Virus record (IMG/VR): IMGVR_UViG_3300035188_001379
Coordinates: 96,001 to 160,000 of that record
Reading direction: 5' to 3' (one strand)
DNA: 64,000 nt
DNA from: a virus
Shown: positions 1-64,000 of the stretch, in pieces
Position numbering within the stretch: position 1 is the first letter of the stretch
Layout of the letters: each line of letters begins with the position of its first letter
The notes under the pieces: generated by a model
Database searches by the model: none
Seen by the model: the letters and a program-made list of their open reading frames with translations, nothing else
Told to the model about the DNA's origin: nothing
Translations under genes and position numbers: made by a program

Positions 1-1008
1 GCACCCATCGAAGGAGCAGATCGAATCGAACGTGCTACTGTGCTTGGTTGGCACGTAGTTGTGAAAAAAGGTGAGCACAAAGTGGGAGATCTTGTGGTAA
101 TGATCTTCCCTGATTCGTACGCATACAAAAGCTATGTAGATGCAACATACATAGGCAGTCAAGAAAAGACAAGAATCAGAACAGTCAAAATGCGCGGACA
201 ATATAGCGCAGGGCTAGTCTTGCCTCTTGCCGAAGTCTATGCTGCAGCAGAACGAAAAGGTCTTCCTTCAAGAGTTTGGGAAGAAGACGAGGAGGTGAGT
301 GTGCTCCTTGACATCGAGAAGTGGGTAGCTCCTGTAGGCATGAGTACAGGAGGAAAAGAAATTGGAGATTTTCCTACACGCTACATTAACAGAACAGACG
401 AGCTCAATTTCAGAAGCGAGCCTGGAGCCCTGCTTGAGGCAAGAACAGACCCTAGATTCAAGAATGTGGAGTTTGTGGCTACGCTCAAATGTGACGGCAC
501 CAGCGCCACCTATATCAGTGTGCCTGGCTACTTCCATGTATGTGGCAGGAATAAAGAGTATGCTGATGTAGACGGCAGCATGCACTGGGAGATAGCCAAA
601 AAGTACAAGCTTGAAGGTAACCTAGAAGAAAACTACGCAATTCAAGGAGAGATCTGCGGCCCTGGGGTGCAAGGCAATCCAATGAAGCTAGACTCTCGAG
701 ACTTGTTTGTTTTCAGAGTTAAAAATCTTGCTACTCACGAGTGGCTTGGTTGGGATGATCTTAAACTATTCTGTGCTCAGCACTATCTCAAACATGTGCC
801 TGAAATTACCAGATTCGTGTTTTCGGCAAACGTACCTAGCATTGAAGATTTGCAAGACATTGCCAATGATGCCAAGTACGACCATGGGCGAGCAAACGCT
901 GAGGGAGTTGTAATTTTCCCTGTAGTACCGATCAAAAGCCTCAGCCTGCAGAAAAGCTACTGGAGCCTTAAAGTAATGAACCAACCTTACGACATGAAGA
1001 AAGGTTAA
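1..1008 (+). CDS. RNA ligase, DRB0094/Rnl2-like family (5' end outside window)
   Basis: Frame is open from base 1 (APIEGADRIERATVLGW, typical DRB0094-family N-terminus); adenylation motif KCDGTS, plus QGEICGPGVQGN, EGVV and C-terminal SLKV. Confidence 0.85.
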   Translation, partial: APIEGADRIERATVLGWHVVVKKGEHKVGDLVVMIFPDSYAYKSYVDATYIGSQEKTRIRTVKMRGQYSAGLVLPLAEVYAAAERKGLPSRVWEEDEEVSVLLDIEKWVAPVGMSTGGKEIGDFPTRYINRTDELNFRSEPGALLEARTDPRFKNVEFVATLKCDGTSATYISVPGYFHVCGRNKEYADVDGSMHWEIAKKYKLEGNLEENYAIQGEICGPGVQGNPMKLDSRDLFVFRVKNLATHEWLGWDDLKLFCAQHYLKHVPEITRFVFSANVPSIEDLQDIANDAKYDHGRANAEGVVIFPVVPIKSLSLQKSYWSLKVMNQPYDMKKG

Positions 1009-1009
1009 T

Positions 1010-1678
1010 ATGAGTGACCATACAAACAAAGTAGAATGGATCGGGCATTATGGCGGCGATCTCACACACGGCTTGTCCGCGTGGACAAGCACATACAGAG
1101 ACCTAGATGAAGATAAGCTAAACAGGCTACCAAAAATGCTAGCCAGGTTGGCTGCAGATAAGCACGATACGCCGTTTGAAAAAAGTGTTCTTCATTTTCT
1201 CGTAGACACTGAGATCGCTTCACACATCCATCTTCTCAAGCATAGGATCGGTGTAAGTATTAATGCTGAATCGGCGAGATACAAGGAGCTCAATGAAGAT
1301 AAGTTTTATATCCCTCCTGACTTCTACGATGTTCCAATTTCTGAGGATAGTGGTTGGGGAGGTTATGATAATTGGGCAGAGCTACTGATTGATCACTCAA
1401 AGCAGAGTAACCGACTGTATCACGCCTGCCTAAAAGATGCTGAGAAAGTTCTTGGTCGTAAGCGGGCCAAGGAGAGTGCCAGGTTCTTTAAGATGTACAA
1501 CAGTCAGATAGCTTCTGATGTTATGTTTAATTGGAGAAGCTTTGCGCATTTCCTGTATTTACGTAGATCAGAACACGCACAGAAAGAAATCTGCGAAGTA
1601 GCAGACAGGATGCTCACAATGGTCAAAGAGCTTCCTTCCAACCCATTCAACCACACACTAGAAGCATTTGGATTATGA
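1010..1678 (+). CDS. thyX: FAD-dependent thymidylate synthase
   Basis: H-x-TPFE, KHRIGVSINAESARY (ThyX RHR...S-x-RY signature variant), NWRSFAHFLYLR..HAQ.EI. Confidence 0.93.
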   Translation: MSDHTNKVEWIGHYGGDLTHGLSAWTSTYRDLDEDKLNRLPKMLARLAADKHDTPFEKSVLHFLVDTEIASHIHLLKHRIGVSINAESARYKELNEDKFYIPPDFYDVPISEDSGWGGYDNWAELLIDHSKQSNRLYHACLKDAEKVLGRKRAKESARFFKMYNSQIASDVMFNWRSFAHFLYLRRSEHAQKEICEVADRMLTMVKELPSNPFNHTLEAFGL

Positions 1679-1884
1679 CTATCACAAGAAAATCACAATA
1701 TTCAGGAATTATAAGGTCTGTAGAGATGGATATTACTGCAGAACAAGTCGAAGCATACAACAACGGCGCACTACTTCAGAACGCCTTTCCTGGTCTCTCA
1801 GCAGCAGATAGAGAATTCTTTAAGTCAGGAATTACTGACGAAGAGTGGCAGGAAATGTTTGGCCCCGAAGAAGACGATGAATAG
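1675..1884 (+). CDS. conserved small phage protein
   Basis: ATGA overlap with thyX; LLQNAFPGLSAADREFFKSGI resembles a common phage family. Confidence 0.7.
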   Translation: MTITRKSQYSGIIRSVEMDITAEQVEAYNNGALLQNAFPGLSAADREFFKSGITDEEWQEMFGPEEDDE

Positions 1885-2488
1885 CGAACTACAAGACAAG
1901 CTGTTTGCCGATTTTCCTGAAGTTTTACAAGAACACAAGCTCAGCATATATGAAAGCTGTATGAGCTGGGGGTTCGAATGTGGCGACGGCTGGGAGCCTG
2001 TTATACGCCAGATGTGCAAGCTATTGTCTCGTAAAGTATGCACGACAGTTAAAAAGAAGCAGCTGTTTCCTTATCAAGATGAGCTAGAGGTATGGCTACA
2101 TAACAAGTGTAGAAAGATTGAGAGATTATTTAAAATGCCACATAATACACTATATGTGGCTAAGTTCGAGCGCTATGTCCGTTTCCCTGGTTATTCTGTA
2201 AGGCTTACCCAGGTTAAAGAAAAGTTTGGTACATTACGTGTATATCACGATATACATCCAAATTTTACAAAAGACGAAGTAAAGCATATTTCTGAAAGAG
2301 AGCTTATGAGAGCTCAAGAAAACTATGCTGGCTATGTGGACGGGGTGATTAGCTTTGCTGAGCAAGCAAGTGCTACCATCTGCGAGATACATGGGAAGCC
2401 TGGTAAGCTAACCACCAGAGGCTGGTGGCATGTGGCCTGCGAAGAGTGCGAGAGCAACAAAAAAAATGAAAATACTAGTAATTCCTGA
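1877..2488 (+). CDS. conserved phage hypothetical protein
   Basis: ECGDGW ... QVKEKFGTLRVY ... CEIHGKPG motifs of a widespread phage family; start placed at the ATG overlapping the upstream stop. Confidence 0.75.
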   Translation: MNSELQDKLFADFPEVLQEHKLSIYESCMSWGFECGDGWEPVIRQMCKLLSRKVCTTVKKKQLFPYQDELEVWLHNKCRKIERLFKMPHNTLYVAKFERYVRFPGYSVRLTQVKEKFGTLRVYHDIHPNFTKDEVKHISERELMRAQENYAGYVDGVISFAEQASATICEIHGKPGKLTTRGWWHVACEECESNKKNENTSNS

Positions 2489-3278
2489 CGTTCATCAAAA
2501 GCTCGAAAAGTTATCAATAATTCTAGAAAACAACACGTTTGATACGCTCATATCGCTTGGAGACTGGTTTGACGATTTCTATGATTCTCCAATGCATGCT
2601 GAAAATACAGCAAACTATATTCTCAAGCTGTATAGTAAATACGGAGAAAACTTCATATGGCTGCTAGGTAACCATGATGTGCCCTACCTATTCCCTGCTA
2701 CATACGATCGACGCGCATGCAGCGGCAACACAAGAGATAAGCTCAAGGTTATCAATAAAGTGTTTCAAGGAAGCAGCCCATTAGGATTTAGACCTAAACT
2801 AGCTCACGTAGTCGAAATAGATGAATGCTTGCCTATAGTATTGAGCCATGCAGGAGTCAGTGAGCATCATTTTGGGCATCCTCTAGAAAAAGATATATCT
2901 GCTGCAAGCGTGCTATCAAGATGCCTTATAGCCGAGACATTCCTGGCTCTAGGTCTAGATGATCCTATACTTGGCGCAGGAATGGCTAGGGGCGGACGTG
3001 AACCCGTCGGAGGCATAAACTGGCTTGATTGGAATCATGAGTATGCTCCTGTAGAGGGCTTGAGTCAGATTGTGGGGCATACTCCTCTGCACGCTCCTAT
3101 GGTTATTGATGAATGTAGAGCATCTATCACTCCCGACGATAAGATGCCTGCTATTGATAGATATCGTTTGAAGCCGGGGAAGTCATACAATGTAAATATA
3201 GACACGCATCTAGAAAACTACATCACAATAGAAAACAACGAAATCCTAATACACAAAACAGCCTGCCTTATATCCTAA
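2466..3278 (+). CDS. calcineurin-like metallophosphoesterase
   Basis: DVH, LGDWFD, LGNHD, SHAG, GHT motifs. Confidence 0.9.
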   Translation: MKILVIPDVHQKLEKLSIILENNTFDTLISLGDWFDDFYDSPMHAENTANYILKLYSKYGENFIWLLGNHDVPYLFPATYDRRACSGNTRDKLKVINKVFQGSSPLGFRPKLAHVVEIDECLPIVLSHAGVSEHHFGHPLEKDISAASVLSRCLIAETFLALGLDDPILGAGMARGGREPVGGINWLDWNHEYAPVEGLSQIVGHTPLHAPMVIDECRASITPDDKMPAIDRYRLKPGKSYNVNIDTHLENYITIENNEILIHKTACLIS

Positions 3279-3279
3279 T

Positions 3280-3717
3280 ATGGTCAGATTCTATTTTTCA
3301 GACAAAGGGGTGACTCGTAAAATGGGCTGCCCTAACTTGTGGCCTGTGCACGATCGCCAGTTTAACCGTGTACCAAGGTCACTATTTGAAACTCCTGGTC
3401 TTGTGGTGCATATCGAACCAAAGATATGTCAAAGTGGTCCAATGGCGAGAATAACTGTATTTGACACAGCTCGAGTACAATTCAAGCCTGTTTGGGCGGA
3501 CCATTCGCAAGAGCGTCTATTCGGGGGATGCGTAATGAGTGCCGAATACTACAATAGCGGCCACACCACGATTAGATCGAATATATTGGATCATGCCTCA
3601 ACCAGTAGAACACCAGAAGACTTTGAGCATGATTGGCAGGTTAGAGAAGCCTGCATACCTGTAATCAGACAAGCAATTGAACTACACCTAACCTACTTCC
3701 CTAAATTAATCTTATGA
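3280..3717 (+). CDS. hypothetical protein
   Basis: 145-aa ORF packed between neighbours. Confidence 0.65.
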   Translation: MVRFYFSDKGVTRKMGCPNLWPVHDRQFNRVPRSLFETPGLVVHIEPKICQSGPMARITVFDTARVQFKPVWADHSQERLFGGCVMSAEYYNSGHTTIRSNILDHASTSRTPEDFEHDWQVREACIPVIRQAIELHLTYFPKLIL

Positions 3718-4841
3718 GCCTACCTAAACTATTTAAAAAAACTGCAACAGGAGCTACCCAAGAGTGGCAAATCTTCTTCGAAAACGGAGAGTACTACACT
3801 GTGAGTGGTCAAACAGATGGTAAAAAGATTACTAACACACCTACGAAATGTAAGGGCAAAAACATCGGTAAGAAGAATGAGACTACTGCTGACCAGCAAG
3901 CAGAGCTCGAGTCCCGAGCCAAATGGCAAAAGAAAGTTGACGAAGGTTATGTCGAGGATGTGGCTGCTCTTAACGCTGGTAACTCTCTTAGGCTGGATCC
4001 TATGCTTGCAAAAGATTATGCTGACTATGAAGACAAGCTAGAGTTCCCTGTATACAGCCAGCCTAAACTTGACGGGCTGCGCTGTATTGTTACGAGAGAA
4101 GGCGTGTTCAGCAGACAATGGAAACCCTTTGCTACATTGCAGCATATTAGAGAGGCAGTGCAACCGTTGTTTGACAGCTACCCTGACTTGCTTGCCTTTG
4201 ACGGTGAGATGTACTCGCACGAGCTCAAAGATAAGTTTGAGGAAATTGTGAGCATTGTTAAGCAGCCAAAAGCAAGCCCTGCAGACATTGAGAAGTGTAA
4301 AAAATCTGTACAGTATCATGTGTACGATATAATCACAAAAGGAAATGATCCGTTCATGCGGAGACGCTCGGATTATAATCTTCTTGTACGTGCAGCTAAT
4401 AGTCCATATATCACCGCAGTAACTACGCTTTGTGCAGACGATCAAAAAGATTTAGACAAGCATTACCATTCGTATATGTCTGAAGGCTACGAGGGGCAGA
4501 TGATTCGCTCCTGGAATAGCCTGTATCAGCACAAACGCACGAAAGACCTCCTCAAGAGGAAGGACTTTCACGAAGGCGAATACGAGATCATGGGATTCAA
4601 AGAAGGTAAAGGTAGTCGTGAAGGCTGCATTATCCTACGCCTAGGTATGCCTGACGGCAAAGAGTTTGACTCTGTGCCTGTGGGCGGTATCGAGTATCAG
4701 AGAAGACTATGGACTCGCCGAGAAGATATTCTGGGTATGCAGGCAACTGTAAAATATCAGAATCTCAGCAGTGACGGAATCCCTAGGTTCAACAATACGA
4801 TAAAGATCAGAACAAGAAACCTTGAAGAAGTACTTATTTAA
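3714..4841 (+). CDS. lig: ATP-dependent DNA ligase
   Basis: QPKLDGLRC (motif I), FDGEMY, YHVYDI, YEGQMIR, LLKRK, OB-fold TVKYQ...GIPRF. Confidence 0.95.
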   Translation: MSLPKLFKKTATGATQEWQIFFENGEYYTVSGQTDGKKITNTPTKCKGKNIGKKNETTADQQAELESRAKWQKKVDEGYVEDVAALNAGNSLRLDPMLAKDYADYEDKLEFPVYSQPKLDGLRCIVTREGVFSRQWKPFATLQHIREAVQPLFDSYPDLLAFDGEMYSHELKDKFEEIVSIVKQPKASPADIEKCKKSVQYHVYDIITKGNDPFMRRRSDYNLLVRAANSPYITAVTTLCADDQKDLDKHYHSYMSEGYEGQMIRSWNSLYQHKRTKDLLKRKDFHEGEYEIMGFKEGKGSREGCIILRLGMPDGKEFDSVPVGGIEYQRRLWTRREDILGMQATVKYQNLSSDGIPRFNNTIKIRTRNLEEVLI

Positions 4842-4844
4842 ACT

Positions 4845-5051
4845 ATGGAAAAAGAATATTTTGTCCGCAGACTGACAGAGAAAGGGAAGCTCAAGACACC
4901 AAGATATAAAAGCGGAGAGCCTGTAGCTCCTTGGAGAACGTTTCAAACAGAAAAAGAAGCGTTTGATTTCATTAAAGAATACGAGATAGATAATGTGATT
5001 GTTTTTTCAAAAATTAGACAACTGCAGGTAAGCTCACAGCAAACAAACTAG
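4845..5051 (+). CDS. hypothetical protein
   Basis: Fits the operon spacing. Confidence 0.6.
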   Translation: MEKEYFVRRLTEKGKLKTPRYKSGEPVAPWRTFQTEKEAFDFIKEYEIDNVIVFSKIRQLQVSSQQTN

Positions 5052-5055
5052 CCTT

Positions 5056-5391
5056 ATGCTTTACCGTAAAAAGCCTGTTGTAGTCGAGGCACATCAGTGG
5101 TTCAAGAACGGGGACCATCCAGAAGATCAGTCTACTTTGATACTGCCTCCTAATTGTCAAATCCCTCACTTGAGTGAGGGTAAAGTAGTGAGGTATTTCA
5201 GAGATCCAAATATAGATGGACATTATGAATGCTCTCACTGTGGTAAATTGGTTCATCACCATGGCTGGATAGATACCCTCGAAGCAGGGCATCGTGTCTG
5301 CCCTGGAGACTATATCATCACCGGAGTCAAAGGTGAGCGATATCCTTGTAAGCCTGATATCTTTGAAGAGACCTACGAAAAAGCAGAATAA
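5056..5391 (+). CDS. PGDYG-like phage protein
   Basis: YRKKPVVVEA...IDTLEAGHRVCPGDYII.GVKGE.YPCKPDIFE.TYE, a widespread phage family. Confidence 0.8.
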   Translation: MLYRKKPVVVEAHQWFKNGDHPEDQSTLILPPNCQIPHLSEGKVVRYFRDPNIDGHYECSHCGKLVHHHGWIDTLEAGHRVCPGDYIITGVKGERYPCKPDIFEETYEKAE

Positions 5392-5402
5392 TACAAAAAA
5401 AA

Positions 5403-6191
5403 ATGAACAAGCAAGAAATTCAAAAAAATATTGAAAACGTCCTCGATTATTGGACCAGGACGTTGCCTCCTACTTTGGCGGCTGTAGTTAAAAGAAATGT
5501 GATTGTTAGTGGAGGCTGTATCGCCTCTATGCTCTTGAAGGAACCTGTAAAAGATTATGATCTTTATTTTAAAGATGTTCACACGGCTCTTGAGCTTGCG
5601 AAATACTATACTAGTAAATTAGGAGTTAATACCGCCTGCGTCATAGATGGTAAGGTAGTTTTAAATGAGGCTGTAGTAAGTATGGGTAGGCATATGCCCA
5701 TATCTAGCCAGGCATTTTCTCCAGTATATCTTTCTCGCAATGCGATCACACTGTCTGGAGGTATACAGCTTATTCTTCGCTTCTGTGGAAGTGTGGAAAA
5801 AATACTAGAAACCTTCGATTTTGCTCACACCAAAAGCTATTTTACTTTTGATACAGGCTTGCGGCTTGATCAAGAGGGGCTCGAAAGTTTGCTAAGCAAA
5901 GAGCTTGTCTATGTAGGTAGCGGCTTCCCTGTGTGTGCGCTTTTTAGAGCTCACAAGTTTATGCGGCGTAAGTGGAAATTGCGCCCTTCTGAGCTCATGA
6001 AAATTGTATATGACATTGCGCAGCTAGACGTGACTGACCCTCTTGTAATCAAAGAGCAGCTGGGAGGATATTATGGTCAGAGCATTGCTAAGCAGATGAA
6101 CATCCCAGGCAAACTCAATCGAGAAGTGTTCTTTGCTATTGCTGAGGGCTATGCTCCAAAGAATCCTGAGAGCGTAGGTAACTACATGTAG
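5403..6191 (+). CDS. Pol-beta-superfamily nucleotidyltransferase-like protein
   Basis: SGGCIASML...KDYDLYF (GG + DxD), later FDF and R..KF. Confidence 0.65.
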   Translation: MNKQEIQKNIENVLDYWTRTLPPTLAAVVKRNVIVSGGCIASMLLKEPVKDYDLYFKDVHTALELAKYYTSKLGVNTACVIDGKVVLNEAVVSMGRHMPISSQAFSPVYLSRNAITLSGGIQLILRFCGSVEKILETFDFAHTKSYFTFDTGLRLDQEGLESLLSKELVYVGSGFPVCALFRAHKFMRRKWKLRPSELMKIVYDIAQLDVTDPLVIKEQLGGYYGQSIAKQMNIPGKLNREVFFAIAEGYAPKNPESVGNYM

Positions 6192-6192
6192 T

Positions 6193-6435
6193 ATGATAGA
6201 GTGGCCGAAGGTGGGAAGCAGGGTAACGTTCAAACGCGTTACCCTGCATTGGTATAACGACATAGTGCAAAATGCTCGGGAGTTACTAGAACCTGAAAAA
6301 GAGTATACGCTTTCTAAGGTTACACCTTACAGTAGCTGGTGTGCTGTAGAGCTAGAAGAGCTCCCAGGTAAAAAATTCTCTCTAGGGTTTTTCGATTATC
6401 CTAGAGAGGTAGACTTGAAAAATAAAAATGACTGA
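6193..6435 (+). CDS. hypothetical protein
   Basis: ORF track; operon packing. Confidence 0.6.
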   Translation: MIEWPKVGSRVTFKRVTLHWYNDIVQNARELLEPEKEYTLSKVTPYSSWCAVELEELPGKKFSLGFFDYPREVDLKNKND

Positions 6436-6814
6436 AGAAGAAATTAACGAAACAATCGCCGAACATTGCGGGAAGAAAATAATTTCTCTTCCTTTTATTC
6501 CAAAAAAAATAACGGTAGATGATAATACTGTTTTTACAAGAGCAGCACAACAGCAATGGTATTCAGTTTATCCTACAGGAGCCACAGTCGATAGGGTGCC
6601 TAATTATTGCAAAGATTTAAACGCAATGCACGAGGCTGAAAAGACGCTAGATTACGAGCAGGCTGATGACTTTTGGGACTGCTTGTGTGATGCAACTGCC
6701 GAAGAAAACGATGTGCAAGCAAATCCGTTCCCGTGGAGGTTTGCGCGCACACATGCAACAGCCCGCCAACGCGCAGAGGCATTTTTGAGGACGTTGGATA
6801 AATGGGAGAAGTAA
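6428..6814 (+). CDS. conserved phage hypothetical protein
   Basis: PNYCKDLNAMHEAEKTL...ATARQRAEAFL is a common phage motif. Confidence 0.7.
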   Translation: MTEEEINETIAEHCGKKIISLPFIPKKITVDDNTVFTRAAQQQWYSVYPTGATVDRVPNYCKDLNAMHEAEKTLDYEQADDFWDCLCDATAEENDVQANPFPWRFARTHATARQRAEAFLRTLDKWEK

Positions 6815-6816
6815 AT

Positions 6817-7155
6817 ATGCGAACGCTTAAATTCAGAGTGTACATCCCAGAGCATGGAAAATTCACTTATTTTGGAATAAACGGGTTTGACCACTCGGAC
6901 CGCTATCTAGATCAAACGGGTTATCCGGTACAGCAATTCATAGAGCTATACGACGTACACGGTAAAGAAATATATGAAGGGGATATCCTAAAGAGAAAAG
7001 GAAATTACTACATCTATGTTGTGGTATATTCACCAGAGTACTCCTGCTATCAGCTAAAGGACCTCGACGGAGACTATGTAAGTGTGGCCTACCATAAAGA
7101 TAAGCTCGAAGTGATCGGTAACATTTGCGAGCATCCAGAAATACTAAAGGTTTAA
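6817..7155 (+). CDS. YopX family protein
   Basis: LKFRVY...QQF...DVHGKEIYEGDIL...EVIGNI.E.PE. Confidence 0.85.
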   Translation: MRTLKFRVYIPEHGKFTYFGINGFDHSDRYLDQTGYPVQQFIELYDVHGKEIYEGDILKRKGNYYIYVVVYSPEYSCYQLKDLDGDYVSVAYHKDKLEVIGNICEHPEILKV

Positions 7156-7156
7156 A

Positions 7157-7399
7157 ATGAAATCAAAGAAGCCCACGCTGGAAGAAAAAGTTCAGATGTA
7201 TGAAAGCTTCCTGCATAGTTTGAACATGTATATGCTCTGTGGTAGTAATTACGCAATAAGTATGTTGCTACAAAACGCAGACGCTTGGAGCTATGCTCAT
7301 CGTTGTGGAGACGGTGAGCTCTCTGAGCAAGAGATTGAGAAAAACGTAAACAAAAAATTCTGGAAGCTTCTCGATATCCCAGACACAAAAAACAAATAA
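7157..7399 (+). CDS. hypothetical protein
   Basis: ORF track; operon packing. Confidence 0.6.
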   Translation: MKSKKPTLEEKVQMYESFLHSLNMYMLCGSNYAISMLLQNADAWSYAHRCGDGELSEQEIEKNVNKKFWKLLDIPDTKNK

Positions 7400-7400
7400 T

Positions 7401-7607
7401 ATGTCCGACATCCTTGAACCTCTTTTTGCATCGTTTATCGGTGCCGTCGCAGGCCTGTTTTTGGGTTTACTGATACAGGCTGATAAGTGCAGAGAAATTC
7501 AGCGTGAAGCCATTGATGCGGGGGCGGCTCGTTACGATGTAGATCATAACGGCAAAAGTACCTTCGTATGGAACAATGGTATGCGCTCAACCTACCAACA
7601 ACACTAG
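7401..7607 (+). CDS. small membrane-anchored protein
   Basis: N-terminal hydrophobic helix; REAIDAGAARY. Confidence 0.6.
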   Translation: MSDILEPLFASFIGAVAGLFLGLLIQADKCREIQREAIDAGAARYDVDHNGKSTFVWNNGMRSTYQQH

Positions 7608-7612
7608 TAAAT

Positions 7613-7855
7613 ATGACAACATCTATAACAACAACTACAAAGCAAGAATGGTTCGTAGAAGTCGCTGAAGGACTAGACCGGAAGGAAGTCTGGTGTGACA
7701 CCTATTACGAAACAGAAGGTGAGGCTCTTCATGTGGCGAGAAAGCTTCAAAAAAACATCACTAACAACTATACGCTGATTACTGTAGTTGCCAGAGAGGT
7801 AACCACTACACTAAGAGAAGTCGAAGTGCTTGCTGTAACTCACGATGAAGAATGA
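7613..7855 (+). CDS. hypothetical protein
   Basis: Start reassigned to the ATG after the upstream stop. Confidence 0.55.
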   Translation: MTTSITTTTKQEWFVEVAEGLDRKEVWCDTYYETEGEALHVARKLQKNITNNYTLITVVAREVTTTLREVEVLAVTHDEE

Positions 7856-8060
7856 AGTAATCGAAAATACGATGATGGAAGCATCAAAGATATATGACGC
7901 TTTTGTCACTGCGGTCGCCCTTCCAGGCATATTCAATAAAGTCGCAATTCAGCTGGTGATTAACACATTGCAGCGAGACCTGGAAAAACATTACAGCGAG
8001 GACACGCCAGAGAAGGCGGTCATGGTTCAATACGTACAATATTTAGAAACTTTAAAATGA
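7845..8060 (+). CDS. hypothetical protein
   Basis: ORF track; overlaps neighbours. Confidence 0.55.
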   Translation: MKNEVIENTMMEASKIYDAFVTAVALPGIFNKVAIQLVINTLQRDLEKHYSEDTPEKAVMVQYVQYLETLK

Positions 8061-8455
8061 TCACACTAGCAACATTAGAAACTGCAACAGCTCAAGAACT
8101 CTTTGACCAGGTTGCAAAACACCTGATGACACAGAAAACTAGAAGTAATCTAGAGGATGGTGTATGCGCCTATCGTGGGAATGGAGGGTTAATGTGTGCT
8201 GCAGGGTGTCTCATTAGTGATGAAGAAGCAGAGCTGCTTAATCTCGCAAACGAGACCATTAATACTCTCCCCTGGAGCTGCTTGATAAGTAGAGGTATAG
8301 CTCCTGATAAGCATAGAAGTTTGATATCAGCGCTGCAGGCTATACACGACAGCGCGGACGAAAATCCGAAAGAAGCCTGGGCAGATGAACTCAGAGCATT
8401 AGCTGGGCGATTAGGTCTCAGCTATAAAGTCGTCGACGAAGCATATGCTTGTTGA
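8057..8455 (+). CDS. conserved phage protein (paralog of 12274..12654)
   Basis: TLETATAQELFDQVAKHLMTQ...CAYRG..GLMCAAGCLISDE. Confidence 0.75.
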   Translation: MITLATLETATAQELFDQVAKHLMTQKTRSNLEDGVCAYRGNGGLMCAAGCLISDEEAELLNLANETINTLPWSCLISRGIAPDKHRSLISALQAIHDSADENPKEAWADELRALAGRLGLSYKVVDEAYAC

Positions 8456-8774
8456 GGTTGTTCCGCTGCAGACTCATCTGCAAGAGAGGCTAGATGAGGC
8501 TATGCATGAAATCGTAGGATCTTTATGTATAGCCTATATAGGAAAAACAGTCAGCCGTAAAGACGACCCCAGTTACCGAATTGTGGTAGATGATGTGACC
8601 ATGGATGTGTACGTAGATAAGCTTCTGCATACCACGCAAAAGATCACTTTCTGGGAGAATGATAAAAAACAATCACAAAGGACTATTGTGGTAGGAGAAC
8701 TCGCAGACCTAGCAAACATCAACGACCATGGACGAGGAGAGAATCCCAAAGGAAGGACTAGAAATTCTAGCTAG
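8445..8774 (+). CDS. hypothetical protein
   Basis: ORF track. Confidence 0.55.
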   Translation: MLVEVVPLQTHLQERLDEAMHEIVGSLCIAYIGKTVSRKDDPSYRIVVDDVTMDVYVDKLLHTTQKITFWENDKKQSQRTIVVGELADLANINDHGRGENPKGRTRNSS

Positions 8775-8934
8775 CCTCAAAAGCTATCTAGAAGATCAAA
8801 AACAGATCAAAGAAGAGCTGGCACACATAAAGAGACCATTTAGTGTGCCAGATATCTGGCGACAGTATCTCAGTGGAGCCTATAACGCAGAGCTGCTACT
8901 GCAGCACTGTCTAGTACACCTACATATAAACTAA
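8728..8934 (+). CDS. hypothetical protein
   Basis: ORF track; TAATG coupling to the next gene. Confidence 0.55.
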   Translation: MDEERIPKEGLEILASLKSYLEDQKQIKEELAHIKRPFSVPDIWRQYLSGAYNAELLLQHCLVHLHIN

Positions 8935-9473
8935 TGAAAACAATAACACTAGAGGAAGCTTTCAGGCTTCTGCAAGATAAGACAGACGCAATAATCCTTG
9001 GTGATGGTACATTACTCTACCCAGCTTTAGCTGACTTAACAGGAGAGGACGAGAACCAGTTCATGTATTTGTCTTGGCAAGATGAGCTGGGAGGCGACTA
9101 TGCACTCAAGTTCTGCGAGGGAGATAATAGAGCCGTAACTGTGGTAGGCTCGAGCATGTTTCTTTATGATACAGACGCAGAAGAAGACGCAGACCATACA
9201 CAGATAAACCTACTAAGAACCGTGCAGCTTGAAGAAATCCTAGTTAAAGGTGCCCGCAAATCGGTCAAGATGAGTGACGAGTACAAGAAATGGTTGACAG
9301 AGGATGAAATTAAACCTGGGCAAGTGTGGAAAGCTTGCGATGGTAGCGGACACAAAGTGCAGGTAATTGCTTGTGAGAATAACTCTGTAGAATACTTCTG
9401 GAAAGAAAACAACAGAACAAAGAAGCACAGTAAGAGCGTATTCAGCTTCCAAGTGCGGTACTACCTAGAATAA
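8934..9473 (+). CDS. hypothetical protein (N-terminal domain paralogous to 14079..14384)
   Basis: MKTITLEEAFRLL...DENQFMYLSW...KFCEGDNRAV. Confidence 0.65.
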   Translation: MKTITLEEAFRLLQDKTDAIILGDGTLLYPALADLTGEDENQFMYLSWQDELGGDYALKFCEGDNRAVTVVGSSMFLYDTDAEEDADHTQINLLRTVQLEEILVKGARKSVKMSDEYKKWLTEDEIKPGQVWKACDGSGHKVQVIACENNSVEYFWKENNRTKKHSKSVFSFQVRYYLE

Positions 9474-9476
9474 CTT

Positions 9477-9662
9477 ATGAAAAAAACCAAAATTAATTTT
9501 ATTAGTCCAGATATAGTTGACGAAGACGGTAACACATACACTATAGCTATAGATGGAAGCGGTATAGATTGGCGCACCCCAGAGATCATGCGCGCGATAT
9601 ATCAAGACAAGAAACTTCTAAAAAAATACCTAGCGACCCAGCGAGCGAAAGCAAAGTTATGA
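9477..9662 (+). CDS. hypothetical protein
   Basis: ORF track; ATGA coupling. Confidence 0.5.
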   Translation: MKKTKINFISPDIVDEDGNTYTIAIDGSGIDWRTPEIMRAIYQDKKLLKKYLATQRAKAKL

Positions 9663-10066
9663 AATATTTTCCACCATCAAAATCAGGCTTTCATAGTTTA
9701 AGGATAAACTTCGTAGACGAAAACAATCTAGTGGTCGGATTTGATTTCGCGTCAAATTGCTGCGAAGATTTTGGCTGGCTCATCAGTGAAGAACTCGCGC
9801 CGCCAGCTGAGTGTGTGGCAGGGCTTGATGACACCGCCCCTGTGGATCATGTAAATAAAGAGTTAGAAGGTTGGGTATTTGACCCAAAATTCTATCTTGA
9901 TCTAGCTGAAGATAGAAAATACGAGCAAGAGCATTACGCTGTATTTAGAATGTTTAACAAAAACCAGAGCCGTTACCTACATCTGTACAACAAGCACAAC
10001 GGCTATTACAGTCATGGTTTTGAGTTCATGGACGGTGATAGAACTATCGAACAAGGGTCGCTATAA
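9659..10066 (+). CDS. conserved phage hypothetical protein
   Basis: NCCEDFGW...YLHLYNKHNGYYSHG; start set at the ATGA overlap. Confidence 0.65.
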   Translation: MKYFPPSKSGFHSLRINFVDENNLVVGFDFASNCCEDFGWLISEELAPPAECVAGLDDTAPVDHVNKELEGWVFDPKFYLDLAEDRKYEQEHYAVFRMFNKNQSRYLHLYNKHNGYYSHGFEFMDGDRTIEQGSL

Positions 10067-10069
10067 TAT

Positions 10070-10288
10070 ATGCAAATTGAACCTTGTCCTTTTTGTGCTA
10101 GCAAAACATTGTTTTTGCAAACCAGTACTGAAGATCGTGAAGGCGTACCATGTAACATTTTTTGTGACTCTTGTGGAGCAACAGGACCTACAGAGTACGT
10201 ACCTTCCGCCGAGATTGAGGAGTGTTATGCGAATGACACTTTCCCTCCTATAACTGTAAAACTATGGAACAAGCGAGCTAACTTATGA
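10070..10288 (+). CDS. Lar (restriction alleviation)-like Zn-ribbon protein
   Basis: IEPCPFCAS...IFCDSCGATGP...WNKRA. Confidence 0.7.
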   Translation: MQIEPCPFCASKTLFLQTSTEDREGVPCNIFCDSCGATGPTEYVPSAEIEECYANDTFPPITVKLWNKRANL

Positions 10289-10617
10289 CTAAACTATATA
10301 AAGCAAAAATTTGGACGATTGTCGAAGCCGAATCTTTGAAACAGCTTAAGAAAAGTTTTCAAATCGATCAAAAAGCTTTCGACGAAAGCTCTATAACCGA
10401 ACTTAAAGGTGTTGAAGATATACCAAAAGGGATAAGCCCAGAATCCTACGTCTCCACATATACAGGTTGGGGTGATCTAGAGATGTCTGGATTAACTATT
10501 GAAGAATGGTTTGAAGAAAATAGCACTGAAAGACGCAAGCAACAAAAAGAAGAAGAGCTTAAAGAGCTAGAAAAAGAAATAGCGAAAGTCAGAAAAGAAC
10601 TAGCGAGCCTAAAGTAA
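10285..10617 (+). CDS. hypothetical protein with C-terminal coiled coil
   Basis: ORF track. Confidence 0.6.
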   Translation: MTKLYKAKIWTIVEAESLKQLKKSFQIDQKAFDESSITELKGVEDIPKGISPESYVSTYTGWGDLEMSGLTIEEWFEENSTERRKQQKEEELKELEKEIAKVRKELASLK

Positions 10618-10642
10618 ACAGAAACAACCAGAAATTAATATT

Positions 10643-11290
10643 ATGCCCAAAGTATATTCAGTTTGGTATAGCAACAAAAAAGACGGATCGTGCTTGTATG
10701 CAAACAACATCGCTAAGCTAGAAACAGCGAAGCAAGATCTTAAAGATATTTTAACAAAACCTGGAGTATCGAAAGCTTGGATTAAGCTCTATGAAGAATC
10801 GACTGTAGAAGAAGCTTTCCCTGTGGTAGACCCTATGCAGAATATAGCCGATATGGATGAGCGCGAAGCGAAAGAAGCTCTGTTCCAGCTGCAAGTGCTA
10901 GTTAAGGCTATCCTAAATGTGCTGCCTAAGAGGCTTATCCCAAATAATGCGATAGCTAGTATTCCTGCAGTTATAAATGATTTTGTCTGTGAATCAGCAG
11001 ACCATATTATCGTAGTGGACCAGCTTGAAGAAGATGTTGGCATACTCAACAAAGAGATTGCTCTACTAGAACAAAGAGAAGCGAGACTTAGAAAAGTGCT
11101 CAGTAAAATTGCCGAAAATCTAGGTAACGGCAGCGCTATTTCTCAAGAGGCCAGCTTTGAGTTTATTGAGCAGATTCCTGATGAGATAAAGCTCGTAATA
11201 AAAAGACTATCTTCAGCGATACAAAAAGCTGAAAAAGAGAGTGAGCATTTCAAAAAAATTATTACAGATTTAAAAGATGCCGCCAAATAG
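10643..11290 (+). CDS. hypothetical coiled-coil protein
   Basis: 215-aa ORF. Confidence 0.65.
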   Translation: MPKVYSVWYSNKKDGSCLYANNIAKLETAKQDLKDILTKPGVSKAWIKLYEESTVEEAFPVVDPMQNIADMDEREAKEALFQLQVLVKAILNVLPKRLIPNNAIASIPAVINDFVCESADHIIVVDQLEEDVGILNKEIALLEQREARLRKVLSKIAENLGNGSAISQEASFEFIEQIPDEIKLVIKRLSSAIQKAEKESEHFKKIITDLKDAAK

Positions 11291-11546
11291 TATAACTCAG
11301 GACGACCTCGAGGATATCGAGGTGCTATATTCTAACCACGCTAAGAGACGATACTGGTGCCATGATACGTGGGTACCTGCAGGCTATTCGGTTGCAATAA
11401 TTCCCAACGAGTTAGTCGAAAAGATATTAAGTCCTGAAAAACCTAGCATAGAAAGCCTGGCCGACAAACTTGAAAAAGAGTACGAAAGAGGTTATGAGGC
11501 TGGGCTAGATGCAGCTTACTATTCAGCGCAACACAGGAAAGACTGA
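11277..11546 (+). CDS. hypothetical protein
   Basis: ORF track. Confidence 0.55.
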   Translation: MPPNSITQDDLEDIEVLYSNHAKRRYWCHDTWVPAGYSVAIIPNELVEKILSPEKPSIESLADKLEKEYERGYEAGLDAAYYSAQHRKD

Positions 11547-11559
11547 CCGGCTAAAAAAC

Positions 11560-11805
11560 ATGCACGACGACGCATCGCTAACTAACGTTCTTCTCGAAAA
11601 AGAAAGGGACGCTTGGCGCAATTGCGCTGACAATCTAGTAGACTATGCTCGAGAATTCGTAGCTAACCTAGAAACTTGGGGCAAAGGCTATGGAAGATAC
11701 GACAGAGAAATGCAAGAGGCCAAAAGCGCTATTTTAAAATACGTTGAGTTGACAGAAAAAGCAAAAAATGGAGCAACCTCCCAAACCAAAGCGAATAAAA
11801 ATTAA
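11560..11805 (+). CDS. hypothetical protein
   Basis: Start reassigned to MHDDA after the upstream stop. Confidence 0.5.
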   Translation: MHDDASLTNVLLEKERDAWRNCADNLVDYAREFVANLETWGKGYGRYDREMQEAKSAILKYVELTEKAKNGATSQTKANKN

Positions 11806-11806
11806 A

Positions 11807-11947
11807 ATGTCTGGCTCTACAGGAATAGAATTAGGGGTAGTACTGGCTATGATCATTAGTTATGTACACAATAAATCCATATTGTGGGCCTTACTTCACG
11901 GGCTACTAGGGTGGATTTATGTCATATACACAGCAGTCAAAAACTGA
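11807..11947 (+). CDS. 46-aa membrane protein (not in ORF track)
   Basis: Own translation: MSGSTGIELGVVLAMIISYVHNKSILWALLHGLLGWIYVIYTAVKN; exactly fills the gap and resembles a recurrent small phage/bacterial membrane family (NKSILWA..HG). Confidence 0.7.
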   Translation: MSGSTGIELGVVLAMIISYVHNKSILWALLHGLLGWIYVIYTAVKN

Positions 11948-11954
11948 AAATAAA

Positions 11955-12287
11955 ATGAACGACAAAGAAAAAAACGACAAACTTGCAGAGTGGCTGTTAG
12001 AGCTTAAAAACATCAAATCAGATATACAGGGGCTTGTAAAAGAACTAGACAAGATCAAAGAAGCTGCAGTAACTCCTGAGGCAAACGCGCTTCAAAAAGA
12101 AATGGTGAGTTTCATCTCTAGTCTCAATGACGCCCAAGCAGCCAGTGTGCAGCCAGACCCGTCTAGATTAGAGATTGCTGCAAAATTTTATACTGCAGAA
12201 TGGTGTGATACTCCTGAAACTGCACTAGAGCATGCAGACAAACTTATTGCAGCACATCTTAGAACTAGAGAATATGGTAACACTTAA
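11955..12287 (+). CDS. hypothetical protein
   Basis: Start reassigned to MNDKE; SRLEIAA...ALEHADKLIA. Confidence 0.6.
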   Translation: MNDKEKNDKLAEWLLELKNIKSDIQGLVKELDKIKEAAVTPEANALQKEMVSFISSLNDAQAASVQPDPSRLEIAAKFYTAEWCDTPETALEHADKLIAAHLRTREYGNT

Positions 12288-12654
12288 AACGCTAGATACA
12301 GCCTCAGCTCAAGAGGTATTCGACCAGATCACTGAGCACCTATTGACTCAGCAGAAAAGAAGTGTAGCTGGGCCTGGCTGTATGTACAAAACGACAGACG
12401 GGTTGAGATGTGCTGCAGGTTGCCTCATTTCAGATGAAGAATATCGTGAAGAAATGGAGGGATATGATTGGCGAGGTATTCTCGACACATTCAGCATAGC
12501 AAACAATCACATGGCTTTGATTGTTTCCATGCAGCGACTACACGACGACCGTCCTGTAGATGACTGGAGAGCAGAACTCGCAATTGTGGCAAGTATGTTT
12601 CAGCTGAACACAAAAGTGCTAAAGCAATTTGACAGAGACGAAACTTGCGCATGA
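12274..12654 (+). CDS. conserved phage protein (paralog of 8057..8455)
   Basis: TLDTASAQEVFDQITEHLLTQ...CMYKT.DGLRCAAGCLISDE. Confidence 0.75.
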   Translation: MVTLKTLDTASAQEVFDQITEHLLTQQKRSVAGPGCMYKTTDGLRCAAGCLISDEEYREEMEGYDWRGILDTFSIANNHMALIVSMQRLHDDRPVDDWRAELAIVASMFQLNTKVLKQFDRDETCA

Positions 12655-12893
12655 AACATAAAATAACTAAGCAGGACTATTACTACGAGTGTGGTGATGG
12701 CTGCTGTAGCTGGAACGCTACAAGATGGTATCTCAACGAGGTCGAGGTGTATGACGGTATGTGTGAAGACACCGCTTTCCTTGAGCTGTTAAAGGCTCTA
12801 GGTATACAAGCCACTATGTCTGGACTTGATGAGACCGACGAAGAGTTGTGGGAACTATCAAACTACGCAGAAACTGAAAAACCCGAAGAATAA
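12651..12893 (+). CDS. hypothetical protein
   Basis: YYECGDGCC motif. Confidence 0.6.
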   Translation: MKHKITKQDYYYECGDGCCSWNATRWYLNEVEVYDGMCEDTAFLELLKALGIQATMSGLDETDEELWELSNYAETEKPEE

Positions 12894-12895
12894 TT

Positions 12896-13084
12896 ATGTC
12901 TGACGAAACTAGAAATACCTCGCTAGCTATATGCCCTCACTGCGGTAAAGAATTTGAGGATAGCTGGGAGCTTTGCCAAAAGGACGAAGACGTCTACGAG
13001 TATGATTGTGATCGGTGCGAAAAACCGTTCACGGTACAAGCACACGTAAGCGTAACCTACACTACAACTAAAATAGAAAAATAA
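12896..13084 (+). CDS. small Zn-ribbon protein
   Basis: CPHCG...CDRCEKPF. Confidence 0.7.
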   Translation: MSDETRNTSLAICPHCGKEFEDSWELCQKDEDVYEYDCDRCEKPFTVQAHVSVTYTTTKIEK

Positions 13085-13617
13085 TGAAAAAAGCGCTGTT
13101 TAACAGTAAAGAGGAGCATTGGGCTTGGGTGTGGAAAAACTACATCAGCCTCTTTGGCACGATTGATGAAGAAGGTCGCTGGGAAGAGACGAGTATTTGG
13201 GAAGATGAGGATTTACCCAAACTAGAAACTTTCTTTAAGTGGCAAAAAGATATGCGTAATTTCGGGCATAGTATGCCTCCTGAAGTAAGAGAAAGCTTCG
13301 ATCACTATATGCTAGTGCACGAAGCGGCAGGAGATAAAAGAGATAGAAAAGACTTGTGCAGTGAAATGGAGCAAACTCAGTTAGTGGAGGTTCTAGGGTT
13401 TTCTCCGTACGAACAAGATCCAGACTATGAGTATATCCATGACTGGAGATATTCTGCAGACAATATCCCTGAGCTTAACAAAGATTACGGTATCAGCTAC
13501 CCTTGCATCATGGTATACCACCTTGAGGTTACCTGGGATCGTGCAGGTACAGCTGTGCTCGCTATCGTAGACTTCGTGTCATTAACAGAATTCAGCGAAG
13601 CAACAAAGAACCAGTAA
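13084..13617 (+). CDS. hypothetical protein
   Basis: 177-aa ORF, TAATG coupling. Confidence 0.65.
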   Translation: MKKALFNSKEEHWAWVWKNYISLFGTIDEEGRWEETSIWEDEDLPKLETFFKWQKDMRNFGHSMPPEVRESFDHYMLVHEAAGDKRDRKDLCSEMEQTQLVEVLGFSPYEQDPDYEYIHDWRYSADNIPELNKDYGISYPCIMVYHLEVTWDRAGTAVLAIVDFVSLTEFSEATKNQ

Positions 13618-13618
13618 A

Positions 13619-14071
13619 ATGAAAACCATAAGATACGCTATTGAGTGTAAGGAATATGTGTCAGCACATGCTTGGTATCGCTACGGCAGCTATGATACTC
13701 TAGAGGAAGCTGAGGCTGTTATGAGTAAAAAGCTGCACGAGACTGCTAATGTGCATGCAGTTCGTGTGCTTGAGGTTACGATGGAATCTGTTGAAATACG
13801 TAAACAGACAAAACAAAGACCTATCGACCCTAAACTTCTCGAGGATATCTTGAGTCAAGATCCTCTATTCACAGATGGTAGCGATTATGTTTGGAGACTT
13901 AGCTATGTGAATGCCCCAAACAAGGTATTTAAGTTAATACGCAAAGAAGGAGAAATGATCGTTGACTTTGAGAATGCGTATCTTGATGGAGGCGATTGGC
14001 TAACTGTTAGCGATCGTTTTGGAAATACGCGCAGCTTCCTTGTGTATACAAAAGAAAAATTTACCGAATAA
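13619..14071 (+). CDS. hypothetical protein
   Basis: ORF track. Confidence 0.6.
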   Translation: MKTIRYAIECKEYVSAHAWYRYGSYDTLEEAEAVMSKKLHETANVHAVRVLEVTMESVEIRKQTKQRPIDPKLLEDILSQDPLFTDGSDYVWRLSYVNAPNKVFKLIRKEGEMIVDFENAYLDGGDWLTVSDRFGNTRSFLVYTKEKFTE

Positions 14072-14078
14072 CAATAAC

Positions 14079-14384
14079 ATGAAAACTATTACACTTAAAA
14101 AAGCATACAGCCTACTAGCAAAAGCAAAATTTGTAAGTATCGACGGAGAGCAAGAAAAACAGCCGCCTCTATTATCAAGGTTGTTTAATGAGGAAGACAA
14201 TCGGTTTCTCTGGCTTAACAGCGGAGAGTCTGGAACAAAATGGATTAAGTTTTACGAAAAAGATAACAAGGCCGTGGAATTATCTGCTGACCGTAAAACC
14301 CTGACTATGACAGGTATTCAAAATCAGGTTAGTAAAAAAGTAAATTTAACTTTGCTGTCAGCTAGTGATGCTAGAAGTTTATAA
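14079..14384 (+). CDS. hypothetical protein (paralog of the 8934 N-terminus)
   Basis: MKTITLKKAYSLL...EDNRFLWLN...KFYEKDNKAV. Confidence 0.65.
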   Translation: MKTITLKKAYSLLAKAKFVSIDGEQEKQPPLLSRLFNEEDNRFLWLNSGESGTKWIKFYEKDNKAVELSADRKTLTMTGIQNQVSKKVNLTLLSASDARSL

Positions 14385-14394
14385 TCTCTAAAAC

Positions 14395-14730
14395 ATGTCA
14401 ACACGTTCGCTAATCGCAATCAAGAATGATGATGAAACATACGATGCTGTGTATTGTCATTTTGACGGGTACCCTGAAGCTCCTGGTGTAGGACATAAGC
14501 TTAAACAACATTACACCTCTGAAGAGCAAATACGAGAACTGCTTGCCGCGGGAAACATGAGTTCTCTGGGAGAGGACATTAAAAAATGTGAGTTTTACTC
14601 TAGTCGAGGTATGCCAGTTACTTTTTATAAAAACCTAACTAGCGAGCAGCTAAAAGAGAGAGCCCAAAATAGCTGGTGTGAGTACATACACATCTTCGAA
14701 GACAAAAAGTGGACTCACATAGAACTGTAA
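14395..14730 (+). CDS. conserved phage hypothetical protein
   Basis: MSTRSLI...YCHFDGYP...G.MSSL...EY..IF, a very common phage family. Confidence 0.8.
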   Translation: MSTRSLIAIKNDDETYDAVYCHFDGYPEAPGVGHKLKQHYTSEEQIRELLAAGNMSSLGEDIKKCEFYSSRGMPVTFYKNLTSEQLKERAQNSWCEYIHIFEDKKWTHIEL

Positions 14731-14734
14731 TTGT

Positions 14735-14953
14735 ATGAAATCATCTGACAAGGCATTAATCGAAGCCCTCAACATTCTAGTAGAGGATATCGACTCTATC
14801 GACGGTGTCGCTAACGCGGTCATCGCAGAAGCAGCTATGCGCCTCATAGAGCTTACAAAAGGTATCGAAGAAGTACTCGAAGATCTTCGACATCTTGCTG
14901 ACGGAGATAACTGTACTCTAATTAAGCTTAAAAAACTCGTAAACAAAAAATGA
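14735..14953 (+). CDS. hypothetical protein
   Basis: DGVANAVIAEAAMRL. Confidence 0.6.
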   Translation: MKSSDKALIEALNILVEDIDSIDGVANAVIAEAAMRLIELTKGIEEVLEDLRHLADGDNCTLIKLKKLVNKK

Positions 14954-15231
14954 AAAAAAGCATTAAAACACTTATAGATGAATGGGTAGACGCATACCAT
15001 TCAGATGAAGAAATACTATTAGCTGAACAATTTGAAGAGGCGTTCATCGGGATAGCCTACCAATTTGATAAAGCTATTGCTGTGTTTGATAGAGCTAAGT
15101 GCATCGAAATTCTTATGAGAGACATGACTCATGAGGAGGCTGAAGAATACTTCCAATTTAATGTAGAAGGCGCTTATGTGGGGCCTAATACTCCAGCCTT
15201 CCTGCAAAAATTTGAGCCAGATACTGAATGA
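14950..15231 (+). CDS. conserved phage hypothetical protein
   Basis: FEEAFIG...KCIEILM...EEAEEYFQFNVEGAYVGPNTP.F. Confidence 0.8.
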   Translation: MKKSIKTLIDEWVDAYHSDEEILLAEQFEEAFIGIAYQFDKAIAVFDRAKCIEILMRDMTHEEAEEYFQFNVEGAYVGPNTPAFLQKFEPDTE

Positions 15232-15668
15232 CCAAAGTACAACAAGGCCTTTGTGCAGCCATAAGCACATATACTAAAGTTAAAAAAGCCACAGTCACTC
15301 AGGTTGTAGAAGATTACTTGAAAGAAGAGGGCTGCGAATCTCCTATAATTACCGTTGCACTAAACCAAATTGATTTTGAGTTTACTGTAGGTGTATCGCA
15401 GCACACGATACCTCTAGGGGAGATGATGTTCTTCAAGTATCTCGAAAAATCTAGCCTGTTCGCAGATATGATAAATATGCTTAGAGACCAGGTAGAAGCT
15501 GTGGCTTTCTACTCTGGCGGAGCATTGCTCGTGGCTCGTATTGTTCCAGAGTATAACGGCACTGGAGGTATCTTTGTAAAAAGAAATAAAGATTCTATTG
15601 TAGGCTACGTCATTGAGCCAATACAGCATTATCTGGCAGATAACCATCCAATCCACAGAGAAGAATGA
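15228..15668 (+). CDS. hypothetical protein
   Basis: ORF track; ATGA coupling. Confidence 0.6.
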   Translation: MTKVQQGLCAAISTYTKVKKATVTQVVEDYLKEEGCESPIITVALNQIDFEFTVGVSQHTIPLGEMMFFKYLEKSSLFADMINMLRDQVEAVAFYSGGALLVARIVPEYNGTGGIFVKRNKDSIVGYVIEPIQHYLADNHPIHREE

Positions 15669-15853
15669 AGTTCAACTTACTCTACAATTCAGCAGAATTT
15701 TTAATCGGTATGATAAGAGAGAACTGCAATAATGCTGACGACTTATCGAAGATAGCTCTGGCTGTGGAGAGTATGCTTGAAGATTTACAAGAACCCTCAC
15801 AGCCCGCAACGCTAAAGCAGCTACTCATCCAGGTTGAAGAAAACGTGGAATAA
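15665..15853 (+). CDS. hypothetical protein
   Basis: ORF track; ATGA coupling. Confidence 0.5.
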   Translation: MKFNLLYNSAEFLIGMIRENCNNADDLSKIALAVESMLEDLQEPSQPATLKQLLIQVEENVE

Positions 15854-15854
15854 T

Positions 15855-15872
15855 TTGGTATAATATATTGAT
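15855..15872 (+). promoter_or_regulatory. extended -10 promoter TGGTATAAT
   Basis: TTGGTATAATATATTGAT, identical 18-mer at 26155-26172; intergenic. Confidence 0.7.
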
Positions 15873-15920
15873 GTAGCCGCTATTAGTGTCTGCATTCTTT
15901 AACAACTAAACCAAATCAAA

Positions 15921-16607
15921 ATGAGTGTTGTAATCCCTGAAACAGAAGAGAACGTGTTTGACGGTATTTTCTTAGAGGCCTGCCTCAAGAAAAGACTCCA
16001 AAGTCTGGTAAGCGAGACCACGCAGGAGCAAGACTTCTCCGTGTTTCCTCATCATCTCAGAAGCCCAGAAGTCTGGGTAAAAGATGAGAACGGTGAGGAA
16101 ATCAAGAGCGTAGAAAGTGTGATAAGAATGTTGCACAGCCTTACTGACGTACAAGAAGTCGCAACATACTACGGCTTCGACCACGACAAAGTCATAATGC
16201 TTAACGGCGCGCTACCTTTGAGTTGGCAGGCGCAGGTTAAAAATGTGATGGTCAGGCATCTACCAGGAAAGTATGTAAGAAATGGTGTAGACTGCGTATT
16301 TCTTGCAGAGATGCCTGCGATAGGTAAAGCGCCTAGAGGTAAGCGTAAATTAGTTGCTCGAGGTGTTCCTGGTGGAGCAATACTCACAAATGCTAGTTGG
16401 GACAATGTACCCAAAAAAGAAATTGTGAAGTATTACCATAATGTAACACTGAAGATCACCAGAGATAATCCAGAAGAGCAGATGCTGCTCAGCTGGTTCC
16501 CTGGGCTAGATCTAAAGTCCAACGTTTGCGATGGCCTAGAAGGAGTCTTTGTAGAGCTTCAAGGAGGTGCTCAATACAACAGACCTCAGTTTGCTGGGCG
16601 TCGATAG
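15921..16607 (+). CDS. hypothetical protein
   Basis: 228-aa ORF downstream of the promoter. Confidence 0.7.
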   Translation: MSVVIPETEENVFDGIFLEACLKKRLQSLVSETTQEQDFSVFPHHLRSPEVWVKDENGEEIKSVESVIRMLHSLTDVQEVATYYGFDHDKVIMLNGALPLSWQAQVKNVMVRHLPGKYVRNGVDCVFLAEMPAIGKAPRGKRKLVARGVPGGAILTNASWDNVPKKEIVKYYHNVTLKITRDNPEEQMLLSWFPGLDLKSNVCDGLEGVFVELQGGAQYNRPQFAGRR

Positions 16608-16656
16608 TTCAAAGTATAGTGCAAGGTGGGGAGCTAATAACTCCCCACCGTTTACT

Positions 16657-16917
16657 ATGAAAACCCTGGTATTCGTTAGCGGTATGGCTCTGATGGGCGC
16701 TATTGCGGTGGCTGTGAAAAACGACCTGCTGCAGTACGTCTATCTCATTACTTCTGCTGTAGTTTTTTCTGCAGCAGCTGTCGGAGGGTTACTACATTAC
16801 TTTAAAGAAGAAAATGTAGACTTCCGAGAAGTATATCGAGAGAAATACTTGATGCAAAAAGAGCAAATCGAAAAACTTAAAAAAGTAATTGAACAGCAAA
16901 AGCAATACACATCATGA
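16657..16917 (+). CDS. two-TM membrane protein
   Basis: Start reassigned to MKTLVFV; two hydrophobic helices. Confidence 0.6.
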   Translation: MKTLVFVSGMALMGAIAVAVKNDLLQYVYLITSAVVFSAAAVGGLLHYFKEENVDFREVYREKYLMQKEQIEKLKKVIEQQKQYTS

Positions 16918-17353
16918 GTATCTAGATCTTTCTTTGCTTATACCTGTTAAATTTCTTGTGGTGAGTGCAGGATTAAAAACGCTAGAAAAACACTACAAGA
17001 ACAATGAAGATTTTTACGACGATTTTACAAAGTTCAACTTCTGTAGCAACGCACCTAAAAAGCTTCCTAGAAATAAAAATGTAAATTTTTCAAACCTACC
17101 AAGAGAAGCAGAAAAAACTGTGTGCAACGCTAAAGAAAAGCTTTATAAAAAATCGACGAGAGAAATCTTTGATGTTTTGGGGATAGCCCCTACCTCTGTG
17201 AATAAATTTTCTCCTCTTGAGGCTAAATGGGAATTTGAGTACTGGCGAAAATTCAATACTCTTGAATATAAGAAGGAAAACGAGATAACTCTCGCAGAGC
17301 TTCTTCGCCCTTTGAACCAGCAAGAATTGCAAGAATATTTGCAGATGTTTTGA
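16889..17353 (+). CDS. hypothetical protein (start uncertain)
   Basis: Open frame with no clear ATG start. Confidence 0.5.
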   Translation: MNSKSNTHHEYLDLSLLIPVKFLVVSAGLKTLEKHYKNNEDFYDDFTKFNFCSNAPKKLPRNKNVNFSNLPREAEKTVCNAKEKLYKKSTREIFDVLGIAPTSVNKFSPLEAKWEFEYWRKFNTLEYKKENEITLAELLRPLNQQELQEYLQMF

Positions 17354-17360
17354 ATAATAA

Positions 17361-17397
17361 AAGGGAAGGCTCGTAAGGGTTTTCCCTTTTTTTTAGC
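17361..17397 (+). terminator. intrinsic terminator, T-tract-AGC type
   Basis: AAGGGAAGGC-TCGTAAGG-GTTTTCCCTT followed by T-run and AGC. Confidence 0.75.
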
Positions 17398-17422
17398 TAT
17401 TAGGCAAGCTATAATGGGATAA

Positions 17423-17710
17423 ATGGACAATCAATCAAACCCCCACGGATTCATGTTGCCTGAGAGTTTTCTTACCCAGCTATCAGAATATACGCGAGGG
17501 TATATGCTCCTTGTGTGCAATGAAAAAGGAGAGCTCTATGCTCACGAAGCTTACGATAACCCTGTAATTAAGCTTGGGTTAATCAACTTTGCAGATATGC
17601 ACATATCTGCAACATTAAGCCATATGCATAACGCAGCTATCAATGACGAAGATATGCTGCATAGCGAAGAAGAAGACGACGAAGATGAGTCTGGTGAGCG
17701 TGACAGCTAG
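17423..17710 (+). CDS. hypothetical protein with acidic tail
   Basis: FLTQLSEYTRGYMLL..NEKG; converges on the endolysin. Confidence 0.65.
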   Translation: MDNQSNPHGFMLPESFLTQLSEYTRGYMLLVCNEKGELYAHEAYDNPVIKLGLINFADMHISATLSHMHNAAINDEDMLHSEEEDDEDESGERDS

Positions 17711-18306
17711 GCGCACTTCTCAACAAGCTTTGCCTCTTTTTCGCGACGGTCTATAAGCCCGCTGCCTTTCTGCCACAGTCTTTTCATGCTTCTGATTTGC
17801 TGAGCAATTTGCTTATAATTTTTATCAGCAACAAGCTCCTTTATCTCGAGCATCTCTTTTCTAGTAGGGCCTTTTAAACTCATGCCTCTGTTGAATACTA
17901 GCGAAACGAGTGCAGTTTGTGCAGAATTACAAAGATTTTCTACTCCTGGAAAAGTGCGTTCCGTGTACTTTGTAAATTTAGGAAGAATGTGTAGCTCGAA
18001 TACACTGACAGCCTCATCCCATTCAAAAGTAATTCCCTTGAGCTTTTTGGTGTATGCTTCAGCGATTACACCCTTTTTACCTCTACCGTTCTGAATTAAA
18101 TCTAATTCATGCTCTGTAGTGAGAGGTTTGAAGATTTTGTCAATCTCGGTCGCAGTGTAGTAGCCTATATCTATACCTACCATAGCTGTAGGACCACTCA
18201 TTCCTTTAGGCCATATAAAGGTACGCTTGTATACTTGCTCGTAATAATCGCGACCACCTGTCTCTTCTTCGATGATAAAATCTACACCTGCTTGATCAAT
18301 TTTCAT
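17707..18306 (-). CDS. endolysin, lysozyme-like (GH24/pesticin-like)
   Basis: FIIEEETGG, WPKGMSGPTAMVGIDIG, QTALVSLVFNRG, GLIDRREKEA. Confidence 0.8.
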   Translation of the reverse strand: MKIDQAGVDFIIEEETGGRDYYEQVYKRTFIWPKGMSGPTAMVGIDIGYYTATEIDKIFKPLTTEHELDLIQNGRGKKGVIAEAYTKKLKGITFEWDEAVSVFELHILPKFTKYTERTFPGVENLCNSAQTALVSLVFNRGMSLKGPTRKEMLEIKELVADKNYKQIAQQIRSMKRLWQKGSGLIDRREKEAKLVEKCA

Positions 18307-18311
18307 AAAAG

Positions 18312-18728
18312 TTAGTCATGCAGCTCGTAGTCATCTTCTTTCTCATTTCCTACGTTCTTGGTAGTAATATCGACTATCTGTACATTGGTTGAAGTTGAAG
18401 CGCTGCTGCTGCTATTATAGCGAAGGTCGACCACTGCCTGTCCTCCAAGATAAACAGCCATAATGGCTGCAAATACTTCAATAGTTTTAGAGAACATTAC
18501 AGAATAAGTCGTAATTAGCTCTGTTTGATTTCCCATCAAAAAAAGAATTGCAACACTTGAGGCGTAGAATAAGCCTAAAATCAAAAAGCCCGAAAAAGCT
18601 ATGAAGAACTTTTTAGAGGCTAAATGGTTCGTATTCTCTAACTCTGCTTTTTTATTTTCAGGGGTGCCTGGGGGTGCTACACCAGTCTGTAAAAAAGAAG
18701 CGGCTGTTTTTAGTAATCTAGGCAGCAT
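18312..18728 (-). CDS. holin-like two-TM protein
   Basis: SKKFFIAF, two TM helices, YLGGQAVVD; directly upstream of the endolysin. Confidence 0.6.
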   Translation of the reverse strand: MLPRLLKTAASFLQTGVAPPGTPENKKAELENTNHLASKKFFIAFSGFLILGLFYASSVAILFLMGNQTELITTYSVMFSKTIEVFAAIMAVYLGGQAVVDLRYNSSSSASTSTNVQIVDITTKNVGNEKEDDYELHD

Positions 18729-18731
18729 AAA

Positions 18732-19241
18732 TTAAAAAGTGAAATAGATGGCAAGATAACCTAACCAAAAAACAAGTACGGGAGAAGCAAGAGAAACTAC
18801 AGGAGACCATACACCAAACGCAGCTGAGAAGTTTTTTAAAAAAGGTGCACCTACAGATAAATAAAGAAATAGCAGCAACCCTCCACAGATATAGCCAAAG
18901 ATTTGTCTTACTCTATGATACTTCACAACAAGCTCTTTTTGCTTGTTCTTTTCTACATCTACTTCTCGCTTTGTTTCACTTAATTTACTCTCAAAGTCTA
19001 GAGATTCTTCATAATAGCGCTCTTTCTCTTCTTGCTGCGTCACACCCCAACTTTCAAGAGATTGCAGATTTTGCTGCAGCTTAAGATTGTCCTGTTGGAG
19101 TTCTCGAACCAAAGAATCAGCTATTTGAAGATCTTGCTGAAGCAGAGCGAGCTCTTCAGCGATCTGCTGCTTCAAATTAACTGGCTTTGCACCAAAAGAG
19201 GTACTAGCAAAGCAGATTAAAAATAAAATAACCCTTAACAT
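18732..19241 (-). CDS. signal peptide + coiled coil + C-terminal TM protein (spanin-like?)
   Basis: N-terminal signal, long heptad region, two C-terminal hydrophobic segments. Confidence 0.55.
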   Translation of the reverse strand: MLRVILFLICFASTSFGAKPVNLKQQIAEELALLQQDLQIADSLVRELQQDNLKLQQNLQSLESWGVTQQEEKERYYEESLDFESKLSETKREVDVEKNKQKELVVKYHRVRQIFGYICGGLLLFLYLSVGAPFLKNFSAAFGVWSPVVSLASPVLVFWLGYLAIYFTF

Positions 19242-19244
19242 AAT

Positions 19245-19457
19245 TTACTCTAGGTTATCTAGCATCAGCCTTATCTTTTCAGCTCTAAAGTTAGCTTCAT
19301 TGATACTCTTACTTATAGAAAGAATACTGCTATTCATTTTTTCAGAGCTGACGGTGATTTTTGGTTTTGGAGTGTCTGTAGGGGCACCTAGTTTAGGCTT
19401 GCTAGTAGCGCACCCAACTAAAGTTAAATAGACAACAACCAGCAAAAACCTCCGCAT
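19245..19457 (-). CDS. small lipoprotein (o-spanin-like?)
   Basis: MRRFLLVVVYLT-LVGC lipobox. Confidence 0.65.
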   Translation of the reverse strand: MRRFLLVVVYLTLVGCATSKPKLGAPTDTPKPKITVSSEKMNSSILSISKSINEANFRAEKIRLMLDNLE

Positions 19458-19462
19458 AGTAG

Positions 19463-19981
19463 CTATTTTAATGAAGCTTTCGACTTGTAAAAGTCATCCT
19501 GCTGCTTGTTGATAAAGGCCAATGCTTTATTCAAATCTTCTTTGAGAGCATCTTGCTTTGTGTTCTGTAGGTTTAAAGACCATGCCGCGCCTACGAATTG
19601 AAACAGCAGGGCAGCTACAGAGGTGATCAGAAGACGTATCATCCAGGTTTTCATCTCAACATAACTATTAGCTGTTTGTCGGAGAAATTCAAAATCCTTA
19701 GCCATGCTGTTCACATCTTTAACCAGAGAGGCTAATGTTCCCTTTAAGCCGTTGTTACCATCCACACCTATAGTGATATGCTTGTTGTCTCTAGCCATAT
19801 CACGTATTTCATTAATGGTAGCTCCGAGTAACCTAAACTGCTCTTGTGTAGTAGCAATATAGGACTCTAGGCGTATTTTGATGTTAGTTATCTCGGCATC
19901 AGTAACTTTTTTCTGACTTTGAAGTTCTGTAACATCTGAGGCTAAATCTCTTATATCTGGGTCGTCAAAATGCGAACTCAT
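19463..19981 (-). CDS. coiled-coil protein with single TM
   Basis: GVDGNNGLKG, TM near the C-terminus; lysis-cassette context. Confidence 0.6.
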   Translation of the reverse strand: MSSHFDDPDIRDLASDVTELQSQKKVTDAEITNIKIRLESYIATTQEQFRLLGATINEIRDMARDNKHITIGVDGNNGLKGTLASLVKDVNSMAKDFEFLRQTANSYVEMKTWMIRLLITSVAALLFQFVGAAWSLNLQNTKQDALKEDLNKALAFINKQQDDFYKSKASLK

Positions 19982-20025
19982 AGGCGTAAAAAATAGAGGA
20001 TAATATGGTTTAATTATACCCTAAT

Positions 20026-20409
20026 TTAGCTTTCGTGTCGCTTGATAATTTCTATTTTTTCTTCAGGATCAACCTGCTCTTCATCAGAGACATAGTAATT
20101 AAACTCTTTTTCATTATATGCAGATTTTTCTTCTGCAGAGTCATCCGTGTCTTCGGCTGCAGCTGCCTCCTTTTTGCTTCCTCTAAAAACAGAGCGTACA
20201 GAATCATTGTACACCTTGCTTACAATTAAGAGTTCGCTGGTACCGTTTTCACCAAGATATACACCTTTTCTCGGGATATCTAGAGCGTGCTCTACACAAG
20301 TCCATCGAGACTCTGGTATCCCCAGCATCTCTAAAGCCTCGATTCGTTCAGGAGGAATCACTTTGCCGCTCACTACGCATTTGTGCTCTTTCTTTTGTTG
20401 GTTTTCCAT
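20026..20409 (-). CDS. TraR/DksA-type Zn-finger protein
   Basis: CVVSGKVIPPERIEAL...TCVEH matches the C..CG..I..ERL.A.....C..C pattern with substitutions. Confidence 0.6.
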   Translation of the reverse strand: MENQQKKEHKCVVSGKVIPPERIEALEMLGIPESRWTCVEHALDIPRKGVYLGENGTSELLIVSKVYNDSVRSVFRGSKKEAAAAEDTDDSAEEKSAYNEKEFNYYVSDEEQVDPEEKIEIIKRHES

Positions 20410-20416
20410 ACGGTTA

Positions 20417-22186
20417 TTATTGTTGAGGTTGGGCTGCCTGCTGCTTTGCTCCTTGTAGGCCTTGAGATCTAGACTGGGCCGTCATTTGCTCGAGTTGAGC
20501 TTTGACCTGTGCATATAGGTCTTGATCCTGCGCCTTAATTTGCTGAAGCGTAGCCCTGCGTTGCGCTCCGTCCTGCGGAAAGAGTTGCTGGGCAATCTGC
20601 TGCGCTTGAGCAAGAGCGTCTTGAGGAGTAACTCCTCCTCCGCCCGGCATTCCGCCTCCGCCAGGAGCACCTTGTTGAGGTGTGCCCTGAAGCATCTGCA
20701 TAACATTCTGCTGCATTGCTTCGGATATCTGCTGCTTCTCTTGCTCCTCTCTTTGGATATCTGCAGTAATTCTGTCCTCTTCCATTTTCTTTCTGATTTG
20801 ATCTTCGTAATCGAAATTGTAGAGTTTGAGTAGCTCGGAGCGAGCAATAGAGTTGGCAGAAACAAGCTGACTCACAACAGACTTGCGCTCCATGTCGTCT
20901 GCAAATGTAATAGGAATTAAGGAAATTTTAGCCTTAGGAAGCCCGACAATATTACCAATCACACTACCCAGATGATTCAATAGCCTGTTATAATTGCTAG
21001 GAATAACGCTCCAAGCATTTTCAAACATACGTAGCATAGGTCCTGCAGCCTGCTGTTGAAAGCTCATCTGGAACATTTCAACTGGAACATCCAGCGCGTT
21101 CAGAATAGCGTTTTTTGCGTGCTCCATCATTTCTACAGGTGCAAGCTTGGTTCCTTCACCACCCAGCTGCTGGTAGTTTAAGGGGAATGGAAACTTATGG
21201 TATGACCCTGGATCTCTGCGGTGTTCCTCGATCATATTATCTACAGCAGACGACCAGACAGCACCATTCTGATTTAGTAGCGGGTTTGCTGCAGGGTTAG
21301 AACTGTCTCCCATAGCAATGATTCTAAACGGAGCGATGTCTTCAAAGCAGATTACTTCGTTATATCTTTTGAGTGTCTGCAGCATGAAGAGATCTTCAAA
21401 CACAAACATACTTGGAGGGATAGCCTTACCATCTGTTCTGATTGTGTTTGGTGTATCAAGTTTTAGGTGCAGAAAGTTTTTAGAATTGAATGCGAGCATC
21501 GTTTTATTGAAGATGCACTCAAAAATGATCTGAGGAGTCTTTTTGCTATAAAACTTATTGTTTTTAGTGACTACCTTTTTAGCATATTGCTGAGGGATGT
21601 CCCAAAAATACTCAGACTCCCCTGTAGTTTCTTCATAGCGAATCTTAATTTCTTTGGCAGGCCAATGCACAACATGAATTTTATCAATATCGTTTGCAGG
21701 CTTATCCTGGCATTTGTGCTGCCCCTTATAGCCACATTTAAGGCAGCCCATACTATACTGCCCCTTGTTAAACTCAAAGTTCTGGAGCTTGTCGATATTG
21801 GTTGTCTTTGCACAAGAGGGACAAACCAAATAGCGGTAAAAACCCTGGTTGACTGTGATAAACTCGTTACCAAAAGCCAAAAGATTCAGTCCAGCTTTAG
21901 CGCATATCTTTTTCCAATTAAGGCTATCCAAGAGCTCAGCATACTTTTTCTTTGCTTCTTCATCGTCACACTCAATGGACAATGACGTGATAAAGTAGTT
22001 GGCGATACGGTTTAGCGCCTGCTTATAGAAGCCGTTCCTGAACAAAAAGTGCTCTGCCCAAAGCAACATACCTTCAATATTCATCGGCAAATATTGCAGA
22101 GGAATATTATAGAATGGATTGGAGTATCTGTCGCGACCGTTATCGCCTACCTTGAAATAGCTTTGGGGATCGTCTGGAGTAGTCAT
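20417..22186 (-). CDS. putative portal protein
   Basis: 589 aa; size, helical character, YQQLGGEG..L and NAILNALDVP, Q/G-rich tail; CPSC...CLKC insertion; by-eye similarity to large-phage portals only. Confidence 0.5.
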   Translation of the reverse strand: MTTPDDPQSYFKVGDNGRDRYSNPFYNIPLQYLPMNIEGMLLWAEHFLFRNGFYKQALNRIANYFITSLSIECDDEEAKKKYAELLDSLNWKKICAKAGLNLLAFGNEFITVNQGFYRYLVCPSCAKTTNIDKLQNFEFNKGQYSMGCLKCGYKGQHKCQDKPANDIDKIHVVHWPAKEIKIRYEETTGESEYFWDIPQQYAKKVVTKNNKFYSKKTPQIIFECIFNKTMLAFNSKNFLHLKLDTPNTIRTDGKAIPPSMFVFEDLFMLQTLKRYNEVICFEDIAPFRIIAMGDSSNPAANPLLNQNGAVWSSAVDNMIEEHRRDPGSYHKFPFPLNYQQLGGEGTKLAPVEMMEHAKNAILNALDVPVEMFQMSFQQQAAGPMLRMFENAWSVIPSNYNRLLNHLGSVIGNIVGLPKAKISLIPITFADDMERKSVVSQLVSANSIARSELLKLYNFDYEDQIRKKMEEDRITADIQREEQEKQQISEAMQQNVMQMLQGTPQQGAPGGGGMPGGGGVTPQDALAQAQQIAQQLFPQDGAQRRATLQQIKAQDQDLYAQVKAQLEQMTAQSRSQGLQGAKQQAAQPQQ

Positions 22187-22350
22187 TAGTTATTTTGCTC
22201 TTCGAGTTCTGAAAGCTTTATAGGTTTATTAAGATTATGCTTATTACTTTCATCAGCCACTGCGAATCCCTCAAGATCCACATACTCGGCGACTTTGGTG
22301 TTATCGAAGTCGCTTTTTGATTTTTCTGTTAACATGCCGTTTTTTTCCAT
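22186..22350 (-). CDS. 54-aa hypothetical protein (not in ORF track)
   Basis: Own translation MEKNGMLTEKSKSDFDNTKV...EEQNN; fills the gap, stop overlaps the portal start. Confidence 0.55.
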   Translation of the reverse strand: MEKNGMLTEKSKSDFDNTKVAEYVDLEGFAVADESNKHNLNKPIKLSELEEQNN

Positions 22351-22352
22351 AT

Positions 22353-22937
22353 TTAATTTTCTTCCGGTACTTTAAAAAGAATCATATATTTTTTAGAACT
22401 GTCGGGCGAGTCAAAAGTAACGCCAGGATAATATACACTATATGGATAAGAGTCTACAGAATAAAATGTAAGTAGCTCACCTGCCTTGGGTTCAAAAATA
22501 ACAGAGTCTGCGTCTGAAAAAACGAGCATAAAAGCAGCGCCATGTTCAACAACGTGCTCTACCTTTGCCTTCATTTTACCGAAGGCATTTTCAAACTGAA
22601 CTGTTTTGAATTTCACAGGCTCTAGCTCTTTCACTGGTATATAGGCTTGAGGTTCAGTGTATTCAAACATAGGAGAGGCTTTCCTGCTTTTGTTCTTTTT
22701 GGGAGCTTTGCCGTTGCGGTGCGTTGAAGTCTGAATAACTTTCCCTCCATTTCTTTGCAGAGCCTCATGAAGCTCTTTCTGCACAGACTCGATATCTGAA
22801 GAGTCGCCATAGATAGCTACGCCATTGTCTATCAATTTACTCCCTGTTGCAGAATAAACCGATTTACTTGGATCAGAGCTGCCAACTACCAAATCTCCCA
22901 CCTGGAACATGCTAGTGTCGCTGTTTGTTGTTTTCAT
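22353..22937 (-). CDS. hypothetical protein
   Basis: Start reassigned to MKTTNSD; AT-rich upstream region with TGTATAAT. Confidence 0.65.
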   Translation of the reverse strand: MKTTNSDTSMFQVGDLVVGSSDPSKSVYSATGSKLIDNGVAIYGDSSDIESVQKELHEALQRNGGKVIQTSTHRNGKAPKKNKSRKASPMFEYTEPQAYIPVKELEPVKFKTVQFENAFGKMKAKVEHVVEHGAAFMLVFSDADSVIFEPKAGELLTFYSVDSYPYSVYYPGVTFDSPDSSKKYMILFKVPEEN

Positions 22938-23013
22938 AATTTGATTGATTTTGCAGATTCGCCGCCTTAATGTATAATATAGAAGCACGATAGCAACCTA
23001 TTTCTTAGATCAA

Positions 23014-24480
23014 ATGGCGATCAGTATACAATTATTGCGGCAAAGTACGATAGAGGTTCCTGAAATATCCTCATACAAACTCGTTGTAAGTACGGTCAAC
23101 GCTCAAAATATGTCTGACAAAATTTTTGTCAAACAGAGAATTCGTAATTTCGCCAGAGATAGATTTGATGATGTTTTCGTAGCAGTATGCACGCCTACTC
23201 AGCTTGAAGATTTTGAAGAGGACGCTCCTGGTGAGGGCACATCCTATTTTAGAACAAACACTATAGAGCTTGTGGCTAGAACTGCAGAGGAAATTCAAAC
23301 AGTTTTTGACTCGCTTGTATACGAAACAAAAAAACTTGTAGTAGACCTCACCGATCTTGAAAACCTAGAACAAGCAAGAATTTTTAATATCTCAGCAATA
23401 GACCCTGTAGAAGAGTTATCGCCTGAGCCTGTCATCACAAACGTAGTGAGAAATGCTAGTGAGGGATTGATAGTTGTAGGCTTTACGGCAGAGGAAACAG
23501 AGCTAGCCCTGCCTGCGTTGAGTTATCAGTATAGCTTAGACGGAGGACTTTCCTGGAAAGATGCGCTTCCAAGAGATACCTCAAGTCCTCTAACAATCGT
23601 AGACCCGTCTCCTCTCACTACACATAATCTGAAAATTAGGTCTTTGCTAGGTAAAGGAAAATATGGAGTACCTTCTGCGGGGACTTTCGTGCTGCCTATT
23701 GCTTCTTCAACAGCTCCAACAGACTTGCAGGTAACTCCTGGTAACCAGCAGCTGAGTGTTGCGTTTACGCCTCCTGAAAACACAGAGGTAATCAATTACG
23801 AATATAGCGTAAACAACGGGGCAGTGTGGACGACAAGAACACCTCAAAGTAACTCTTCGCCACTAGTAATCACAGGATTAACTAACGGCACAGCATATAA
23901 CATTAAATTGAGAGGCATAAATACACTAGGTTGCGGAGTTTCATCTGCGGCAGCAACAGGAACACCTGTCGCACCTGCTGCAACTTTTTGGCAATCTTGT
24001 AGCGCAGGCGGAGGTATAGTTCAAATAGACGACTTGCAGTTGCTGGCAAATAATTGGAAGCAAGACTCTACAGGAACAGCCTCAGGATGGACGATAGTAA
24101 AAAATAACAAAGCTGTAGCGTTAAGTACACTAAGTGGTACAGGAACGTTAAGGTTGCGCTGTTGTTATAAAAATAAAAATCTAGGAAGTCATTCAGCAGA
24201 CGGCAAAGAATATCCAAGCATACAAGTGTCTCAACTTAGCGCAGCTATCGGACCTGCAGGATATTTTAGAATGACATGGAACGGTAAGCAGCTATTTAAT
24301 TTAACGGCACAAAACACTGTTTCAAATACGTTCAGTTACTATCCAGCTAGTTCAGTGAGCGGAGGCGGCTACGGAAATGCAGGTACACTTGATCTAAACC
24401 AAACAGGGCTTATAGATGTGTTGATAGAGGGCAGCAATTTAACTTCGGGTGCTTTAGGCTTCAATTTCTTCTATGACTAG
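23014..24480 (+). CDS. fibronectin type III domain protein (virion-associated?)
   Basis: Two Fn3-like repeats (YQYSLDGG.SW; YEYSVNNG..W...ITGLTNGTAY.IKLRG.N..G.G..S). Confidence 0.75.
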   Translation: MAISIQLLRQSTIEVPEISSYKLVVSTVNAQNMSDKIFVKQRIRNFARDRFDDVFVAVCTPTQLEDFEEDAPGEGTSYFRTNTIELVARTAEEIQTVFDSLVYETKKLVVDLTDLENLEQARIFNISAIDPVEELSPEPVITNVVRNASEGLIVVGFTAEETELALPALSYQYSLDGGLSWKDALPRDTSSPLTIVDPSPLTTHNLKIRSLLGKGKYGVPSAGTFVLPIASSTAPTDLQVTPGNQQLSVAFTPPENTEVINYEYSVNNGAVWTTRTPQSNSSPLVITGLTNGTAYNIKLRGINTLGCGVSSAAATGTPVAPAATFWQSCSAGGGIVQIDDLQLLANNWKQDSTGTASGWTIVKNNKAVALSTLSGTGTLRLRCCYKNKNLGSHSADGKEYPSIQVSQLSAAIGPAGYFRMTWNGKQLFNLTAQNTVSNTFSYYPASSVSGGGYGNAGTLDLNQTGLIDVLIEGSNLTSGALGFNFFYD

Positions 24481-24607
24481 AAAACTAAAAATAAGCTTGC
24501 TGAGTCAAAAGCTGGCCGTAAACTTGTAAAAGTGCGTACAATTTTCAAAACTACCCAAAATTGTACAGGTATTGTACGTAGCGTTAAGTAAACAAGCTTA
24601 GCAACTT

Positions 24608-26131
24608 ATGCAAAAACGAAAAAAGAAATCTGTAGTTTCACAAAAAATAAAAATGACTGTGCCTGCTAGCGTTATCGAAGAGTGCAGAAGGCTGAAGCAG
24701 CAGAAAAAGGGTTTTACGAAATACCTTTATGAAAAGCTAAAATACAATGGAGAGCAAATCGACTTGGTGTTGCGAGAGCTAAAAAAAGGATTTTTAGACA
24801 AAAAATCTAGCGGTCCTGTGGAAGAGGACGTTGAGTGGGAGAGCAGTCTCAAATTTACTGATAAATATATCTACAACAAGCAAGACGACAAATACATCAT
24901 GCATCTCAAGTCAGCCAACGGAAACATTGTTCTTCCGGGCGACACTGTGAGAGGAATCAAAGAGAACTATTCAAACTGGGTAGGTGAAGAGCATTCGATC
25001 AATCAAGTGTGTCGGAACTACCAGATTCCTAGAAACTATCTTGTAGAGATTCTCAAGGTACTCGGCATCACTCACGACAGCGAGCCGATCACAGATGAAC
25101 AGATCAACGAAAGAGATGTTAAAGACATCGCTAAAGACATTCTACAGAAAAAGAAGTTCAATCTCTATCAGGAGTTTCAAAAGCGTAGCTGGAAAGAAAC
25201 AGAAGAAGATGCTTCTAAATGGAGAAGATTACAAGAAGGTGTAATAGACCCTTTTACAAATTTTATCAATTCGTGGAATCCTCCGCCTAGAGAAAAAGTA
25301 TCGTACAAAGGCTCTCCAGTAGGTAATAAGCCTAGAAAATCTTTCGTAGTAGGTTTGTCAGACGTGCACTTTGGAGCCAAATCCAACCCAAAAGACTCGT
25401 ATAGAAATAAAGGCTATAGCACGCAAGACGCAGTAAACTATATTAAGAAATATGTACAAGAGATTAAAGAAGCAGTCGAATCGAGGAATTACCATTTTGA
25501 CGAGTGCGTGCTTGCTGCCATGGGTGATATCCTACACACTACAGGCGCTGGATTCACCACCAAAGGAACTATGCTTGTACACGATTGCATCAAGGAAGAG
25601 CAGTTCGCTAGCGCATTCAATAGCATTGTTCTGCTAATTGACTCTCTGCTTGAAATCTTTCCTAAAGTTCGTGTCAACAGCGTTAAAGGAAATCATAACG
25701 ACTTTGGAGACTGGGTGCTGTTTAAAACCCTCGAGGCCTACTATCGTACAGAGCCAAGAATCTCTATAGATGTGTTCCAAACTGACCACGGACTGTTTAA
25801 GGTTAAGAGCACTTTGTTTGTGATTTCTCACGGCTATAGCGCAGAATACAAAGGCAGGTTGCCGAGTGGAAAAGAAAGAGAAAGGTATATCGCAAATCTT
25901 TTCCTCAGTAGGCCTGAAGAGTTGATTGGAGCTAAACAAAAAGTGTTGTTAACAGCAGACCAGCATCATCTTGAGATGAAAGAATATGCTGAGTTCGAGC
26001 ACTATATGCTTTCTACCGTAGTCAAAGGAGACAAACACAGTGATGCGTTTGGATTGAACAATATCGCTAGGCAGAGTTGTTTTGTGGTAGACGAGACAGG
26101 CATCAAAGAGATAGTCTATTGCTACAGCTAG
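24608..26131 (+). CDS. large metallophosphoesterase-family protein
   Basis: LSDVHFG, MGDILH, KGNHND, SHG, ADQHH in the C-terminal half; uncharacterised N-terminal half. Confidence 0.8.
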   Translation: MQKRKKKSVVSQKIKMTVPASVIEECRRLKQQKKGFTKYLYEKLKYNGEQIDLVLRELKKGFLDKKSSGPVEEDVEWESSLKFTDKYIYNKQDDKYIMHLKSANGNIVLPGDTVRGIKENYSNWVGEEHSINQVCRNYQIPRNYLVEILKVLGITHDSEPITDEQINERDVKDIAKDILQKKKFNLYQEFQKRSWKETEEDASKWRRLQEGVIDPFTNFINSWNPPPREKVSYKGSPVGNKPRKSFVVGLSDVHFGAKSNPKDSYRNKGYSTQDAVNYIKKYVQEIKEAVESRNYHFDECVLAAMGDILHTTGAGFTTKGTMLVHDCIKEEQFASAFNSIVLLIDSLLEIFPKVRVNSVKGNHNDFGDWVLFKTLEAYYRTEPRISIDVFQTDHGLFKVKSTLFVISHGYSAEYKGRLPSGKERERYIANLFLSRPEELIGAKQKVLLTADQHHLEMKEYAEFEHYMLSTVVKGDKHSDAFGLNNIARQSCFVVDETGIKEIVYCYS

Positions 26132-26154
26132 ACTGTGCATATTTAGGCTATTTA

Positions 26155-26172
26155 TTGGTATAATATATTGAT
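26155..26172 (+). promoter_or_regulatory. extended -10 promoter upstream of the tRNA cluster
   Basis: TTGGTATAATATATTGAT, identical to 15855-15872. Confidence 0.7.
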
Positions 26173-26202
26173 AGGGAAGCACTAGCTTTCAAATCAATGA
26201 AT

Positions 26203-26278
26203 GGGCCTGTAGCTCAATGGTCAGAGCAGGGCACTCATAATGCCTTGGTTGGGGGTTCGAATCCCTCCAGGCCTACCA
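26203..26278 (+). tRNA. tRNA with CAU anticodon, probably tRNA-Ile2 (Met not excluded)
   Basis: GGGCCTG/CAGGCCT acceptor, loop CT-CAT-AA, GTTCGAATC T-loop, encoded CCA; overall sequence resembles bacterial Ile2 tRNAs. Confidence 0.9.
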
Positions 26279-26312
26279 TTCATTTAAGTTCACCAACCCA
26301 ACCTAGCCCAAT

Positions 26313-26723
26313 ATGTATTCAACTCAGTTAGACAAAGTTCAAGTTAAGATCGCTAAGCTCGAAAAGCTCAAAGCGAAAGCAGCAAAGCTCAAGCACGAGA
26401 TTGCGAGTGCGTTGGCCCTTACTGCTCCTCTAGATCACAGGGTAAGTGCTCCAGAGATCGCAAACATTCCATCAGGCTCGAGAGCAAGAAACATATGGCC
26501 AAAGTCCCCTGAGTGGGACAAAGCCACTTTTCAAGTCTTAGAAGTCACTGGAAAAATCAATCAGTATTATGCTCCTGGCATCTGGTTCAAAACCAATGAG
26601 TGGGAGCTTGCCAAGCAGCATCTGGAAACAAACCTTACCAAAGGGAACATCTGGATCAGCGAGGCCTGGATTCAAGACGGAGAACTGTTCACAGGCAGCA
26701 GAAAAAGAGTAGCTACAAAGTAG
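26313..26723 (+). CDS. hypothetical protein
   Basis: 136-aa ORF. Confidence 0.6.
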   Translation: MYSTQLDKVQVKIAKLEKLKAKAAKLKHEIASALALTAPLDHRVSAPEIANIPSGSRARNIWPKSPEWDKATFQVLEVTGKINQYYAPGIWFKTNEWELAKQHLETNLTKGNIWISEAWIQDGELFTGSRKRVATK

Positions 26724-26727
26724 TATT

Positions 26728-27006
26728 ATGATTCACACAGAAATACTACTGAAGAAGGCTCTCGTCAAAGATGCTGTTGAAGCTCTTCGAAAAGAGATTG
26801 AAGATACCTTTAAAGGTAAAACAGTCTTTTTTGAGAAAGATGGTCCTTGCGCAGTTGAGAGCGTGTTCATATATAATGACGCATCCGAAGCTGAATGGAC
26901 CACTGGAGATCTATGGGTGACGTTTCTTCCTGAGAAAGAAGAAGACGACGACATGATGGTTTTTTGTCCCATAGATGATCTGGACAAGCTGAAAATTCTG
27001 GTCTAG
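26728..27006 (+). CDS. hypothetical protein
   Basis: 92-aa ORF. Confidence 0.6.
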
Positions 27007-27017
27007 ATTAAAAGAAC

Positions 27018-27102
27018 GCCGGTGTGGCGGAATGGCAGACGCAACGGACTTAAAATCCGTTGGGGAGCAATCCTCGTGTGGGTTCGAGTCCCACCATCGG
27101 CA
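27018..27102 (+). tRNA. tRNA-Leu(UAA), CCA not encoded
   Basis: GCCGGTG/CATCGGC acceptor, ACGGA-CTTAAAA-TCCGT anticodon arm, long variable arm, GTTCGAGTC. Confidence 0.92.
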
Positions 27103-27114
27103 CTTTCAAATCTT

Positions 27115-27273
27115 ATGCACGAGATATTTCAGTACTTGTTTTTGGTTATTCTAGATGTAGTTTTTATGAAGAATGTTTCTCCCATCTACATAAAAACTAC
27201 ATTCGCCCTGCTTGCTTTTTTGAGTGCATTGATGCTCACTAGAGCTGCATTGAAAAGATTCACGCACCAGTAG
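27115..27273 (+). CDS. possible 52-aa hydrophobic protein between tRNAs
   Basis: [17 protein letters not shown]...; last 10 nt overlap tRNA-Arg. Confidence 0.35.
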
Positions 27274-27340
27274 CTCAGCTGGATAGAGCAACGGATTTCT
27301 AATCCGTCGGTCGCAGGTTCGAATCCTGCCTGGTGCACCA
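27264..27340 (+). tRNA. tRNA-Arg(UCU)
   Basis: GCACCAG/CTGGTGC acceptor, ACGGA-TTTCTAA-TCCGT arm (anticodon TCT), GTTCGAATC, encoded CCA. Confidence 0.93.
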
Positions 27341-27372
27341 CTTCGGTAAGTAAACAACAAACAAAGCAGACA

Positions 27373-27516
27373 ATGAACAAAAACACCCGAGCTAAGAAAA
27401 AGTTGGAAAAGTCCTCAACAAAAGGAACAGCATGCGTCTCAGACTTCAAGCTGAGGCATTTGAATCCTCAGAACAAAAGAGGAAGTGCATGGCAGGGCGC
27501 AAGTCCTAAGAAGTAG
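27373..27516 (+). CDS. 47-aa basic protein (not in ORF track)
   Basis: Own translation MNKNTRAKKKLEKSS...WQGASPKK; followed by a terminator. Confidence 0.45.
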   Translation: MNKNTRAKKKLEKSSTKGTACVSDFKLRHLNPQNKRGSAWQGASPKK

Positions 27517-27536
27517 AGAATACTCTATTTAGTTCG

Positions 27537-27585
27537 AGCCCCTATAGAGCGCAGATGTGCGTTTCTATAGGGGCTTTTTTTTAGC
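27537..27585 (+). terminator. intrinsic terminator, T-tract-AGC type
   Basis: AGCCCCTATAGA...TCTATAGGGGCT, T-run, AGC. Confidence 0.8.
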
Positions 27586-27616
27586 CTATAGAGGTGCATA
27601 TAATATGCGGTATTTT

Positions 27617-27625
27617 TGGTATAAT
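27617..27625 (+). promoter_or_regulatory. extended -10 promoter
   Basis: TGGTATAAT about 35 nt after the terminator. Confidence 0.65.
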
Positions 27626-27663
27626 ATTATGAGGGAGTTTTCCCTATAAGAAACAGCATACCC

Positions 27664-27861
27664 ATGGACCCAGATCCAACAAAGCACTGTGACTGCCCTA
27701 AATGCAAAGCATTGAGGGGAGAAAAATTACCCGTCAACAGATGGGTATCTAGAGAGAGACAAGTAGCGAAAAGCAAGAACACGATGCTTGCTGACGCTAT
27801 ACAACAAGAAGAGGACAGAGACCATCAACCACCAGGAATCAGACTATGGAAAAGAAAATAA
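27664..27861 (+). CDS. hypothetical protein
   Basis: HCDCPKC motif; first gene after the promoter. Confidence 0.5.
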   Translation: MDPDPTKHCDCPKCKALRGEKLPVNRWVSRERQVAKSKNTMLADAIQQEEDRDHQPPGIRLWKRK

Positions 27862-28112
27862 ACCTATACAACCTAGAGAACACAATCATATCACTCGCAG
27901 CAGTGGTAGTAGCAGTTCTCTCGTTCGTTTATCTGGGCGACAAATATCTCGACCAGAGACAAGCAGAGATAGATAAGCTCAACGATCTTCTTGACCAGAA
28001 GGTTGTAGAAGTCGAGCGCTTGAGAGGCGCACTTATCGAGAAAGAGGATGAAATCGTAGAGTTGAGATATACCTACGCAAGAGAAGTAACAAAAAAACTC
28101 GCAAGAAAATGA
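27846..28112 (+). CDS. TM + coiled-coil protein
   Basis: N-terminal TM helix followed by heptads. Confidence 0.6.
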   Translation: MEKKINLYNLENTIISLAAVVVAVLSFVYLGDKYLDQRQAEIDKLNDLLDQKVVEVERLRGALIEKEDEIVELRYTYAREVTKKLARK

Positions 28113-28303
28113 CAAACCTACAAAAGCTAGCCAAGATTAATGAAGAGATGCGTAAGCTGCTCACTGAAGTTGAAAATCTTCGAGATCTAGGTCAGTTGCT
28201 CAGTATCCCAGAGATTCTGAGCAAGGCTGAGAAGCTGCAGAAAGAAGGAGCACTTTTGATTTCAAAGATAAATGCAAAACGTTCTAGAGATCATCAGAGC
28301 TGA
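28109..28303 (+). CDS. small helical protein
   Basis: ATGA coupling. Confidence 0.55.
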   Translation: MTNLQKLAKINEEMRKLLTEVENLRDLGQLLSIPEILSKAEKLQKEGALLISKINAKRSRDHQS

Positions 28304-28493
28304 CCACGATAGAAGACTCGAAGCAGCACGAAAGCGTGTTGCTGAGGCTAGTGAGATGAGCAAGGCCTCACACTGGACAGACGGTTACATGACACTTGAA
28401 AAGCTACGAAAAGCTCACGAGGAATACATGAAGCTTATCAAAGAAGAAGCATTTCTAATGAACCTGCTTTTAGGTAAAGTGCCATTGAACTAG
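28272..28493 (+). CDS. small helical protein
   Basis: Ends just before the terminator. Confidence 0.55.
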   Translation: MQNVLEIIRADHDRRLEAARKRVAEASEMSKASHWTDGYMTLEKLRKAHEEYMKLIKEEAFLMNLLLGKVPLN

Positions 28494-28501
28494 TTGAAGA
28501 G

Positions 28502-28545
28502 AGAGTAGCAGCAGGGTGACACCTGTTTGCTGCTCTTTTTTTAGC
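28502..28545 (+). terminator. intrinsic terminator, T-tract-AGC type
   Basis: AGAGTAGCAGCAGG...CCTGTTTGCTGCTCT, T-run, AGC. Confidence 0.75.
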
Positions 28546-28597
28546 TCTTGGGTACCCCCCCGGTATATCTCAAGCATCTTGAGGTATATTATTATAG

Positions 28598-28933
28598 ATG
28601 AGAGCAACTAGCCCATCAATATACAAGCCTGTCAGTCAGGCAACCAGCAGAGTTGAATCTGCTTTGCGGGTCGAAGTAACACTTCAAGCAGGCATAGTCA
28701 CGCAAGTGGTTGTTGCCTCGCAAGATTTTCCTGTAGGGCCAGACGACCTCTGGTTTGAGGAAAACATTTCATTGAAAAATGCGGTATTCAATGAATCTCT
28801 CTTGGTAAGTCGTATCAGTACCGAACAGTATAGAAAGCTCATACGCTTGGTATACAGCTCGGACGAGATATTGTATGGCGACGGACCAACAGTGAACAGA
28901 GAGAACACTGAAGTAACCTTGGAGGTCTTCTAG
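28598..28933 (+). CDS. hypothetical protein, possibly leaderless
   Basis: GAGGTATATT 7 nt upstream of the ATG; single-gene cassette. Confidence 0.6.
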   Translation: MRATSPSIYKPVSQATSRVESALRVEVTLQAGIVTQVVVASQDFPVGPDDLWFEENISLKNAVFNESLLVSRISTEQYRKLIRLVYSSDEILYGDGPTVNRENTEVTLEVF

Positions 28934-28939
28934 ACCTGA

Positions 28940-28978
28940 GCGCGCTCCCTTTGAGGGAGGTAAGCCGCTTTTTTTAGC
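28940..28978 (+). terminator. hairpin + T-tract-AGC
   Basis: CTCCCT-TTG-AGGGAG core with GCG flanks, T7, AGC. Confidence 0.6.
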
Positions 28979-29028
28979 ATATACCCCCACCCCTCTCCCC
29001 TACCCCCCTCCCTAAAACCTAGATACTC

Positions 29029-29037
29029 TGGTATAAT
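29029..29037 (+). promoter_or_regulatory. extended -10 promoter
   Basis: TGGTATAAT, 6 nt before the ATG at 29044. Confidence 0.7.
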
Positions 29038-29043
29038 ACCTTG

Positions 29044-29211
29044 ATGAAAACACTAGCACTCAGCTTAGTTTTGTTGGTCACCGTAAACGCACAGGCTCTT
29101 GTGACTACCTGGGACTTTCTGTATTATGCAGAAACTGATCCTTGGGAATTGCAGGAAGAACTTGTGGAAGAAACACCGGTAGTTACTACCAGCGGTTCTT
29201 TCAATAGCTAA
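29044..29211 (+). CDS. 55-aa secreted peptide (not in ORF track)
   Basis: Own translation MKTLALSLVLLVTVNAQA-LVTTWDFLYYAETDPWELQEELVEETPVVTTSGSFNS; signal peptide with A-Q-A cleavage site. Confidence 0.6.
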   Translation: MKTLALSLVLLVTVNAQALVTTWDFLYYAETDPWELQEELVEETPVVTTSGSFNS

Positions 29212-29231
29212 CCATTCAACCACCCATACAC

Positions 29232-29471
29232 ATGAGATCAAAAGAAATCGAAACACTTCACAGAATTAACGACGTGCTTCAGTTGCTGTTTGAAAAGATC
29301 AGCAACAACAGCACAAACCCTTTCGAGATTCTGGACGCACTTGATGAAACAATCGAACTTGTTCAAGAAATCGCTGAGATTATTCCTCACGACAGTTTCT
29401 ACAGACGAGTTCCAGAAGAGCATCTTGTGGGTTTGAAGAAACTTCGAGATGAGGTAGTTTCTGGGCTGTGA
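29232..29471 (+). CDS. small helical protein (paralog of 30443..30679)
   Basis: MRSKE...NPFEILDALDETIEL. Confidence 0.65.
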   Translation: MRSKEIETLHRINDVLQLLFEKISNNSTNPFEILDALDETIELVQEIAEIIPHDSFYRRVPEEHLVGLKKLRDEVVSGL

Positions 29472-29485
29472 ATTGCTGCACAGCC

Positions 29486-29527
29486 AAACCCCACCCCAAT
29501 CTGGGGGTGGGCGGATCTTTTTTTAGC
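29486..29527 (+). terminator. GC-rich hairpin + GGATC-T7-AGC (near copy at 30917)
   Basis: AAACCCCACCCCAATCTGGGGGTGGGCGGATCTTTTTTTAGC. Confidence 0.75.
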
Positions 29528-29559
29528 TAGCAGCCCTTTTAAAAAAACATACATATTTG

Positions 29560-29568
29560 TGGTATAAT
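29560..29568 (+). promoter_or_regulatory. extended -10 promoter driving the ncRNA candidate
   Basis: TGGTATAAT. Confidence 0.7.
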
Positions 29569-29574
29569 ATTTTG

Positions 29575-30035
29575 AATAGAAATTTATAGCATATAGCTAT
29601 AGGCTACTGTTCCAAGCATGCTAAGAAAGTATGCAGTGAGTCACGACTAAACAGGGCTAACTATGCTGAGAATAGTATAAGGTTCGATCTGCCAAAGAGG
29701 TCCGAAGTATGCTATGATAGTATACAGCCTTGGGATACAGGCCAAAGTCGAATAACACATATCCCCAAAAGCATGCTATGTAAGTATGCAGTACGGTTCA
29801 CCGCTAAACGGGAGCAGTCTAGGAGTAAAGACTCAGCAGTGTATATTCGCAATTTAGAATATACAAAACTGCTACTCACTGCGCTATACAGCGAAAATAG
29901 CCCGATCGCTTGGAGAGGCGGAATGGCGTGGCACACACGTCTAAATACAAGTGTGTAGACTAGTGGACAGTCTGGAGTCCGTCCACTGACGAAGCAGGCT
30001 CTCGTCATGTCATATATAACAAATAGTTATATATG
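29575..30035 (+). ncRNA. large structured non-coding RNA candidate
   Basis: About 460 nt without a credible ORF in an otherwise gene-dense genome; own promoter; many hairpins, a thrice-repeated hairpin motif and three long-range helices. Confidence 0.6.
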
Positions 30036-30446
30036 ATAAAACCTGCAGCTTTTCATATGAAACCCATGAAACAGGAGAGAGTCAGAGTAGTACTTCCTTA
30101 CCTAGAAGGCTATCTTCTAGAAAGGTTAAGCAACCCAAGATGGCCTATGAACATGGGTAAAACCAGACATGTAGGCGGAGGAATAGAGAACAATGAAACC
30201 CCAGAACAGGCAGCAAGCAGAGAGCTGTTTGAGGAGCTCGGAGTAACTATACCTCCAGCTTCTTTTGAGAAACTTGGTTCCCACGAGAATCAACACTATT
30301 TGATCGTGAAAGATCATGGTCTTGTTCCTGGTGTGTATAAAGCATCTGTAGGCTCAGATGAGTATATACATCTTGTAGCAGGAGATCTCAAGGAAGCTCA
30401 GTATATCGGCCCTAGACTAGAAACCCTAACCCAACCCACACAATGA
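30033..30446 (+). CDS. Nudix hydrolase
   Basis: GGGIENNETPEQAASRELFEELG = Nudix box. Confidence 0.9.
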   Translation: MIKPAAFHMKPMKQERVRVVLPYLEGYLLERLSNPRWPMNMGKTRHVGGGIENNETPEQAASRELFEELGVTIPPASFEKLGSHENQHYLIVKDHGLVPGVYKASVGSDEYIHLVAGDLKEAQYIGPRLETLTQPTQ

Positions 30447-30679
30447 GAACTAAAGAAGAACTCACGTATCTTATTGAGCTGATGAAAATCACTTTTAAGA
30501 TAATAGAATCGACTGAGTCACACAACCCATTCGACGTTATCGACAATGTTGACAGAGCGCTAGAGCTTTTCGAGGAGTTGATCAGCGTAGCTGTGGACCC
30601 GCAGTTTAAGTCTGAAGCTGAAGAAAAACGAGATAGCCTGGTGAATTTTCGGCAATTCGTTCTTGATAACGCAAACTAA
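30443..30679 (+). CDS. small helical protein (paralog of 29232..29471)
   Basis: MRTKE...NPFDVIDNVDRALEL. Confidence 0.65.
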   Translation: MRTKEELTYLIELMKITFKIIESTESHNPFDVIDNVDRALELFEELISVAVDPQFKSEAEEKRDSLVNFRQFVLDNAN

Positions 30680-30700
30680 TCTTCAACCCAACCAACAAAC

Positions 30701-30904
30701 ATGACAGCCACAAAAGAGCAGCAAAGGCTCCTAGACTTCTTGTGCGAGAAATATGATCTTGCCGAGAAAGCTGGAAATCAGATCAAGCAGCTAGAGATGA
30801 TAGACCGTATCATTCTGTTTGATGAAGACCATCCTGGAATCATCTCTAAGGAGAAGCTTGAGAAAATTAAACAGATTGGTGAAGAGATACTAAAAAACCT
30901 CTAG
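30701..30904 (+). CDS. hypothetical protein
   Basis: ORF track; precedes the terminator. Confidence 0.55.
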   Translation: MTATKEQQRLLDFLCEKYDLAEKAGNQIKQLEMIDRIILFDEDHPGIISKEKLEKIKQIGEEILKNL

Positions 30905-30916
30905 CCGCTCAGATGT

Positions 30917-30959
30917 AAACCCCGCCTCGATTCTGAGGTGGGTGGATCTTTTTTTTAGC
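30917..30959 (+). terminator. GC-rich hairpin + GGATC-T8-AGC (near copy of 29486)
   Basis: AAACCCCGCCTCGATTCTGAGGTGGGTGGATCTTTTTTTTAGC. Confidence 0.75.
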
Positions 30960-31129
30960 TGTTAGGTTTAATTCTTGTTGTATATAATTACTCTAGCTTT
31001 AAGTGCGAAACTATATCCTGTGTTTTTTTGAATAGTATTTTTATTTAAAACAAATCAGTTTAAATTTTGACGTACGTTTTACAAGCTATCCGAAAGTTTC
31101 CAGCTTAAATTATAAAGAAAAATAAAAAT

Positions 31130-31576
31130 ATGCCGGCAGAATCAAAAGCACAACAAAGACTAATGGGTATGGCGCTAGCAGCTAAAAGGGGTAAAGGAGA
31201 GTATAGCGATAAAGTAAAAGAGCTAGCTGATAGTATGAGTGAAAAGCAGCTTATGGAATACGCTAAAACTAAAATTTCAGACCTACCCGAAAAGAAAGCA
31301 TTCATTCTAGGTTTTGTAAAAAAAGCCGAGGAATATAGCATATCTAAAAGCAATGCTCTCGAATTGCTGAAAGAGGCTGCCCCTGCTCTCAGAGCGCTGC
31401 AAGAAGTATTAGGTAGTTCTGCAGGGAGAGCACTTATGGAGGGAGTCGCCGATCCAACTAGAGCGGCTCTAGCAAGAGGTAAAGTTTCAGGACAAGATCT
31501 TATGCTAAGACGCAGGCTAGCTGATACTGCTAAAAAACTAAGAAGAAAGTTTAACACAGACCATACGTCATTTTAA
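31130..31576 (+). CDS. DUF3008-like domain + GFVKxA module protein
   Basis: MPAESKAQQRLMGMALAAKRG...SMSEKQL (DUF3008-like, from memory), then AFILGFVKKAEEYSIS. Confidence 0.7.
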   Translation: MPAESKAQQRLMGMALAAKRGKGEYSDKVKELADSMSEKQLMEYAKTKISDLPEKKAFILGFVKKAEEYSISKSNALELLKEAAPALRALQEVLGSSAGRALMEGVADPTRAALARGKVSGQDLMLRRRLADTAKKLRRKFNTDHTSF

Positions 31577-31594
31577 TTATAGGCTAGCCTGCGC

Positions 31595-33703
31595 ATGAAC
31601 TACAACACACCTATTAGAGACGTTTCAAACCCTGTGATTAACGCAGGGCTTGAAGCTTTATTTGGCAAGAATCTTATTCCTTCAAGGCTTGAAGGAGAAG
31701 ACATGATAGACGCTCTTAATAGGCGAGATCGTACACTAGCTTTTAGAGAGAGTGCTGCAAACAATTTTGCAGATAATCCAATTGTTAGCCGCCTAGGTGA
31801 AAAAGGGTCTAAAGCCTTGGGTAAAATGGACGCACTCTCCGGGGGCAAGCTCAGCGGTTTCTTGAGTCCTATGCTTGGCGGTAACACATATAAGGCTACA
31901 GAAAATGTGCATAACATGCTGCACAATCCTGCAGCTATGAGTGCTTTTGGTGGAGGAAATCACAATTCCGAGAATATTATGAAGGCATTACACAAGAACT
32001 TCTATAAGCATGCCGAGAATGCTTCTTTAGCGGGTAGCTATATTAATCAGAACATAGGAGAGCTACCAACCATCAAAGAACCGGAGAGTATTTCTTTTAC
32101 ACCTGTAGACAATGGTAAGAAAGTAGGGATGGGCTCAGGCTCTAGCACTTTTGCTGGAAAAACACCAGTACAACATGCTGAGCACTATCCTAGTCGCAGT
32201 GCAGATAAAGCTATCCCAAGAAAGTCTGGTAAAGCCACAATCTCAAAAATACCTATGGGACGTATGCCTGCAGCTATGAGTAAAATGGCTCTAGATGATA
32301 AGAGTGACACACACACCTATAGAATGGAAGGTAACGTGCAAGGAGTAGGTTTGCGTAAAGCTCTACATAAAATACTTGAGGAAAATAGACTCAATGGGCT
32401 TGCTGTGAACTATCCAGAAACAAACGAGGTATATGCTACCATACAAGGAAGGAAAAAGAGGATAGATCAGATTCTTGATGAGCTTAAGGCCCGTCTGGCG
32501 GTGAGAGAAAAAAAGCCTCTGGCTTACGGAACAGACTATAGCATCGAGCACGCTCCAGCCATGAAGGAAAGGATGCGTAGGGTTGTATTTACTCCAAAAG
32601 ATATAGAGGTGTTTGAGCAAAACAATCCTGAGCTCGATAAATTCAAAACAGTAGATCTAGAGAATAAACTCAAATATTTTGAAGACCGCTATAGGCTACA
32701 TAGAGACGCTCGAGGGAAGTTGAGAGGCAGTCTGCCCAATAAAGCCATAGACCAGTTGTTTAATGGTGCTCCTGTGTATCACAGACAGGTATTAGCGCGT
32801 AACGAGAATAACGAGAAAGCTGCGTTCTTTACAGGCTTTCTCAAAAGAGCTGCAGAACATGGCTTTAGCCGCGAGGACACTGTAAAGCTTGCTGCTACAT
32901 ATAAAGAAGCAGTGGCACTTTCAGGAATAGGGAAAGCTTTCGGCACAAAAATGATGCCAAAAATATTTAACATGGCTCGCGGAGCTTTTGGCAGTCTTCG
33001 TTCACTAGGTTCTAGTGTACCTGAGGGGCCTCTACACACTGAAAGAAATGCAGCGTTAGAAGCGGGAAACAAGTTTATTGAAAACTTCAAACCTGAAGGT
33101 TTTCGTATGTACGCAGGTCGAGTAAAAACACCTGAGAGTCTTGCTGGGCATGGAGGAGGGGTTACAAACGACTTGCTAGGTATTAGAATGAGGCCTAGCA
33201 AGGGAGGCTATACTCAGGAAAGCGCAGACAACCTTGTAAATCAATTAAGACAGGCAGGGGTAAATGTAAGTGGGCAGAAAAAACTTGTAAGACCTGGGTA
33301 TCACGGCTGGAACATAAAAGGAACATTGCCTCACGCTACTGGGGATGTACCTATCGAAGTGCAGATGACTCCGAGAAGAATGCAGGGCATATTTGCAGCG
33401 AACCATGCGTATGTATACAAGCCAGAAACATCTGGAGTCTCTCCAGCGGTATCAAAGGGCATCTATGACCCAGCATTAAACTATGTGACAAACGTGCTTT
33501 CACCGATGAGTAGCCCAGCCAAGAGAATAGGTTATGGTGCTGCCGGGGTAGGTGCGCTAGGTACAATGGGCGGTGTTGGCTATAACGCTGTAAAAGGACC
33601 AAATAACGCAGCGCAAAACAATGGAGAAGCCTTCAATAGTCAGGCTATATATGATAGAGTTCAGACTAGTCCCGCTAGCTATCTAGCTCAGCAAACAAGA
33701 TAA
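31595..33703 (+). CDS. modular protein: acylphosphatase-like + GFxKRA module + RelA/SpoT-like domain
   Basis: EGNVQGVGLR (acylphosphatase); GRVKTPESL, DLLGIR, GYHG, EVQM, H...YK (RelA_SpoT synthetase motifs). Confidence 0.75.
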   Translation: MNYNTPIRDVSNPVINAGLEALFGKNLIPSRLEGEDMIDALNRRDRTLAFRESAANNFADNPIVSRLGEKGSKALGKMDALSGGKLSGFLSPMLGGNTYKATENVHNMLHNPAAMSAFGGGNHNSENIMKALHKNFYKHAENASLAGSYINQNIGELPTIKEPESISFTPVDNGKKVGMGSGSSTFAGKTPVQHAEHYPSRSADKAIPRKSGKATISKIPMGRMPAAMSKMALDDKSDTHTYRMEGNVQGVGLRKALHKILEENRLNGLAVNYPETNEVYATIQGRKKRIDQILDELKARLAVREKKPLAYGTDYSIEHAPAMKERMRRVVFTPKDIEVFEQNNPELDKFKTVDLENKLKYFEDRYRLHRDARGKLRGSLPNKAIDQLFNGAPVYHRQVLARNENNEKAAFFTGFLKRAAEHGFSREDTVKLAATYKEAVALSGIGKAFGTKMMPKIFNMARGAFGSLRSLGSSVPEGPLHTERNAALEAGNKFIENFKPEGFRMYAGRVKTPESLAGHGGGVTNDLLGIRMRPSKGGYTQESADNLVNQLRQAGVNVSGQKKLVRPGYHGWNIKGTLPHATGDVPIEVQMTPRRMQGIFAANHAYVYKPETSGVSPAVSKGIYDPALNYVTNVLSPMSSPAKRIGYGAAGVGALGTMGGVGYNAVKGPNNAAQNNGEAFNSQAIYDRVQTSPASYLAQQTR

Positions 33704-33710
33704 TTTAAGC

Positions 33711-36700
33711 ATGAATAAAATTGGAGATAACGCAGAAGCCTCAGCACAACCGTTTGCAGGTAGAACTCAGCCGTTTGCTAATAGTGAGATATCTGCAGAA
33801 AGCGCAGCAATAAACACGAATAGGAGCATTCAGCCGGGTACAGGGGCCATAGCTGACTCTGCTCCTAGTGTTTCTTCTAGAAGTTTAAAAAAAACTCCAG
33901 GAGTTAACACTAATATCACAACTCCTCCGCCTAGAATTCCTGAAGCTCAACAAAAAGCCTCTCCTGCTGGCGCTGTGGGTGCCGCTGGAGGAGTTGTGTC
34001 TGCTTTTGGCAGACGAGGAGGTGTAATAGGTGCTGCAACTAATCTTGCTTCTGAAGATGTGCCTGGCGCTGTATCTAACGTAGCAAGAGCTGTGAGCCCA
34101 AAATTGAATGTATTTTCTAGAGCATTAGACGCAGGCAAAAAACTGATTAAAGGCAATCCTGTAGGTGCAGGACTTGAGATGGCAGGAGCTGTAGTGCCTG
34201 TTGTGCCTGATCTAATAAATACAGGAAAAGATTTCATAAATCAGATCGACGAGCAAGCAGAACAGAATAGGCAATTTAATAAGAGAAACAGAGAGGTGCG
34301 TGGAAGTCTAGAGGCGCGTAATACTGGGATAGCTGATGTGGACGGCAATATCTTTGTGAACACCAATGACGCTGTGCTTCTAGATAAATTAGGCTTTGAG
34401 GTTGCAGATTACGATCTGCTGGAGAAGACGAGCGAGGTGCTAGACCTATACTCGTATATCGAGAAAGTGGCAGAAGTTCCTAGAGAAGTAGCTAAGCTCA
34501 TAGACGAAGGCAAAGCGTTCAGTGCTGAGTATCTTAAGGAAATGGAGTATAACGTACCAAAAGGCTACGAAGTAAAAGGTGACCTATGTTGTCCTTCTGA
34601 GAAGACTGAAAAGGAGAAAAAGCGTCTCTCTGAGAAGACTGCTTCAATTCAAAAACAAGCTGTAAACTTTGGGCAGATAGCAAAGGCTATAGGTGCAGGT
34701 GTAAACAAAATTGCTCCAACTGTGGCAAATGCAGTGCACAGTGCTGCTCCTGCTGCTGCAAAACAAAAAGCAATTGTTAAGCAATTTCAAGACCCATCTA
34801 AAATAGGATTTAAAAGCGTATATCCTACCGAGCCAGTTATGCCTGCAGGCACAAATCCAAAAAAGTGGAGAGCAGATGTAGCTGAGGGGATGCAGCAACA
34901 CCAAACTCTAAGCAGAATAAGACAAGACTCTTCTGGACACCAAGCCGCTTTTAGTTTCAATGCTCCGAATTCGTCGGGGGTAGATGAATTGCATAATGTC
35001 TGGGTGCATCCTGAAATGATACATACAAATCAGCAAGGTAAAGGGCTTGCAGCTCATGACAGACAGCTTGTCAATGCACTCATTGAGAACACTCAAACGG
35101 GGCAGAAATGGGCACAGCCAATGTACAGGTCTACCGGCACGAATAGTGAGCATACAGTAGGACAGTGGCTACCAACCAGAGGATTTGGTGCACCTAGTGA
35201 AGACTGGGTTAACGCAGTAAAAACAAAAATAAATCCAGAATTTGAAATGCCTCAACCGGTACCTGGAGTTTTACCGCAATTTGTAGGACCCAGCAATCAA
35301 GGGCCAGGAGGATTAAAAGGGCCAGGTTGGCTTGGTAAATATCAATTTAATCCTAGCACACAACAGTGGATGGTGCATGACAAAACAGACGCAGGAGTTA
35401 ACGCTCTTATGCCTGTATATCAAAGATTGCGTGAAGCAATGGGAGAGTATATGGGAAATATTGGGCTAGCTAAGCAAGGATCTGAGAAGTCTGCTTCTGA
35501 AAGTAAGCCTGGGCTATGGGCAAATATTCATGCAAAGAGAAAGCGTGGAGAGAAAGCTGCTAAACCTGGAGATGAGGATTACCCAGATAAGAAGCAATGG
35601 GATAAATTGAGTAAAAAAGGAGAAGCCGATCCAGAACAGTCTATATTGATCTCAGGTCACAGTGGTGCAGGAAAGAGTACGCTCGCGAAAGAACTATCTA
35701 AATTACTAGATATGAATCTACGTAGGGTAGATGCACACAAAGGATTTAGTGACTATGTTAAAAAAGACCACGAACACTGGGAAAAGTCATTGTCTGCTGG
35801 AACAAAAGAGTACGAGAGGTTTAATAAAATTATAAATAACGCTAATAGACACGTGCTGAGAAATGCTCCAGAGGCTTCAATTATCGAAGGCACTCAACTA
35901 GGTCATCTTTCTCCAGAAGAACTCAGCAAGTTCAAGGCACACATTCTGGTAGGAGGTACTCCAGAACAGTCTATAATGCAAAGAATAGCTAGAAGCGCAA
36001 AAAAGAAAGGTGTCGAGTTCTCTCCAGAAGAAATTGAAGCTAGGAGAATAAAGGCAAAGAAAGTGGTAGACTTCTGGGAGCCTGGTATTGAAAAGTTCAG
36101 AAAGCTGCCAGGGACGCTGCAATATAATCACACAGAGCATGAGGTGGAGCCTTTGGTAGAACAACTGCGTGCACTAATGAGCAAGCAGGCAGCATCTGCA
36201 GCATGGCAGCGCAGTGAAGGCAAGAATCCTGAAGGTGGATTAAACGCTAAGGGCAGGGCTAGCTATAAGAAGCAAACAGGAGGCACCCTCAAAGCTCCAG
36301 TAACAGAGAGTAACCCGTCTGGTGAAAGGGCTAAGCGTCAGAATAGCTTCTGTAGTCGCATGTGTGGAATGAAGAGTAAGAACACGGGCAGCAAGGCTCA
36401 GAGCGATCCAGATAGCCGCATCAACAAATCGTTACGTAAGTGGAACTGTAAGTGTGGCGAAGATCACAGTTCATTGTTCGAGAAAATAGCCTGTAACTTT
36501 AAAGAAGCTAAGAGTAGGTGCTGGGAAGGCTATGAGCCTGTTCCTGGTAAAGATCCTTATAGTGAAGACAGTTGCAGACCTAAGGGCAAAAAGAAAAAGA
36601 TAGAAAAGAATGCCTCTACCGCTTGGAAAAAGAGACTTCGCACAGGTAAGCTGAGCGTCGATGGAGTTAACGCGATACTGCGAAGTAGTGGGCTGAGTTC

Positions 36701-37637
36701 AACTATGTCGCCTGAAAGTTGGCACAAGAGTCTTTCCGATCCTAGGTATTCTAAGGGAATACTGTATGGGCATAGAGAGAGAGGAAAATCGGAAAATGTA
36801 TTTAATCGTAAATATACCGTGCAACCTTTTAGTGAACAAGAACATTTGGATCGTCTTGCGCGAACCAACTTAGGCTCTCTAGCTAGGGAGGCGGCATGGA
36901 GGCATCCGGATAGTATATATCCCTACTATAAAGCTCATATGATGGATACTCGTGCAGGACAGGATGCTCAAGCAGTAAAAGAAACAATTAATGAACTATC
37001 GTATGATTCTAAGCAAAAGCGTTATATGCGAATTCTTCAAAAAATGTACGATAAAAGAGAGAAAATGCCCACTAGCCGTAAAAAATTTTTAAGCGATTCT
37101 TCTGACTACCCTAGAGAAAACTGGCGCGGCATGTCTCTACAGCAAGCAAACGACTTGCTCGACAGTGCTGGGCAAACTGGGAATCATGGTCCGCAGGCAG
37201 TTCCAGACTTAAATACGATTGCTGGTCCTGTGGGTGTAGGGCAGCCAATCACCAGGCATGAGATTTCTCATCTAGTGGATCGTAATATGCCACAAGCTCA
37301 ACGGCTAGCTGTTTTGAAAGAACTGCACCAAACACTTAAAAGAAATCCTGAAGTTATGCGAGGTATACTTAGATATAAAGATCCGACCAAGGCTATATCT
37401 GAGTCTTTTGCGCAATTGATAGGTAGCAGAGGCAATTCAAATTCAGCGAAAAGGTTTATTGACTCATATGTTGACGCTGCAAAAAATTCAAAAATATGGG
37501 ATATGCAGCAAATACTTCCTAAATTACTTGAACGTGATCCTTCTGGGCGAGACGCTGCCGTTGTTTCTCAGTTGATAAGAAGATACGGCCTTAGGTTACC
37601 TGATTACGCGCGACACCAAGGCGCTCTACCTCTATGA
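33711..37637 (+). CDS. 1308-aa multi-module protein (P-loop kinase-like, small cyanophage-type domains, zincin-like domain)
   Basis: GHSGAGKST; GLWANIHAKRKRG; AAWQRSEGKNPEGGLNAKGRASY; CWEGYEPVPGK; RHEISH; modules joined by K-x-A motifs. Confidence 0.75.
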   Translation: MNKIGDNAEASAQPFAGRTQPFANSEISAESAAINTNRSIQPGTGAIADSAPSVSSRSLKKTPGVNTNITTPPPRIPEAQQKASPAGAVGAAGGVVSAFGRRGGVIGAATNLASEDVPGAVSNVARAVSPKLNVFSRALDAGKKLIKGNPVGAGLEMAGAVVPVVPDLINTGKDFINQIDEQAEQNRQFNKRNREVRGSLEARNTGIADVDGNIFVNTNDAVLLDKLGFEVADYDLLEKTSEVLDLYSYIEKVAEVPREVAKLIDEGKAFSAEYLKEMEYNVPKGYEVKGDLCCPSEKTEKEKKRLSEKTASIQKQAVNFGQIAKAIGAGVNKIAPTVANAVHSAAPAAAKQKAIVKQFQDPSKIGFKSVYPTEPVMPAGTNPKKWRADVAEGMQQHQTLSRIRQDSSGHQAAFSFNAPNSSGVDELHNVWVHPEMIHTNQQGKGLAAHDRQLVNALIENTQTGQKWAQPMYRSTGTNSEHTVGQWLPTRGFGAPSEDWVNAVKTKINPEFEMPQPVPGVLPQFVGPSNQGPGGLKGPGWLGKYQFNPSTQQWMVHDKTDAGVNALMPVYQRLREAMGEYMGNIGLAKQGSEKSASESKPGLWANIHAKRKRGEKAAKPGDEDYPDKKQWDKLSKKGEADPEQSILISGHSGAGKSTLAKELSKLLDMNLRRVDAHKGFSDYVKKDHEHWEKSLSAGTKEYERFNKIINNANRHVLRNAPEASIIEGTQLGHLSPEELSKFKAHILVGGTPEQSIMQRIARSAKKKGVEFSPEEIEARRIKAKKVVDFWEPGIEKFRKLPGTLQYNHTEHEVEPLVEQLRALMSKQAASAAWQRSEGKNPEGGLNAKGRASYKKQTGGTLKAPVTESNPSGERAKRQNSFCSRMCGMKSKNTGSKAQSDPDSRINKSLRKWNCKCGEDHSSLFEKIACNFKEAKSRCWEGYEPVPGKDPYSEDSCRPKGKKKKIEKNASTAWKKRLRTGKLSVDGVNAILRSSGLSSTMSPESWHKSLSDPRYSKGILYGHRERGKSENVFNRKYTVQPFSEQEHLDRLARTNLGSLAREAAWRHPDSIYPYYKAHMMDTRAGQDAQAVKETINELSYDSKQKRYMRILQKMYDKREKMPTSRKKFLSDSSDYPRENWRGMSLQQANDLLDSAGQTGNHGPQAVPDLNTIAGPVGVGQPITRHEISHLVDRNMPQAQRLAVLKELHQTLKRNPEVMRGILRYKDPTKAISESFAQLIGSRGNSNSAKRFIDSYVDAAKNSKIWDMQQILPKLLERDPSGRDAAVVSQLIRRYGLRLPDYARHQGALPL

Positions 37638-37993
37638 ATCAAGGAGATCTAAGCGGACTGAAACAGTATGGGATAGATGTAGGCCTTTTAATCAGCGGGC
37701 TGTTTGGGGCTATCCTTTTAACTAGCAAGGGAAGCGCTATGAATCTTACTCGTACTGTGAGCAGCCTTGTAGGAGGAGCAGCTAGTGCAAACTATATTAC
37801 ACCTATCGTTGTTAATATGGCCAAGCTAGACGATACACACTACCATTATGGTATAGCATTTCTATTGGGTTTTCTTGGATTAAAAGGTATAGAATATTTT
37901 AGCAGCAAGCTAATTCCTGAAGTTGCTCACGAACCAGAGCCTGTGCGCGCTAGACCAAGAAAAAGAAAACCCGCAACAAGAAGAAGAAAATGA
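37634..37993 (+). CDS. holin-like three-TM protein
   Basis: Three hydrophobic helices, GIAFLLGFLGLKGIE, basic C-terminal tail. Confidence 0.6.
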   Translation: MNQGDLSGLKQYGIDVGLLISGLFGAILLTSKGSAMNLTRTVSSLVGGAASANYITPIVVNMAKLDDTHYHYGIAFLLGFLGLKGIEYFSSKLIPEVAHEPEPVRARPRKRKPATRRRK

Positions 37994-38361
37994 CTACACC
38001 AGCAGTAATCAATGCAGTTGCAAATTGCACTACCGCTTTCTCAGCTCTAGCGCTACTTATTCATATTTTTGGAGACCCTGACAACAGTGTATGGGACAAC
38101 AATATCAAAGCATGGTTAGCCAAGTCAGGCTTATCCGTAGTTGTCTGTGGAGCTATAGCGAATGTGCTCACCCTAAGCTCTCCAGCAACATCAGAGATAG
38201 TACTCAACTGCGGCATGAGTCTTACATTTTTCTGGCTTAGTTGGTGGCAGTGGGAGATGTTTAAAGAGATGCAGCGAGAGAGCGAGCGTAAAAGAATTGC
38301 TAGAAATAAAAGAAATACAGTTAAAAAACAAACAAAGCGTAAACCAGCAAAAACAGTATGA
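37990..38361 (+). CDS. multi-TM membrane protein
   Basis: 3-4 hydrophobic segments, basic tail. Confidence 0.6.
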   Translation: MTTPAVINAVANCTTAFSALALLIHIFGDPDNSVWDNNIKAWLAKSGLSVVVCGAIANVLTLSSPATSEIVLNCGMSLTFFWLSWWQWEMFKEMQRESERKRIARNKRNTVKKQTKRKPAKTV

Positions 38362-39392
38362 ATCTAGAAGATTTTAAAAACGGATGTAACAAGCAAAAAG
38401 AAGACTCTAGAGACAGAGTCTATAAGCCAAAGATCGTTCATTGGACGCATCTCAATGATATAGATCTTCGGAAAGATTGCAGCGCACCTAGAGCTCAAGG
38501 AAACATTGGTTCGTGTACTGCTTTTGCTGCCACAAGCATGTTTGATTTTGTGAGAAGGAAAAACAGCATGGTGAGCTGGCAGCCTAGTCCTCTTTTCACA
38601 TACTACGCCACACGAAAAGCAGTAGATCCTGTACTAACAGATTCTGGAGCAACTGTACGAGACGCTCTTAAAAGTGCCGCAAGAGATGGAGTAAGTATGG
38701 AGCGGGTATGGCCATATATCGTTGAGAAGTATAACGAGCATCCGCCAGAAGAGGCGTGGAATATTGCAGAAAAGCATCAGGCTCTCGAGTATCTAAAGCT
38801 CAATGACTTTGATAAGAGCGAATGGCTTAACTGTCTCCATGAGGGATATCCTTTTATATTTGGATTAAACCTATATGCGTCTTTCTTTGATCCTTTCATG
38901 CAGCTTCTTGGAGGATTCATGCTAGATCCTGATAGAGAAAATGAAAAGCTTGTGGGCGCACACTGCATGATGGCTGTTGGTTATATTAAGAACTACAATA
39001 ATAAAGAGTATCTCATAGTTCAGAACAGCTGGGGCACTGGTTGGGGAGACGGTGGTTATTGCTATATTCCACTAAGCTATATCATGACTAACGATAGCTT
39101 TGATTTCTGGACAATTAGACTTACAGAAACTAGCGACGAGTACGCTAGCGATCCTATCGAAGAGCCTAAGCCAGAACCAAAGCCTGAGCCAGTTCCTGAG
39201 CCTGCGGTAGAACCTCCTGCTCCTGAACCTGAACCTATAGTAGAACCTCCCTCTCCTGTTGTAGAGCCTGTTGTAGAGCCTGTCGCACCGGCCCCGGCGG
39301 TAGAAGTAGTGGAAGCTAAGCGCAAAAACCTACCATTCTATATAGTAATGGCTATAGGTGTGCTACTCTTACTTGTTTTTATTTTTGGATAA
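38358..39392 (+). CDS. papain-like (C1A) cysteine protease with PE-rich linker and C-terminal TM
   Basis: QGNIGSCTAFA (Cys), GAHCM (His), QNSWG (Asn); PEP repeats; hydrophobic C-terminus. Confidence 0.9.
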   Translation: MNLEDFKNGCNKQKEDSRDRVYKPKIVHWTHLNDIDLRKDCSAPRAQGNIGSCTAFAATSMFDFVRRKNSMVSWQPSPLFTYYATRKAVDPVLTDSGATVRDALKSAARDGVSMERVWPYIVEKYNEHPPEEAWNIAEKHQALEYLKLNDFDKSEWLNCLHEGYPFIFGLNLYASFFDPFMQLLGGFMLDPDRENEKLVGAHCMMAVGYIKNYNNKEYLIVQNSWGTGWGDGGYCYIPLSYIMTNDSFDFWTIRLTETSDEYASDPIEEPKPEPKPEPVPEPAVEPPAPEPEPIVEPPSPVVEPVVEPVAPAPAVEVVEAKRKNLPFYIVMAIGVLLLLVFIFG

Positions 39393-39396
39393 ATCT

Positions 39397-40395
39397 ATGC
39401 TAAAGCTTGCTAAATATATTGAAAAAACTGGGATGAATCTCAGTTACATGAAGAATGCGCTTAGAGCTGCTCGCGCTGCGGGTGTACCTATTCTTCGAAG
39501 TGAGGATGCACTAAAGTCTCATATAGCCCAAAACGTGACACCCTCTTTTTTAAAGAAAATCCCTTTCATTGGAGAACGGATGCACGACGCTACAACTAAC
39601 CTTGGAACTAATGCGTTAACCTTGAAAGGGCCTGTAGCTGTGCCTGGCCATAATTTTGTATACATGCCAAGAAGTTTTACAAACGGAGCAGGACAAAATT
39701 ATTCTCCTAGAGCGACATTGTTACATGAGTTAGGCCATATACAACACATGCAAGAAGATCCAAAGTCTTTTGGAACAATGGGTCAGTTAAATCGTGTTTT
39801 TAGTTCACCCGTAAATGCTAGAAGTAGAATGAATCTAACTGAAACTATAGCGAACAACAACGCAATTATGGATATGCGTGCAGCTAATGTTCCTGAGCAT
39901 TTAATAGATACATATAAAACTAGGGTGCAGTCTCCTTTTCATAATAGTTATGGGCTAAACCTAGAAAATATTGGAAATAGCCCTACTGGGAATATGAATT
40001 TACCTAGAAGAATTTTGCACGGTGCAACACAAAGACTTTCAGATATGGGAAAAAATATTGCAGGAATTGGAAAAAGTTTTTGGCAAAGCTTTAAAAAACC
40101 CAAGCAACTAGATGCAAATTTTTCTGGAACGGTACCAAATACCCAGGCAAGCCTGCCTGGACCTTTAAGACCGTACAAACCATCAGCCGACTTCATGAGC
40201 AAATTTAACGCCTCTTTAGGCAAAGCTAACAATGCGGCAATTTCTCCTGTCATGGAGCGCCCTGCGCATATCCCTGCGCGACAAGCCGAAGTTCGAAGAT
40301 TTTCAAGTAAAGCAACAGGTTTTGCTCCACTAAAAAAGATCCCAGTTTACACACATCCGGCTGCACAAGAATTTAACGTACCTTATTCAGTATAA
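39397..40395 (+). CDS. zincin-like (HExxH) protein with K-x-A leader
   Basis: MLKLAKYIEKTG start; ATLLHELGH...E..ANNNA. Confidence 0.65.
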   Translation: MLKLAKYIEKTGMNLSYMKNALRAARAAGVPILRSEDALKSHIAQNVTPSFLKKIPFIGERMHDATTNLGTNALTLKGPVAVPGHNFVYMPRSFTNGAGQNYSPRATLLHELGHIQHMQEDPKSFGTMGQLNRVFSSPVNARSRMNLTETIANNNAIMDMRAANVPEHLIDTYKTRVQSPFHNSYGLNLENIGNSPTGNMNLPRRILHGATQRLSDMGKNIAGIGKSFWQSFKKPKQLDANFSGTVPNTQASLPGPLRPYKPSADFMSKFNASLGKANNAAISPVMERPAHIPARQAEVRRFSSKATGFAPLKKIPVYTHPAAQEFNVPYSV

Positions 40396-40440
40396 AATAA
40401 ATCTTTATCTGGAGCAAAGCAATTGCTAGAATTACAAAAT

Positions 40441-41568
40441 ATGAGCGCAGATCAAATACACATGCTAGGCTTTATTAAAAGAGCTTCTCAATACGGTTAT
40501 TCAGAAAGAGAAATTGAATACCTTTTGAAGCAGGCTTACGGACTTCCTTCAAATTTCGTACCGAATACTCCAGGTAGCTTAGCCGCCCCTATAGCTACTT
40601 CTGTTACAGGAGGAAAAGTTCCAGAGTCGCTAAAACCTGAGTATCAAAGCAACTCTCAAGCAGGAATGATGAGCGGTTCAAATTTTTATTCTTCTCCTCA
40701 ACCGGCACAGTCGGCAGCTGCAGCTCCTGCAGCAAATCCAACACCAGCGCCTGCTCCAGTTCAAGCAGGTCCTAGCGATGCGCAGCTAGCAAAAATTATG
40801 GGCAGCTACAATCCCAAGTCGAAGCTAGACCAAACAAAAGCTACAAGAATTCGAGAGTTATATGGGCAGGGTACAACTTCACCCAGCGCCATATATGCCG
40901 ATAAAGCTTATAGTGGAATAACGCCTAAATCTATTAGAGCAGGAGGAGCACCGCAACCTATTTCAATACCAACAAAAACAGCCAGCATGAATACACAACA
41001 ACACTCATACATCTACGGATTCGTAAAAAGAGCCATGCAATATGGTTTTAGCGAGCAGCAAGCATTGAACATTTTCAAGAACGCTGCTGAACTTAAGGGC
41101 GACCAGCATAAGCTCGACGTCGATAAAGACGGTAAGATCGAGGCTTCTGACCTTAGGAAGTTGAGACAGCGCAAGCAGGCTGCGTTCATGAAGCAGTCTG
41201 ACCTTGGTGATGCGATGATGGCCGGCGCTAATTATATTCAAGATAAGGTAGTAAATCCTGTTTCTACGTTTGCGCAAGAGAAGATTGTGGCCCCTGTAAA
41301 GCAGTATATGAGCAGACCAGACCCTTTTGACCCAGCTAACAGAGCTCAGTTTGATAAAGGAGCCAAAGGAAGTTATATTAGAGAAAGAGCTCTAGCTGAT
41401 AAGGCTAATAGTGCAGCTGCAGGAGACGTTGGTACTTTCGCAGGAGGAACTGGTACTTTAACTGGAGGTACAGTAAATGCAGGTACAGTAAATGCAGCTC
41501 CAGTCGCTAGACCTGCGGTACGCGCTCCTGGTGTAACTGCCGTTAAACCTGTTGTAGCTAGACCATAA
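40441..41568 (+). CDS. low-complexity protein with two GFxKRA modules and an EF-hand-like motif
   Basis: LGFIKRASQYGYS; YGFVKRAMQYGFS; KLDVDKDGKIEASDL; alternative TTG start at 40423. Confidence 0.7.
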   Translation: MSADQIHMLGFIKRASQYGYSEREIEYLLKQAYGLPSNFVPNTPGSLAAPIATSVTGGKVPESLKPEYQSNSQAGMMSGSNFYSSPQPAQSAAAAPAANPTPAPAPVQAGPSDAQLAKIMGSYNPKSKLDQTKATRIRELYGQGTTSPSAIYADKAYSGITPKSIRAGGAPQPISIPTKTASMNTQQHSYIYGFVKRAMQYGFSEQQALNIFKNAAELKGDQHKLDVDKDGKIEASDLRKLRQRKQAAFMKQSDLGDAMMAGANYIQDKVVNPVSTFAQEKIVAPVKQYMSRPDPFDPANRAQFDKGAKGSYIRERALADKANSAAAGDVGTFAGGTGTLTGGTVNAGTVNAAPVARPAVRAPGVTAVKPVVARP

Positions 41569-41573
41569 ATAAT

Positions 41574-41831
41574 ATGACCCCCGAAGAAGCATATATCGAA
41601 GGATTCGTGAAAAGAGCAACACAGTATGGACTTAGTGAAGCTGAGGCATTTGAGCTGTTAAAAAGCGCTGTCGACCAAGATGCAGTAGCACAACCTGGTA
41701 TGAGATCCGCTACGGCTAAACCTGGTCCTGAGCGTTACGTACCTCCAGCTCCTCCTACTGGTGTGCCAGCAGTCTCGCTTGACTCTTTAGATAGTCGTAA
41801 AAAGGGTCCCGTAGCGCAAAGAAGAAGATAA
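41574..41831 (+). CDS. small GFVKRA module protein
   Basis: AYIEGFVKRATQYGLSEAEAFELLKSA. Confidence 0.7.
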   Translation: MTPEEAYIEGFVKRATQYGLSEAEAFELLKSAVDQDAVAQPGMRSATAKPGPERYVPPAPPTGVPAVSLDSLDSRKKGPVAQRRR

Positions 41832-41835
41832 GCGT

Positions 41836-43107
41836 ATGAACAGACGCGAATTCCTTTACACTGGTTTGTTCGGTGGGTTAGGAATTGGTATGGGAGATCT
41901 GTTCAGACTAAGAGCTGAGTCATCTCTAACTGCGAAGGCCGCGTCTGTTATTCATATTTTCCTGCCTGGAGGAGCAGCAGCGCAGGAAACATGGGATCCT
42001 AAAGTAAATGCTCCTTCAGAGTATCGTGGGCCGCTAAAGAGTATTCCTACAGCTATTCCTGGGATACACTTTAGCGAGCACATGAAGAATACAGCTAGAG
42101 TAGCTGATAAGATCACTCTTGTGCGCTCTATGACTCATGGCGAAGCTGCTCATGAGCGGGGTACCACCAGCATGTTTACAGGCTATAAGCCTAGCCCTGC
42201 TGTAAACTATCCTTCGTTTGGTAGCGTTGTGTCTCATGAGCTTGGAGGCGCTAATAATTTACCTGCATATGTATGCATCCCCCAAAAAATCAATAATAAT
42301 GGTAACGATGTCGCTGGCAGTGGTTTTCTCTCTAACTCGTATGGTCCTTTCAGTCTTGGATCAGACCCGGCGAGTAAAGGGTTCAAGGTAAGAGACCTTG
42401 ACTCTAATGTGAGCGCTGATCGCTTTGAGCGTAGAAAGAGTATACTTGAAACAGTGGACGGTCATTTCAAGTATATGGAGAGCACTGACGCGTTGGTGTC
42501 GATGGATACGTTCTACCAGCAAGCATATGCTCTGCTTAGCTCTGAGAAAGCTAGAGCAGCATTTGATCTGACAAAAGAAACAGCAAAGACCAGAGAAGAG
42601 TACGGACTCTCTGAAGCAGGCCAAAGATTTCTTATGGCTCGTAGGCTTGTAGAGAGTGGTGTGAAGTTTGTGAGTGTCACATATGGAGGGTGGGACATGC
42701 ACAACAATATAGGTGTACAGATAGATAAGCAGCTTCCAGCTTTTGATAAGGCTTACGCGGCCCTGATTAATGATCTTGATCAAAGAGGAATGCTAGAGAA
42801 TACACTGGTGATGGTAAGCAGCGAGTTTGGACGCACACCTAAGATAAATATGAACGCTGGGCGCGATCATTGGCCTAGAGTGTTCAGCGTTGCATTTGCT
42901 GGAGGAGGATTCAAGAGAGGGCTTGTGTACGGAACAAGCAGTGTCACAGGCGATGATGTTGACAGTAACCCTCTGTCTGTAGAAAACCTTGCAGCTACCT
43001 TGTATCATCAGCTAGGTATCAACCCAGAAGGCTCTCTTATGGCTGATGGTGGACGCCCTGTAAAGATTGTGTATAATGGTACTGTGATGCAAGAACTATT
43101 AGCATAA
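41836..43107 (+). CDS. DUF1501 family protein with Tat signal
   Basis: MNRREFL; SVIHIFLPGG..QETWDPK; ARRLVESGVKFV; GWDMH; SEFGRTPKIN..GRDHWP. Confidence 0.92.
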   Translation: MNRREFLYTGLFGGLGIGMGDLFRLRAESSLTAKAASVIHIFLPGGAAAQETWDPKVNAPSEYRGPLKSIPTAIPGIHFSEHMKNTARVADKITLVRSMTHGEAAHERGTTSMFTGYKPSPAVNYPSFGSVVSHELGGANNLPAYVCIPQKINNNGNDVAGSGFLSNSYGPFSLGSDPASKGFKVRDLDSNVSADRFERRKSILETVDGHFKYMESTDALVSMDTFYQQAYALLSSEKARAAFDLTKETAKTREEYGLSEAGQRFLMARRLVESGVKFVSVTYGGWDMHNNIGVQIDKQLPAFDKAYAALINDLDQRGMLENTLVMVSSEFGRTPKINMNAGRDHWPRVFSVAFAGGGFKRGLVYGTSSVTGDDVDSNPLSVENLAATLYHQLGINPEGSLMADGGRPVKIVYNGTVMQELLA

Positions 43108-43109
43108 TT

Positions 43110-44471
43110 ATGAGCGACTGTGGTAATCATCCTTCTTTCTCTAGCCGAAGAGAATTTCTAAATGATTTTGCATGGGGTATGGGCGGCTTATCGCTTGCCT
43201 CTATTCTAAATTTTAGTACTCATACGCTAGAGGCTAGCGGAGCACTAGGAGCAAAGAAACCGCACTTTCAACCAAAAGCAAAAGCAGTAATTCAATTGTT
43301 TGCTAGTGGTGCTCCTAGTCATGTAGACACTTTCGACTATAAGCCAGAGCTGCAGAAAAGAGATGGAGAGAAGCACGATTATGGAAATCTGCTAGCTTCT
43401 CCTTTTGAGTTTAAAAGATTTGGTAAGTCTGGTATACACTATTCTGAAGTGTGGAGCAAGCTTGCCGGTCATGCTGACGACATCGCAATAATCAACAGCA
43501 TGCAGACTCCAATACCTGACCACGGTATTGCTAGCAAGTTCCTACACACAGGAAGCTCTCAGTTGAGTAAGCCTAGTCTTGGTAGTTGGCTTGTATATGG
43601 GCTAGGTACATTGAATGAGAATATGCCAGGGTTTATCTCGTTAAACTCTTCTCCTGAGTCTAGGCAGTGTGCATTTCTTCCTGGGATGTATCAGGGTTGT
43701 AATGTGTCCTATCGCCAAGGCATGAATCCTAACGAGATTCTTGCAAATCTACGTAGCGAGTTCAGCACAATAGAAAGACAAAGAAGGCAGATCGATCTAG
43801 CTAGAAGTCTGAGTTTGGATCATATGAGCAAGCTGCAGAAAGACACACAGCTCGAGGCCAGACTAGAGTCTTTTGAAACTGCGTTTAAGATGCAGACCGA
43901 AGCCACTGACGCTTTTGATACGAGCAAAGAGAGTGAAGCTGTTAAAGACTTGTATGGCAGAACAGAAGAAGGCGCAAGAATGCTTGTGGCTCGTAGACTT
44001 GTAGAAAAAGGAGTACGGATGGTTCAGGTAAATGTAGGAGGCTATGATCACCACTCTGATATTAAAAATGCTATGAGTAATACGGCTCGTAGATATGATC
44101 AGGCATTTTCTGCGTTGCTTACAGATTTGAAGCAAAGAGGATTACATAAAGACGTACTTGTTGTTTGGGGTGGAGAGTTTGGTAGAACTGTAACTAGTGG
44201 AGGAGGTGCAGGTGCTCCTGGCAGAGATCACAACGGTAAAGCTTTTAGCGTCTGGATGAGTGGCGGTGGAGTGCAAGGAGGACAAAGATATGGTGAGACT
44301 GATGAGATAGGAGCTAAAGCTGTAAAAGACGTCACAGGCATTCATGATCTGCACGCTACAATTTTACATCTGATGGGGTTTGACCACACAAAGCTTATCT
44401 ACGAGTATAACGGAAGACCGTTCAGGCTTACTGATGTATACGGTGATGTGATTAAAGAAATCACAGGCTAG
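43110..44471 (+). CDS. DUF1501 family protein (second subfamily) with Tat signal
   Basis: SRREFL; HFQPKAKAVIQLFASGAPSHVDTFDYKP; WGGEFGRT; GRDHN; HDLHATILHLMGFDH. Confidence 0.92.
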   Translation: MSDCGNHPSFSSRREFLNDFAWGMGGLSLASILNFSTHTLEASGALGAKKPHFQPKAKAVIQLFASGAPSHVDTFDYKPELQKRDGEKHDYGNLLASPFEFKRFGKSGIHYSEVWSKLAGHADDIAIINSMQTPIPDHGIASKFLHTGSSQLSKPSLGSWLVYGLGTLNENMPGFISLNSSPESRQCAFLPGMYQGCNVSYRQGMNPNEILANLRSEFSTIERQRRQIDLARSLSLDHMSKLQKDTQLEARLESFETAFKMQTEATDAFDTSKESEAVKDLYGRTEEGARMLVARRLVEKGVRMVQVNVGGYDHHSDIKNAMSNTARRYDQAFSALLTDLKQRGLHKDVLVVWGGEFGRTVTSGGGAGAPGRDHNGKAFSVWMSGGGVQGGQRYGETDEIGAKAVKDVTGIHDLHATILHLMGFDHTKLIYEYNGRPFRLTDVYGDVIKEITG

Positions 44472-44508
44472 CTCTAGCAGTCTAAAACTAACCTAGAAAT
44501 AATTTATA

Positions 44509-44955
44509 ATGCACAACACAACATCAGCAATAAACGACATAGAGAAATACGCAGACCCCACTAGTTCTAGGTATGGGAAGCTTTTGAACTGGCCTGATCC
44601 TGTATGGCCGATTTGGCACTATGGCATCGGGCTATCTGATACCTATATTTTTGATACTGGTAAGGGTTGGCAAGCCTTTCAAAGAGTAGATGCCAAAGAA
44701 GTAATTGGAGTCGATCATTTGCACCTAGCTTCAGTCGATGTGATTGACCGATTAAAAAAGGCTGTAGAGTGTTTTAAATCATGGAGCTATCATCTGCTGG
44801 GCTGGAATTGTGAACATATGAGCAGACTTGTAGCAACTCAAGAAGCTCGCTGCTATGCAATAGGACCTGTACTAGGTTTGCGTTTAGCTGGTGACGGAGT
44901 AAACCACGACGCAGACAAGCTGTTTGCAGAATACATTAAAATTAAAGACAGCTAA
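44509..44955 (+). CDS. LRAT-like (permuted NlpC/P60) domain protein
   Basis: WHYGIG ... YHLLGWNCEH. Confidence 0.75.
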   Translation: MHNTTSAINDIEKYADPTSSRYGKLLNWPDPVWPIWHYGIGLSDTYIFDTGKGWQAFQRVDAKEVIGVDHLHLASVDVIDRLKKAVECFKSWSYHLLGWNCEHMSRLVATQEARCYAIGPVLGLRLAGDGVNHDADKLFAEYIKIKDS

Positions 44956-44959
44956 AATT

Positions 44960-45934
44960 ATGAATAGTACTGAGGCATATCTTCAAAAAGTTGCTACAGC
45001 TTGGAAGGAGCGGCTTAGAGCTGGAGTACTAGGCACAAAATCTTTAGGTAAAATACTAGACCGGGCAGGTATGTCTAGACCTGATGAGGGAGTTAAAAGA
45101 TTACACGAACGTGTTTCTCATCCTGCGTACGCTAAAGGGCAAGAGTATCATAACCCTATGAGAGGACGCCCGATAAAACGTAACCCGAACTACACCTACG
45201 ACAACACGCGCAAAGATCTGAAACAGATCAGCCGCGCGTTGGCTGACAGATCCGGTGAATACAGGTCATCTGATCTTTTCAGTATTTTTCCAAGCTATAA
45301 GGGGCATTTAGATAGAAGGATTGTTGACGGGTACACCAATTACATAGCACAGAACGCAGGTGAAGATGGTGCTGTCTTGGCGAAGCTAGTAGCCAGACGG
45401 GATAAAACCCCCATTTCATCAAAAAAATTCATAGGCAGCAGTGAGGGAGTTATTCCTTACGATCGCAATAAGCCTTGGCATGAGCAACTTAAACAAACGC
45501 GACAATCACCATACGGAGCGGGTATGGCTCTCCAAGATATAAGTGCAGCATTAGCTCCTTTAGGTATAGGGAGCCCTACTGCCAGACATGAGATTGCACA
45601 TCTCATTGATAGTAGTCTTCCTCGAGCTGATAGGTTTGCTGTTTTGAAAGAGCTGCATCAAACACTTAGAAGAAATCCTGAGGTTATGAGGGCTATAGCT
45701 AGGCAGGGTTTGGAGGGGTCTGTGTTTATACGTGAAGGAATGGCGCAAATGATAGCCAGTAAAGGCAATTCAAATTCTGCAAAAAGATTTATTTCTAAAT
45801 ATATTGATGCTGCGAAAAACTCAGGCATAGATGATTTGCTGCGGCTGCTTCCTAAATCCTTAGAAAAGGATCCTTCGGGGCGAGATGCTGCCGTAATAAC
45901 TCAATTGATGCGTAACTATGAGCTTCGGGTTTAA
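44960..45934 (+). CDS. zincin-like protein, paralog of the 33711 C-terminal domain
   Basis: KVATAWKERLRAG; ARHEIAH; AVLKELHQTL.RNPEVMR; DPSGRDAAV. Confidence 0.75.
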   Translation: MNSTEAYLQKVATAWKERLRAGVLGTKSLGKILDRAGMSRPDEGVKRLHERVSHPAYAKGQEYHNPMRGRPIKRNPNYTYDNTRKDLKQISRALADRSGEYRSSDLFSIFPSYKGHLDRRIVDGYTNYIAQNAGEDGAVLAKLVARRDKTPISSKKFIGSSEGVIPYDRNKPWHEQLKQTRQSPYGAGMALQDISAALAPLGIGSPTARHEIAHLIDSSLPRADRFAVLKELHQTLRRNPEVMRAIARQGLEGSVFIREGMAQMIASKGNSNSAKRFISKYIDAAKNSGIDDLLRLLPKSLEKDPSGRDAAVITQLMRNYELRV

Positions 45935-45949
45935 GACAAGCTTGGCTCT

Positions 45950-46393
45950 ATGAAAAAGACATACGCTTGCGCTATATGCGGCAAGATCTGGAATAGACGT
46001 ACGCTAAGGATGGAGCAGGGGAAAACCTGCAGTAAGAAGTGCGCAAGTATTAAAGGTTATTTGAGCGGAGACCGCAAAGAGACAGGTATAGAGCTCAAAC
46101 TACAGTCGCTACTACTGGCTCTAGATATTGAATTTGAAACGCAGAAGCCTATCCTTGGGGTTACGATAGCTGACGTGTTTATTCTACCCAACGTAGCTAT
46201 ATTTGCAGATGGCGCATACTGGCACGGAGACCCGATGACTCAGTATAAAGACGCAGAGAAAACAAAAAGGCTTAGGCGTGCAGGCTATGTTGTATTGCGG
46301 CTGGATGAGGAAGAAATCGAAGAAGACACTGAGCTTGTAAAATCTAAATTGCTGGAAGCGTATAATTGTCGTAGAATAACAAAAAAACTTTAA
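45950..46393 (+). CDS. Zn-finger + DUF559/Vsr-like endonuclease
   Basis: CAICG...CSKKC; ET.IE..L; ADVF; FADGAYWHG; GYVVLRL. Confidence 0.75.
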   Translation: MKKTYACAICGKIWNRRTLRMEQGKTCSKKCASIKGYLSGDRKETGIELKLQSLLLALDIEFETQKPILGVTIADVFILPNVAIFADGAYWHGDPMTQYKDAEKTKRLRRAGYVVLRLDEEEIEEDTELVKSKLLEAYNCRRITKKL

Positions 46394-46401
46394 ATTTAAA
46401 T

Positions 46402-46758
46402 ATGGCGACAACGAAACTATCAGAGCTTAACGAAGGGAAAAAACCAGAAGGACACAAAAGAAGTTCTCGCTGGGGTAAAACAAGAAAAGCTCATCTGAAG
46501 GAGAATCCTACGTGCGCGCTTTGCGGAGGAACTAAAAAACTGGAAGTGCATCATATTCATCCTTTCCATACACACCCAGAACTTGAATTAGAGGCAAGCA
46601 ATCTAATTACTCTCTGCGAAGACAAAGGAGACGGAGTATACTGCCATTTATTTTTTGGGCATTTAGGTAGTTATAAATGCGTTAATCCTACAATTCGTGA
46701 AGACATACTTATCTGGAGAGAAAAGCTCGCAGGTAGAAATAAAGACTTCAGTTTGTAA
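46402..46758 (+). CDS. HNH endonuclease
   Basis: CALCG...LEVHHIHP....PEL.....NLITLC...CH...H. Confidence 0.85.
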   Translation: MATTKLSELNEGKKPEGHKRSSRWGKTRKAHLKENPTCALCGGTKKLEVHHIHPFHTHPELELEASNLITLCEDKGDGVYCHLFFGHLGSYKCVNPTIREDILIWREKLAGRNKDFSL

Positions 46759-46788
46759 TTTAAGGCTGGTAAAATATTTAATTAAGTC

Positions 46789-47196
46789 ATGAATACCCAG
46801 CAACAAGCGTATATCTACGGATTCGTAAAAAGAGCAGCCGAGCACGGTGTTAGCGAAGATAAAGCTCTTGACCTCTTGAAAGAAAAAATGGGGCCTTTCG
46901 ACGCTGAGCGTGCTGCCGACATGCTTGCAGCAGAGGTAAAGCTTAAAGCGTTAACTCACAATAAAAAAGAACACCCGTACCACTACTATTTAAATCCTTT
47001 TGTAGGAGGTCCTCTTACAGAAGTAATGACTAAGTTAGATAGACGTGGTTATGCAGGAATAGCAGACGACGAAGTACTCGCACATCATTTAATTGGAGGG
47101 CCTTTGTTAAATATGTACAGGGGAGGAAAAGAAACAAGAAACAAGGTTAGAGAAAAGTTCAATAAAGCTGTGGAAGACTATTCTGGAGAAAAATAA
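46789..47196 (+). CDS. GFVKRA module protein
   Basis: MNTQQQAYIYGFVKRAAEHGVS. Confidence 0.7.
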   Translation: MNTQQQAYIYGFVKRAAEHGVSEDKALDLLKEKMGPFDAERAADMLAAEVKLKALTHNKKEHPYHYYLNPFVGGPLTEVMTKLDRRGYAGIADDEVLAHHLIGGPLLNMYRGGKETRNKVREKFNKAVEDYSGEK

Positions 47197-47219
47197 GGTT
47201 AATTTTAACACGCATACAT

Positions 47220-47957
47220 ATGAGCAAAGCTATACAATATCTTGAAAAACTGGCAGCAAAAAAAGAAAAAGAAAAAGAGCGGGGTATAGGGTTAAGTGGG
47301 GTAATAGGAGCTCCATTACTCGCTGCTGGTGTTTTGGGGCTGGCCGGCAGTGTTCCTGCCACTAAGATGCTTTTACGCGGAGCTCGGGTGCCAGAGAAAA
47401 AAACCTTACTGTCTAAGCTAATGCCTAAGAGTTACGATGCGCGGGATTTTGTTGCGGACTATATTGCTACAAGTCGCGGTGTAGGTCATACACCATATGC
47501 AAAGCCTTTAAAAGCGTACGCAAAGACACAAGCAAAGCCTTCTATCACATATCCAACAGCTGAATTGGCTGTGAAAGAGATGGAAGACCACTACGATAGC
47601 TTCTTGTCTAAAGATCCAAGAAATGCGGTACGTAAATGGATTGATGAAGTGGTTGCACATAAAAAAGAAAATTTTATTAAAAATAACCCCGATTTTAAAG
47701 GAAACAGAATTACTCAAGATTTCGAAGCACGAGGACAAAAATTAAAAGATTATATAGCGCAACCTCACGAAGACACACTAAAACTTATAAGAGAAATAGA
47801 AGATCCTGAGCTTTTAAAAATGCTGATCAATATGCAGTCACAAAAGGCAAAGGTTTCTGGTTTTTATGGTAAACTCGGTCTTGGTGGTTTAGGTTTGGCT
47901 GGAGTTGGGGCAGGGCTTGTAGGAAAAGAAATTTATGACCAGTCACAAAAAGAATAG
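47220..47957 (+). CDS. K-x-A leader protein with Gly-rich hydrophobic ends
   Basis: YLEKLAAKK; GLSGVIGAPLLAAG and GLGGLGLAGVGAGL. Confidence 0.65.
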   Translation: MSKAIQYLEKLAAKKEKEKERGIGLSGVIGAPLLAAGVLGLAGSVPATKMLLRGARVPEKKTLLSKLMPKSYDARDFVADYIATSRGVGHTPYAKPLKAYAKTQAKPSITYPTAELAVKEMEDHYDSFLSKDPRNAVRKWIDEVVAHKKENFIKNNPDFKGNRITQDFEARGQKLKDYIAQPHEDTLKLIREIEDPELLKMLINMQSQKAKVSGFYGKLGLGGLGLAGVGAGLVGKEIYDQSQKE

Positions 47958-49860
47958 CGAGAGTAATTCTGAAAAAGCTGAAAACGCGCTAACCGTTGCC
48001 TCTGGTGGATTAGGGGCAGCGGCCTTGGCTAAATTTATATACTCTGGAGGTCTGCGCGGAGTAGATCTAGATGCTGCGCCTAGTGTGCAGATTATGAGTA
48101 ACAACGAGGGGTCTTTTGGTAATCAGGCAAAAGGACTAGAAAGTTTGCTGAAGGCCGAAGGCATCAAGACTGCCCCATTTTCATGGGGGTTTACTGGAGC
48201 AGGTGAACGTAAGCCTGGTTGGCAAAGAATTCTGCATGCTCCGTTTAGTGATGCCTCAATATATTTAGGACATAACACAAATGTTCTTAAACATCTAGCT
48301 GATATAGGTAAACTGAAGTATAGAGTAAATACTGACTTCAGAGAGGGTAATTTTTTAAGCCCTCACATACTGCATCATGGCGGATCCGGTGAAACGTTAA
48401 AGCAAAGCTTGGCGCGTAAAATAATCTTACTGCTCGGAGGCGGAGATAAAATGGCGGTAAGAGAAAACCCTAAACACTACGATAGGTTTTTTACACCAGG
48501 AGACGCGTCGGAAGCAATGCCTGAGATGTATCAAGGTAAAAAACCGTCTGTAATGACGGGCAACATACCTACAAGAGATATATTTGGAGAAACTCCATAT
48601 AATGAAAAAAAATGGAGTCCAGGAGAAAAAATAAAAGCTATACTCACAACAGGAGGAGGCAACGCAATGCCTCAAGTTTTTGACGAGCTTGCCTCGGAGC
48701 ATGCTGGGCTAGCCAAAGGGGCACCTAGACCATCTTTGTACGATGTAGATAAAAGATGGATATCTCCGAAGCCCTGGAGAAACTATGATGTAAAGAAAAA
48801 GTTTTTCATAGATGACATCCTTGAGAATTTAAGAAAAACGCATGGAAAAGATAACGTAGAATTAGACTGGCTAACTGGGTATAACCCTAAAGTTACAGCG
48901 TGGCCAGGCAATGTAGAGCTTATGCATGAGCTTAGGGAGCATATGAAAACTCCTGAAGGTGCAGAAAGGTTCAAGGGATTGAACGTACTGGATCATATAG
49001 ATGATATGCCTAAGGCTTTTTCTGATGCTCACTATATTTTTGCTACTCCGGGGAGTACTGTAGCTGAAGTGATGCGTATGCCTGGGGAGCATGTACCTAA
49101 ACTTGTGAATATGCTTCCAAATCAGGAGGCGGAGGGGTACATGAATCACTTTACAACAAACGCAAACGAGACAGTCAAAAAGTTTCCAGGGGCTAAAGTG
49201 TGGGATGCCACCGCAGAAGACAGAAATGCTGCTCTTGCTAAAATAATGGCAGAGCCTCACAGCATAGCAAAAGGCAGAACTAAAGGCTACGAAACAAGCA
49301 TGGGAGATATTGGGAGAGTTATTCGAGAAGACGTCAAACAAAACAAAGTTAAAAACATAAAAACTCTTTTGGCGCTTACAGGTGCAGGTCTTGGAGCTTT
49401 CGGATTATCCAGGGTAATTAAAAAAATAAGAGAGCTGCGTGCAAAAAAACCTGAAAAAGAAGAGACAAAGCAAGCCGAGTTCTTTTCAAAGATCGCTAGC
49501 TTCATAAAAGCTTCAGGCAGCGACATCGATATCATGTTTGATAAAAAGGTAGAGACAAAACCTAAAGACCCTCTAGATGGCAGGCTTAAGAAGAACAAAG
49601 CTATTGTAGAGGTCAAAGAAACAGGGTTAGAGGAGCCCAAGCTGCACAAGCATAAAATAAAAATAGCTCTCGAGAAACTTAGAGGAGGAAAAGGAGACCG
49701 TAAATCAGACGAGTCTTTTTCGAGTAGTGAATTAAGAAAGGGAACCACACACGAGCTAGAGCATACAAAAGATAAAGAGCTTGCGAAAGAAATCGCTAAA
49801 GATCATTTGAGTGAAGTTAAAGACTATTACTCGAAGCTACAAAAAGCAAATATAGACTAG
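47935..49860 (+). CDS. GT-B glycosyltransferase-like domain + DUF5661-like C-terminal domain
   Basis: TGNIP.R, ILTTGGG, LTG, IDDMPKAFSDAHYIFATPGSTVAE (MurG/GT28-like); GTTHELEH...IAKDHL.E..DYY.KL (DUF5661-like, from memory). Confidence 0.65.
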   Translation: MTSHKKNSESNSEKAENALTVASGGLGAAALAKFIYSGGLRGVDLDAAPSVQIMSNNEGSFGNQAKGLESLLKAEGIKTAPFSWGFTGAGERKPGWQRILHAPFSDASIYLGHNTNVLKHLADIGKLKYRVNTDFREGNFLSPHILHHGGSGETLKQSLARKIILLLGGGDKMAVRENPKHYDRFFTPGDASEAMPEMYQGKKPSVMTGNIPTRDIFGETPYNEKKWSPGEKIKAILTTGGGNAMPQVFDELASEHAGLAKGAPRPSLYDVDKRWISPKPWRNYDVKKKFFIDDILENLRKTHGKDNVELDWLTGYNPKVTAWPGNVELMHELREHMKTPEGAERFKGLNVLDHIDDMPKAFSDAHYIFATPGSTVAEVMRMPGEHVPKLVNMLPNQEAEGYMNHFTTNANETVKKFPGAKVWDATAEDRNAALAKIMAEPHSIAKGRTKGYETSMGDIGRVIREDVKQNKVKNIKTLLALTGAGLGAFGLSRVIKKIRELRAKKPEKEETKQAEFFSKIASFIKASGSDIDIMFDKKVETKPKDPLDGRLKKNKAIVEVKETGLEEPKLHKHKIKIALEKLRGGKGDRKSDESFSSSELRKGTTHELEHTKDKELAKEIAKDHLSEVKDYYSKLQKANID

Positions 49861-49918
49861 CCTATTTCGGTAGGAAATATATTGCTGTAGTTTAACTGAT
49901 GGTATATATTCAGCCATT

Positions 49919-50299
49919 ATGGTGATGAAAAAGAAGAGGATACCTCAGTTCGACCCAGCTACAGCCTTATTCGACAACGACTTAATCCTGATTGATCAGG
50001 AAAACGTTACCAAGAAGGCATCGTTCAAGCTATTCAAAGATTCTGTTGGCGGTAACGGCGGAGGAGGATCACGTAACACCACAACATATTATTTTGTCGG
50101 AGACGGTATCAAAAAAACGTTTAACCCTGTGTCTTCGCTAGTCAGCACAGATGCTACAAAATGTTTGGTTGTAGTTGGTGGTGTTCCGCAACTAGCTAAT
50201 ATATCGTATGATCTAACTATGGACGCTGGAGGAACCCTGCGATTCATCGACGAAGCCCCTCCTGAAGGGCTTTCCATCTCTATACAAAGTTTTCAATAG
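49919..50299 (+). CDS. tail/fibre-associated small protein
   Basis: FVGDGIKKTF...VVVGGVPQ...Y....GTLRF.DEAP is a beta-sandwich motif common in tail proteins. Confidence 0.6.
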   Translation: MVMKKKRIPQFDPATALFDNDLILIDQENVTKKASFKLFKDSVGGNGGGGSRNTTTYYFVGDGIKKTFNPVSSLVSTDATKCLVVVGGVPQLANISYDLTMDAGGTLRFIDEAPPEGLSISIQSFQ

Positions 50300-50364
50300 T
50301 TCTTTATTTTAGATAAATAATCGGGTATGATAATGACTGTACCGAATTAACCTTTTAAAAATAT

Positions 50365-51681
50365 ATGCCATTAACAAAAGTAAGATACGACATGTTAGAT
50401 CCGGAGATCACGCAAAAGATCTCTGACGCTGGGAGTCCTTTGGTCTTTACTCAAGACCCTAACAATGCGAGCGCAAAAGCATTAACCAAGTTCAAAATTG
50501 ACGGAGGTGAAAAGAACATTCGTAGTACAGCGTTCGCTGAAGGCAAGCTTGTGATTACTCTCGCAAGTTTTACACCTACAGTTACCCCTACAGGGCAGAC
50601 TAATCTTGCTTGGGATAAGGCAGCTACTGAATTTACTGTAGTGGTTGATAATCCTTCTACCGATTATCCTGATCAATGGCTTACTGAAGTTACCGCCATT
50701 GAGCAGACCGCTGGAGCTGTGTCTGTAGATTTGGATGACTACACACCCACTACACAACAAACCTTACCTTTGACGGCTTCTGGCGATTTTACAGTAAAAT
50801 ATACTGCTGACAAAACCGTCAGCTATATCCGTCCTGTTCATGCTAGTGTTAACGGTACAGCTAACGGCGGATCTGCAGGAGCTAATGTAGTGCTTAAGAG
50901 CAAGACAGGAACTGCCGATGCTGTTAACTGGACTACAAAGTATCCGTGGAGCACTACCTGGCAAAACGTAAGTCACAGTATTTCACTCGCTAACCTGACA
51001 GGTAAAACATTCCTTAAGACCTACGATAAGGTTACCTTTACTGTGGCAAGTTCGGGACTTGACACGCGCGGTAACGCAAACCACACATTCACAGTTACTG
51101 GAGGTACGGCAACCGAACCAGGAACTTCTGGCTCGTTGACAGGTGACTTCGAGTTCGATAAAGAAATCAACCACAGCAACGGCGCTACTGTCAGAACTAT
51201 CAGGTTAACAACTGAGTTTACAAGACCTGCTGAAGTTACAGGTACAGAGTATAAATTTACTCCTGGTGACGAGACTACGACAGCGATATCTGCCGCTTTT
51301 TCGTATCCTTCGTTTACTCTGATGAGCGCTTCTACTCCAACAGCAAATACAATCATCAGTGACGGCTCAACGACAGGGTTTAGTGGGGCTGTAGCTCTTC
51401 TCGGAGACCAGCAAAAAGCTTACACTACATCAGTAACTAATCCTGATGCGACAAACGCAACCAAGTTTTGGTTTGGTGTTAGAACAGCCGCAGGGGTACC
51501 CACTTCCATCAAAGGTGGAACATCTCTCATATCTGACGTGTCTTATGAAACAGCCACTATTACTTTAACGCCATCGAACACAAGCGATGCTGACAAATGG
51601 CAGAACTATAGCGGAGAAGGCTATACACTTATAGGGATTACAATACCTGGAGGAGCTAGCACAAACATCATTATTTCTTAA
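50365..51681 (+). CDS. putative structural (Thr/Gly-rich beta) protein
   Basis: MPLTKVRYDML start; beta-rich composition; tail gene context. Confidence 0.6.
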   Translation: MPLTKVRYDMLDPEITQKISDAGSPLVFTQDPNNASAKALTKFKIDGGEKNIRSTAFAEGKLVITLASFTPTVTPTGQTNLAWDKAATEFTVVVDNPSTDYPDQWLTEVTAIEQTAGAVSVDLDDYTPTTQQTLPLTASGDFTVKYTADKTVSYIRPVHASVNGTANGGSAGANVVLKSKTGTADAVNWTTKYPWSTTWQNVSHSISLANLTGKTFLKTYDKVTFTVASSGLDTRGNANHTFTVTGGTATEPGTSGSLTGDFEFDKEINHSNGATVRTIRLTTEFTRPAEVTGTEYKFTPGDETTTAISAAFSYPSFTLMSASTPTANTIISDGSTTGFSGAVALLGDQQKAYTTSVTNPDATNATKFWFGVRTAAGVPTSIKGGTSLISDVSYETATITLTPSNTSDADKWQNYSGEGYTLIGITIPGGASTNIIIS

Positions 51682-51723
51682 GTGTAGTACCGGTTAAAAA
51701 AATAAACCCAGCTCAATATAATT

Positions 51724-53265
51724 ATGAAAGATACAACAGGATTATTACCGTTTCAATGGCCAGGTACATGGTTAGCTTCAGGCAACTCGCCTATCGTTTT
51801 AGACTCTGATATCAGAGGTACACTACAAAGTATTGCCGGAGGAAGCACAGAAAAGCTCACTTCTCTGTCAGGCACAAGACTCAGTGAAGGGATGCTTGTT
51901 TATGTCAAAGAGTCGTACACTGCGTCTGAACCAGGGGCGACTCCAAGCGATCCACAGGTACAATATGCAAGAGAGGGAGGGCAATATTACCAATATCGTG
52001 CTGGCGGAGCTACGAGAGATGCTAACGGTGCGTTCCCTAACAATTCTGAGTCTTACTGGCACGTTTTAGGTCTTGCTGGCGACAAGGGAGACCCTGGAGT
52101 TTCTTCGAGCATCTACAAGTATAAGGCAGAGACAACGGCTACTTTTGACGCTGACGACGCGACAAAGATTCCAGGTGCTGCGCAGATCATGTGGAGCAGT
52201 GCGGGACCCAACCAGAAGAGCGCAGAGTACATTTATGTGTCTCACAAGACAAGCGATACGCTTGATATCGATAACTTCCTCAGCTTGTTGCAAGCTACGC
52301 AACCTATCCTCATTCAGAACGCTACAAATAGCGAAAGCTACCAGAAGTTTACTATCACAGGGGCACCCACCAGAGTAGTTAAACCAAACGGAGCTAGCTC
52401 AATCGTCTATTGGAGTATTCCTGTCGAAGAAACCTCAAGCTCAGGTTTAGCGGCTACAGCGGGTTTCAGTGACGAAGACGACATTTTGCTTGTTGTCGTT
52501 TCTGGTGCAAGAGGCGAGCAAGGCCCTCAGGGAGAATCGGCAACTATTGTTGGAAAGACAAGGAACACTTTGTTTACAACTGAGCTTGTCGATGCAAATG
52601 ATCCGACGCAGGGAGTTAAGAAAGAATACGGCCCCTTGACAGGCTGGACGGCTAACGACCATGAGGCTTTTATTGTTAAGCTTGGCGGCGTCATTCTTAC
52701 AGGCGGCACTGACAAAACAGGAGCTAACGCAAAAGGCTATGTAATCGAAGGTACTACACAACAGTCTAGTAAGGTTGTACTGACCGAAGAGCCTAGTGTA
52801 GGCTATGAGCTTGAAGTGCGGGCTATCTCTGTAGGTGCGGCTGCTACCACTTTGAGTGGTACGCTTTCTTCACCTATTCGTGAAGTGGCCAAAACAGATA
52901 TCAATGTAATTCCTGCAGAAACTCGTCTCGATCTCGGATTACAGCAGGTCTATCTGTACCCTGGAGACGCACCAGCTCTTTTCAGCCTCAACCTTAAGCA
53001 CACCGAGAGCAACAACTTAAATGCTTTGATGCAGATCGGTGAAGCTATCGGAGCTACCGTTATGGTGGGAGCAGGCACTACAGGCACTCTTCCTGCGTTA
53101 GGAAACGTGCAGATTGATGGAGTCACACAAGCAGTTAAATGGGTTAACAGCACAAAGACTCTTACAGCCGGCAAGTTGAACATCATCAGCCTCACAGTAA
53201 TCAAGACAGCAAATGACGCATTCACTGTTGTTGGTTCTGTTGTTGCTGCTGGAACTCCTGCCTAA
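51724..53265 (+). CDS. tail-fibre-like protein
   Basis: Short collagen-like GDKGDPG and GEQGPQG; GMLVYV...YQY module; C-terminal Gp10-like W......T...LNIISLTVIK domain. Confidence 0.6.
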   Translation: MKDTTGLLPFQWPGTWLASGNSPIVLDSDIRGTLQSIAGGSTEKLTSLSGTRLSEGMLVYVKESYTASEPGATPSDPQVQYAREGGQYYQYRAGGATRDANGAFPNNSESYWHVLGLAGDKGDPGVSSSIYKYKAETTATFDADDATKIPGAAQIMWSSAGPNQKSAEYIYVSHKTSDTLDIDNFLSLLQATQPILIQNATNSESYQKFTITGAPTRVVKPNGASSIVYWSIPVEETSSSGLAATAGFSDEDDILLVVVSGARGEQGPQGESATIVGKTRNTLFTTELVDANDPTQGVKKEYGPLTGWTANDHEAFIVKLGGVILTGGTDKTGANAKGYVIEGTTQQSSKVVLTEEPSVGYELEVRAISVGAAATTLSGTLSSPIREVAKTDINVIPAETRLDLGLQQVYLYPGDAPALFSLNLKHTESNNLNALMQIGEAIGATVMVGAGTTGTLPALGNVQIDGVTQAVKWVNSTKTLTAGKLNIISLTVIKTANDAFTVVGSVVAAGTPA

Positions 53266-53280
53266 TTGGCAGATAACAAC

Positions 53281-53313
53281 GACAGGGCGCAGAATCATGG
53301 GCTGCGCCCTGTC
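53281..53313 (+). other. perfect 12-bp GC-rich hairpin without U-tract
   Basis: GACAGGGCGCAG-AATCATGGG-CTGCGCCCTGTC, intergenic. Confidence 0.7.
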
Positions 53314-53329
53314 TAACCAATATTTATTT

Positions 53330-53731
53330 ATGCCTTTCATCACATCTGTAGGTTCAGCTAACTCGTTTGGCTTTGGATTGTCTTATATCAAAAAGTACAT
53401 AGAGACTCTCTGGATATACGTTTCTAGTGGGAATGCCGCATGGGCAACTCAAGCCAACTGGTATAAAGACGAACAACACACTGTAGCGGCAGGTAAGCTT
53501 CCTGCAGCTACGAATGCGGCTGTTTTATTGAGTGACGCTACTGCAGATGTGGAAACTTGGACGGCCCCAGAGAGTATTGAATTAAATGGAAATACTCTAA
53601 CTCTACAGGCGCACACTTTTACTACTAACCCTGCGTGTGCCCCTATAGTCACAATATCTGTCGATATAACTAATTCTCAAGGACCGACAACTTCTTTAAA
53701 TCTTGTAGGACACATACAGACTGCTGCATAA
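53330..53731 (+). CDS. small fibre-associated protein
   Basis: Start reassigned to MPFITSVGSANSFGFG; SGNAAWATQANWY. Confidence 0.6.
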   Translation: MPFITSVGSANSFGFGLSYIKKYIETLWIYVSSGNAAWATQANWYKDEQHTVAAGKLPAATNAAVLLSDATADVETWTAPESIELNGNTLTLQAHTFTTNPACAPIVTISVDITNSQGPTTSLNLVGHIQTAA

Positions 53732-53750
53732 TAAGCCAAAACTTAATTTT

Positions 53751-56700
53751 ATGTCTAAAACTTTTACAAATATCACTGTCAACGTCGGTAATGGGGCAAT
53801 AAACAACAGACCTATCGTTAATGGGTCTGCAGTTATCGCTACAGGAGGCAGAAACAATGCTACAGTAGCAGGATCTGTGGTACTCAACGGAGGGCTTAAC
53901 TCTAATACAGCGGTAGTCACTGGCACACTCACCATAAACAGTGGAGCAAACAATGCCCCTGTTGTAGGTGCAGCCACAATTAGCGGAGGAACAAACACTG
54001 GAACAATTACAGGCCCAGCCACAATTGATGGAGGAGACAACCTAGGTGCAATCGCAGGAGCAGTTACAATCTCTAGCGGAACTAACGCGGCAGCTATTAC
54101 TGTAGGACCTGTCACAATCAGTGGAGGCTCTAACTCTGGAACCATCGCTGCAGCAACGGTCATCAGCGGTGGCGCTAATTCTGGAGCAATTACTGGCGCT
54201 GTTACAATTTCTAATGGAACAAATACAGGAGCAATTACAGGCCCAGCGACAATCAGTGGAGGGTCTAACTCTGCACCTATTACAGGAGCTGCTATAGTTA
54301 GTGGAGGAGATAACTCAGGAGCTGTTACAGGAGCTGTCACAATTTCTAGCGGAACTAACTCTGGGCCTGTAACAGGACCAGTTAATATCACTGGAGGAAC
54401 AAACACAGGAGCAGTCGCTGGAGCAGTTACAATCAGCGGAGGCTCTAACTCTGCAGCCGTTACCGGCACAGTTCTTGTGAGTGGAGGAACAAATACAGGC
54501 ACTGTAACTGGTAGTGTGCGTGTCACAAATGGCGGCACACAGAACGGGCCAGTGGTCGGTAATCTCTATATAGAAGCAGGGGGCACTATATCTGGCGATA
54601 CAACTATTTCTGGAGGAGGGAAAGTTTATGCCGCTGCTAACGTAGATACGGCTGCGGCTCTGTCGCTAATTCCAACTTTTACAGGTACTGTAGTACAGAC
54701 AACGCAGAACGGAGTACTTACGTCAACCACCTACACAGGGGGAACACCTGGAGCAACTGCGCCTGTTACAGGGATTTTCTATAATCTTGAAGGAGGCAGC
54801 AACGCAGGGAAAGCTTATAGCTATAACGAGCAAGGTGAACCTACGCCAGTCAATACGCCTAAGTTCAATCTTACAGGAGACGGTAAGGCTTATAACTGGA
54901 ATAACGGCGTCAAAGGGAGCTTGTTTACTGGTGTTATCGACGGTGTTACCTATACAAACGGTGTTGAAGGTACTGGAGGCGGTGGTGGAGGTGCTTCTTA
55001 CAATGAATACGCTGTAACCTTTGAGGGCAGCTCAGGTACGCTTTATACGAGTTTGAGCGATACAGTCACCTCAGGCACTGTTTATAGCGACTCCGCATTG
55101 AATCTTCCATTCACAGGGGCTTTTGAATACAACTCTGTTTGGTATTATGCTGACGCTGGTGTACCCAACACCTACAGAGCTTATGGTGTATCGGGCGATA
55201 CCAACGGAGGTGTACTTTACAGCTATCCAGTATTTAACGCAGAACCTGACGAGTTTATCTACACCAACACAGCGCTCACAGCAAAGTACACCGGAGAATA
55301 TCAATACCAGGGAGTGTTTTATTACGCTGAAGACGGTGTGGTAGGACAACTTAAACCTGTCACAGTAACAGGGGACAGTAATGACGGAGTACTGTATATC
55401 GCTGCAGACAGCGGTATTTCGGTAGGAGCGACAGGCTCTCCTGTGTTTACAGACTTTACAGGAGATACGCCGTACGAAGGGCCATTTGTATATAACGGAG
55501 CTTATTTCCGAGCAAACAATGCCGGGGCTTGGACTGCTTTTGATGGTGTAGCGCAGGCTGCTATTAACGGCTCATATTATAATGTAGTTAATGGCAGCTT
55601 AGACTTAGCTTCGACAAACTACGCTGTTGGAGTTAAATTATTTTTTGCTGACAACAGGTACTACACTTTTGATGGAGATGGTTTAGCTGGAATCGCTTTT
55701 AATGGGGCTGTAGACGCAGAAAACTCGTGGTATGAGGTTGTAAACGGGCTCTCTGTGGGGTTGTTTAATGGTATAGCCAAAGACGCTGATAATAATTATA
55801 TCAAGATTACCAGCGGCAGTAACGTGGGGCAGAACATCCCTGATGGAGGCCATAAATTTGCTGAAGACGGACTTTACTACTTATTTGAAAATGGGCAGCT
55901 TGTTCGACTCTTCGAAGGCGGTGCACCGGGAGCTAACGGCACGTACTACAAAGTAGATCAAGGGGTTTTGACTTCAAATGTTTTTGCAGGCGCAGGCTAT
56001 AACCAATGGGGGCAAGCCATGGATTTTAATGGAGGCCTGAGCGGAATTGCGACAAGAGGCTATAAGCAGCTTGTAAGCGACGGCAGACATTATTACTTTA
56101 ATACCATCTATGGCGGTGGCCCTGCTATTAAGCAAACCGTAGCTATACTTACTCCAGATGGCTATCGTGTTGCAGACGACGGTTTTGTAACAGACGAAGT
56201 CTTTTCTGGATTATACCAGGAGTTTTTTGATGCGGGTCAGTATGCCGACGGCTCGCGATATCTGATGATTAATAATGGTAGTGGCGGTATTTTTAGTGGT
56301 ACTGCTTACGACCAAGTCACAGGCTTAGTTCTTAAAATTGTGAACGGCGAGTCTCTAGGAGGACACACCTCGGTGTTTGCAGACAGCTATATTGATGGGG
56401 ATGGTGCGTTTGTAAACTATAATATATCTGAGCTCTATGAGGGATATTATTATAATAATGGTCTTCCTTATAACGGGTTAATTGGTTTCAGTACCCCTGT
56501 AACTGATGAATATAACGTAGTCGTAGGTACGTCACAAGGGGCAGGGTCTTTTGCGTTTTACTTGGGCTGGCCTGAAGGGGAGATTGCCTCAGGGGCTACG
56601 GCAAAATGTACGACAATATCTGTAAGCGCTAACGGCAACGTGATGACAATTGCAGGTGACGTGGACTATGGGGGTCTTTCCTCGTATCCGTCAAAAATGG

Positions 56701-59700
56701 TCCTGTACAATGCTCAGGTTTCTGGCAACGTGCGTGCCATCGCTAACGGTAATAATTTAATGGGGTCTCCTGCAGGTGTGGGCGGCGACTTCAATTGTAA
56801 CAATCTCGGTATTACTAGCCTAAAAGGCGCCCCAATTACCGTAGCGGGAACCTTTAATTGTTCATACAACTATCTCACTAGCTTGCAATATAGCCCAACT
56901 GCTGTAGGAATCTTCAATTGCTTTCACAACCAGCTCAACAGCTTGCAAGGTGCTCCAGCTGTGGTCAACGGATTCAATTGTGGAATCAACCAGCTCGCCA
57001 GCTTGCAAGGTGTTCCAGCTACGGTATACGGAGATTTTGACTGCTCAGGTAACCAGCTCACCAGCCTGCAAGGTTCTCCAGCAACTGTAACAGGAAATTA
57101 CATTTGCTCCAACAATAGCCTCACTAGCTTACAGGGTGTTTTAGCTAGCGTACAGGGAGATTTTGACTGCACTACCAATCAACTCACTAGCCTGCAGGGC
57201 GCTCCAGCCATGGGCGGGAACGGGTCCTTTTACTGTAGCGACAATCAGCTCACAACCTTACAGGGAGCTCCTACAGAAGTACGGGGTAACTTTATGTGTG
57301 TTGGCAACCAGCTCACCAGCTTGCAAGGTGCTCCGGCTGTGGTACAGGGTGTATTTAATTGCTCTGATAATCTAATTACTAGCTTGCAAGGAGGACCAAC
57401 TAGCATACCTGGAGTTTACAATATAGGTCAGTACATTTGCGCCAACAATCAGCTTACTAGCTTACAGGGTGCTCCAACTACAGTAATTTTCTATTTTGAT
57501 TGCGGCTACAACCAGCTCACTAATTTAGTAGGCGGCCCTGTAACTGTTCTTAACGGCTCCTATAACTTCAGCCATAACCCCTTATTGACCAGTTTGAGTG
57601 GGTCCCCAGACAATGTAAATGCAGGTACTGTCTATTATAACAACACAGGATTAACATTACCTACAGTTGCCGCCTCTGTCGGAGGAACCTTGTTTATATA
57701 TTCTGTAAGTGGTGTTGGACGCCAGGCTGTAGCGGCAACTGGAGGAACCCCCACAAGCTTTGCTTACTACCTCGACGGAGTATTGAGTAACTCGTTTACA
57801 ACAACCACTCCTACAAAAGCTGTAGATAACGGAAATTTTTACACCTACACTAACGGAGTACCTACTTTTGAAAAAGCAGGAGTTATTGCAGGTAGAACAG
57901 TGACATATTCTGACGGACAGTATCGTATTACTGGCGACATTTCGATCCAGTCGCAGATGGCCCAGCTACCTGACTTTAGTGGTATACACTTGAATGGAAG
58001 TTTCTATTGTGGCGGTAAGGGACTTACAAGTCTACAAGGTGCACCAGCACAAGTTACTGGGAGTTTTCATTGCCAGGGCAACCCTATTACAAATCTACAA
58101 GGAGCGCCATCGTATGTCGGTGGAGATCTTGTCTGCGGAGAATTTGCGACGTTTACGAGCCTGCAAGGAGGACCTACCACTGTCGGCGGTTACTTTAGGT
58201 GTCGTAACAGTCAAATTACCAGCTTACAGTACGGCCCAACTACCGTAGGAGGTGATTACATTTGCGACAACAATCAGCTTACTAGTATACAGGGAGCTCC
58301 TACATCCTTAACTCGTGTTTTCCTTTGCAACAACAATCAAATCACTAGCTTACAGGGAGGACCAACAGGGTGGATATCTGGTTATAATTGTTCCTACAAT
58401 CAGCTCACTAACTTGCAGGGTGCTCCGTCGAATATAGGTGAAGGCTTTAATTGCAGCAATAACCCGCTAACCAGTTTACAGGGCGCTCCTGGCACTGTGT
58501 TAAACTTTGACTGCAGTTATACAAACATCACTGGCTTAGATATGGGGCCATTGCAAGGAATTCGCTCGTATACTTGCACAAATACGAAGATCACCTCATT
58601 AATCGGAGCCCCTAGTGTGGTGGGTACCGTAAATTCATCTAACCCCGGAGGATTCTATTGTAACAATAATGCGTTCCTCACCACGCTAATCGGTTCACCA
58701 CATACAGTATATGGTGCGTTTAGCTGTCATAGCTGCAGTAGTCTCACAAGCTTTCAAGGAGCACCTGACACAGTTACAGGGCTGTTTAACTTTACAACTT
58801 CAGTAATAAGCTTGCCTAAGGCGTTCTTGACTGCCACAGAAAAGGCTGCAATATACGCTGCATCAGGAGTAACCAGATTATCCCCAAACCCATCAGGATC
58901 TCTTCTAAGTATAGGTTACTTTACCCCTTCAGGGCGAGACGAGAGTTACTCAAGCACTGTCCCACAAAAGGCAGAAGATTCCAATTATTATCTGTATTCC
59001 AACGGCTACGCTATTTTTGATAGAGTGGGTACGGTGGCAGGGATCGAGCTACAATACGCTAATGGACGATACGAGACCATTGGTAGTGTAAGCTTGTCAA
59101 ATAGAGGATTGACTGCTTTGCCTGACTTCACTGGCGTACACATTAAAGGGTCGTTCAGTTGCAATAATAACTTACTTACTGATTTACAAAAAGCACCAGC
59201 AAGCATTCAAGGAGATTTCAACTGCTCCTATAATCAGATCACTTATCTGCGCTGCCCCACTACTAGCGTTGGAGGAGCTTTTAATTGCGGTAATAACCCA
59301 CTTATTAACTTATACGACATGCCTCCAGTAATTTCTGGAGCAGTACAATACGCTAATACACCGAATGTAACACCGTTACCTGGGCTGCATCTTGACAACA
59401 CAGGTGTGTGGTGGATATATAACGCTTCTAGGACTGGTCGAACTCTAGCTATTCCTGCTACAGGTTCGAGAGCTCTAAGCATAGGTTATTATGTAAATGG
59501 TGAGCTAGCTACAAGTTACACGTCAAATACTCCTACAAAAGCAGAAGATAACAATTTCTACACATACAGCCAGGGAAGTCCAAATTTACACAGAGTAGGC
59601 ACGGTTGCTGGGTATGTTTTGGATTACGAGGCAGGAGAGTATGTTTATAATGGTAACGTTGATTTGATGTCTCGCGGACTAACCTCTTTACCTAATTTTA

Positions 59701-60338
59701 GCGGAGTATATGTTAAAGGAAACTTCTACTGCGGGCTTAATCAACTTACGAGTCTAACTGGAGCTCCGTCCAGAGTGCTTTACCATTTTGGATGCCAGGG
59801 CAATCAGCTCACAAGTTTACAGGGCGCTCCTTCGGTTGTAGGATTAAGCTACGATTGCTCAGTTAATCAGCTCACTAGCCTACAGTATTGTGCGACTACC
59901 ATAGGAGGCGACTTTAGATGCCACAATAATCAGCTCACTAGCCTGCAATATGGACCTACAAGTGTATCTGGAGATTTTCTTATAAGTAACAACCAGATTA
60001 CTAGCTTGCAATACATGCCGACTACACTAGGAGGAGGAATACACGCATCTTCTAATTTACTCGCTAGCCTGCAATACTGCCCAGCAACTGTAAACGGAGC
60101 CTTTAATGTTTCCAATAATCGGCTCACTAGCCTGCAATACGGACCTGCCACAGTAACAAGCTTCTACAATTGCGCTAATAACTTAATTAGCAATATGCAA
60201 TATGCTCCGTCAAGTGTACCAGAACAATACATTACATATGGTCCGAATCCAAATCTCGCCCTACCCAGAACTGACGCAGATGTTGCAGGAGTGCTCTGGA
60301 ATTACGGGGCTGCAGGATATATGAGAACCCGAGCCTAG
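53751..60338 (+). CDS. 2195-aa repeat-rich tail fibre / receptor-binding protein candidate
   Basis: N-terminal 17-aa G/T/N repeats, aromatic YY..NG repeats, four blocks of 22-aa NQLTSLQGAP..V.G.F.C repeats. Confidence 0.75.
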   Translation: MSKTFTNITVNVGNGAINNRPIVNGSAVIATGGRNNATVAGSVVLNGGLNSNTAVVTGTLTINSGANNAPVVGAATISGGTNTGTITGPATIDGGDNLGAIAGAVTISSGTNAAAITVGPVTISGGSNSGTIAAATVISGGANSGAITGAVTISNGTNTGAITGPATISGGSNSAPITGAAIVSGGDNSGAVTGAVTISSGTNSGPVTGPVNITGGTNTGAVAGAVTISGGSNSAAVTGTVLVSGGTNTGTVTGSVRVTNGGTQNGPVVGNLYIEAGGTISGDTTISGGGKVYAAANVDTAAALSLIPTFTGTVVQTTQNGVLTSTTYTGGTPGATAPVTGIFYNLEGGSNAGKAYSYNEQGEPTPVNTPKFNLTGDGKAYNWNNGVKGSLFTGVIDGVTYTNGVEGTGGGGGGASYNEYAVTFEGSSGTLYTSLSDTVTSGTVYSDSALNLPFTGAFEYNSVWYYADAGVPNTYRAYGVSGDTNGGVLYSYPVFNAEPDEFIYTNTALTAKYTGEYQYQGVFYYAEDGVVGQLKPVTVTGDSNDGVLYIAADSGISVGATGSPVFTDFTGDTPYEGPFVYNGAYFRANNAGAWTAFDGVAQAAINGSYYNVVNGSLDLASTNYAVGVKLFFADNRYYTFDGDGLAGIAFNGAVDAENSWYEVVNGLSVGLFNGIAKDADNNYIKITSGSNVGQNIPDGGHKFAEDGLYYLFENGQLVRLFEGGAPGANGTYYKVDQGVLTSNVFAGAGYNQWGQAMDFNGGLSGIATRGYKQLVSDGRHYYFNTIYGGGPAIKQTVAILTPDGYRVADDGFVTDEVFSGLYQEFFDAGQYADGSRYLMINNGSGGIFSGTAYDQVTGLVLKIVNGESLGGHTSVFADSYIDGDGAFVNYNISELYEGYYYNNGLPYNGLIGFSTPVTDEYNVVVGTSQGAGSFAFYLGWPEGEIASGATAKCTTISVSANGNVMTIAGDVDYGGLSSYPSKMVLYNAQVSGNVRAIANGNNLMGSPAGVGGDFNCNNLGITSLKGAPITVAGTFNCSYNYLTSLQYSPTAVGIFNCFHNQLNSLQGAPAVVNGFNCGINQLASLQGVPATVYGDFDCSGNQLTSLQGSPATVTGNYICSNNSLTSLQGVLASVQGDFDCTTNQLTSLQGAPAMGGNGSFYCSDNQLTTLQGAPTEVRGNFMCVGNQLTSLQGAPAVVQGVFNCSDNLITSLQGGPTSIPGVYNIGQYICANNQLTSLQGAPTTVIFYFDCGYNQLTNLVGGPVTVLNGSYNFSHNPLLTSLSGSPDNVNAGTVYYNNTGLTLPTVAASVGGTLFIYSVSGVGRQAVAATGGTPTSFAYYLDGVLSNSFTTTTPTKAVDNGNFYTYTNGVPTFEKAGVIAGRTVTYSDGQYRITGDISIQSQMAQLPDFSGIHLNGSFYCGGKGLTSLQGAPAQVTGSFHCQGNPITNLQGAPSYVGGDLVCGEFATFTSLQGGPTTVGGYFRCRNSQITSLQYGPTTVGGDYICDNNQLTSIQGAPTSLTRVFLCNNNQITSLQGGPTGWISGYNCSYNQLTNLQGAPSNIGEGFNCSNNPLTSLQGAPGTVLNFDCSYTNITGLDMGPLQGIRSYTCTNTKITSLIGAPSVVGTVNSSNPGGFYCNNNAFLTTLIGSPHTVYGAFSCHSCSSLTSFQGAPDTVTGLFNFTTSVISLPKAFLTATEKAAIYAASGVTRLSPNPSGSLLSIGYFTPSGRDESYSSTVPQKAEDSNYYLYSNGYAIFDRVGTVAGIELQYANGRYETIGSVSLSNRGLTALPDFTGVHIKGSFSCNNNLLTDLQKAPASIQGDFNCSYNQITYLRCPTTSVGGAFNCGNNPLINLYDMPPVISGAVQYANTPNVTPLPGLHLDNTGVWWIYNASRTGRTLAIPATGSRALSIGYYVNGELATSYTSNTPTKAEDNNFYTYSQGSPNLHRVGTVAGYVLDYEAGEYVYNGNVDLMSRGLTSLPNFSGVYVKGNFYCGLNQLTSLTGAPSRVLYHFGCQGNQLTSLQGAPSVVGLSYDCSVNQLTSLQYCATTIGGDFRCHNNQLTSLQYGPTSVSGDFLISNNQITSLQYMPTTLGGGIHASSNLLASLQYCPATVNGAFNVSNNRLTSLQYGPATVTSFYNCANNLISNMQYAPSSVPEQYITYGPNPNLALPRTDADVAGVLWNYGAAGYMRTRA
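53790..54620 (+). repeat. 17-aa (51-bp) tandem repeats, beta-helix-like
   Basis: Unit ~ TISGG(S/T)NSGAITG(P/A)(A/V). Confidence 0.8.
56770..60230 (+). repeat. 22-aa (66-bp) LRR-like repeats in four blocks
   Basis: Recurrent AA(C/T)CAGCT(C/T)ACTAGC(C/T)T(G/A)CA at DNA level. Confidence 0.85.
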
Positions 60339-60350
60339 GTAAAAAGCGTC

Positions 60351-60445
60351 TATAGTTAAGCAGAAGACTTGAACTGCTTAACTATAGTCAGTAATAAAAA
60401 TATAACTGCCTGCTTGATACTATTCAGGCAGGCAGTTATATTTTG
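60351..60445 (+). terminator. two consecutive inverted repeats; the second is a likely bidirectional terminator
   Basis: TATAGTTAAGCAG/CTGCTTAACTATA; AAAATATAACTGCCTGC/GCAGGCAGTTATATTTT. Confidence 0.7.
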
Positions 60446-60455
60446 TAATTAACGT

Positions 60456-61853
60456 ATGCGTGTAACTATACCTAAAGAAATAAAAGAAAACCTGGAACAG
60501 CTGACCAGCGTTATGATTAACCTGGATGATGTAGCTACTCCAGGCAGAGTCATACCGCAGATTTTACCAATAGCTTACGTAGCGCAAAACGATTATGCCG
60601 AGGTACTAGACTATTTGTGGCAAAGTTGCTCGTACATAAGGTACATAGTTAAGTACAAAGACGGCACAGAAAGCATTATCAGTTTTGATTCTAAAGAAAA
60701 AGCGGCATACACGCAAACAGCCAACAGAAGCGAACGGGAGGTTCACGGTTTTGATGAAATTAATCCTAGAGAAATGCTCGGTTGGTATTTTGGACGCCCG
60801 CCGCGTGAGTACAGTTATAGCAAAGCGAACATCGTTAATGGTGAATTTTTAGATGCGTTAGATTCTTGTAGGCTTATTAAAGGAATCGAGCTGCCCGCTA
60901 CAGGAGTTTTTCGACTCAAGAACGGAGTGGTGTCTTCTAGGGGATTAGTTTATTCTTACGACCTAAGACAACGCTATTTAGAGCTATCTAGATTCTCATC
61001 TTTAGATGAAGTTAACAAAGACGAGGCTGAGCTAAAAATTTATCTAGGTAAAAAACTAGATCGACTGTGTCCAAACACATCGGCCAGGTACTATAAAGGT
61101 AGAGCATTAAATCTATACACATTCTTCAGTAATTATAATTTTTGTCACGGGTTTTTAGATGTATGTGCACTATTAAGCTCTTGCTACTCAGTAGGTATTG
61201 ATTTTAAAGAGTTTGATTGGTTTGTGGTACCTGAAAATAATTTTAGTCTTACCCAAGGACTTTTCGATAGACTAGGTATAGATAAAACAAAAAAGCTAGT
61301 CACAGGCGAAATTAAAGTAGAGGACAAAGTACAAGCGAGAGACTATAGCTTGATGTTTGATGAGTTAGTCACGCCTTCTTTTGATGGCTTTTGTGGCTAT
61401 TATGCTCCGCATGCTTTCGATTTTATCAGATATCTTTACGCAGATGAACTAACCGCACTAGGAAAACGTAGAAAAATTTATCTGAGTCGGGAAGGCTCAG
61501 TTAGAGGAGTGAGTAATGAGCAAGATCTTATCGAACTTTTAAAGAAATATGGCTTTGACGTGGTAAATAGCAGCACGCAAGCTAATATTCCTGAACTAAT
61601 GAGTAATGCGTCTGTCATTATAGGCGCTCACGGAGCAGCGATGGCTAACTGCGTGTTTTGCTCTCCAGGCGCTCGGCTTATAGACTTGCTTCCTGCGGGC
61701 TATCCTTATCCGTATTATATGAGCTTGGCTGACTCGGTTGGGCTAGAATATACGGCATTTGTATGTAAGTCTAAAGGTAAAGGCGCGGCAACTAAAGCTG
61801 ATTTTATGGTAGATATTCCTAGGTTGAAAGTGTTTCTCGACCAGACTTTATGA
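60456..61853 (+). CDS. glycosyltransferase family 61 (DUF563)-like
   Basis: NYNFCHGFLD; KIYLSR...R.VSNEQDL..LLKKYGF; IIGAHGAAMANCVF. Confidence 0.85.
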   Translation: MRVTIPKEIKENLEQLTSVMINLDDVATPGRVIPQILPIAYVAQNDYAEVLDYLWQSCSYIRYIVKYKDGTESIISFDSKEKAAYTQTANRSEREVHGFDEINPREMLGWYFGRPPREYSYSKANIVNGEFLDALDSCRLIKGIELPATGVFRLKNGVVSSRGLVYSYDLRQRYLELSRFSSLDEVNKDEAELKIYLGKKLDRLCPNTSARYYKGRALNLYTFFSNYNFCHGFLDVCALLSSCYSVGIDFKEFDWFVVPENNFSLTQGLFDRLGIDKTKKLVTGEIKVEDKVQARDYSLMFDELVTPSFDGFCGYYAPHAFDFIRYLYADELTALGKRRKIYLSREGSVRGVSNEQDLIELLKKYGFDVVNSSTQANIPELMSNASVIIGAHGAAMANCVFCSPGARLIDLLPAGYPYPYYMSLADSVGLEYTAFVCKSKGKGAATKADFMVDIPRLKVFLDQTL

Positions 61854-62761
61854 ACAACACTCTCTACGTCGTAGTACCCTATTTTAATTTTGTAAACTAT
61901 AAGCGGGGCCAGAAGAACCTCGACAGCTTTCTCGCTACTCTGCAGCATGCCCCTGGGATATCTGTAGTGCTTGTTGAAGGTTACAGAGAAGAGAGGCTTC
62001 CAAGCTATAGCGGAAGAGTGGCAAACCACGTACAAGTATATGTTCCGGATGTATTATGGGTTAAGGAAAATCTTATAAACATTGGATTTAGTTACCTGCC
62101 TGATGACTGGCAGTATGGCGGCTGGTTTGATAGAGATATAATGTTTTTAAACCCTAATTGGCTGCCTGAGACTATAGCCGCTCTAGAAGTTTCTGATATT
62201 GTTCAGCCATGGTCGCAGTGTCTTTACTTAAACAGCAGGCATGAGCATGCCCCTTTAGTTGTGCGTGATAATTCTTACACTTACGCAGAGAGCCTGACTG
62301 GACTGCTCTTAAGAAGAGAGGTTGATGCACAGAATCTGTATAAAGGTAAGCATACGCAGCCAGGACAGGCGTGGACAATCAATAGGAAATATTACGATTA
62401 TCTTGGAGGACTTTATGACAAAGCTATTCTAGGAGGAGCTGACTCACTGTGGTCTATAGGTTTGCTAGGTATTAAGAAATTCTGCGTGCTAGAAGGAATA
62501 GAAGAGGATGCTCAGGAATATCTAGCTAAAGTAAGTACAGCTGTTGTAGGGGCTACACGAGGAGCAATAGTGCATTACTATCACGGAGAAATTAAAAACA
62601 GGCAGTATGTTAGCCGTCACGACATACTCAAAAAGCACGGTTTCAACCCTAAAGACTTTTTGACGTACACACAAGAAGGTGTTCTACGCTACACTGAGGT
62701 GGGTAAAAATATGGAAACGGACGTAATTAATTATTTTCTTGGGCGCCAGGAAGACTTATGA
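61850..62761 (+). CDS. GT-A fold glycosyltransferase-like protein
   Basis: VVPYFN; WVKENLINIG; WFDRDI (DxD); GGADS; HYYHG...RQY..RH. Confidence 0.75.
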   Translation: MNNTLYVVVPYFNFVNYKRGQKNLDSFLATLQHAPGISVVLVEGYREERLPSYSGRVANHVQVYVPDVLWVKENLINIGFSYLPDDWQYGGWFDRDIMFLNPNWLPETIAALEVSDIVQPWSQCLYLNSRHEHAPLVVRDNSYTYAESLTGLLLRREVDAQNLYKGKHTQPGQAWTINRKYYDYLGGLYDKAILGGADSLWSIGLLGIKKFCVLEGIEEDAQEYLAKVSTAVVGATRGAIVHYYHGEIKNRQYVSRHDILKKHGFNPKDFLTYTQEGVLRYTEVGKNMETDVINYFLGRQEDL

Positions 62762-63417
62762 AAAGAATTAACTTTTTTAGTCTGTGTCGCAGTGGACACC
62801 ATGCTGTAATCTTTTGGCTAATTAATAATCTTGGAGGCTGTGAAGAAGAAGTATATTTGCAAAAATACAGTAATCCTTCCTCAGGGTTATTGTACTACAA
62901 CAATATAGGTGTGTATAATCCCACTTTTCCAGAAAACTACACATGGCTCATTACGAACACAGAAGATCGAGAATTTGTCTCGGGTGAGGACAACATCGTA
63001 ATTGTTAGAGATTTTTACAACCTGCTAGCTAGCAGGTATAAAAAGTACGGAGCACTGCTAGGGTTGCGAGAAAAAGATTATATTACAAATTTGCAGGAGC
63101 TCATAGGCTCATGGAAGCAACATGCAAAAACTTTTCTAGACTTCCCTACCAAAGGAATTTCATACAACGCTTGGCTTAAGAGCAAAACTTACAGAGACAG
63201 TGTTGCTGCTAGATTCAGTGTACCCAACGAGATTGACGCTATTGATTACGTACCAAATATGGGAGGAGGCAGCAGTTTTGTAGGGGTACAAAAAGAAAAA
63301 GACATAGAGAGCTATCTTCACAGGTATAAACAAATAGAGCTACCTGAGAGTATAGCTACAGAAGTAAACAGAGATGCGGAGCTTGCCAGCTTAAACACCA
63401 AATTGTTCTTTGCCTAG
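62758..63417 (+). CDS. sulfotransferase-like protein
   Basis: RSGHHAVIFWL (5'-PSB-like loop) and VRDFYNLLASR (3'-PB-like). Confidence 0.65.
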   Translation: MKRINFFSLCRSGHHAVIFWLINNLGGCEEEVYLQKYSNPSSGLLYYNNIGVYNPTFPENYTWLITNTEDREFVSGEDNIVIVRDFYNLLASRYKKYGALLGLREKDYITNLQELIGSWKQHAKTFLDFPTKGISYNAWLKSKTYRDSVAARFSVPNEIDAIDYVPNMGGGSSFVGVQKEKDIESYLHRYKQIELPESIATEVNRDAELASLNTKLFFA

Positions 63418-63444
63418 CATACGTAAGGTTATATAAAACCAGCT

Positions 63445-64000
63445 ATGTCGACTGAAGATAAATATGTGTGGTGCCGTCCTATGGGAGGACTTAACGATAA
63501 TCTTTGCCAAATAGCGTATTGTGTAGCCTATTGCGAGAGTTATCATAGAACATTAGTTTTAAATGATATATGGGGAAGGTTGTTTGACTGGTCGTTGGGC
63601 CTGAAATTGGTTGAACCTCAGAATATCCGGATCATTAAAAAAACGCCTGACCTTTTTGAAAAGTTTAAAACATTAAGCTGTTTCCCTAAAGAGTTAGAGT
63701 TTAGCAATTTTGATTACAAAGCGAATACGTGTCTTATAACTAGAAAAATCTGCATTCAAGACACAGCTACACCTTTATGCTTTGATTTATCAAAAAAATA
63801 CGACGAGACTTTGCTGGTACATCAACAGTGCGGAGGAGGCGTGGAGTCGAGAAAAGCTCTGCAATATTTTCAAGTGAATGAAAACATTGCGGAACAAGTT
63901 CAAAGCTTGAGAAAACTTTACGGAGACTATACGGCAGTACATATAAGAAACACAGACTATATTTCCGATTATGTTGAGCTTTTACAGCAAGTTAATAGCG
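63445..64000 (+). CDS. fucosyltransferase-like (GT11/NodZ-type), runs off the window
   Basis: Own translation MSTEDKYVWCRPMGGLNDNLCQI...YTAVHIRNTDY; open to the end of the window. Confidence 0.7.
   Translation, partial: MSTEDKYVWCRPMGGLNDNLCQIAYCVAYCESYHRTLVLNDIWGRLFDWSLGLKLVEPQNIRIIKKTPDLFEKFKTLSCFPKELEFSNFDYKANTCLITRKICIQDTATPLCFDLSKKYDETLLVHQQCGGGVESRKALQYFQVNENIAEQVQSLRKLYGDYTAVHIRNTDYISDYVELLQQVNS

Follow-up and report, generated by a model that had tools for sequence, protein, structure and literature searches.

A modular structured RNA adjoining a NUDIX gene in uncultivated freshwater phages

Introduction

What occupies the 561 nt that public gene callers left empty between a 79-aa gene and a NUDIX hydrolase gene of an uncultivated phage and, if it is an RNA, does it act in its own right or as the leader of the gene that follows it? 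The question arises from a stretch of 64,000 nt (hereafter, the window), which comprises bases 96001-160000 of a 184,465-bp IMG/VR phage record with an estimated completeness of 94%. A preliminary description of the window considered this region its longest ORF-free stretch; it is the largest between-gene gap in the plus-strand part of the window, but two mechanical ORFs overlap it, one of 98 aa on the minus strand and one of 61 aa on the plus strand.

No cultured phage is closely related to this one, whose DNA ligase is at most 37% identical to any protein from 50,697 phage records. At least three further public assemblies contain the same phage, with 100% identity across 1.5-1.8 kb, and contigs L082 and L083 do not differ from the window and add no variation. 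JGI 3300059473, SRR3987663 and ERZ27271712 are data sets in which it occurs. The locus lies within a series of small plus-strand genes split into units by terminators and promoters, and there are three tRNA genes 2.2-3.4 kb 5′ of it, in agreement with the tRNAs noticed upstream in the preliminary description. On the other side, the 702-aa product of the gene at window 31595-33703 contains an acylphosphatase-like domain, and the 1308-aa product of the gene at 33711-37637 contains AAA and DUF6321 domains.

Results

Three phage lineages carry the RNA next to the same NUDIX gene

Direct DNA searches yielded no homologues and the search therefore went through the neighboring NUDIX gene, whose relatives in a collection of 5.8 billion proteins are 54-67% identical. 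By this route, the RNA was found in three phage lineages: that of the window; a second one (the P0005 cluster, with contigs L007, L084 and L085; hereafter the L007 lineage), in which the terminator tail, the promoter and the 5′ hairpin all recur, followed by an RNA of ca. 390 nt directly 5′ of the NUDIX gene; and a third one (the P0002 cluster, with the 764-bp contig L174), with a form of the RNA that is truncated at its 5′ end. In 3/3 lineages the RNA is situated immediately 5′ of the same NUDIX gene. The carriers are a few uncultivated freshwater phages, known from metagenome contigs.

There are also relatives that have the NUDIX gene and lack the RNA (L003/L004, L005/L006, L008-L011 and L078-L081); a covariance model of the RNA core, R1, found nothing in them and recognized a single locus in the phage's own genome. 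A metagenome scan with the NUDIX alignment retrieved four true relatives, L008-L011, none of them with the RNA. No homologue of the RNA was found by blastn against the 50,697 phage records or by five exact-pattern scans of IMG/VR; the 11 matches from the final scan were due to chance and were rejected by model R1, and the 88 matches from a pattern scan of GTDB genomes, four of them in a picocyanobacterial coding gene, were likewise due to chance. Peptide-based scans with the NUDIX, the upstream 79-aa protein and a 438-aa protein did not identify further RNA homologues, and in protein searches the 98-aa ORF, which stood in for the DNA, and the 79-aa protein each matched only itself.

One candidate homologue, at L003:6690-7140 (plus strand) of a related 190-kb contig, was discarded, as it has only the promoter and some 25 nt in common with the RNA. 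This ca. 440-nt non-coding stretch, identical in L004, is situated 1.3 kb 3′ of the NUDIX gene of that contig, with a promoter on one side and a terminator on the other, folds with a z-score of -6.3 and has no Rfam match. It could represent another new phage RNA.

The RNA has its own predicted promoter and a terminator-like 3′ end

The motif TGGTATAAT, reported previously at 29560-68, is indeed found directly upstream of the RNA, with a terminator (29490-29511) and T run just 5′, and is part of a promoter (Table 1) that is invariant across L007, L084 and L085. A strict form of this promoter, consisting of TTTGGTATAAT and a 6-nt spacer with a TTG end, followed by an A, occurs at eight sites in the genome. 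At two of them, 125029 and 165843, the 6-nt spacer runs straight into the ATG of a sizeable ORF, suggesting that the corresponding messages are leaderless, and two other copies precede the phage tmRNA (G000 52179-52609) and a tRNA-Met. Since the promoter of the RNA has the same 6-nt spacer geometry as the leaderless promoters, the transcript should start at A 29575. The tmRNA, identified with ARAGORN, encodes a tag peptide that, at 30 residues, is unusually long and has ALAA at its end.

The 3′ end had been placed at 30035 in the preliminary description; we situate it instead at around 30054, after a terminator-like helix and a U tract (Table 1), and segment 29988-30056 folds with a z-score of -5.9. 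The homologous helix of L174 is directly followed by U7. The helix and U tract probably constitute a terminator, which a terminator scanner did not call in either the window or L174. From these sequence predictions we infer that a dedicated extended -10 promoter of the sigma-70 type drives transcription of the RNA, as well as the position of both ends and termination.

Table 1. Position of the features of the RNA locus. Coordinates refer to the window, except for those of the strict promoter sites, which refer to the complete record (G000).
Feature	Coordinates	Strand	Description
Intrinsic terminator of upstream unit	29490-29524	+	Hairpin and T run, final letters AGC; tail and spacer kept in L007, L084 and L085
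Putative promoter	29539-29568	+	-35-like hexamer, 18-nt spacer, extended -10 TGGTATAAT; 10/12 consensus matches, TG present
Strict promoter sites (eight)	52028, 52109, 111856, 122156, 123617, 125029, 125560, 165843 (G000)
Whole structured non-coding RNA	29575-30054	+	ca. 480 nt
P1, 5′ hairpin	29583-29603	+	Minimum-energy fold; in L007, L084 and L085 with sequence changes
Modules 1-3	29616-29765	+	H1 29616-34, S1 29639-58; H2 29662-79, S2 29686-702; H3 29707-25, S3 29732-65
Module 4	29771-29815	+	Common to all lineages; H4 29771-89; S4 29796-815, loop with CYAAA
Junction-closing helix	29792-95 with 29927-30	+	4 bp, closes core junction; weakly supported
P5 hairpin	29816-29833	+	AGUCU/AGACU; changes confined to the loop
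P6 hairpin	29835-29873	+	Length and sequence differ in every lineage, still paired; stem base covaries
Joining segment	29874-29882	+	Conserved; can pair with 29632-41 in the window phage alone
Ha	29883-901	+	Two adjacent pairs switch together, A-U/U-A to G-C/C-G
Hb	29902-26	+	GGAG loop; one double change
Hc hairpin	29931-29956	+	Invariant 12-nt loop motif; in L174, stem of different sequence, then U7 (read from the sequences)
3′ extension	29962-30038	+	Hd 29962-87, He 29988-30006, Hf 30008-38 (13-bp A/U-rich hairpin); absent from L174
Terminator-like 3′ end	29994-30053	+	GCAGG 29994-98 pairs with CCUGC 30042-46 around Hf; U tract 30050-53
NUDIX hydrolase gene	30057-30446	+	Start at 30057 or 30066, not at the called 30033; conserved downstream neighbor

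The RNA is built from repeated two-hairpin modules and a conserved core

From 5′ to 3′, the RNA comprises a 5′ hairpin, one to four modules of two hairpins each, a multi-helix core, an optional 3′ extension, the terminator-like helix and the U tract. The three copies of a 24-nt hairpin motif reported previously at 29614, 29705 and 29769 were confirmed (three matches versus 0.04 expected by chance), and a fourth copy, at 29662-29679, has a 6-nt loop and fits the motif less closely. The first hairpin of the modules, H, has 7 bp, with the stem AUGCU/AGUAU, a fixed G-U pair and an A-rich loop of 5-6 nt; the stem sequence and the G-U pair are invariant, and the second pair of H4 is C-G or G-C depending on the lineage. 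The motif was not found elsewhere in the 184-kb genome. The second hairpin, S, shows a CYAAA-type motif in most copies, as read from the sequences, and two double changes occur in S4, along with several G-U switches. Model R1 detects modules 1 and 3, each as an incomplete copy of module 4.

The number of modules is four in the window phage, one in the L007 lineage, which has an unrelated 62-nt domain instead of modules 1-3, and at least modules 2-4 are present in L174. The preliminary description had suggested that the repeated hairpins could be protein-binding decoys. This conjecture fits with the variable number of modules (one to at least three or four) together with the conservation of the stem sequence; a comparison of the hairpin loops with known protein-binding motifs produced no match.

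The RNA is more conserved than the surrounding genes and is non-coding

Identity of the RNA between lineages is 89-100%, versus 60-75% for the flanking coding DNA. L084 is syntenic with the window across 3.2 kb, and identity to it is 94% for the RNA (29873-30054), 60% for the NUDIX coding region, 75% for a 78-aa gene, 74% for a DUF3008 gene and 75% for the 702-aa gene. Compared to L174, modules 2-3 are identical (76/76), Ha/Hb are ca. 90% identical and the NUDIX gene is 69% identical. Within the same region, L084 has an unrelated 78-aa gene in place of the 79-aa gene that precedes the RNA, and the 111-aa gene (window 28566-28991) is replaced there (L084:759-1130) by an unrelated, GC-rich and apparently leaderless ORF of 123 aa, situated between conserved terminator-promoter units. 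Judging from the sequences, both replacements represent cassette exchange.

The conserved blocks of the RNA contain single-base indels, no ORF is common to the lineages across it, and in L007 and L174 the 98-aa and 61-aa ORFs of the window are interrupted or shifted in frame. The 98-aa ORF (window 29712-30008, minus strand) is present in a public protein collection as a predicted protein; with no homologue and an interrupted frame in L007, it is a spurious gene call over the RNA. An AUG does occur in every H hairpin, and the 61-aa ORF begins in H4, as would be expected if the locus encoded one or several small proteins from the repeated hairpins. Nevertheless, the frames that follow the AUG of H4 differ among the window, L007 and L174 by 1-nt indels in otherwise identical sequence, and the ORFs starting in the other copies end after 2-10 codons, making a coding function hardly credible. 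These comparisons show that window 29575-30054 (plus strand) is non-coding.

Compensatory changes support a structure on the plus strand

As anticipated in the preliminary description, the region folds better than shuffled sequences (-152.6 versus -117.5 ± 6.5 kcal/mol for the plus strand; z-score of about -5.3 to -5.4), with a z-score of -4.1 for the minus strand. The consensus fold of four sequences by RNAalifold reached -84.0 kcal/mol, versus -56.0 ± 5.2 kcal/mol for column-shuffled alignments (z-score of -5.3) and -75.3 for the reverse complement.

That description had also asked for homologues with compensatory changes, and those found here retain pairing through double changes. A five-sequence alignment of the core contains 58 base pairs, with 94.8% of the cells paired. 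Compensatory double changes occur in 10/58 of these pairs, versus 5.2 ± 1.4 in shuffles (0/500 reach 10) and 1-2 in slid controls, although the set includes only four distinct sequences from three lineages, so that these statistics are thin and should be considered supportive, not conclusive. Four of the pairs with double changes are in helices 5 and 6 of the core alignment (P6). Some of the events may be common through recombination, in that L084 has the window version of Ha.

One-sided stem changes turn A-U or G-C into G-U on the plus strand only, and this includes 3/3 substitutions in the stems of the 3′ extension. This fixes the plus strand and disfavors a site that operates as double-stranded DNA. 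Repeated imperfect palindromes adjoining an A/T-rich hairpin and a promoter could indeed be iterons or operator repeats, or else hairpins of an origin of replication or of a packaging site that the promoter activates. But the half-sites of every repeat differ alike, by a G-T on the plus strand that would be A-C on the other strand, the one-sided substitutions yield G-U on one strand only, non-palindromic helices covary, one lineage has a single repeat, and the plus strand folds better than the minus strand. We thus consider a DNA-level element very improbable.

A structured spacer devoid of a specific function, such as a processing or stability element of an early transcript, would owe its identity to recent cassette recombination and not to selection. 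In keeping with this, the region is made of terminator-promoter cassettes exchanged among relatives, with the 79-aa and 111-aa genes replaced in L084; this contig has the window version of Ha, and a 76-nt block that is 100% identical to L174 adjoins a block of 68% identity. However, the invariant blocks of the RNA alternate with P6, S4 and the stem of Hc, which differ in all lineages yet stay paired; such a pattern is characteristic of long divergence with selection on the structure rather than of a single recent transfer, and all stem changes retain plus-strand pairing. A mere spacer is therefore improbable. We are highly confident that the locus specifies a real structured RNA on the plus strand; the comparisons show that its structure is under selection, and they establish its strand, its modular architecture and its position by the NUDIX gene.

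The proposed long-range pseudoknot is not supported

All the complementary segments listed in the preliminary description are present in the window. Nonetheless, the pairing GGGCTA 29654-59/TAGCCC 29898-903, proposed to form a pseudoknot, overlaps Ha and Hb, which are supported by covariation, and the one substitution in it, a T to C found in both L007 and L085, covaries with the partner within Ha and not with the proposed partner. Similarly, TGCTGAG 29664-70/CTCAGCA 29832-38 overlaps H2, P5 and P6, all of them supported by comparative data. The 5′ partners of both pairings are in the segment that is absent from the L007 lineage. A third pairing, GCAGTGAGT/ACTCACTGC (29632-41 with 29874-83, 9-10 bp), is part of the minimum-energy fold of the window phage but has no counterpart in the L007 lineage. 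Because two of the three pairings clash with covarying helices, their 5′ partners are missing from the L007 lineage and the third pairing has no counterpart there, a long-range pseudoknot is not supported by the sequence comparisons.

The RNA matches no Rfam 15 family

The preliminary description considered the RNA either a member of a class of the GOLLD/ROOL type or a new class. Only the second option held: with the covariance models of Rfam 15, just three tRNAs pass the gathering thresholds in the whole window. For the RNA region, searches with E-values up to 10 gave scattered matches of 12-18 bits, versus thresholds of 35-127 bits; none of the homologues passes, and no weak match is common to the lineages. 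GOLLD, ROOL, OLE, HEARO, raiA, ykkC, group I/II introns, RNase P, 6S and tmRNA were all discarded by these thresholds. The RNA does show the general properties of structured non-coding RNAs, namely helices kept by compensatory changes and no conserved reading frame.

Stand-alone RNA or leader of the NUDIX gene

The called start of the NUDIX gene (30033) falls inside the conserved hairpin Hf, and the alignment of its relatives supports a start further downstream (Table 1); the public annotations of the NUDIX proteins of the window, P0005 and P0018 include some 8 spurious N-terminal residues. Comparison with solved structures gave a match limited to the Nudix box.

In the window phage and in the L007 lineage, the RNA is set apart from the NUDIX gene only by the 3′ helix and a U tract of four bases, with no promoter, and the conserved RNA sequence stops 3-6 nt short of the NUDIX ATG (3 nt if the ATG is that at 30057). 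The RNA of L174 concludes with the Hc helix and U7, after which come 10 bases, a TATAAT box and, exactly 6 nt further on, the NUDIX ATG, and the NUDIX gene then has its own terminator; this TATAAT-to-ATG distance is that of the leaderless messages in this phage group. The Hc helix of L174 is weak as a terminator (5 bp and an 18-nt loop, with no scanner call), and no TG extension is present at the -10 box of this contig.

These arrangements bear on whether the RNA is a cis-acting leader or attenuator, that is, the 5′ UTR of the NUDIX operon, in which a ligand, a protein or temperature would shift the fold and control termination or access to the NUDIX start. Its location immediately 5′ of NUDIX in three lineages agrees with this, and without an intervening promoter and with a U tract of only four bases in the window phage and the L007 lineage the RNA would physically lead the NUDIX message; riboswitch expression platforms, too, usually show the order helix, U tract and gene. 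Moreover, riboswitches are known to target NUDIX genes, and ykkC subtype 2c, which senses nucleoside diphosphates, resembles the RNA in being directly 5′ of a NUDIX gene and ending in a helix and then a U tract (PMC7266159). Conversely, the RNA does not match ykkC or any other Rfam family and, with 360-480 nt, it is three to four times larger than subtype 2c and several times the size of known riboswitch aptamers. In L174, as described above, the NUDIX gene has a separate -10 box at leaderless distance after U7. Additionally, a 155-nt block of repeated modules is swapped for unrelated sequence in one lineage, which would be odd for a ligand sensor, and close NUDIX homologues work without the RNA. 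A leader is thus possible but doubtful.

The arrangement in L174, the use of a promoter type of stable RNAs, the size and the exchangeable and expandable array of modules favor instead a stand-alone RNA gene of a new family, which from the sequence we tentatively regard as somewhat likelier than a cis-regulatory leader.

Discussion

How could such an RNA work? We propose that it folds into a 5′ hairpin, an array of two-hairpin modules, a conserved core and a lineage-specific 3′ extension, and that it would stop at the terminator-like helix and U tract, a few bases 5′ of NUDIX. The RNA would most likely act in its own right, and its repeated hairpins, with a conserved stem and A-rich loops, could offer several sites for one host or phage protein, as a sponge, a decoy or a scaffold. 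Read-through of the weak terminator would be the sole source of transcription of the NUDIX operon in this phage. This binding-platform mechanism is suggested by the architecture and by analogy with sponge RNAs and pseudo-ToxI. More speculatively, and with little confidence, the RNA could represent a new class of modular ornate phage RNA working in trans early in infection, with the modules trapping a host RNA-binding or defense protein jointly with the NUDIX enzyme, which might act, for example, on RNA 5′ ends or nucleotide signals.

Protein-sponge RNAs of the CsrB/RsmZ type carry several copies of a small hairpin with a conserved motif per transcript, and their copy number is variable. The window RNA likewise has several copies of a hairpin, in variable number, on one predicted transcript; its loops, however, lack GGA, and the conserved part is the stem with the fixed G-U.

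The succession of a promoter, repeated RNA units, a terminator-like attenuator and a protein gene is also reminiscent of type III antitoxins and pseudo-ToxI (PMC5086642; PMC3475682), and the repeat number varies between related phages; pseudo-ToxI is likewise functional only with expanded repeats (PMC3475682). The type III antitoxins are nevertheless made of near-identical tandem repeats of ca. 34-36 nt, whereas the units of the window RNA are diverged two-hairpin modules of 45-64 nt, instead of identical 36-nt tandem repeats, that are 66-92% alike in the hairpin only, are attached to a large non-repetitive core and are reduced to a single module in one lineage. Furthermore, there is no endoribonuclease of the ToxN/CptN/TenpN type downstream, where the gene matches only the NUDIX domain. 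With both defining features missing, we rejected the assignment to type III antitoxin RNAs.

GOLLD, ROOL and OLE are large ornate RNAs of unknown function, for which there are cryo-EM structures (PMC12286853). The window RNA resembles them in being a large, multi-helix, phage-borne non-coding RNA, with tRNA genes 2.2 kb upstream and conserved above the neighboring genes. It differs from them in its smaller size (360-480 nt), in its distribution in three phage lineages only, in being partly made of repeated modules and in the lack of a match to their models at E-values up to 10. As judged from sequence, it constitutes a putative new family within the broad kind of large structured phage RNAs of unknown function, from which its modular build and its fixed NUDIX neighbor set it apart.

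To our knowledge, few large structured RNAs have been described in phages, and almost none of them has a known function. The public gene calls at this locus are wrong, as they include the spurious 98-aa ORF and a NUDIX gene that is 8 codons too long at its start. The RNA described here is a compact and testable case, with clear boundaries, a number of modules that varies among lineages, a conserved protein-gene neighbor and a conservation above that of the surrounding proteins, and it appears to be needed by an uncultivated large freshwater phage.

Follow-up and report, generated by a model that had tools for sequence, protein, structure and literature searches.

Gene content of the 31130–49860 block

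The analyzed window is a 64,000-nt stretch of the genome of an uncultured 184-kb phage (record IMGVR_UViG_3300035188_001379, positions 96,001 to 160,000), and the coordinates given below are window positions, except those prefixed with L001. Its 31130–49860 region contains a block of 18 ORFs, all of which are oriented in the same (+) direction. The original prediction described here about a dozen co-oriented multi-domain genes with K-x-A-type motifs between their modules. This description held for 11 of the 18 ORFs, which encode multi-module or leader-bearing (“cargo-like”) proteins, while the other seven lie outside the system; the motif instances listed were all present in the translations of the respective ORFs. 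For most of the cargo and head-operon proteins, the Pfam and PHROG scans gave no match.

The block begins with a gene (31130..31576) encoding a 148-aa protein, in which DUF3008 (Pfam, E 3.6e-13) is followed by E-K-K-A, the first copy of a 32-residue tag ending in L-L-K-E-A (31292-31393; tag HMM envelope at residues 55-88), and a 60-aa tail, which is different in the ortholog of the related phage G004. The next gene (31595..33703) codes for a 702-aa polyprotein starting with an N-terminal module (residues 10-141) that ends in F-Y-K-H-A; then M-S-K-M-A, an acylphosphatase domain (242-299; Pfam, E 1.6e-7), N-E-K-A-A, the second tag copy (32816-32917), Y-K-E-A, and a RelA/SpoT-like domain (about 477-641) follow. 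The assignment of this last domain is a lead only, suggested by an Atlas structure (TM 0.60, feature score 0.86). The N-terminal module is common to three relatives, where [FI]-Y-K-x-[AG] invariably forms its end and different modules come next.

The largest product is a 1308-aa polyprotein (33711..37637) with Pfam matches to DUF6321 (E 1e-20) and AAA_18 (E 8e-8). Its low-complexity N-terminus and a conserved module (202-313) are followed by E-K-S-A (595) with the GLWANIH module and a P-loop kinase (645-766), M-S-K-Q-A (827) with DUF6321 (837-911), F-E-K-I-A/F-K-E-A (927/933) with the CWEGY module, and I-E-K-N-A (968) with an HExxH zincin-like domain. In 93 of 113 DUF6321 homologues, K-x-A stands immediately upstream of the domain, at the end of otherwise unrelated sequences. 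The AF2 model of residues 580-1000 (60 homologues) had a mean pLDDT of 69.5 with a poorly modelled kinase part; three of the six motif sites were located at the edges of low-confidence stretches and three within predicted helices.

Two further zincin-like proteins are encoded separately. The HELGH protein (39358..40395), which gave a weak Peptidase_M91 match (E 0.1), likely starts at the ATG at 39397, and this start provides the leader M-L-K-L-A-K-Y-I-E-K-T-G. The HEIAH protein (44924..45934) is a paralog of the C-terminus of the 1308-aa ORF, and its start is likely the ATG at 44960; its Atlas record begins at residue 13. The leader ends in L-Q-K-V-A and the shared domain begins directly after it; the paralogous block starts immediately past the motif in both copies. 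A 148-aa NlpC/LRAT- or PPPDE-like protein (44509..44955; weak Pfam matches to Peptidase_C97, E 0.003, and LRAT, E 0.06) also carries a leader, which ends in I-E-K-Y-A at residue 15. The leader of a 245-aa protein (47220..47957) ends in L-E-K-L-A at residue 12; this protein has hydrophobic Gly/Ala-rich stretches at both ends and matched no family in the Pfam and PHROG scans.

The remaining tag copies were found in three proteins. A 381-aa protein (40423..41568) bears two of them (40450-40551 and 40999-41100; tag HMM domain E 8e-15 and 4e-16), both ending in K-x-A; T-K-T-A stands ahead of the second, and an EF-hand-like stretch comes after it. The second half of this protein is a separate tagged gene in G004. 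The 85-aa protein (41574..41831; tag HMM E 2.4e-17) consists of an N-terminal tag (41583-41684) ending in L-L-K-S-A and a short Pro/Ala-rich tail, while the 135-aa protein (46789..47196; E 5.9e-17), whose ortholog in the related phage G001 is 54% identical, combines an N-terminal tag (46801-46902) with a 100-aa domain that G001 has retained. The block is closed by a gene for a 641-aa protein (47935..49860) with a C-terminal DUF5661 module (Pfam, E 1.2e-6), upstream of which F-S-K-I-A (521) and I-K-I-A (578) are located; in three relatives the same module is also preceded by K-x-A and joined to other N-terminal parts.

The seven ORFs outside the system are interspersed with these genes. Two small membrane proteins and a C1 papain-like peptidase (37634..39392) carry neither tag nor leader and are kept at 54-80% in relatives; the peptidase (Pfam Peptidase_C1, E 1e-12) has a Pro/Glu linker and a C-terminal anchor. 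Two DUF1501 genes (41836..44471; Pfam E 1e-112 and 1e-127) encode products with RRxFL (Tat-type) N-termini, and a Vsr/DUF559-like gene and an HNH endonuclease gene (45950..46758; Pfam DUF559 E 6e-8, HNH E 6e-6) have orthologs of 64-70% identity within the same block in relatives.

The tag and the K-x-A motif in the block and its relatives

The tag follows the pattern Y-I-x-G-F-V-K-R-A-x-x-x-G-x-S … L-L-K-x-A and represents a conserved helical unit, the second helix of which is closed by K-x-A. The tag is present six times in the block and is bracketed by K-x-A. The database contained 710 cluster representatives with the tag, which was N-terminal in 112 of the best 150 matches, and 148 of 221 tag copies ended in K-x-[AGS]. 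Ninety N-terminally tagged proteins were distributed among 62 unrelated families (at least 62 overall), and many tagged proteins of relatives have no peptidase module.

Motif counts were compared with those expected from within-protein shuffles. The predicted enrichment of the bare K-x-A motif in the block was not borne out: 52 instances were observed versus 49.9 expected (z 0.4), and 29 versus 37.2 when the six tag copies were left out. K-x-[AGS] was also not enriched (105 vs. 126, z −2.2), and the claim was consequently narrowed to an extended motif and its position. The pattern [FYMILV]-[ESQ]-K-x-A occurred 10 times in the 11 cargo-like proteins versus 1.6 expected (z 6.4), was absent from the seven other block genes, and reached 19 versus 13.8 in the rest of the genome. 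This pattern was refined after the data were seen, and its weight comes from its replication in the head operon (9 vs. 2.1) and in the summed clusters of three relatives (10 vs. 2.7). The looser hydrophobic-x-K-x-A showed a similar distribution, with 26 versus 10.5 in the cargo-like proteins and 45 versus 11.5 in the head operon, versus 0 (2.6 expected) in the seven other block genes including DUF1501, and 81 versus 73 elsewhere. Much of the motif excess of the block was due to the repeated tag, as after tag removal [FYMILVE]-K-x-A was found 16 times versus 12.1 expected.

The positional part of the original prediction fared better. K-x-A fell within the first 25 residues in 7 of the 18 block proteins (3.1 expected, p 0.02), while in the rest of the genome this was the case for 19 of 192 proteins (20.3 expected). 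Furthermore, 6 of 11 homology-block starts had K-x-A just upstream (1.5 expected, p 0.002), in agreement with the supposed location of the motif at module boundaries. The idea that enzyme domains are added like beads on a string was also corroborated by the relatives, since modules fused here, including pieces of the 1308-aa ORF, stand there singly, each following a tag, and the junctions fall precisely behind K-x-A. The same modules appeared in different architectures in G001, G002, G004, and 2677 database homologues. Related phages have thus acquired and lost modules, joined them and separated them, as the presumed address and cut site are portable. In a comparison of 10 relatives, the Lys and Ala of the motif had conservation values of 0.85 and 0.79, respectively, which exceeded those of the remaining Lys (0.61) and Ala (0.53) residues.

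The head operon and distant isolates

The head operon is located outside the window, around the putative prohead protease gene (L001:14077-15525), which precedes the scaffold-like and capsid genes; split RNA polymerase beta-type (multisubunit) genes adjoin the head genes. The protease assignment is based on one PHROG match (phrog_18299 “head maturation protease”, E 3.6e-10, residues 64-215), the gene position, and the His104 and Ser155 residues, which are invariant across the homologues of Arash, D69, phage G, and Finch. Sequence and profile searches against solved structures gave nothing relevant for this protein, and its AF2 model (10 orthologs) had a mean pLDDT of 42.6, too low to use.

The original prediction proposed that the motif be sought around the protease and capsid genes, and this is where it proved to be most prominent. 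The head operon contains 87 K-x-A versus 42.9 expected (z 6.6), while the rest of the genome has a z of −0.7, and K-x-A ranked first in over-representation among the gapped pairs of residues expected at least 5 times. The excess persisted without the tags (77 vs. 41, z 6.2), and the reversed A-x-K was not enriched. When candidate motifs were compared in one test, K-x-A gave z 7.9 versus 0.1 for [LI]-x-E, 2.2 for [SAG]-x-E, and −0.7 for [VLI]-x-A. The two scaffold-like proteins were the densest, with 17 K-x-A in 489 aa and 16 in 313 aa. The protease itself contains 11, on both sides of the protease domain, with those at 223-234 just past the catalytic domain, and the capsid protein has M-E-K-I-A at residue 5, E-K-K-A-A at residue 27, and none beyond. 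The tag HMM detected five tag copies in head-operon proteins, two of them in the gene (L001:15585-16721) lying syntenically between protease and scaffold.

The head-operon excess of K-x-A was found in each of ten related uncultured phages (z 4.6-7.3) and also in Salmonella phage Arash (z 5.9) and Vibrio phage D69 (z 6.8), isolates whose proteins are about 28% identical to those of this phage. In the isolate collection, the capsid protein and the protease matched only Arash, three Vibrio phages, phage G, and Finch. Searches for the tag in Arash, D69, phage G, and Finch gave no match, thus only their co-occurrence links the tag to the capsid. Three Arash proteins with K-x-A leaders (gp95, gp97, and gp100), whose genes are distant from the structural ones, were abundant in purified particles, with 406-1060 spectra versus 1333 for the capsid protein (PMC10585845), although their presence there is weak evidence, since the preparation also held many metabolic enzymes. 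In the first 100 kb of Arash, 3 of 12 ORFs with K-x-A leaders are annotated as “structural” versus a base rate of 13%, numbers too small to indicate a preference. The Arash paper (PMC10585845) makes no mention of a protease or cleavage, and nothing relevant was found in the literature on K-x-A as a phage protease motif.

Interpretation and comparison with known systems

We consider it likely that the block belongs to a capsid-targeting and prohead-protease system resembling that of T4, which would differ in its new Lys-x-Ala specificity and in the use of polyproteins as cargo. The block would encode capsid cargo carrying an address at or near the N-terminus, either the 32-residue two-helix tag or a leader of about 10-25 residues, which would bring the proteins into the assembling prohead core. 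The His/Ser prohead protease would then cut after the Ala of (hydrophobic)-x-K-x-A, taking off the address and separating the polyprotein modules, while the same enzyme would shred the scaffold-like proteins and trim itself and the capsid protein. The freed enzymes, among them the RelA/SpoT-like, kinase, acylphosphatase, zincin-like, and NlpC-like domains, may exit with the DNA as in T4 and phiKZ-type phages. The original prediction regarded K-x-A as a combined packaging and maturation signal. This view was supported by the head operon, the conservation, and the relatives, with the correction that K-x-A is probably the cleavage site and that targeting more likely depends on the tag or the short leaders.

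Three other explanations have to be weighed against this reading. The pattern could be a by-product of a Lys/Ala-rich composition and one repeated domain, as the bare motif occurs in the block at the shuffled expectation and tag removal takes away most of the [FYMILVE]-K-x-A excess. However, composition is already controlled for by the within-protein shuffles, the head-operon excess outlasts tag removal with no counterpart for A-x-K, significance was reached in the positional tests, and conservation is preferential at the motif columns, thus this explanation is largely refuted and has become very improbable. The tag could instead be a docking or oligomerisation domain for complexes in the infected cell, unconnected with the capsid, and K-x-A an uncut feature of helix ends. 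Such a role would fit the conserved helical nature of the tag (about 32 residues), the second helix of which is closed by the motif, but it leaves unexplained the top rank of K-x-A in the tag-free scaffold-like proteins and in the protease, the recurrence of the motif in distant tag-less phages, and its presence at the end of the unrelated sequences ahead of DUF6321, so that we regard it as unlikely.

Processing of the polyproteins by the block's own peptidases, either in the producing cell or after delivery, appears somewhat less plausible still. The candidates exist, as three HExxH zincin-like domains and the papain-like C1 peptidase are encoded in the block, and polyvalent proteins were predicted to be autoproteolytic via such domains (Iyer et al. 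2017, PMC5512222). A cargo-borne peptidase would nevertheless leave unexplained why the motif is densest in the scaffold-like proteins, the protease, and the capsid N-terminus; K-x-A is also enriched in the Arash and D69 head operons, and the peptidase module is missing from many tagged proteins of the relatives.

The favored prohead-protease reading has its closest model in T4, where the capsid-targeting sequence (CTS) of IPI-III and Alt is taken off by the prohead protease gp21 (PMC5694885, PMC9026906). In both cases, with cleavage presumed for the phage studied here, unrelated proteins bear an N-terminal address ending in the head-protease motif, the same motif serves scaffold degradation and capsid-protein trimming, and the cargo genes are hypervariable (PMC5694885, PMC9026906). 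The T4 CTS is, however, only about 10 residues long and is cut after Glu (L/I-x-E), unlike the 32-residue tag or short leaders with K-x-A found here, where several modules are chained per ORF. The resemblance to phiKZ, 201phi2-1, and SPN3US, whose ejection or inner-body proteins are processed by gp175/gp245, lies in the large phage size, the split RNA polymerase genes beside the head genes, and the many head proteins with multiple protease motifs (PMC5694885, PMC10052503). The sites past the catalytic domain of the protease are likewise consistent with self-trimming. Those proteases cut at S/A/G-x-E or A-x-E, in contrast, and the propeptides there often exceed 100 residues and share no tag. 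The phiKZ-type proteins showed no detectable sequence relation to the proteins here, and among the isolate phages, neither the capsid protein nor the protease of this phage matched its phiKZ counterpart (gp175 in the case of the protease). Cleavage after Glu, characteristic of the T4 gp21/phiKZ gp175 family, was not indicated either, so the system would work like this family with another specificity. Herpesvirus assemblin, a capsid maturation serine protease, recognizes V/L/I-x-A sites and cuts before Ser; the presumed cleavage here would similarly occur after Ala in a P3-x-P1 motif, but with Lys in place of an aliphatic P3 residue.

The cargo itself resembles polyvalent proteins, phage polypeptides that string together unrelated enzyme domains (zincin-like, RelA/SpoT-like, NlpC-like, kinase) and presumably enter the recipient together with the DNA (Iyer et al. 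2017, PMC5512222). At least two unrelated effector-type domains were found in the 702-aa ORF (acylphosphatase and RelA/SpoT-like) and in the 1308-aa ORF (kinase, DUF6321, and zincin-like), domain combinations differ between related phages, and weak Atlas leads pointed to the “large polyvalent protein-associated domains” LPD1 and LPD23. For polyvalent proteins, release by their own metallopeptidase domains was proposed, with no junction motif described (PMC5512222), whereas the junctions here bear the motif of the head operon.

A broader proposal, which we regard as evenly poised, is that a clade of 170-200-kb uncultured phages runs a programmable protein delivery system, composed of a folded domain of 32 residues acting as the address (present in at least 710 protein clusters) and a Lys-x-Ala site cut by a zinc-ribbon-bearing His/Ser prohead protease. 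Any enzyme module could then enter the capsid, by itself or within a multi-enzyme polyprotein, and be released there, and the Lys/Arg-x-Ala specificity would be old in the protease family, reaching Arash, Vibrio phages, Bacillus phage G, and an actinophage. If the interpretation is true, cleavage after Lys-x-Ala would represent a third specificity of capsid maturation proteases, besides cleavage after Glu (T4 and phiKZ types) and after Ala in V/L-x-A (herpesviruses), and phages would be able to chain cargo enzymes as polyproteins that are cut apart inside the capsid. The proteins injected by a large group of uncultured phages could also be listed by a simple rule based on sequence, as could those of Arash and D69, isolates in which most virion proteins lack annotation, and the tag with its cut site could be used, like the T4 CTS, for loading foreign proteins into capsids.

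Head operon and the prohead protease

The decisive evidence for K-x-A (Lys-x-Ala, the candidate cut site of the prohead protease) as a signal is found in the head operon, outside the window. The phage contig is 184,465 bp long, with the window as its bases 96,001–160,000 and an overlap of about 190 bp between its two ends, and split multisubunit RNA polymerase beta-type genes adjoin the head genes. All gapped residue pairs were scanned in the 15 proteins of the operon (genome 4.9–20 kb) against the 202 other proteins. K-x-A ranked first in the operon (87 vs. 42.9 expected, z 6.6), while its z was −0.7 in the 202 others; the original prediction had called for a search for the motif near the protease and capsid genes, and a strong excess was indeed located there. 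It persisted after removal of the tags, ~32-residue units regarded as candidate capsid addresses (77 vs. 41, z 6.2), and a hydrophobic residue stood two positions ahead of the Lys far above expectation (45 vs. 11.5, z 11). The richest proteins were a 489-aa protein (17 copies), a 313-aa scaffold-like protein (16), the protease (11, with the sites at 223–234 lying immediately C-terminal to the catalytic domain), and a 130-aa protein (8), while the capsid protein has K-x-A at residues 5 and 27 and no later copy. When the motifs of T4, phiKZ and herpesvirus were tested in the operon, neither [LI]-x-E nor [VLI]-x-A showed excess, and [SAG]-x-E reached just z 2.2, against the 7.9 that K-x-A scored there.

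The protease itself (L001:14077–15525, a locus of the same genome) matched the PHROG 'head maturation protease' (E 1.8e-9 with the whole protein, 3.6e-10 with residues 64–215). The nearest cultured relatives are the Salmonella phage Arash and three Vibrio phages, with approximately 28% identity in the capsid protein and protease, while similarity to Bacillus phage G and Rhodococcus phage Finch is confined to the protease domain. Alignment of this domain with the homologues of Arash, D69, phage G, and Finch showed that His104 and Ser155 are invariant and that a Cys-x2-Cys … Cys-x-His zinc-ribbon insert C-terminal to the catalytic Ser is kept in all four. At a shared N-terminal position, the proteases of Arash, D69, and phage G all have L-x-K-x-A-A.

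The excess was replicated in the head modules of all ten related contigs from a viral collection (proteases 60–79% identical; z 4.6–7.3), where the reverse pair A-x-K showed none. In ortholog alignments, the motif Lys and Ala were conserved at 0.85 and 0.79 vs. 0.61 and 0.53 for other Lys and Ala residues. K-x-A was the top pair in the Arash head module (46 vs. 21.6, z 5.9; L-x-K second) and exceeded expectation in that of Vibrio phage D69 (56 vs. 26.4, z 6.8) and, more weakly, in phage G (z 2.9). In the head module of Finch (L027), a high-GC actinophage with a related protease, R-x-A and not K-x-A was enriched (32 vs. 17.4, z 3.8), which suggests a basic-x-Ala specificity throughout the protease family.

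Content and motif statistics of the proposed cargo block

The block at 31,130–49,860 bp of the window contains 18 tightly packed ORFs in one orientation, 11 of which encode multi-module or leader-bearing proteins. Their domains include DUF3008, acylphosphatase, P-loop kinase, DUF6321, DUF5661, NlpC/LRAT-like, and three HExxH zincin-like domains; a RelA/SpoT-like domain in one of them is a lead only. The other seven ORFs are different in kind. At 37,634–39,392 bp, the genes of two small membrane proteins, both multi-pass, precede that of a papain-family (C1) peptidase, which combines a Pro/Glu-rich linker with a membrane anchor at its C-terminus; these genes, whose conservation among relatives is far above that of the adjoining cargo genes, may form a lysis or envelope-acting cassette. 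Two divergent DUF1501 genes (41,836–44,471 bp) have twin-arginine-type N-termini (RRxFL), and as such genes are typically found in Planctomycetota and Verrucomicrobiota, they give a hint at the phage host. The Vsr/DUF559-like and HNH endonuclease genes (45,950–46,758 bp), kept within the variable block of three relatives, could promote its module shuffling.

Expected motif counts were obtained by shuffling residues within each protein, thereby controlling for composition. All motif instances originally listed were present in the block translations, but the supposed enrichment of the loose motif was not borne out: K-x-A was at expectation in the whole block (52 vs. 49.9, z 0.4), K-x-[AGS] was below it (105 vs. 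126, z −2.2), and so was K-x-A in the cargo-like proteins minus tags (29 vs. 37.2, z −1.5). It is the extended motif [FYMILV]-[ESQ]-K-x-A that is enriched, with 10 copies in the 11 cargo-like proteins vs. 1.6 expected (z 6.4), compared with 0 vs. 0.5 in the other seven genes (z −0.7) and 19 vs. 13.8 in the rest of the genome (z 1.4); the clusters of three relatives sum to 10 vs. 2.7. Position was also informative. Seven of the 18 cluster proteins have K-x-A within residues 1–25 (3.1 expected, p 0.02), while 19 of 192 do in the rest of the genome (20.3 expected). Of the 11 starts of internal homology blocks, 6 have K-x-A immediately upstream, where 1.5 would be expected (p 0.002), and another two contain it among their first residues.

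The tag and the shuffling of modules

The tag has the consensus M-N-T-x-Q-A-Y-I-x-G-F-V-K-R-A-x-E-Y-G-x-S-x-x-E-A-x-x-L-L-K-x-A. Six of its 11 copies in the genome are in the cluster and five in head-operon proteins, two of the latter in a gene between protease and scaffold whose position is kept in relatives. Internal tags are preceded by K-x-A, and 131 of 221 tag copies end in K-x-A and 17 more in K-x-[GS]. A profile search of 1.84 billion proteins yielded 710 cluster representatives (320 at E 1e-10 or better); the tag was N-terminal in 112 of the best 150 matches, and 90 N-terminally tagged proteins belonged to 62 unrelated families, most without a Pfam domain. No tag was detected in Arash, D69, phage G, or Finch.

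The corresponding block of three near-complete relatives consists of many small genes, each encoding a tag and a differing C-terminal part. Pieces of the 1308-aa ORF (33,711–37,637 bp, plus strand) stand apart there, for example, as a 215-aa protein made of tag, GLWANIH module, and DUF6321 in one relative and a 65-aa protein made of tag and CWEGY module in another. The proposed bead-like addition of domains is thus confirmed by modules occurring singly behind tags, and the junction directly follows K-x-A (or K-T-S) in fused and separate arrangements alike. In each of four phages, the N-module of the 702-aa ORF (31,595–33,703 bp, plus strand) closes with [FI]-Y-K-x-[AG], with different modules next, and DUF5661 is preceded by K-x-A in 4/4 phages. 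DUF6321 follows unrelated sequences in 113 database proteins, and 93 of these have K-x-A at most ~15 residues before the domain; one homologue from a cyanophage and one from a pelagiphage lack it. On the expected location of motifs in disordered linkers, an AF2 model of polyprotein residues 580–1000 (mean pLDDT 69.5, kinase region poorly modelled) gives limited information: the sites at 595, 827, and 933 border low-confidence stretches, but those at 617, 927, and 968 are inside predicted helices.

Possible further substrates and a model of capsid targeting

The strongest K-x-A excess of any protein in the genome (15 vs. 2.3 expected, z 8.7) belongs to a 352-aa protein without family match (L003:14103–15161, genome 54,103–55,161), which may be an additional protease substrate or decoy; it is encoded far from the head operon, and an acidic residue follows most copies. 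Adjacent minus-strand genes (L007:14009–16568, genome 178,474–181,033) encode 563-aa and 288-aa proteins, also without family match, with 7 and 3 hydrophobic-x-K-x-A (1.4 and 0.6 expected), and these may be additional head components. A 1445-aa protein (L002:10064–14401, genome 30,064–34,401) carries at least four tandem copies of an ~80-residue unit, each with F-K-[ST]-L-[DE]-x-L-K-[AT]-A-P-E-A-E-K-A-K.

In the Arash particle proteome, gp95, gp97, and gp100 are abundant (406–1060 spectra vs. 1333 for the capsid protein; PMC10585845). These proteins have leaders with K-x-A (M-S-L-H-K-L-A, M-E-K-Q-A) or contain the motif 12 times, and their genes sit among tRNA genes, distant from the structural modules. 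The gp95c–gp100c group (L032, Arash 54,867–58,971), on the strand opposite to those modules, may be the counterpart of the cargo block. Because metabolic enzymes were also present in the same preparation (PMC10585845), the presence of the three proteins is weak support, and the Arash paper mentions neither protease nor cleavage (PMC10585845).

In known capsid-targeting/prohead-protease systems, cleavage occurs after Glu (PMC5694885, PMC10052503), whereas here the predicted cut is after the Ala of K-x-A; a literature search for K-x-A as a phage protease motif returned nothing relevant. Polyvalent proteins are already known, without a junction motif (PMC5512222), in contrast to the block polyproteins with K-x-A at their junctions. 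The distribution and conservation of the motif, the distribution of the tag, and module shuffling were observed; from them we infer that K-x-A is cut, where exactly the cut falls, and that the proteins are packaged and ejected. The simplest explanation would be a capsid-targeting and maturation system of T4-like type, in which the address, a tag or short leader, would take proteins into the prohead, and cleavage by the prohead protease after the Ala of K-x-A would remove the address, separate the polyprotein modules, and degrade the scaffold.

Follow-up and report, generated by a model that had tools for sequence, protein, structure and literature searches.

The open reading frame 31595-33703 of the window (the 64,000-nucleotide stretch of viral DNA analysed here) encodes a 702-residue protein, P0001. 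It is probably a modular effector-type phage protein, in which a divergent RelA/SpoT-homologue (RSH) synthetase, with adenosine as its likely acceptor, is joined to an acylphosphatase-fold partner. The source phage is tailed and uncultured, with a genome of ~184 kb. Phage-borne RelA/SpoT-type enzymes are predicted host-takeover or toxin modules, of which few have been characterised. RSH-type weapons in phages are already known; the branch to which P0001 belongs is new, and it widens the known pyrophosphokinase sequence space by a group that the standard Pfam model fails to detect.

The original prediction recognised a synthetase and an acylphosphatase in this frame from short strings of residues, and the two-domain observation was confirmed as more than chance. 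All of the strings lie in frame +1 of the ORF. For the synthetase these are GRVKTPESL (nt 33116–33142, residues 508–516), NDLLGIR (33167–33187, 525–531), GYHGWN (33296–33313, 568–573), IEVQMT (33353–33370, 587–592) and NHAYVYK (33401–33421, 603–609); for the acylphosphatase, YRMEGNVQGVGLR (32318–32356, 242–254) and GLAVN (32396–32410, 268–272). Table 1 gives the segment map of the protein and its surroundings. The N-terminal region has a counterpart in one relative only, P0004, to which it is 76% identical.

Table 1. Features of P0001 and its neighbourhood in window coordinates.
Feature	Position	Strand	Basis or remark
Nudix hydrolase gene, in the preceding unit	30033..30446	+	Pfam E 4.8e-10
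Terminator-like hairpin, 9 pairs and T run	30921..30942	+	between Nudix unit and P0001 unit
DUF3008 protein (P0003), upstream, shares unit with P0001 gene	31130..31576	+	degenerate copy of 30-residue module
Whole ORF, P0001, 702 aa	31595..33703	+	single copy in genome
N-terminal region, residues 1-227	31595..32275	+	without known family
S-K-M-A, a K-x-A motif just ahead of the acylphosphatase module	32279..32290	+	motif mapping
Acylphosphatase-fold core, residues ~238-332 (Pfam match 242-299)	32306..32590	+	Pfam, fold and conservation
Conserved acylphosphatase extension, residues ~333-410	32591..32824	+	without known family; invariant D-R-Y-R-L block 364-368
~30-residue module [FY]xxGF[LIV]xxAxxxG, Y-K-E-A at its end, residues 411-439	32825..32911	+	
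Divergent RSH synthetase-type domain, residues ~476-641	33020..33517	+	fold, family profile and key residues
Gly/Ala-rich hydrophobic stretch, residues 646-668	33530..33598	+	kept in closer relatives
P0002, 1308-aa modular protein, downstream	33711..37637	+	P-loop kinase (AAA_18) and DUF6321

The RelA/SpoT assignment of the C-terminal domain holds by family profile and by fold, but not by the Pfam model RelA_SpoT (PF04607), which P0001 does not match at E<=1 and the six frames of the genome do not match at E<=10. Direct searches with the domain against Pfam, NCBIfam and PHROGs returned no match, and its sole PDB match by single-sequence phmmer, a glyoxalase at E 1, was taken as chance. Of 31 relatives, 2 match the Pfam model directly (best E 2.2e-5), so the link between P0001 and that model is transitive only. 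Homology was detected by a family profile of the relatives and by fold search; nothing else worked. Against PDB sequences the profile matched 3l9d_A (E 5.7e-5), 2be3_A (2e-3), FaRel2 (2.3e-3) and YjbM (9e-3), and its alignments to the small alarmone synthetases (SAS) of the PDB and to FaRel2 correspond motif for motif. A template-free AF2 model of the domain (pLDDT 93.3, pTM 0.87) was compared with the PDB by VIA-align, where RSH synthetases account for all eight representatives that reach Z>=8. The best is SAS2 (6fgk_A, Z 12.3 over 155 aa at 3.3 Å), followed by RelP (11.7), SAS1 (11.7), an exported SAS (10.2), Rel (9.6), CapRel (8.6) and Tas1 (8.5), while generic nucleotidyltransferases reached Z <=7.8. 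Foldseek also placed SAS2 and SAS1 on top (E 6.6e-5), and in the ESM-Atlas the domain lies closest to a viral RelA_SpoT cluster (0.89, with 173 features shared). The synthetase fold and the catalytic Asp and Glu, on which the earlier assignment had been made to depend, are respectively present in the model and conserved. We infer that the C-terminal domain is a very divergent RSH synthetase which retains its catalytic residues and is presumably active.

The closest known enzymes, SAS1/RelQ and SAS2/RelP (PDB 5DEC, 6FGK, 6EWZ), have the same single-domain synthetase fold (Z 11.7-12.3, ~155 residues) and share with P0001 the syn order R-x-K-x-x-x-S, D-x-x-G-x-R, G-loop Tyr, E-x-Q and H-x-x-x-Y-K. 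In contrast to them, the phage domain is embedded in a 702-aa modular protein, belongs to a family found on viral and metagenomic contigs only, and is 14-19% identical to either, below Pfam detection.

The prediction of an acylphosphatase (PF00708) was borne out directly, by a Pfam match over residues 242-299 that scores 32 bits where the cut-off is 22.5 (E 1.6e-7), and 33.7 bits in a six-frame search of the genome. As in acylphosphatases and the HypF N-terminal domain, the V-Q-G-V-G-x-R loop, the Asn and the full fold are kept. At least 90% of relatives retain Arg254 of the phosphate loop, and Asn272 shows no variation among 18; we take these to be the equivalents of the phosphate-loop Arg23 and catalytic Asn41 of vertebrate enzymes. 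The best structural matches by Foldseek (acylphosphatase 1w2i_A, E 6e-4) and VIA are acylphosphatases and HypF-ACP, and VIA aligned the full ~90-residue beta-alpha-beta-beta-alpha-beta ferredoxin-like fold (4hi1_A, Z 9.3, 86/88 residues; 1gxu_A, Z 8.5). Unlike acylphosphatase and HypF, the phage module always has behind it a conserved extension, in which an R-Y-x-L block is invariant and which suggests a different or additional substrate; fusion into modular proteins joins the module to RSH, 2H, Nudix plus kinase, or GNAT domains.

Fusions of the acylphosphatase module to the RSH domain occur in P0004, P0005, P0006, P0010, P0012, P0014, P0024, P0027 and the protein of locus L003, with the domain order reversed in P0012 and P0027; at locus L001 the module is a separate gene 2.7 kb upstream of the RSH gene. 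Most RSH-family members are without it, and it is also found without RSH, its partners there being 2H, Nudix plus kinase, or GNAT. No mention of the pairing was found in the literature searched. The module recurs with RSH in both orders and may act as a phosphohydrolase on the same phosphorylated product or in the same pathway. The tie suggests that an RSH synthetase may have a partner enzyme of a non-HD type.

In its architecture P0001 resembles the polyvalent proteins (Iyer, Burroughs, Anand, de Souza and Aravind 2017, PMC5512222), which are likewise multidomain phage proteins with RelA/SpoT domains among their modules. In P0001 a single polypeptide combines several unrelated effector domains, namely two enzymatic modules in addition to the 30-residue module, and its relatives likewise shuffle P-loop kinase, MazG, 2H-SAK, Nudix and DUF6321 modules. 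The AAA_18 kinase and DUF6321 domains present in the neighbouring P0002 are fused to the RelA/SpoT-like domain in relatives. The differences from polyvalent proteins are that the anchors MuF, Alt, DarB, ArdC and others (PMC5512222) are absent from P0001 and that its RSH branch escapes the Pfam model; acylphosphatase is mentioned 0 times in that paper.

We also tentatively infer virion delivery of P0001 and its release at K-x-A sites, a packaging and processing reading with indirect support from the conservation of K-x-A, from the 30-residue module that head-operon proteins share and from a prohead-protease homologue. A K-x-A lies within 15 residues before acylphosphatase strand 1 in 14/16 relatives (background 0.09) and before the RelA/SpoT-like domain in 21/29 (background 0.25), the conservation at both boundaries being seen in relatives from other contigs. 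Stand-alone family members have leaders of 10-25 residues with K-x-A at the leader end. The ~30-residue module occurs in 7 copies in the genome against 0.08 expected, and 3 of these are in the head operon, flanking the prohead-protease homologue (phrog_18299 match; the families Peptidase_S78 and S77 gave no match in the genome). It is quite possible, at somewhat under an even chance, that P0001 is instead synthesised during infection and works within the host cell, one of several nucleotide-handling auxiliary enzymes, with K-x-A and the module serving as linker or assembly features that have nothing to do with capsid targeting. The gene is separated from the terminase by ~70 kb and from the head operon by ~110 kb, and is followed by P0002 and a holin-like gene; Pfam and PHROGs searches of P0001 detected neither MuF nor a portal-binding or known ejection-protein domain. 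A conserved linkage to the terminase was considered and rejected, the genes being adjacent in two fragmentary contigs only and 70-100 kb apart in three near-complete genomes. What argues against a purely intracellular role is the presence of K-x-A well above background ahead of two unrelated folds, the stand-alone leaders that terminate in it, and the excess of the module with copies beside the prohead-protease homologue. With its K-x-A motifs and the module, P0001 offers a concrete protein for the question of enzyme cargo in the heads of large marine-type phages.

A known system close to P0001 is Apk2 (Bartoli 2023; PMC12226406), a group of (p)ppApp synthetase toxins that temperate phages carry fused to MuF. 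Apk2 likewise places an RSH-type domain in a phage protein thought to travel in the head, and Tas1/Apk1 (PDB 6OX6) is a structural match to the P0001 domain at Z 8.5. P0001 differs in that it has no MuF or PAAR carrier domain; residues 1-227 gave no MuF match in Pfam or PHROGs, and its gene lies at a great distance from the head operon instead of beside head genes. Its syn2 motif is G-[ILMF]-[RQ] across the family, where Apk2 and Tas1 have R-Y-T, and its phage is large, probably lytic and uncultured. The genome also has no IapK- or Aph1-type immunity gene. The original prediction saw no hydrolase antitoxin nearby, and indeed HD_4 and HD domains are absent from the whole 184-kb genome. When antitoxins of the toxSAS kind (SAH hydrolase, Panacea, pseudo-ZFD) were looked for, the neighbours proved to be the DUF3008 protein and the kinase/DUF6321 protein; an inhibitor of an unrecognised type is possible. 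The Nudix gene noted 1.1 kb upstream ends 1149 nt before the P0001 ORF and, given the terminator-like hairpin in between, appears to belong to a separate transcription unit. An opposite-strand immunity gene nested behind the RSH domain was likewise considered and rejected: the minus-strand ORFs 33351-33602 and 32779-33201 have TTG starts and an odd Leu/Ser/Cys/His-rich composition, are likely coding-strand shadows, and a brief check of loci L003, L011, L005 and L006 found no consistently placed minus-strand frame.

The choice of acceptor was interrogated through the active site. FaRel2 holds ATP, Mg and acceptor through R64, K66, S70, D90, G93, R95, Y128, E145 and Q147 (PMC11782079), for which the alignment partners in P0001 are, in order, R509, K511, S515, D526, G529, R531, Y569, E588 and Q590; G571, N573, H604, Y608 and K609 complete the key residues of the domain. 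Among relatives R509, K511 and D526 are conserved in 31/31 and S515, Y569, E588 and Q590 in 30/31, while R531 is replaced by Gln in about half of the family. Overall identity within the family is only ~25-35%, and the retention of the ATP, Mg and acceptor residues despite this is the pattern expected from purifying selection on an active site. At syn3, G571 is found in 29/31 and N573 in 28/31 relatives. This G-x-N marks Apk2, which makes (p)ppApp as an adenosine 3'-pyrophosphokinase, whereas guanosine is recognised by S-x-H (PMC12226406), as in SAS1 and SAS2. Since P0001 has Y-x-G-x-N where guanosine enzymes have Y-x-S-x-H, adenosine is the most likely acceptor. We favour ADP/ATP, which would give (p)ppApp, with A76 of tRNA as second choice. 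Swapping of the syn motifs in Apk2 did not convert it to a guanosine enzyme (PMC12226406), so acceptor calls from motifs are weak. P0001 also departs from SAS1 and SAS2 at syn4, which reads E-x-Q-x-[ST]-P rather than E-x-Q-I-R-T, and in the helix after R-x-K-x-x-x-S, which is shorter than that of SAS and FaRel2 and without their extra Lys/Arg.

The second-choice acceptor corresponds to a tRNA 3'-CCA pyrophosphokinase like FaRel2, PhRel2 or CapRel, which would block aminoacylation and shut off host translation; we regard this as unlikely, if well worth keeping in view. These toxSAS (PMC11782079; PDB 8PU4, 7ZTB) align one to one with P0001 at catalytic and ATP residues, belong like it to phage-host conflict, and are represented among both the profile matches (FaRel2, E 2.3e-3) and the structural ones (CapRel, Z 8.6). 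Their acceptor is also an adenosine, compatible with G-x-N at syn3, the RSH domain is basic family-wide (median pI 9.8, net charge +7), as theirs is, and the 2H-SAK phosphoesterase and P-loop kinase domains of some relatives suggest RNA-end work. However, the nucleotide-making SAS are closer in structure (Z ~12 versus 8.6 and 5.8), the N-terminal tRNA-recognition region of FaRel2 has no alignable equivalent, and P0001 has no adjoining recognised antitoxin, pseudo-ZFD or Panacea domain. A basic pI is unspecific, and a total block of tRNA charging would stop phage translation too unless reversed.

Less probable still is a reading of the domain as an ordinary (p)ppGpp synthetase, by which the phage would impose or tune a stringent-like state. 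The structures nearest to the domain are those of (p)ppGpp makers, SAS1/RelQ and SAS2/RelP, and not Tas1; these enzymes also top the profile matches. MazG and Nudix genes, abundant in marine phages, could trim such nucleotides, and P0006 combines MazG and the RSH domain in one protein. Against this, the guanosine-type S-x-H is replaced by G-x-N in 28-29/31 members (PMC12226406) and the I-R-T of syn4 is replaced as well. A catalytically inactive module with a binding or structural role would fit the divergence from Pfam, the shortened triphosphate-binding helix and the altered syn4 motif, but is very improbable given that FaRel2-type ATP, Mg and acceptor-base residues are kept in 30-31/31 members at such low identity.

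For an adenosine-directed synthetase, ATP-Mg would be bound through R509, K511, S515, D526, E588 and Q590, and the acceptor, stacked on Tyr569 of the G-loop, would receive the beta,gamma-pyrophosphate at its 3'-OH. If the acceptor is ADP/ATP, the product would be (p)ppApp and ATP would be drained. A bolder proposal, drawn by analogy and in our view improbable as a whole, treats the two enzymes as a hydrolase/synthetase pair specific to phages resembling the HD/SYNTH arrangement of long Rel with HD replaced, making and limiting an adenosine product. In that scheme the 30-residue module would load the whole protein into the prohead, the prohead protease would cut it at K-x-A, and the freed enzymes would enter the host with the DNA, so that 3'-pyrophosphorylated adenosine product could appear before phage transcription.

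The RSH domain family is rare: 1.8 billion representatives yielded 33 clusters. No relatives turned up in 185,579 prokaryote genomes, which were covered by two pattern scans, and the branch, known from viral and metagenomic contigs, is apparently restricted to viruses. Whole P0001 had no tblastn match in 50,697 phage records, which indicates its absence from cultured relatives; the terminase of its phage is only 30% identical to the nearest cultured terminase.

The RelA/SpoT-like domain of the 702-residue product P0001 (residues ~476–641) is a RelA/SpoT homologue, as concurring evidence from a family profile, direct matches in relatives, fold and language-model features indicates. All motif strings quoted in the original prediction are found in the translation where it placed them; of the two Pfam models that it named, PF00708 matches residues 242–299, but RelA_SpoT does not match, and neither NCBIfam nor PHROGs matches the RelA/SpoT-like domain. 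An exhaustive HMMER search with residues 456–645 against 1.84 billion representatives returned only 33 clusters. The profile of 20 of these matches small alarmone synthetases in the PDB and the toxSAS FaRel2, aligned motif for motif (E 5.7e-5 to 9e-3), and the Pfam RelA_SpoT model itself recognises two of 31 relatives. SAS2, RelP and SAS1 are the best structural matches of the AF2 model (pLDDT 93.3; Z 11.7–12.3 over ~155 residues). All eight matches with Z ≥ 8 are RelA/SpoT homologues, CapRel and Tas1 among them, generic nucleotidyltransferases reach at most 7.8, and Foldseek concurs. By language-model features the nearest ESM-Atlas cluster is a viral RelA_SpoT cluster, which we take as a lead only.

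The active site can be read against FaRel2, in which R64, R95, Q147 and G93 hold the ATP base, E145 confers adenosine specificity, R64, K66, S70, K74 and R77 contact the triphosphate, D90 is the Mg residue and the G-loop Y128 serves the acceptor base (PMC11782079). In the profile alignment, R64/R95/Q147/G93/E145 correspond to R509/R531/Q590/G529/E588, and K66/S70/D90/Y128 to K511/S515/D526/Y569. R509, K511 and D526 are invariant across 31 relatives of only ~25–35% identity, while S515, Y569, E588 and Q590 are kept in 30/31, so that the predicted synthetase fold comes with its catalytic Asp (D526) and Glu (E588). The R531 position is Gln in half of the family, syn4 reads E-x-Q-x-[ST]-P, and the helix after syn1 is shorter than in FaRel2 and lacks equivalents of K74 and R77.

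The syn3 S-x-H of guanosine 3′-pyrophosphokinases has been described as guanosine-recognising, whereas the (p)ppApp synthetase Apk2 has G-x-N (PMC12226406). The domain studied here shares G-x-N with Apk2, as G571 (29/31 relatives) and N573 (28/31), and because these replace S-x-H an adenosine acceptor is favoured. The clue is weak, since swaps of syn motifs failed to convert Apk2 (PMC12226406). ADP/ATP, giving (p)ppApp, is the leading if tentative candidate; A76 of tRNA seems a rather unlikely acceptor and guanosine nucleotides an improbable one. Family members all have a basic domain (median pI 9.8), which fits RNA binding without being diagnostic of it.

The second assignment, an acylphosphatase module, is solid: PF00708 scores 32 bits (cut-off 22.5), a match repeated in six-frame search. 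A template-free AF2 model of residues 228–455 (pLDDT 84.8) aligns best, along the entire ~90-residue fold, with acylphosphatases and the acylphosphatase-like domain of HypF. In the 18 relatives compared, Asn272 is invariant and at least 90% retain the loop Arg254. A conserved extension always follows the module, with an invariant R-Y-x-L block (residues 364–368) and no match to a known family. Both domain assignments of the original prediction are thus correct.

In our scans the RelA/SpoT-like family is rare and so far confined to viruses: six IMG/VR contigs carry it, among them the one studied (184,465 bp, judged completeness 94%), of which the window covers bases 96001–160000; neither cultured phages nor, by pattern scans, prokaryote species genomes yielded a member. 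The five viral contigs checked share a single terminase family, and the closest cultured terminase has 30% identity. The domain is a mobile module, occurring in stand-alone proteins of about 200–270 residues and fused to DUF6321, P-loop kinases, MazG, a 2H-SAK phosphoesterase or, most commonly, the acylphosphatase module. Fusions with the latter number at least nine proteins, in both domain orders; one protein (L003) combines all of DUF6321, acylphosphatase and RelA/SpoT-like parts, and one 86-kb contig encodes the acylphosphatase module 2.7 kb upstream of the RelA/SpoT-like gene. The acylphosphatase module also occurs without its partner, beside 2H, Nudix plus kinase, or GNAT domains. The whole genome encodes no HD-type hydrolase; the fused module and the Nudix protein are therefore the sole phosphohydrolase candidates near the synthetase, and we infer that the module targets the synthetase's product or pathway. 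A distant metagenomic protein, P0018 (700 aa), matches residues 1–50 of the query segment in 11 separate stretches, making it a repeat protein assembled from the N-terminal helix region; its Pfam matches look spurious.

The general idea of phage-borne RelA/SpoT-type enzymes is already known, since RelA/SpoT domains were described in phage polyvalent proteins in 2017 (PMC5512222), MuF-fused RelA-like toxins are predicted to ride in the phage head (PMC5576092) and Apk2 makes (p)ppApp (PMC12226406). Three points are new: this branch has diverged too far for the family model to detect it, it is confined to one lineage of large uncultured phages, and it repeatedly pairs with an acylphosphatase-type module. 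In the literature searched, no paper mentions acylphosphatase together with alarmone synthetases.

The originally proposed K-x-A polyprotein and virion delivery are unproven but not empty, and packaging of P0001 has slightly less than an even chance. In relatives from other contigs, K-x-A falls no more than 15 residues ahead of the first acylphosphatase strand in 14/16 proteins (background 0.09) and no more than 45 residues ahead of the RelA/SpoT-like domain in 21/29 (background 0.25), counts over related sequences whose nominal P-values overstate significance. Stand-alone members carry 10–25-residue leaders with K-x-A at the end, resembling the leaders that target T4 internal proteins to the capsid. 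Residues 411–439 form a 30-residue module, [FY]xxGF[LIV]xxAxxxG, usually bracketed by K-x-A and present in seven genome copies against 0.08 expected from shuffling. On two fragmentary contigs a stand-alone RelA/SpoT-like gene adjoins terminase and a giant RNA-polymerase-like protein. Against packaging, the gene lies 70–100 kb from terminase in three near-complete genomes, and P0001 has no known virion-anchoring domain.

Features around the studied ORF (window positions unless marked genome)
Feature	Position	Strand	Remarks
Nudix gene	30033-30446		in preceding unit
Terminator-like hairpin	30921-30942		between Nudix unit and gene run of studied ORF
DUF3008 protein gene	31130-31576		directly 5′ of studied ORF
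Studied ORF	31595-33703	+	702 residues, in run of co-oriented genes
Gly/Ala-rich stretch	33530-33598		3′ of RelA/SpoT-like domain
1308-aa protein gene (P0002)	33711-37637		directly 3′ of studied ORF; P-loop kinase (AAA_18, res 645-766), DUF6321 (res 837-911)
Holin-like gene, small ORF, papain-family protease gene	37634-39392		directly 3′ of P0002 gene, in this order; phrog_2359, E 1e-12; Peptidase_C1, E 1e-12; stops/starts overlap
30-residue module copies	32825, 41008, 41592, 46810		all in gene cluster of studied ORF; 41592 in frame, upstream of first DUF1501 gene
30-residue module copies	genome 11115, 12252, 16029		outside window; head operon, flanking prohead-protease homologue
DUF1501 tandem pair	41836-43107, 43110-44471		Pfam E 1e-112, 1e-127
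2195-aa ORF	53751-60338		no Pfam family
Glyco_transf_61 gene	60456-61853		E 4e-20; adjoins 2195-aa ORF

Several further observations concern the neighbourhood and related phages. The Gly/Ala-rich hydrophobic stretch (G-Y-G-A-A-G-V-G-A-L-G...), conserved in closer relatives, may represent a glycine zipper or a membrane segment. In the relative P0006, the N-terminal part and kinase of the 1308-aa neighbour are fused to acylphosphatase and RelA/SpoT-like modules. DUF6321 is common among cyanophages and pelagiphages, with matches to 516 phage records, a few of which have a structural annotation, and DUF1501 is a family unusual in a phage. On a 50-kb related-phage fragment (L006), a 1960-aa protein (positions 80-5962) matching several multisubunit RNA-polymerase beta-type PHROGs is encoded 4 kb upstream of a stand-alone RelA/SpoT-like gene and terminase.
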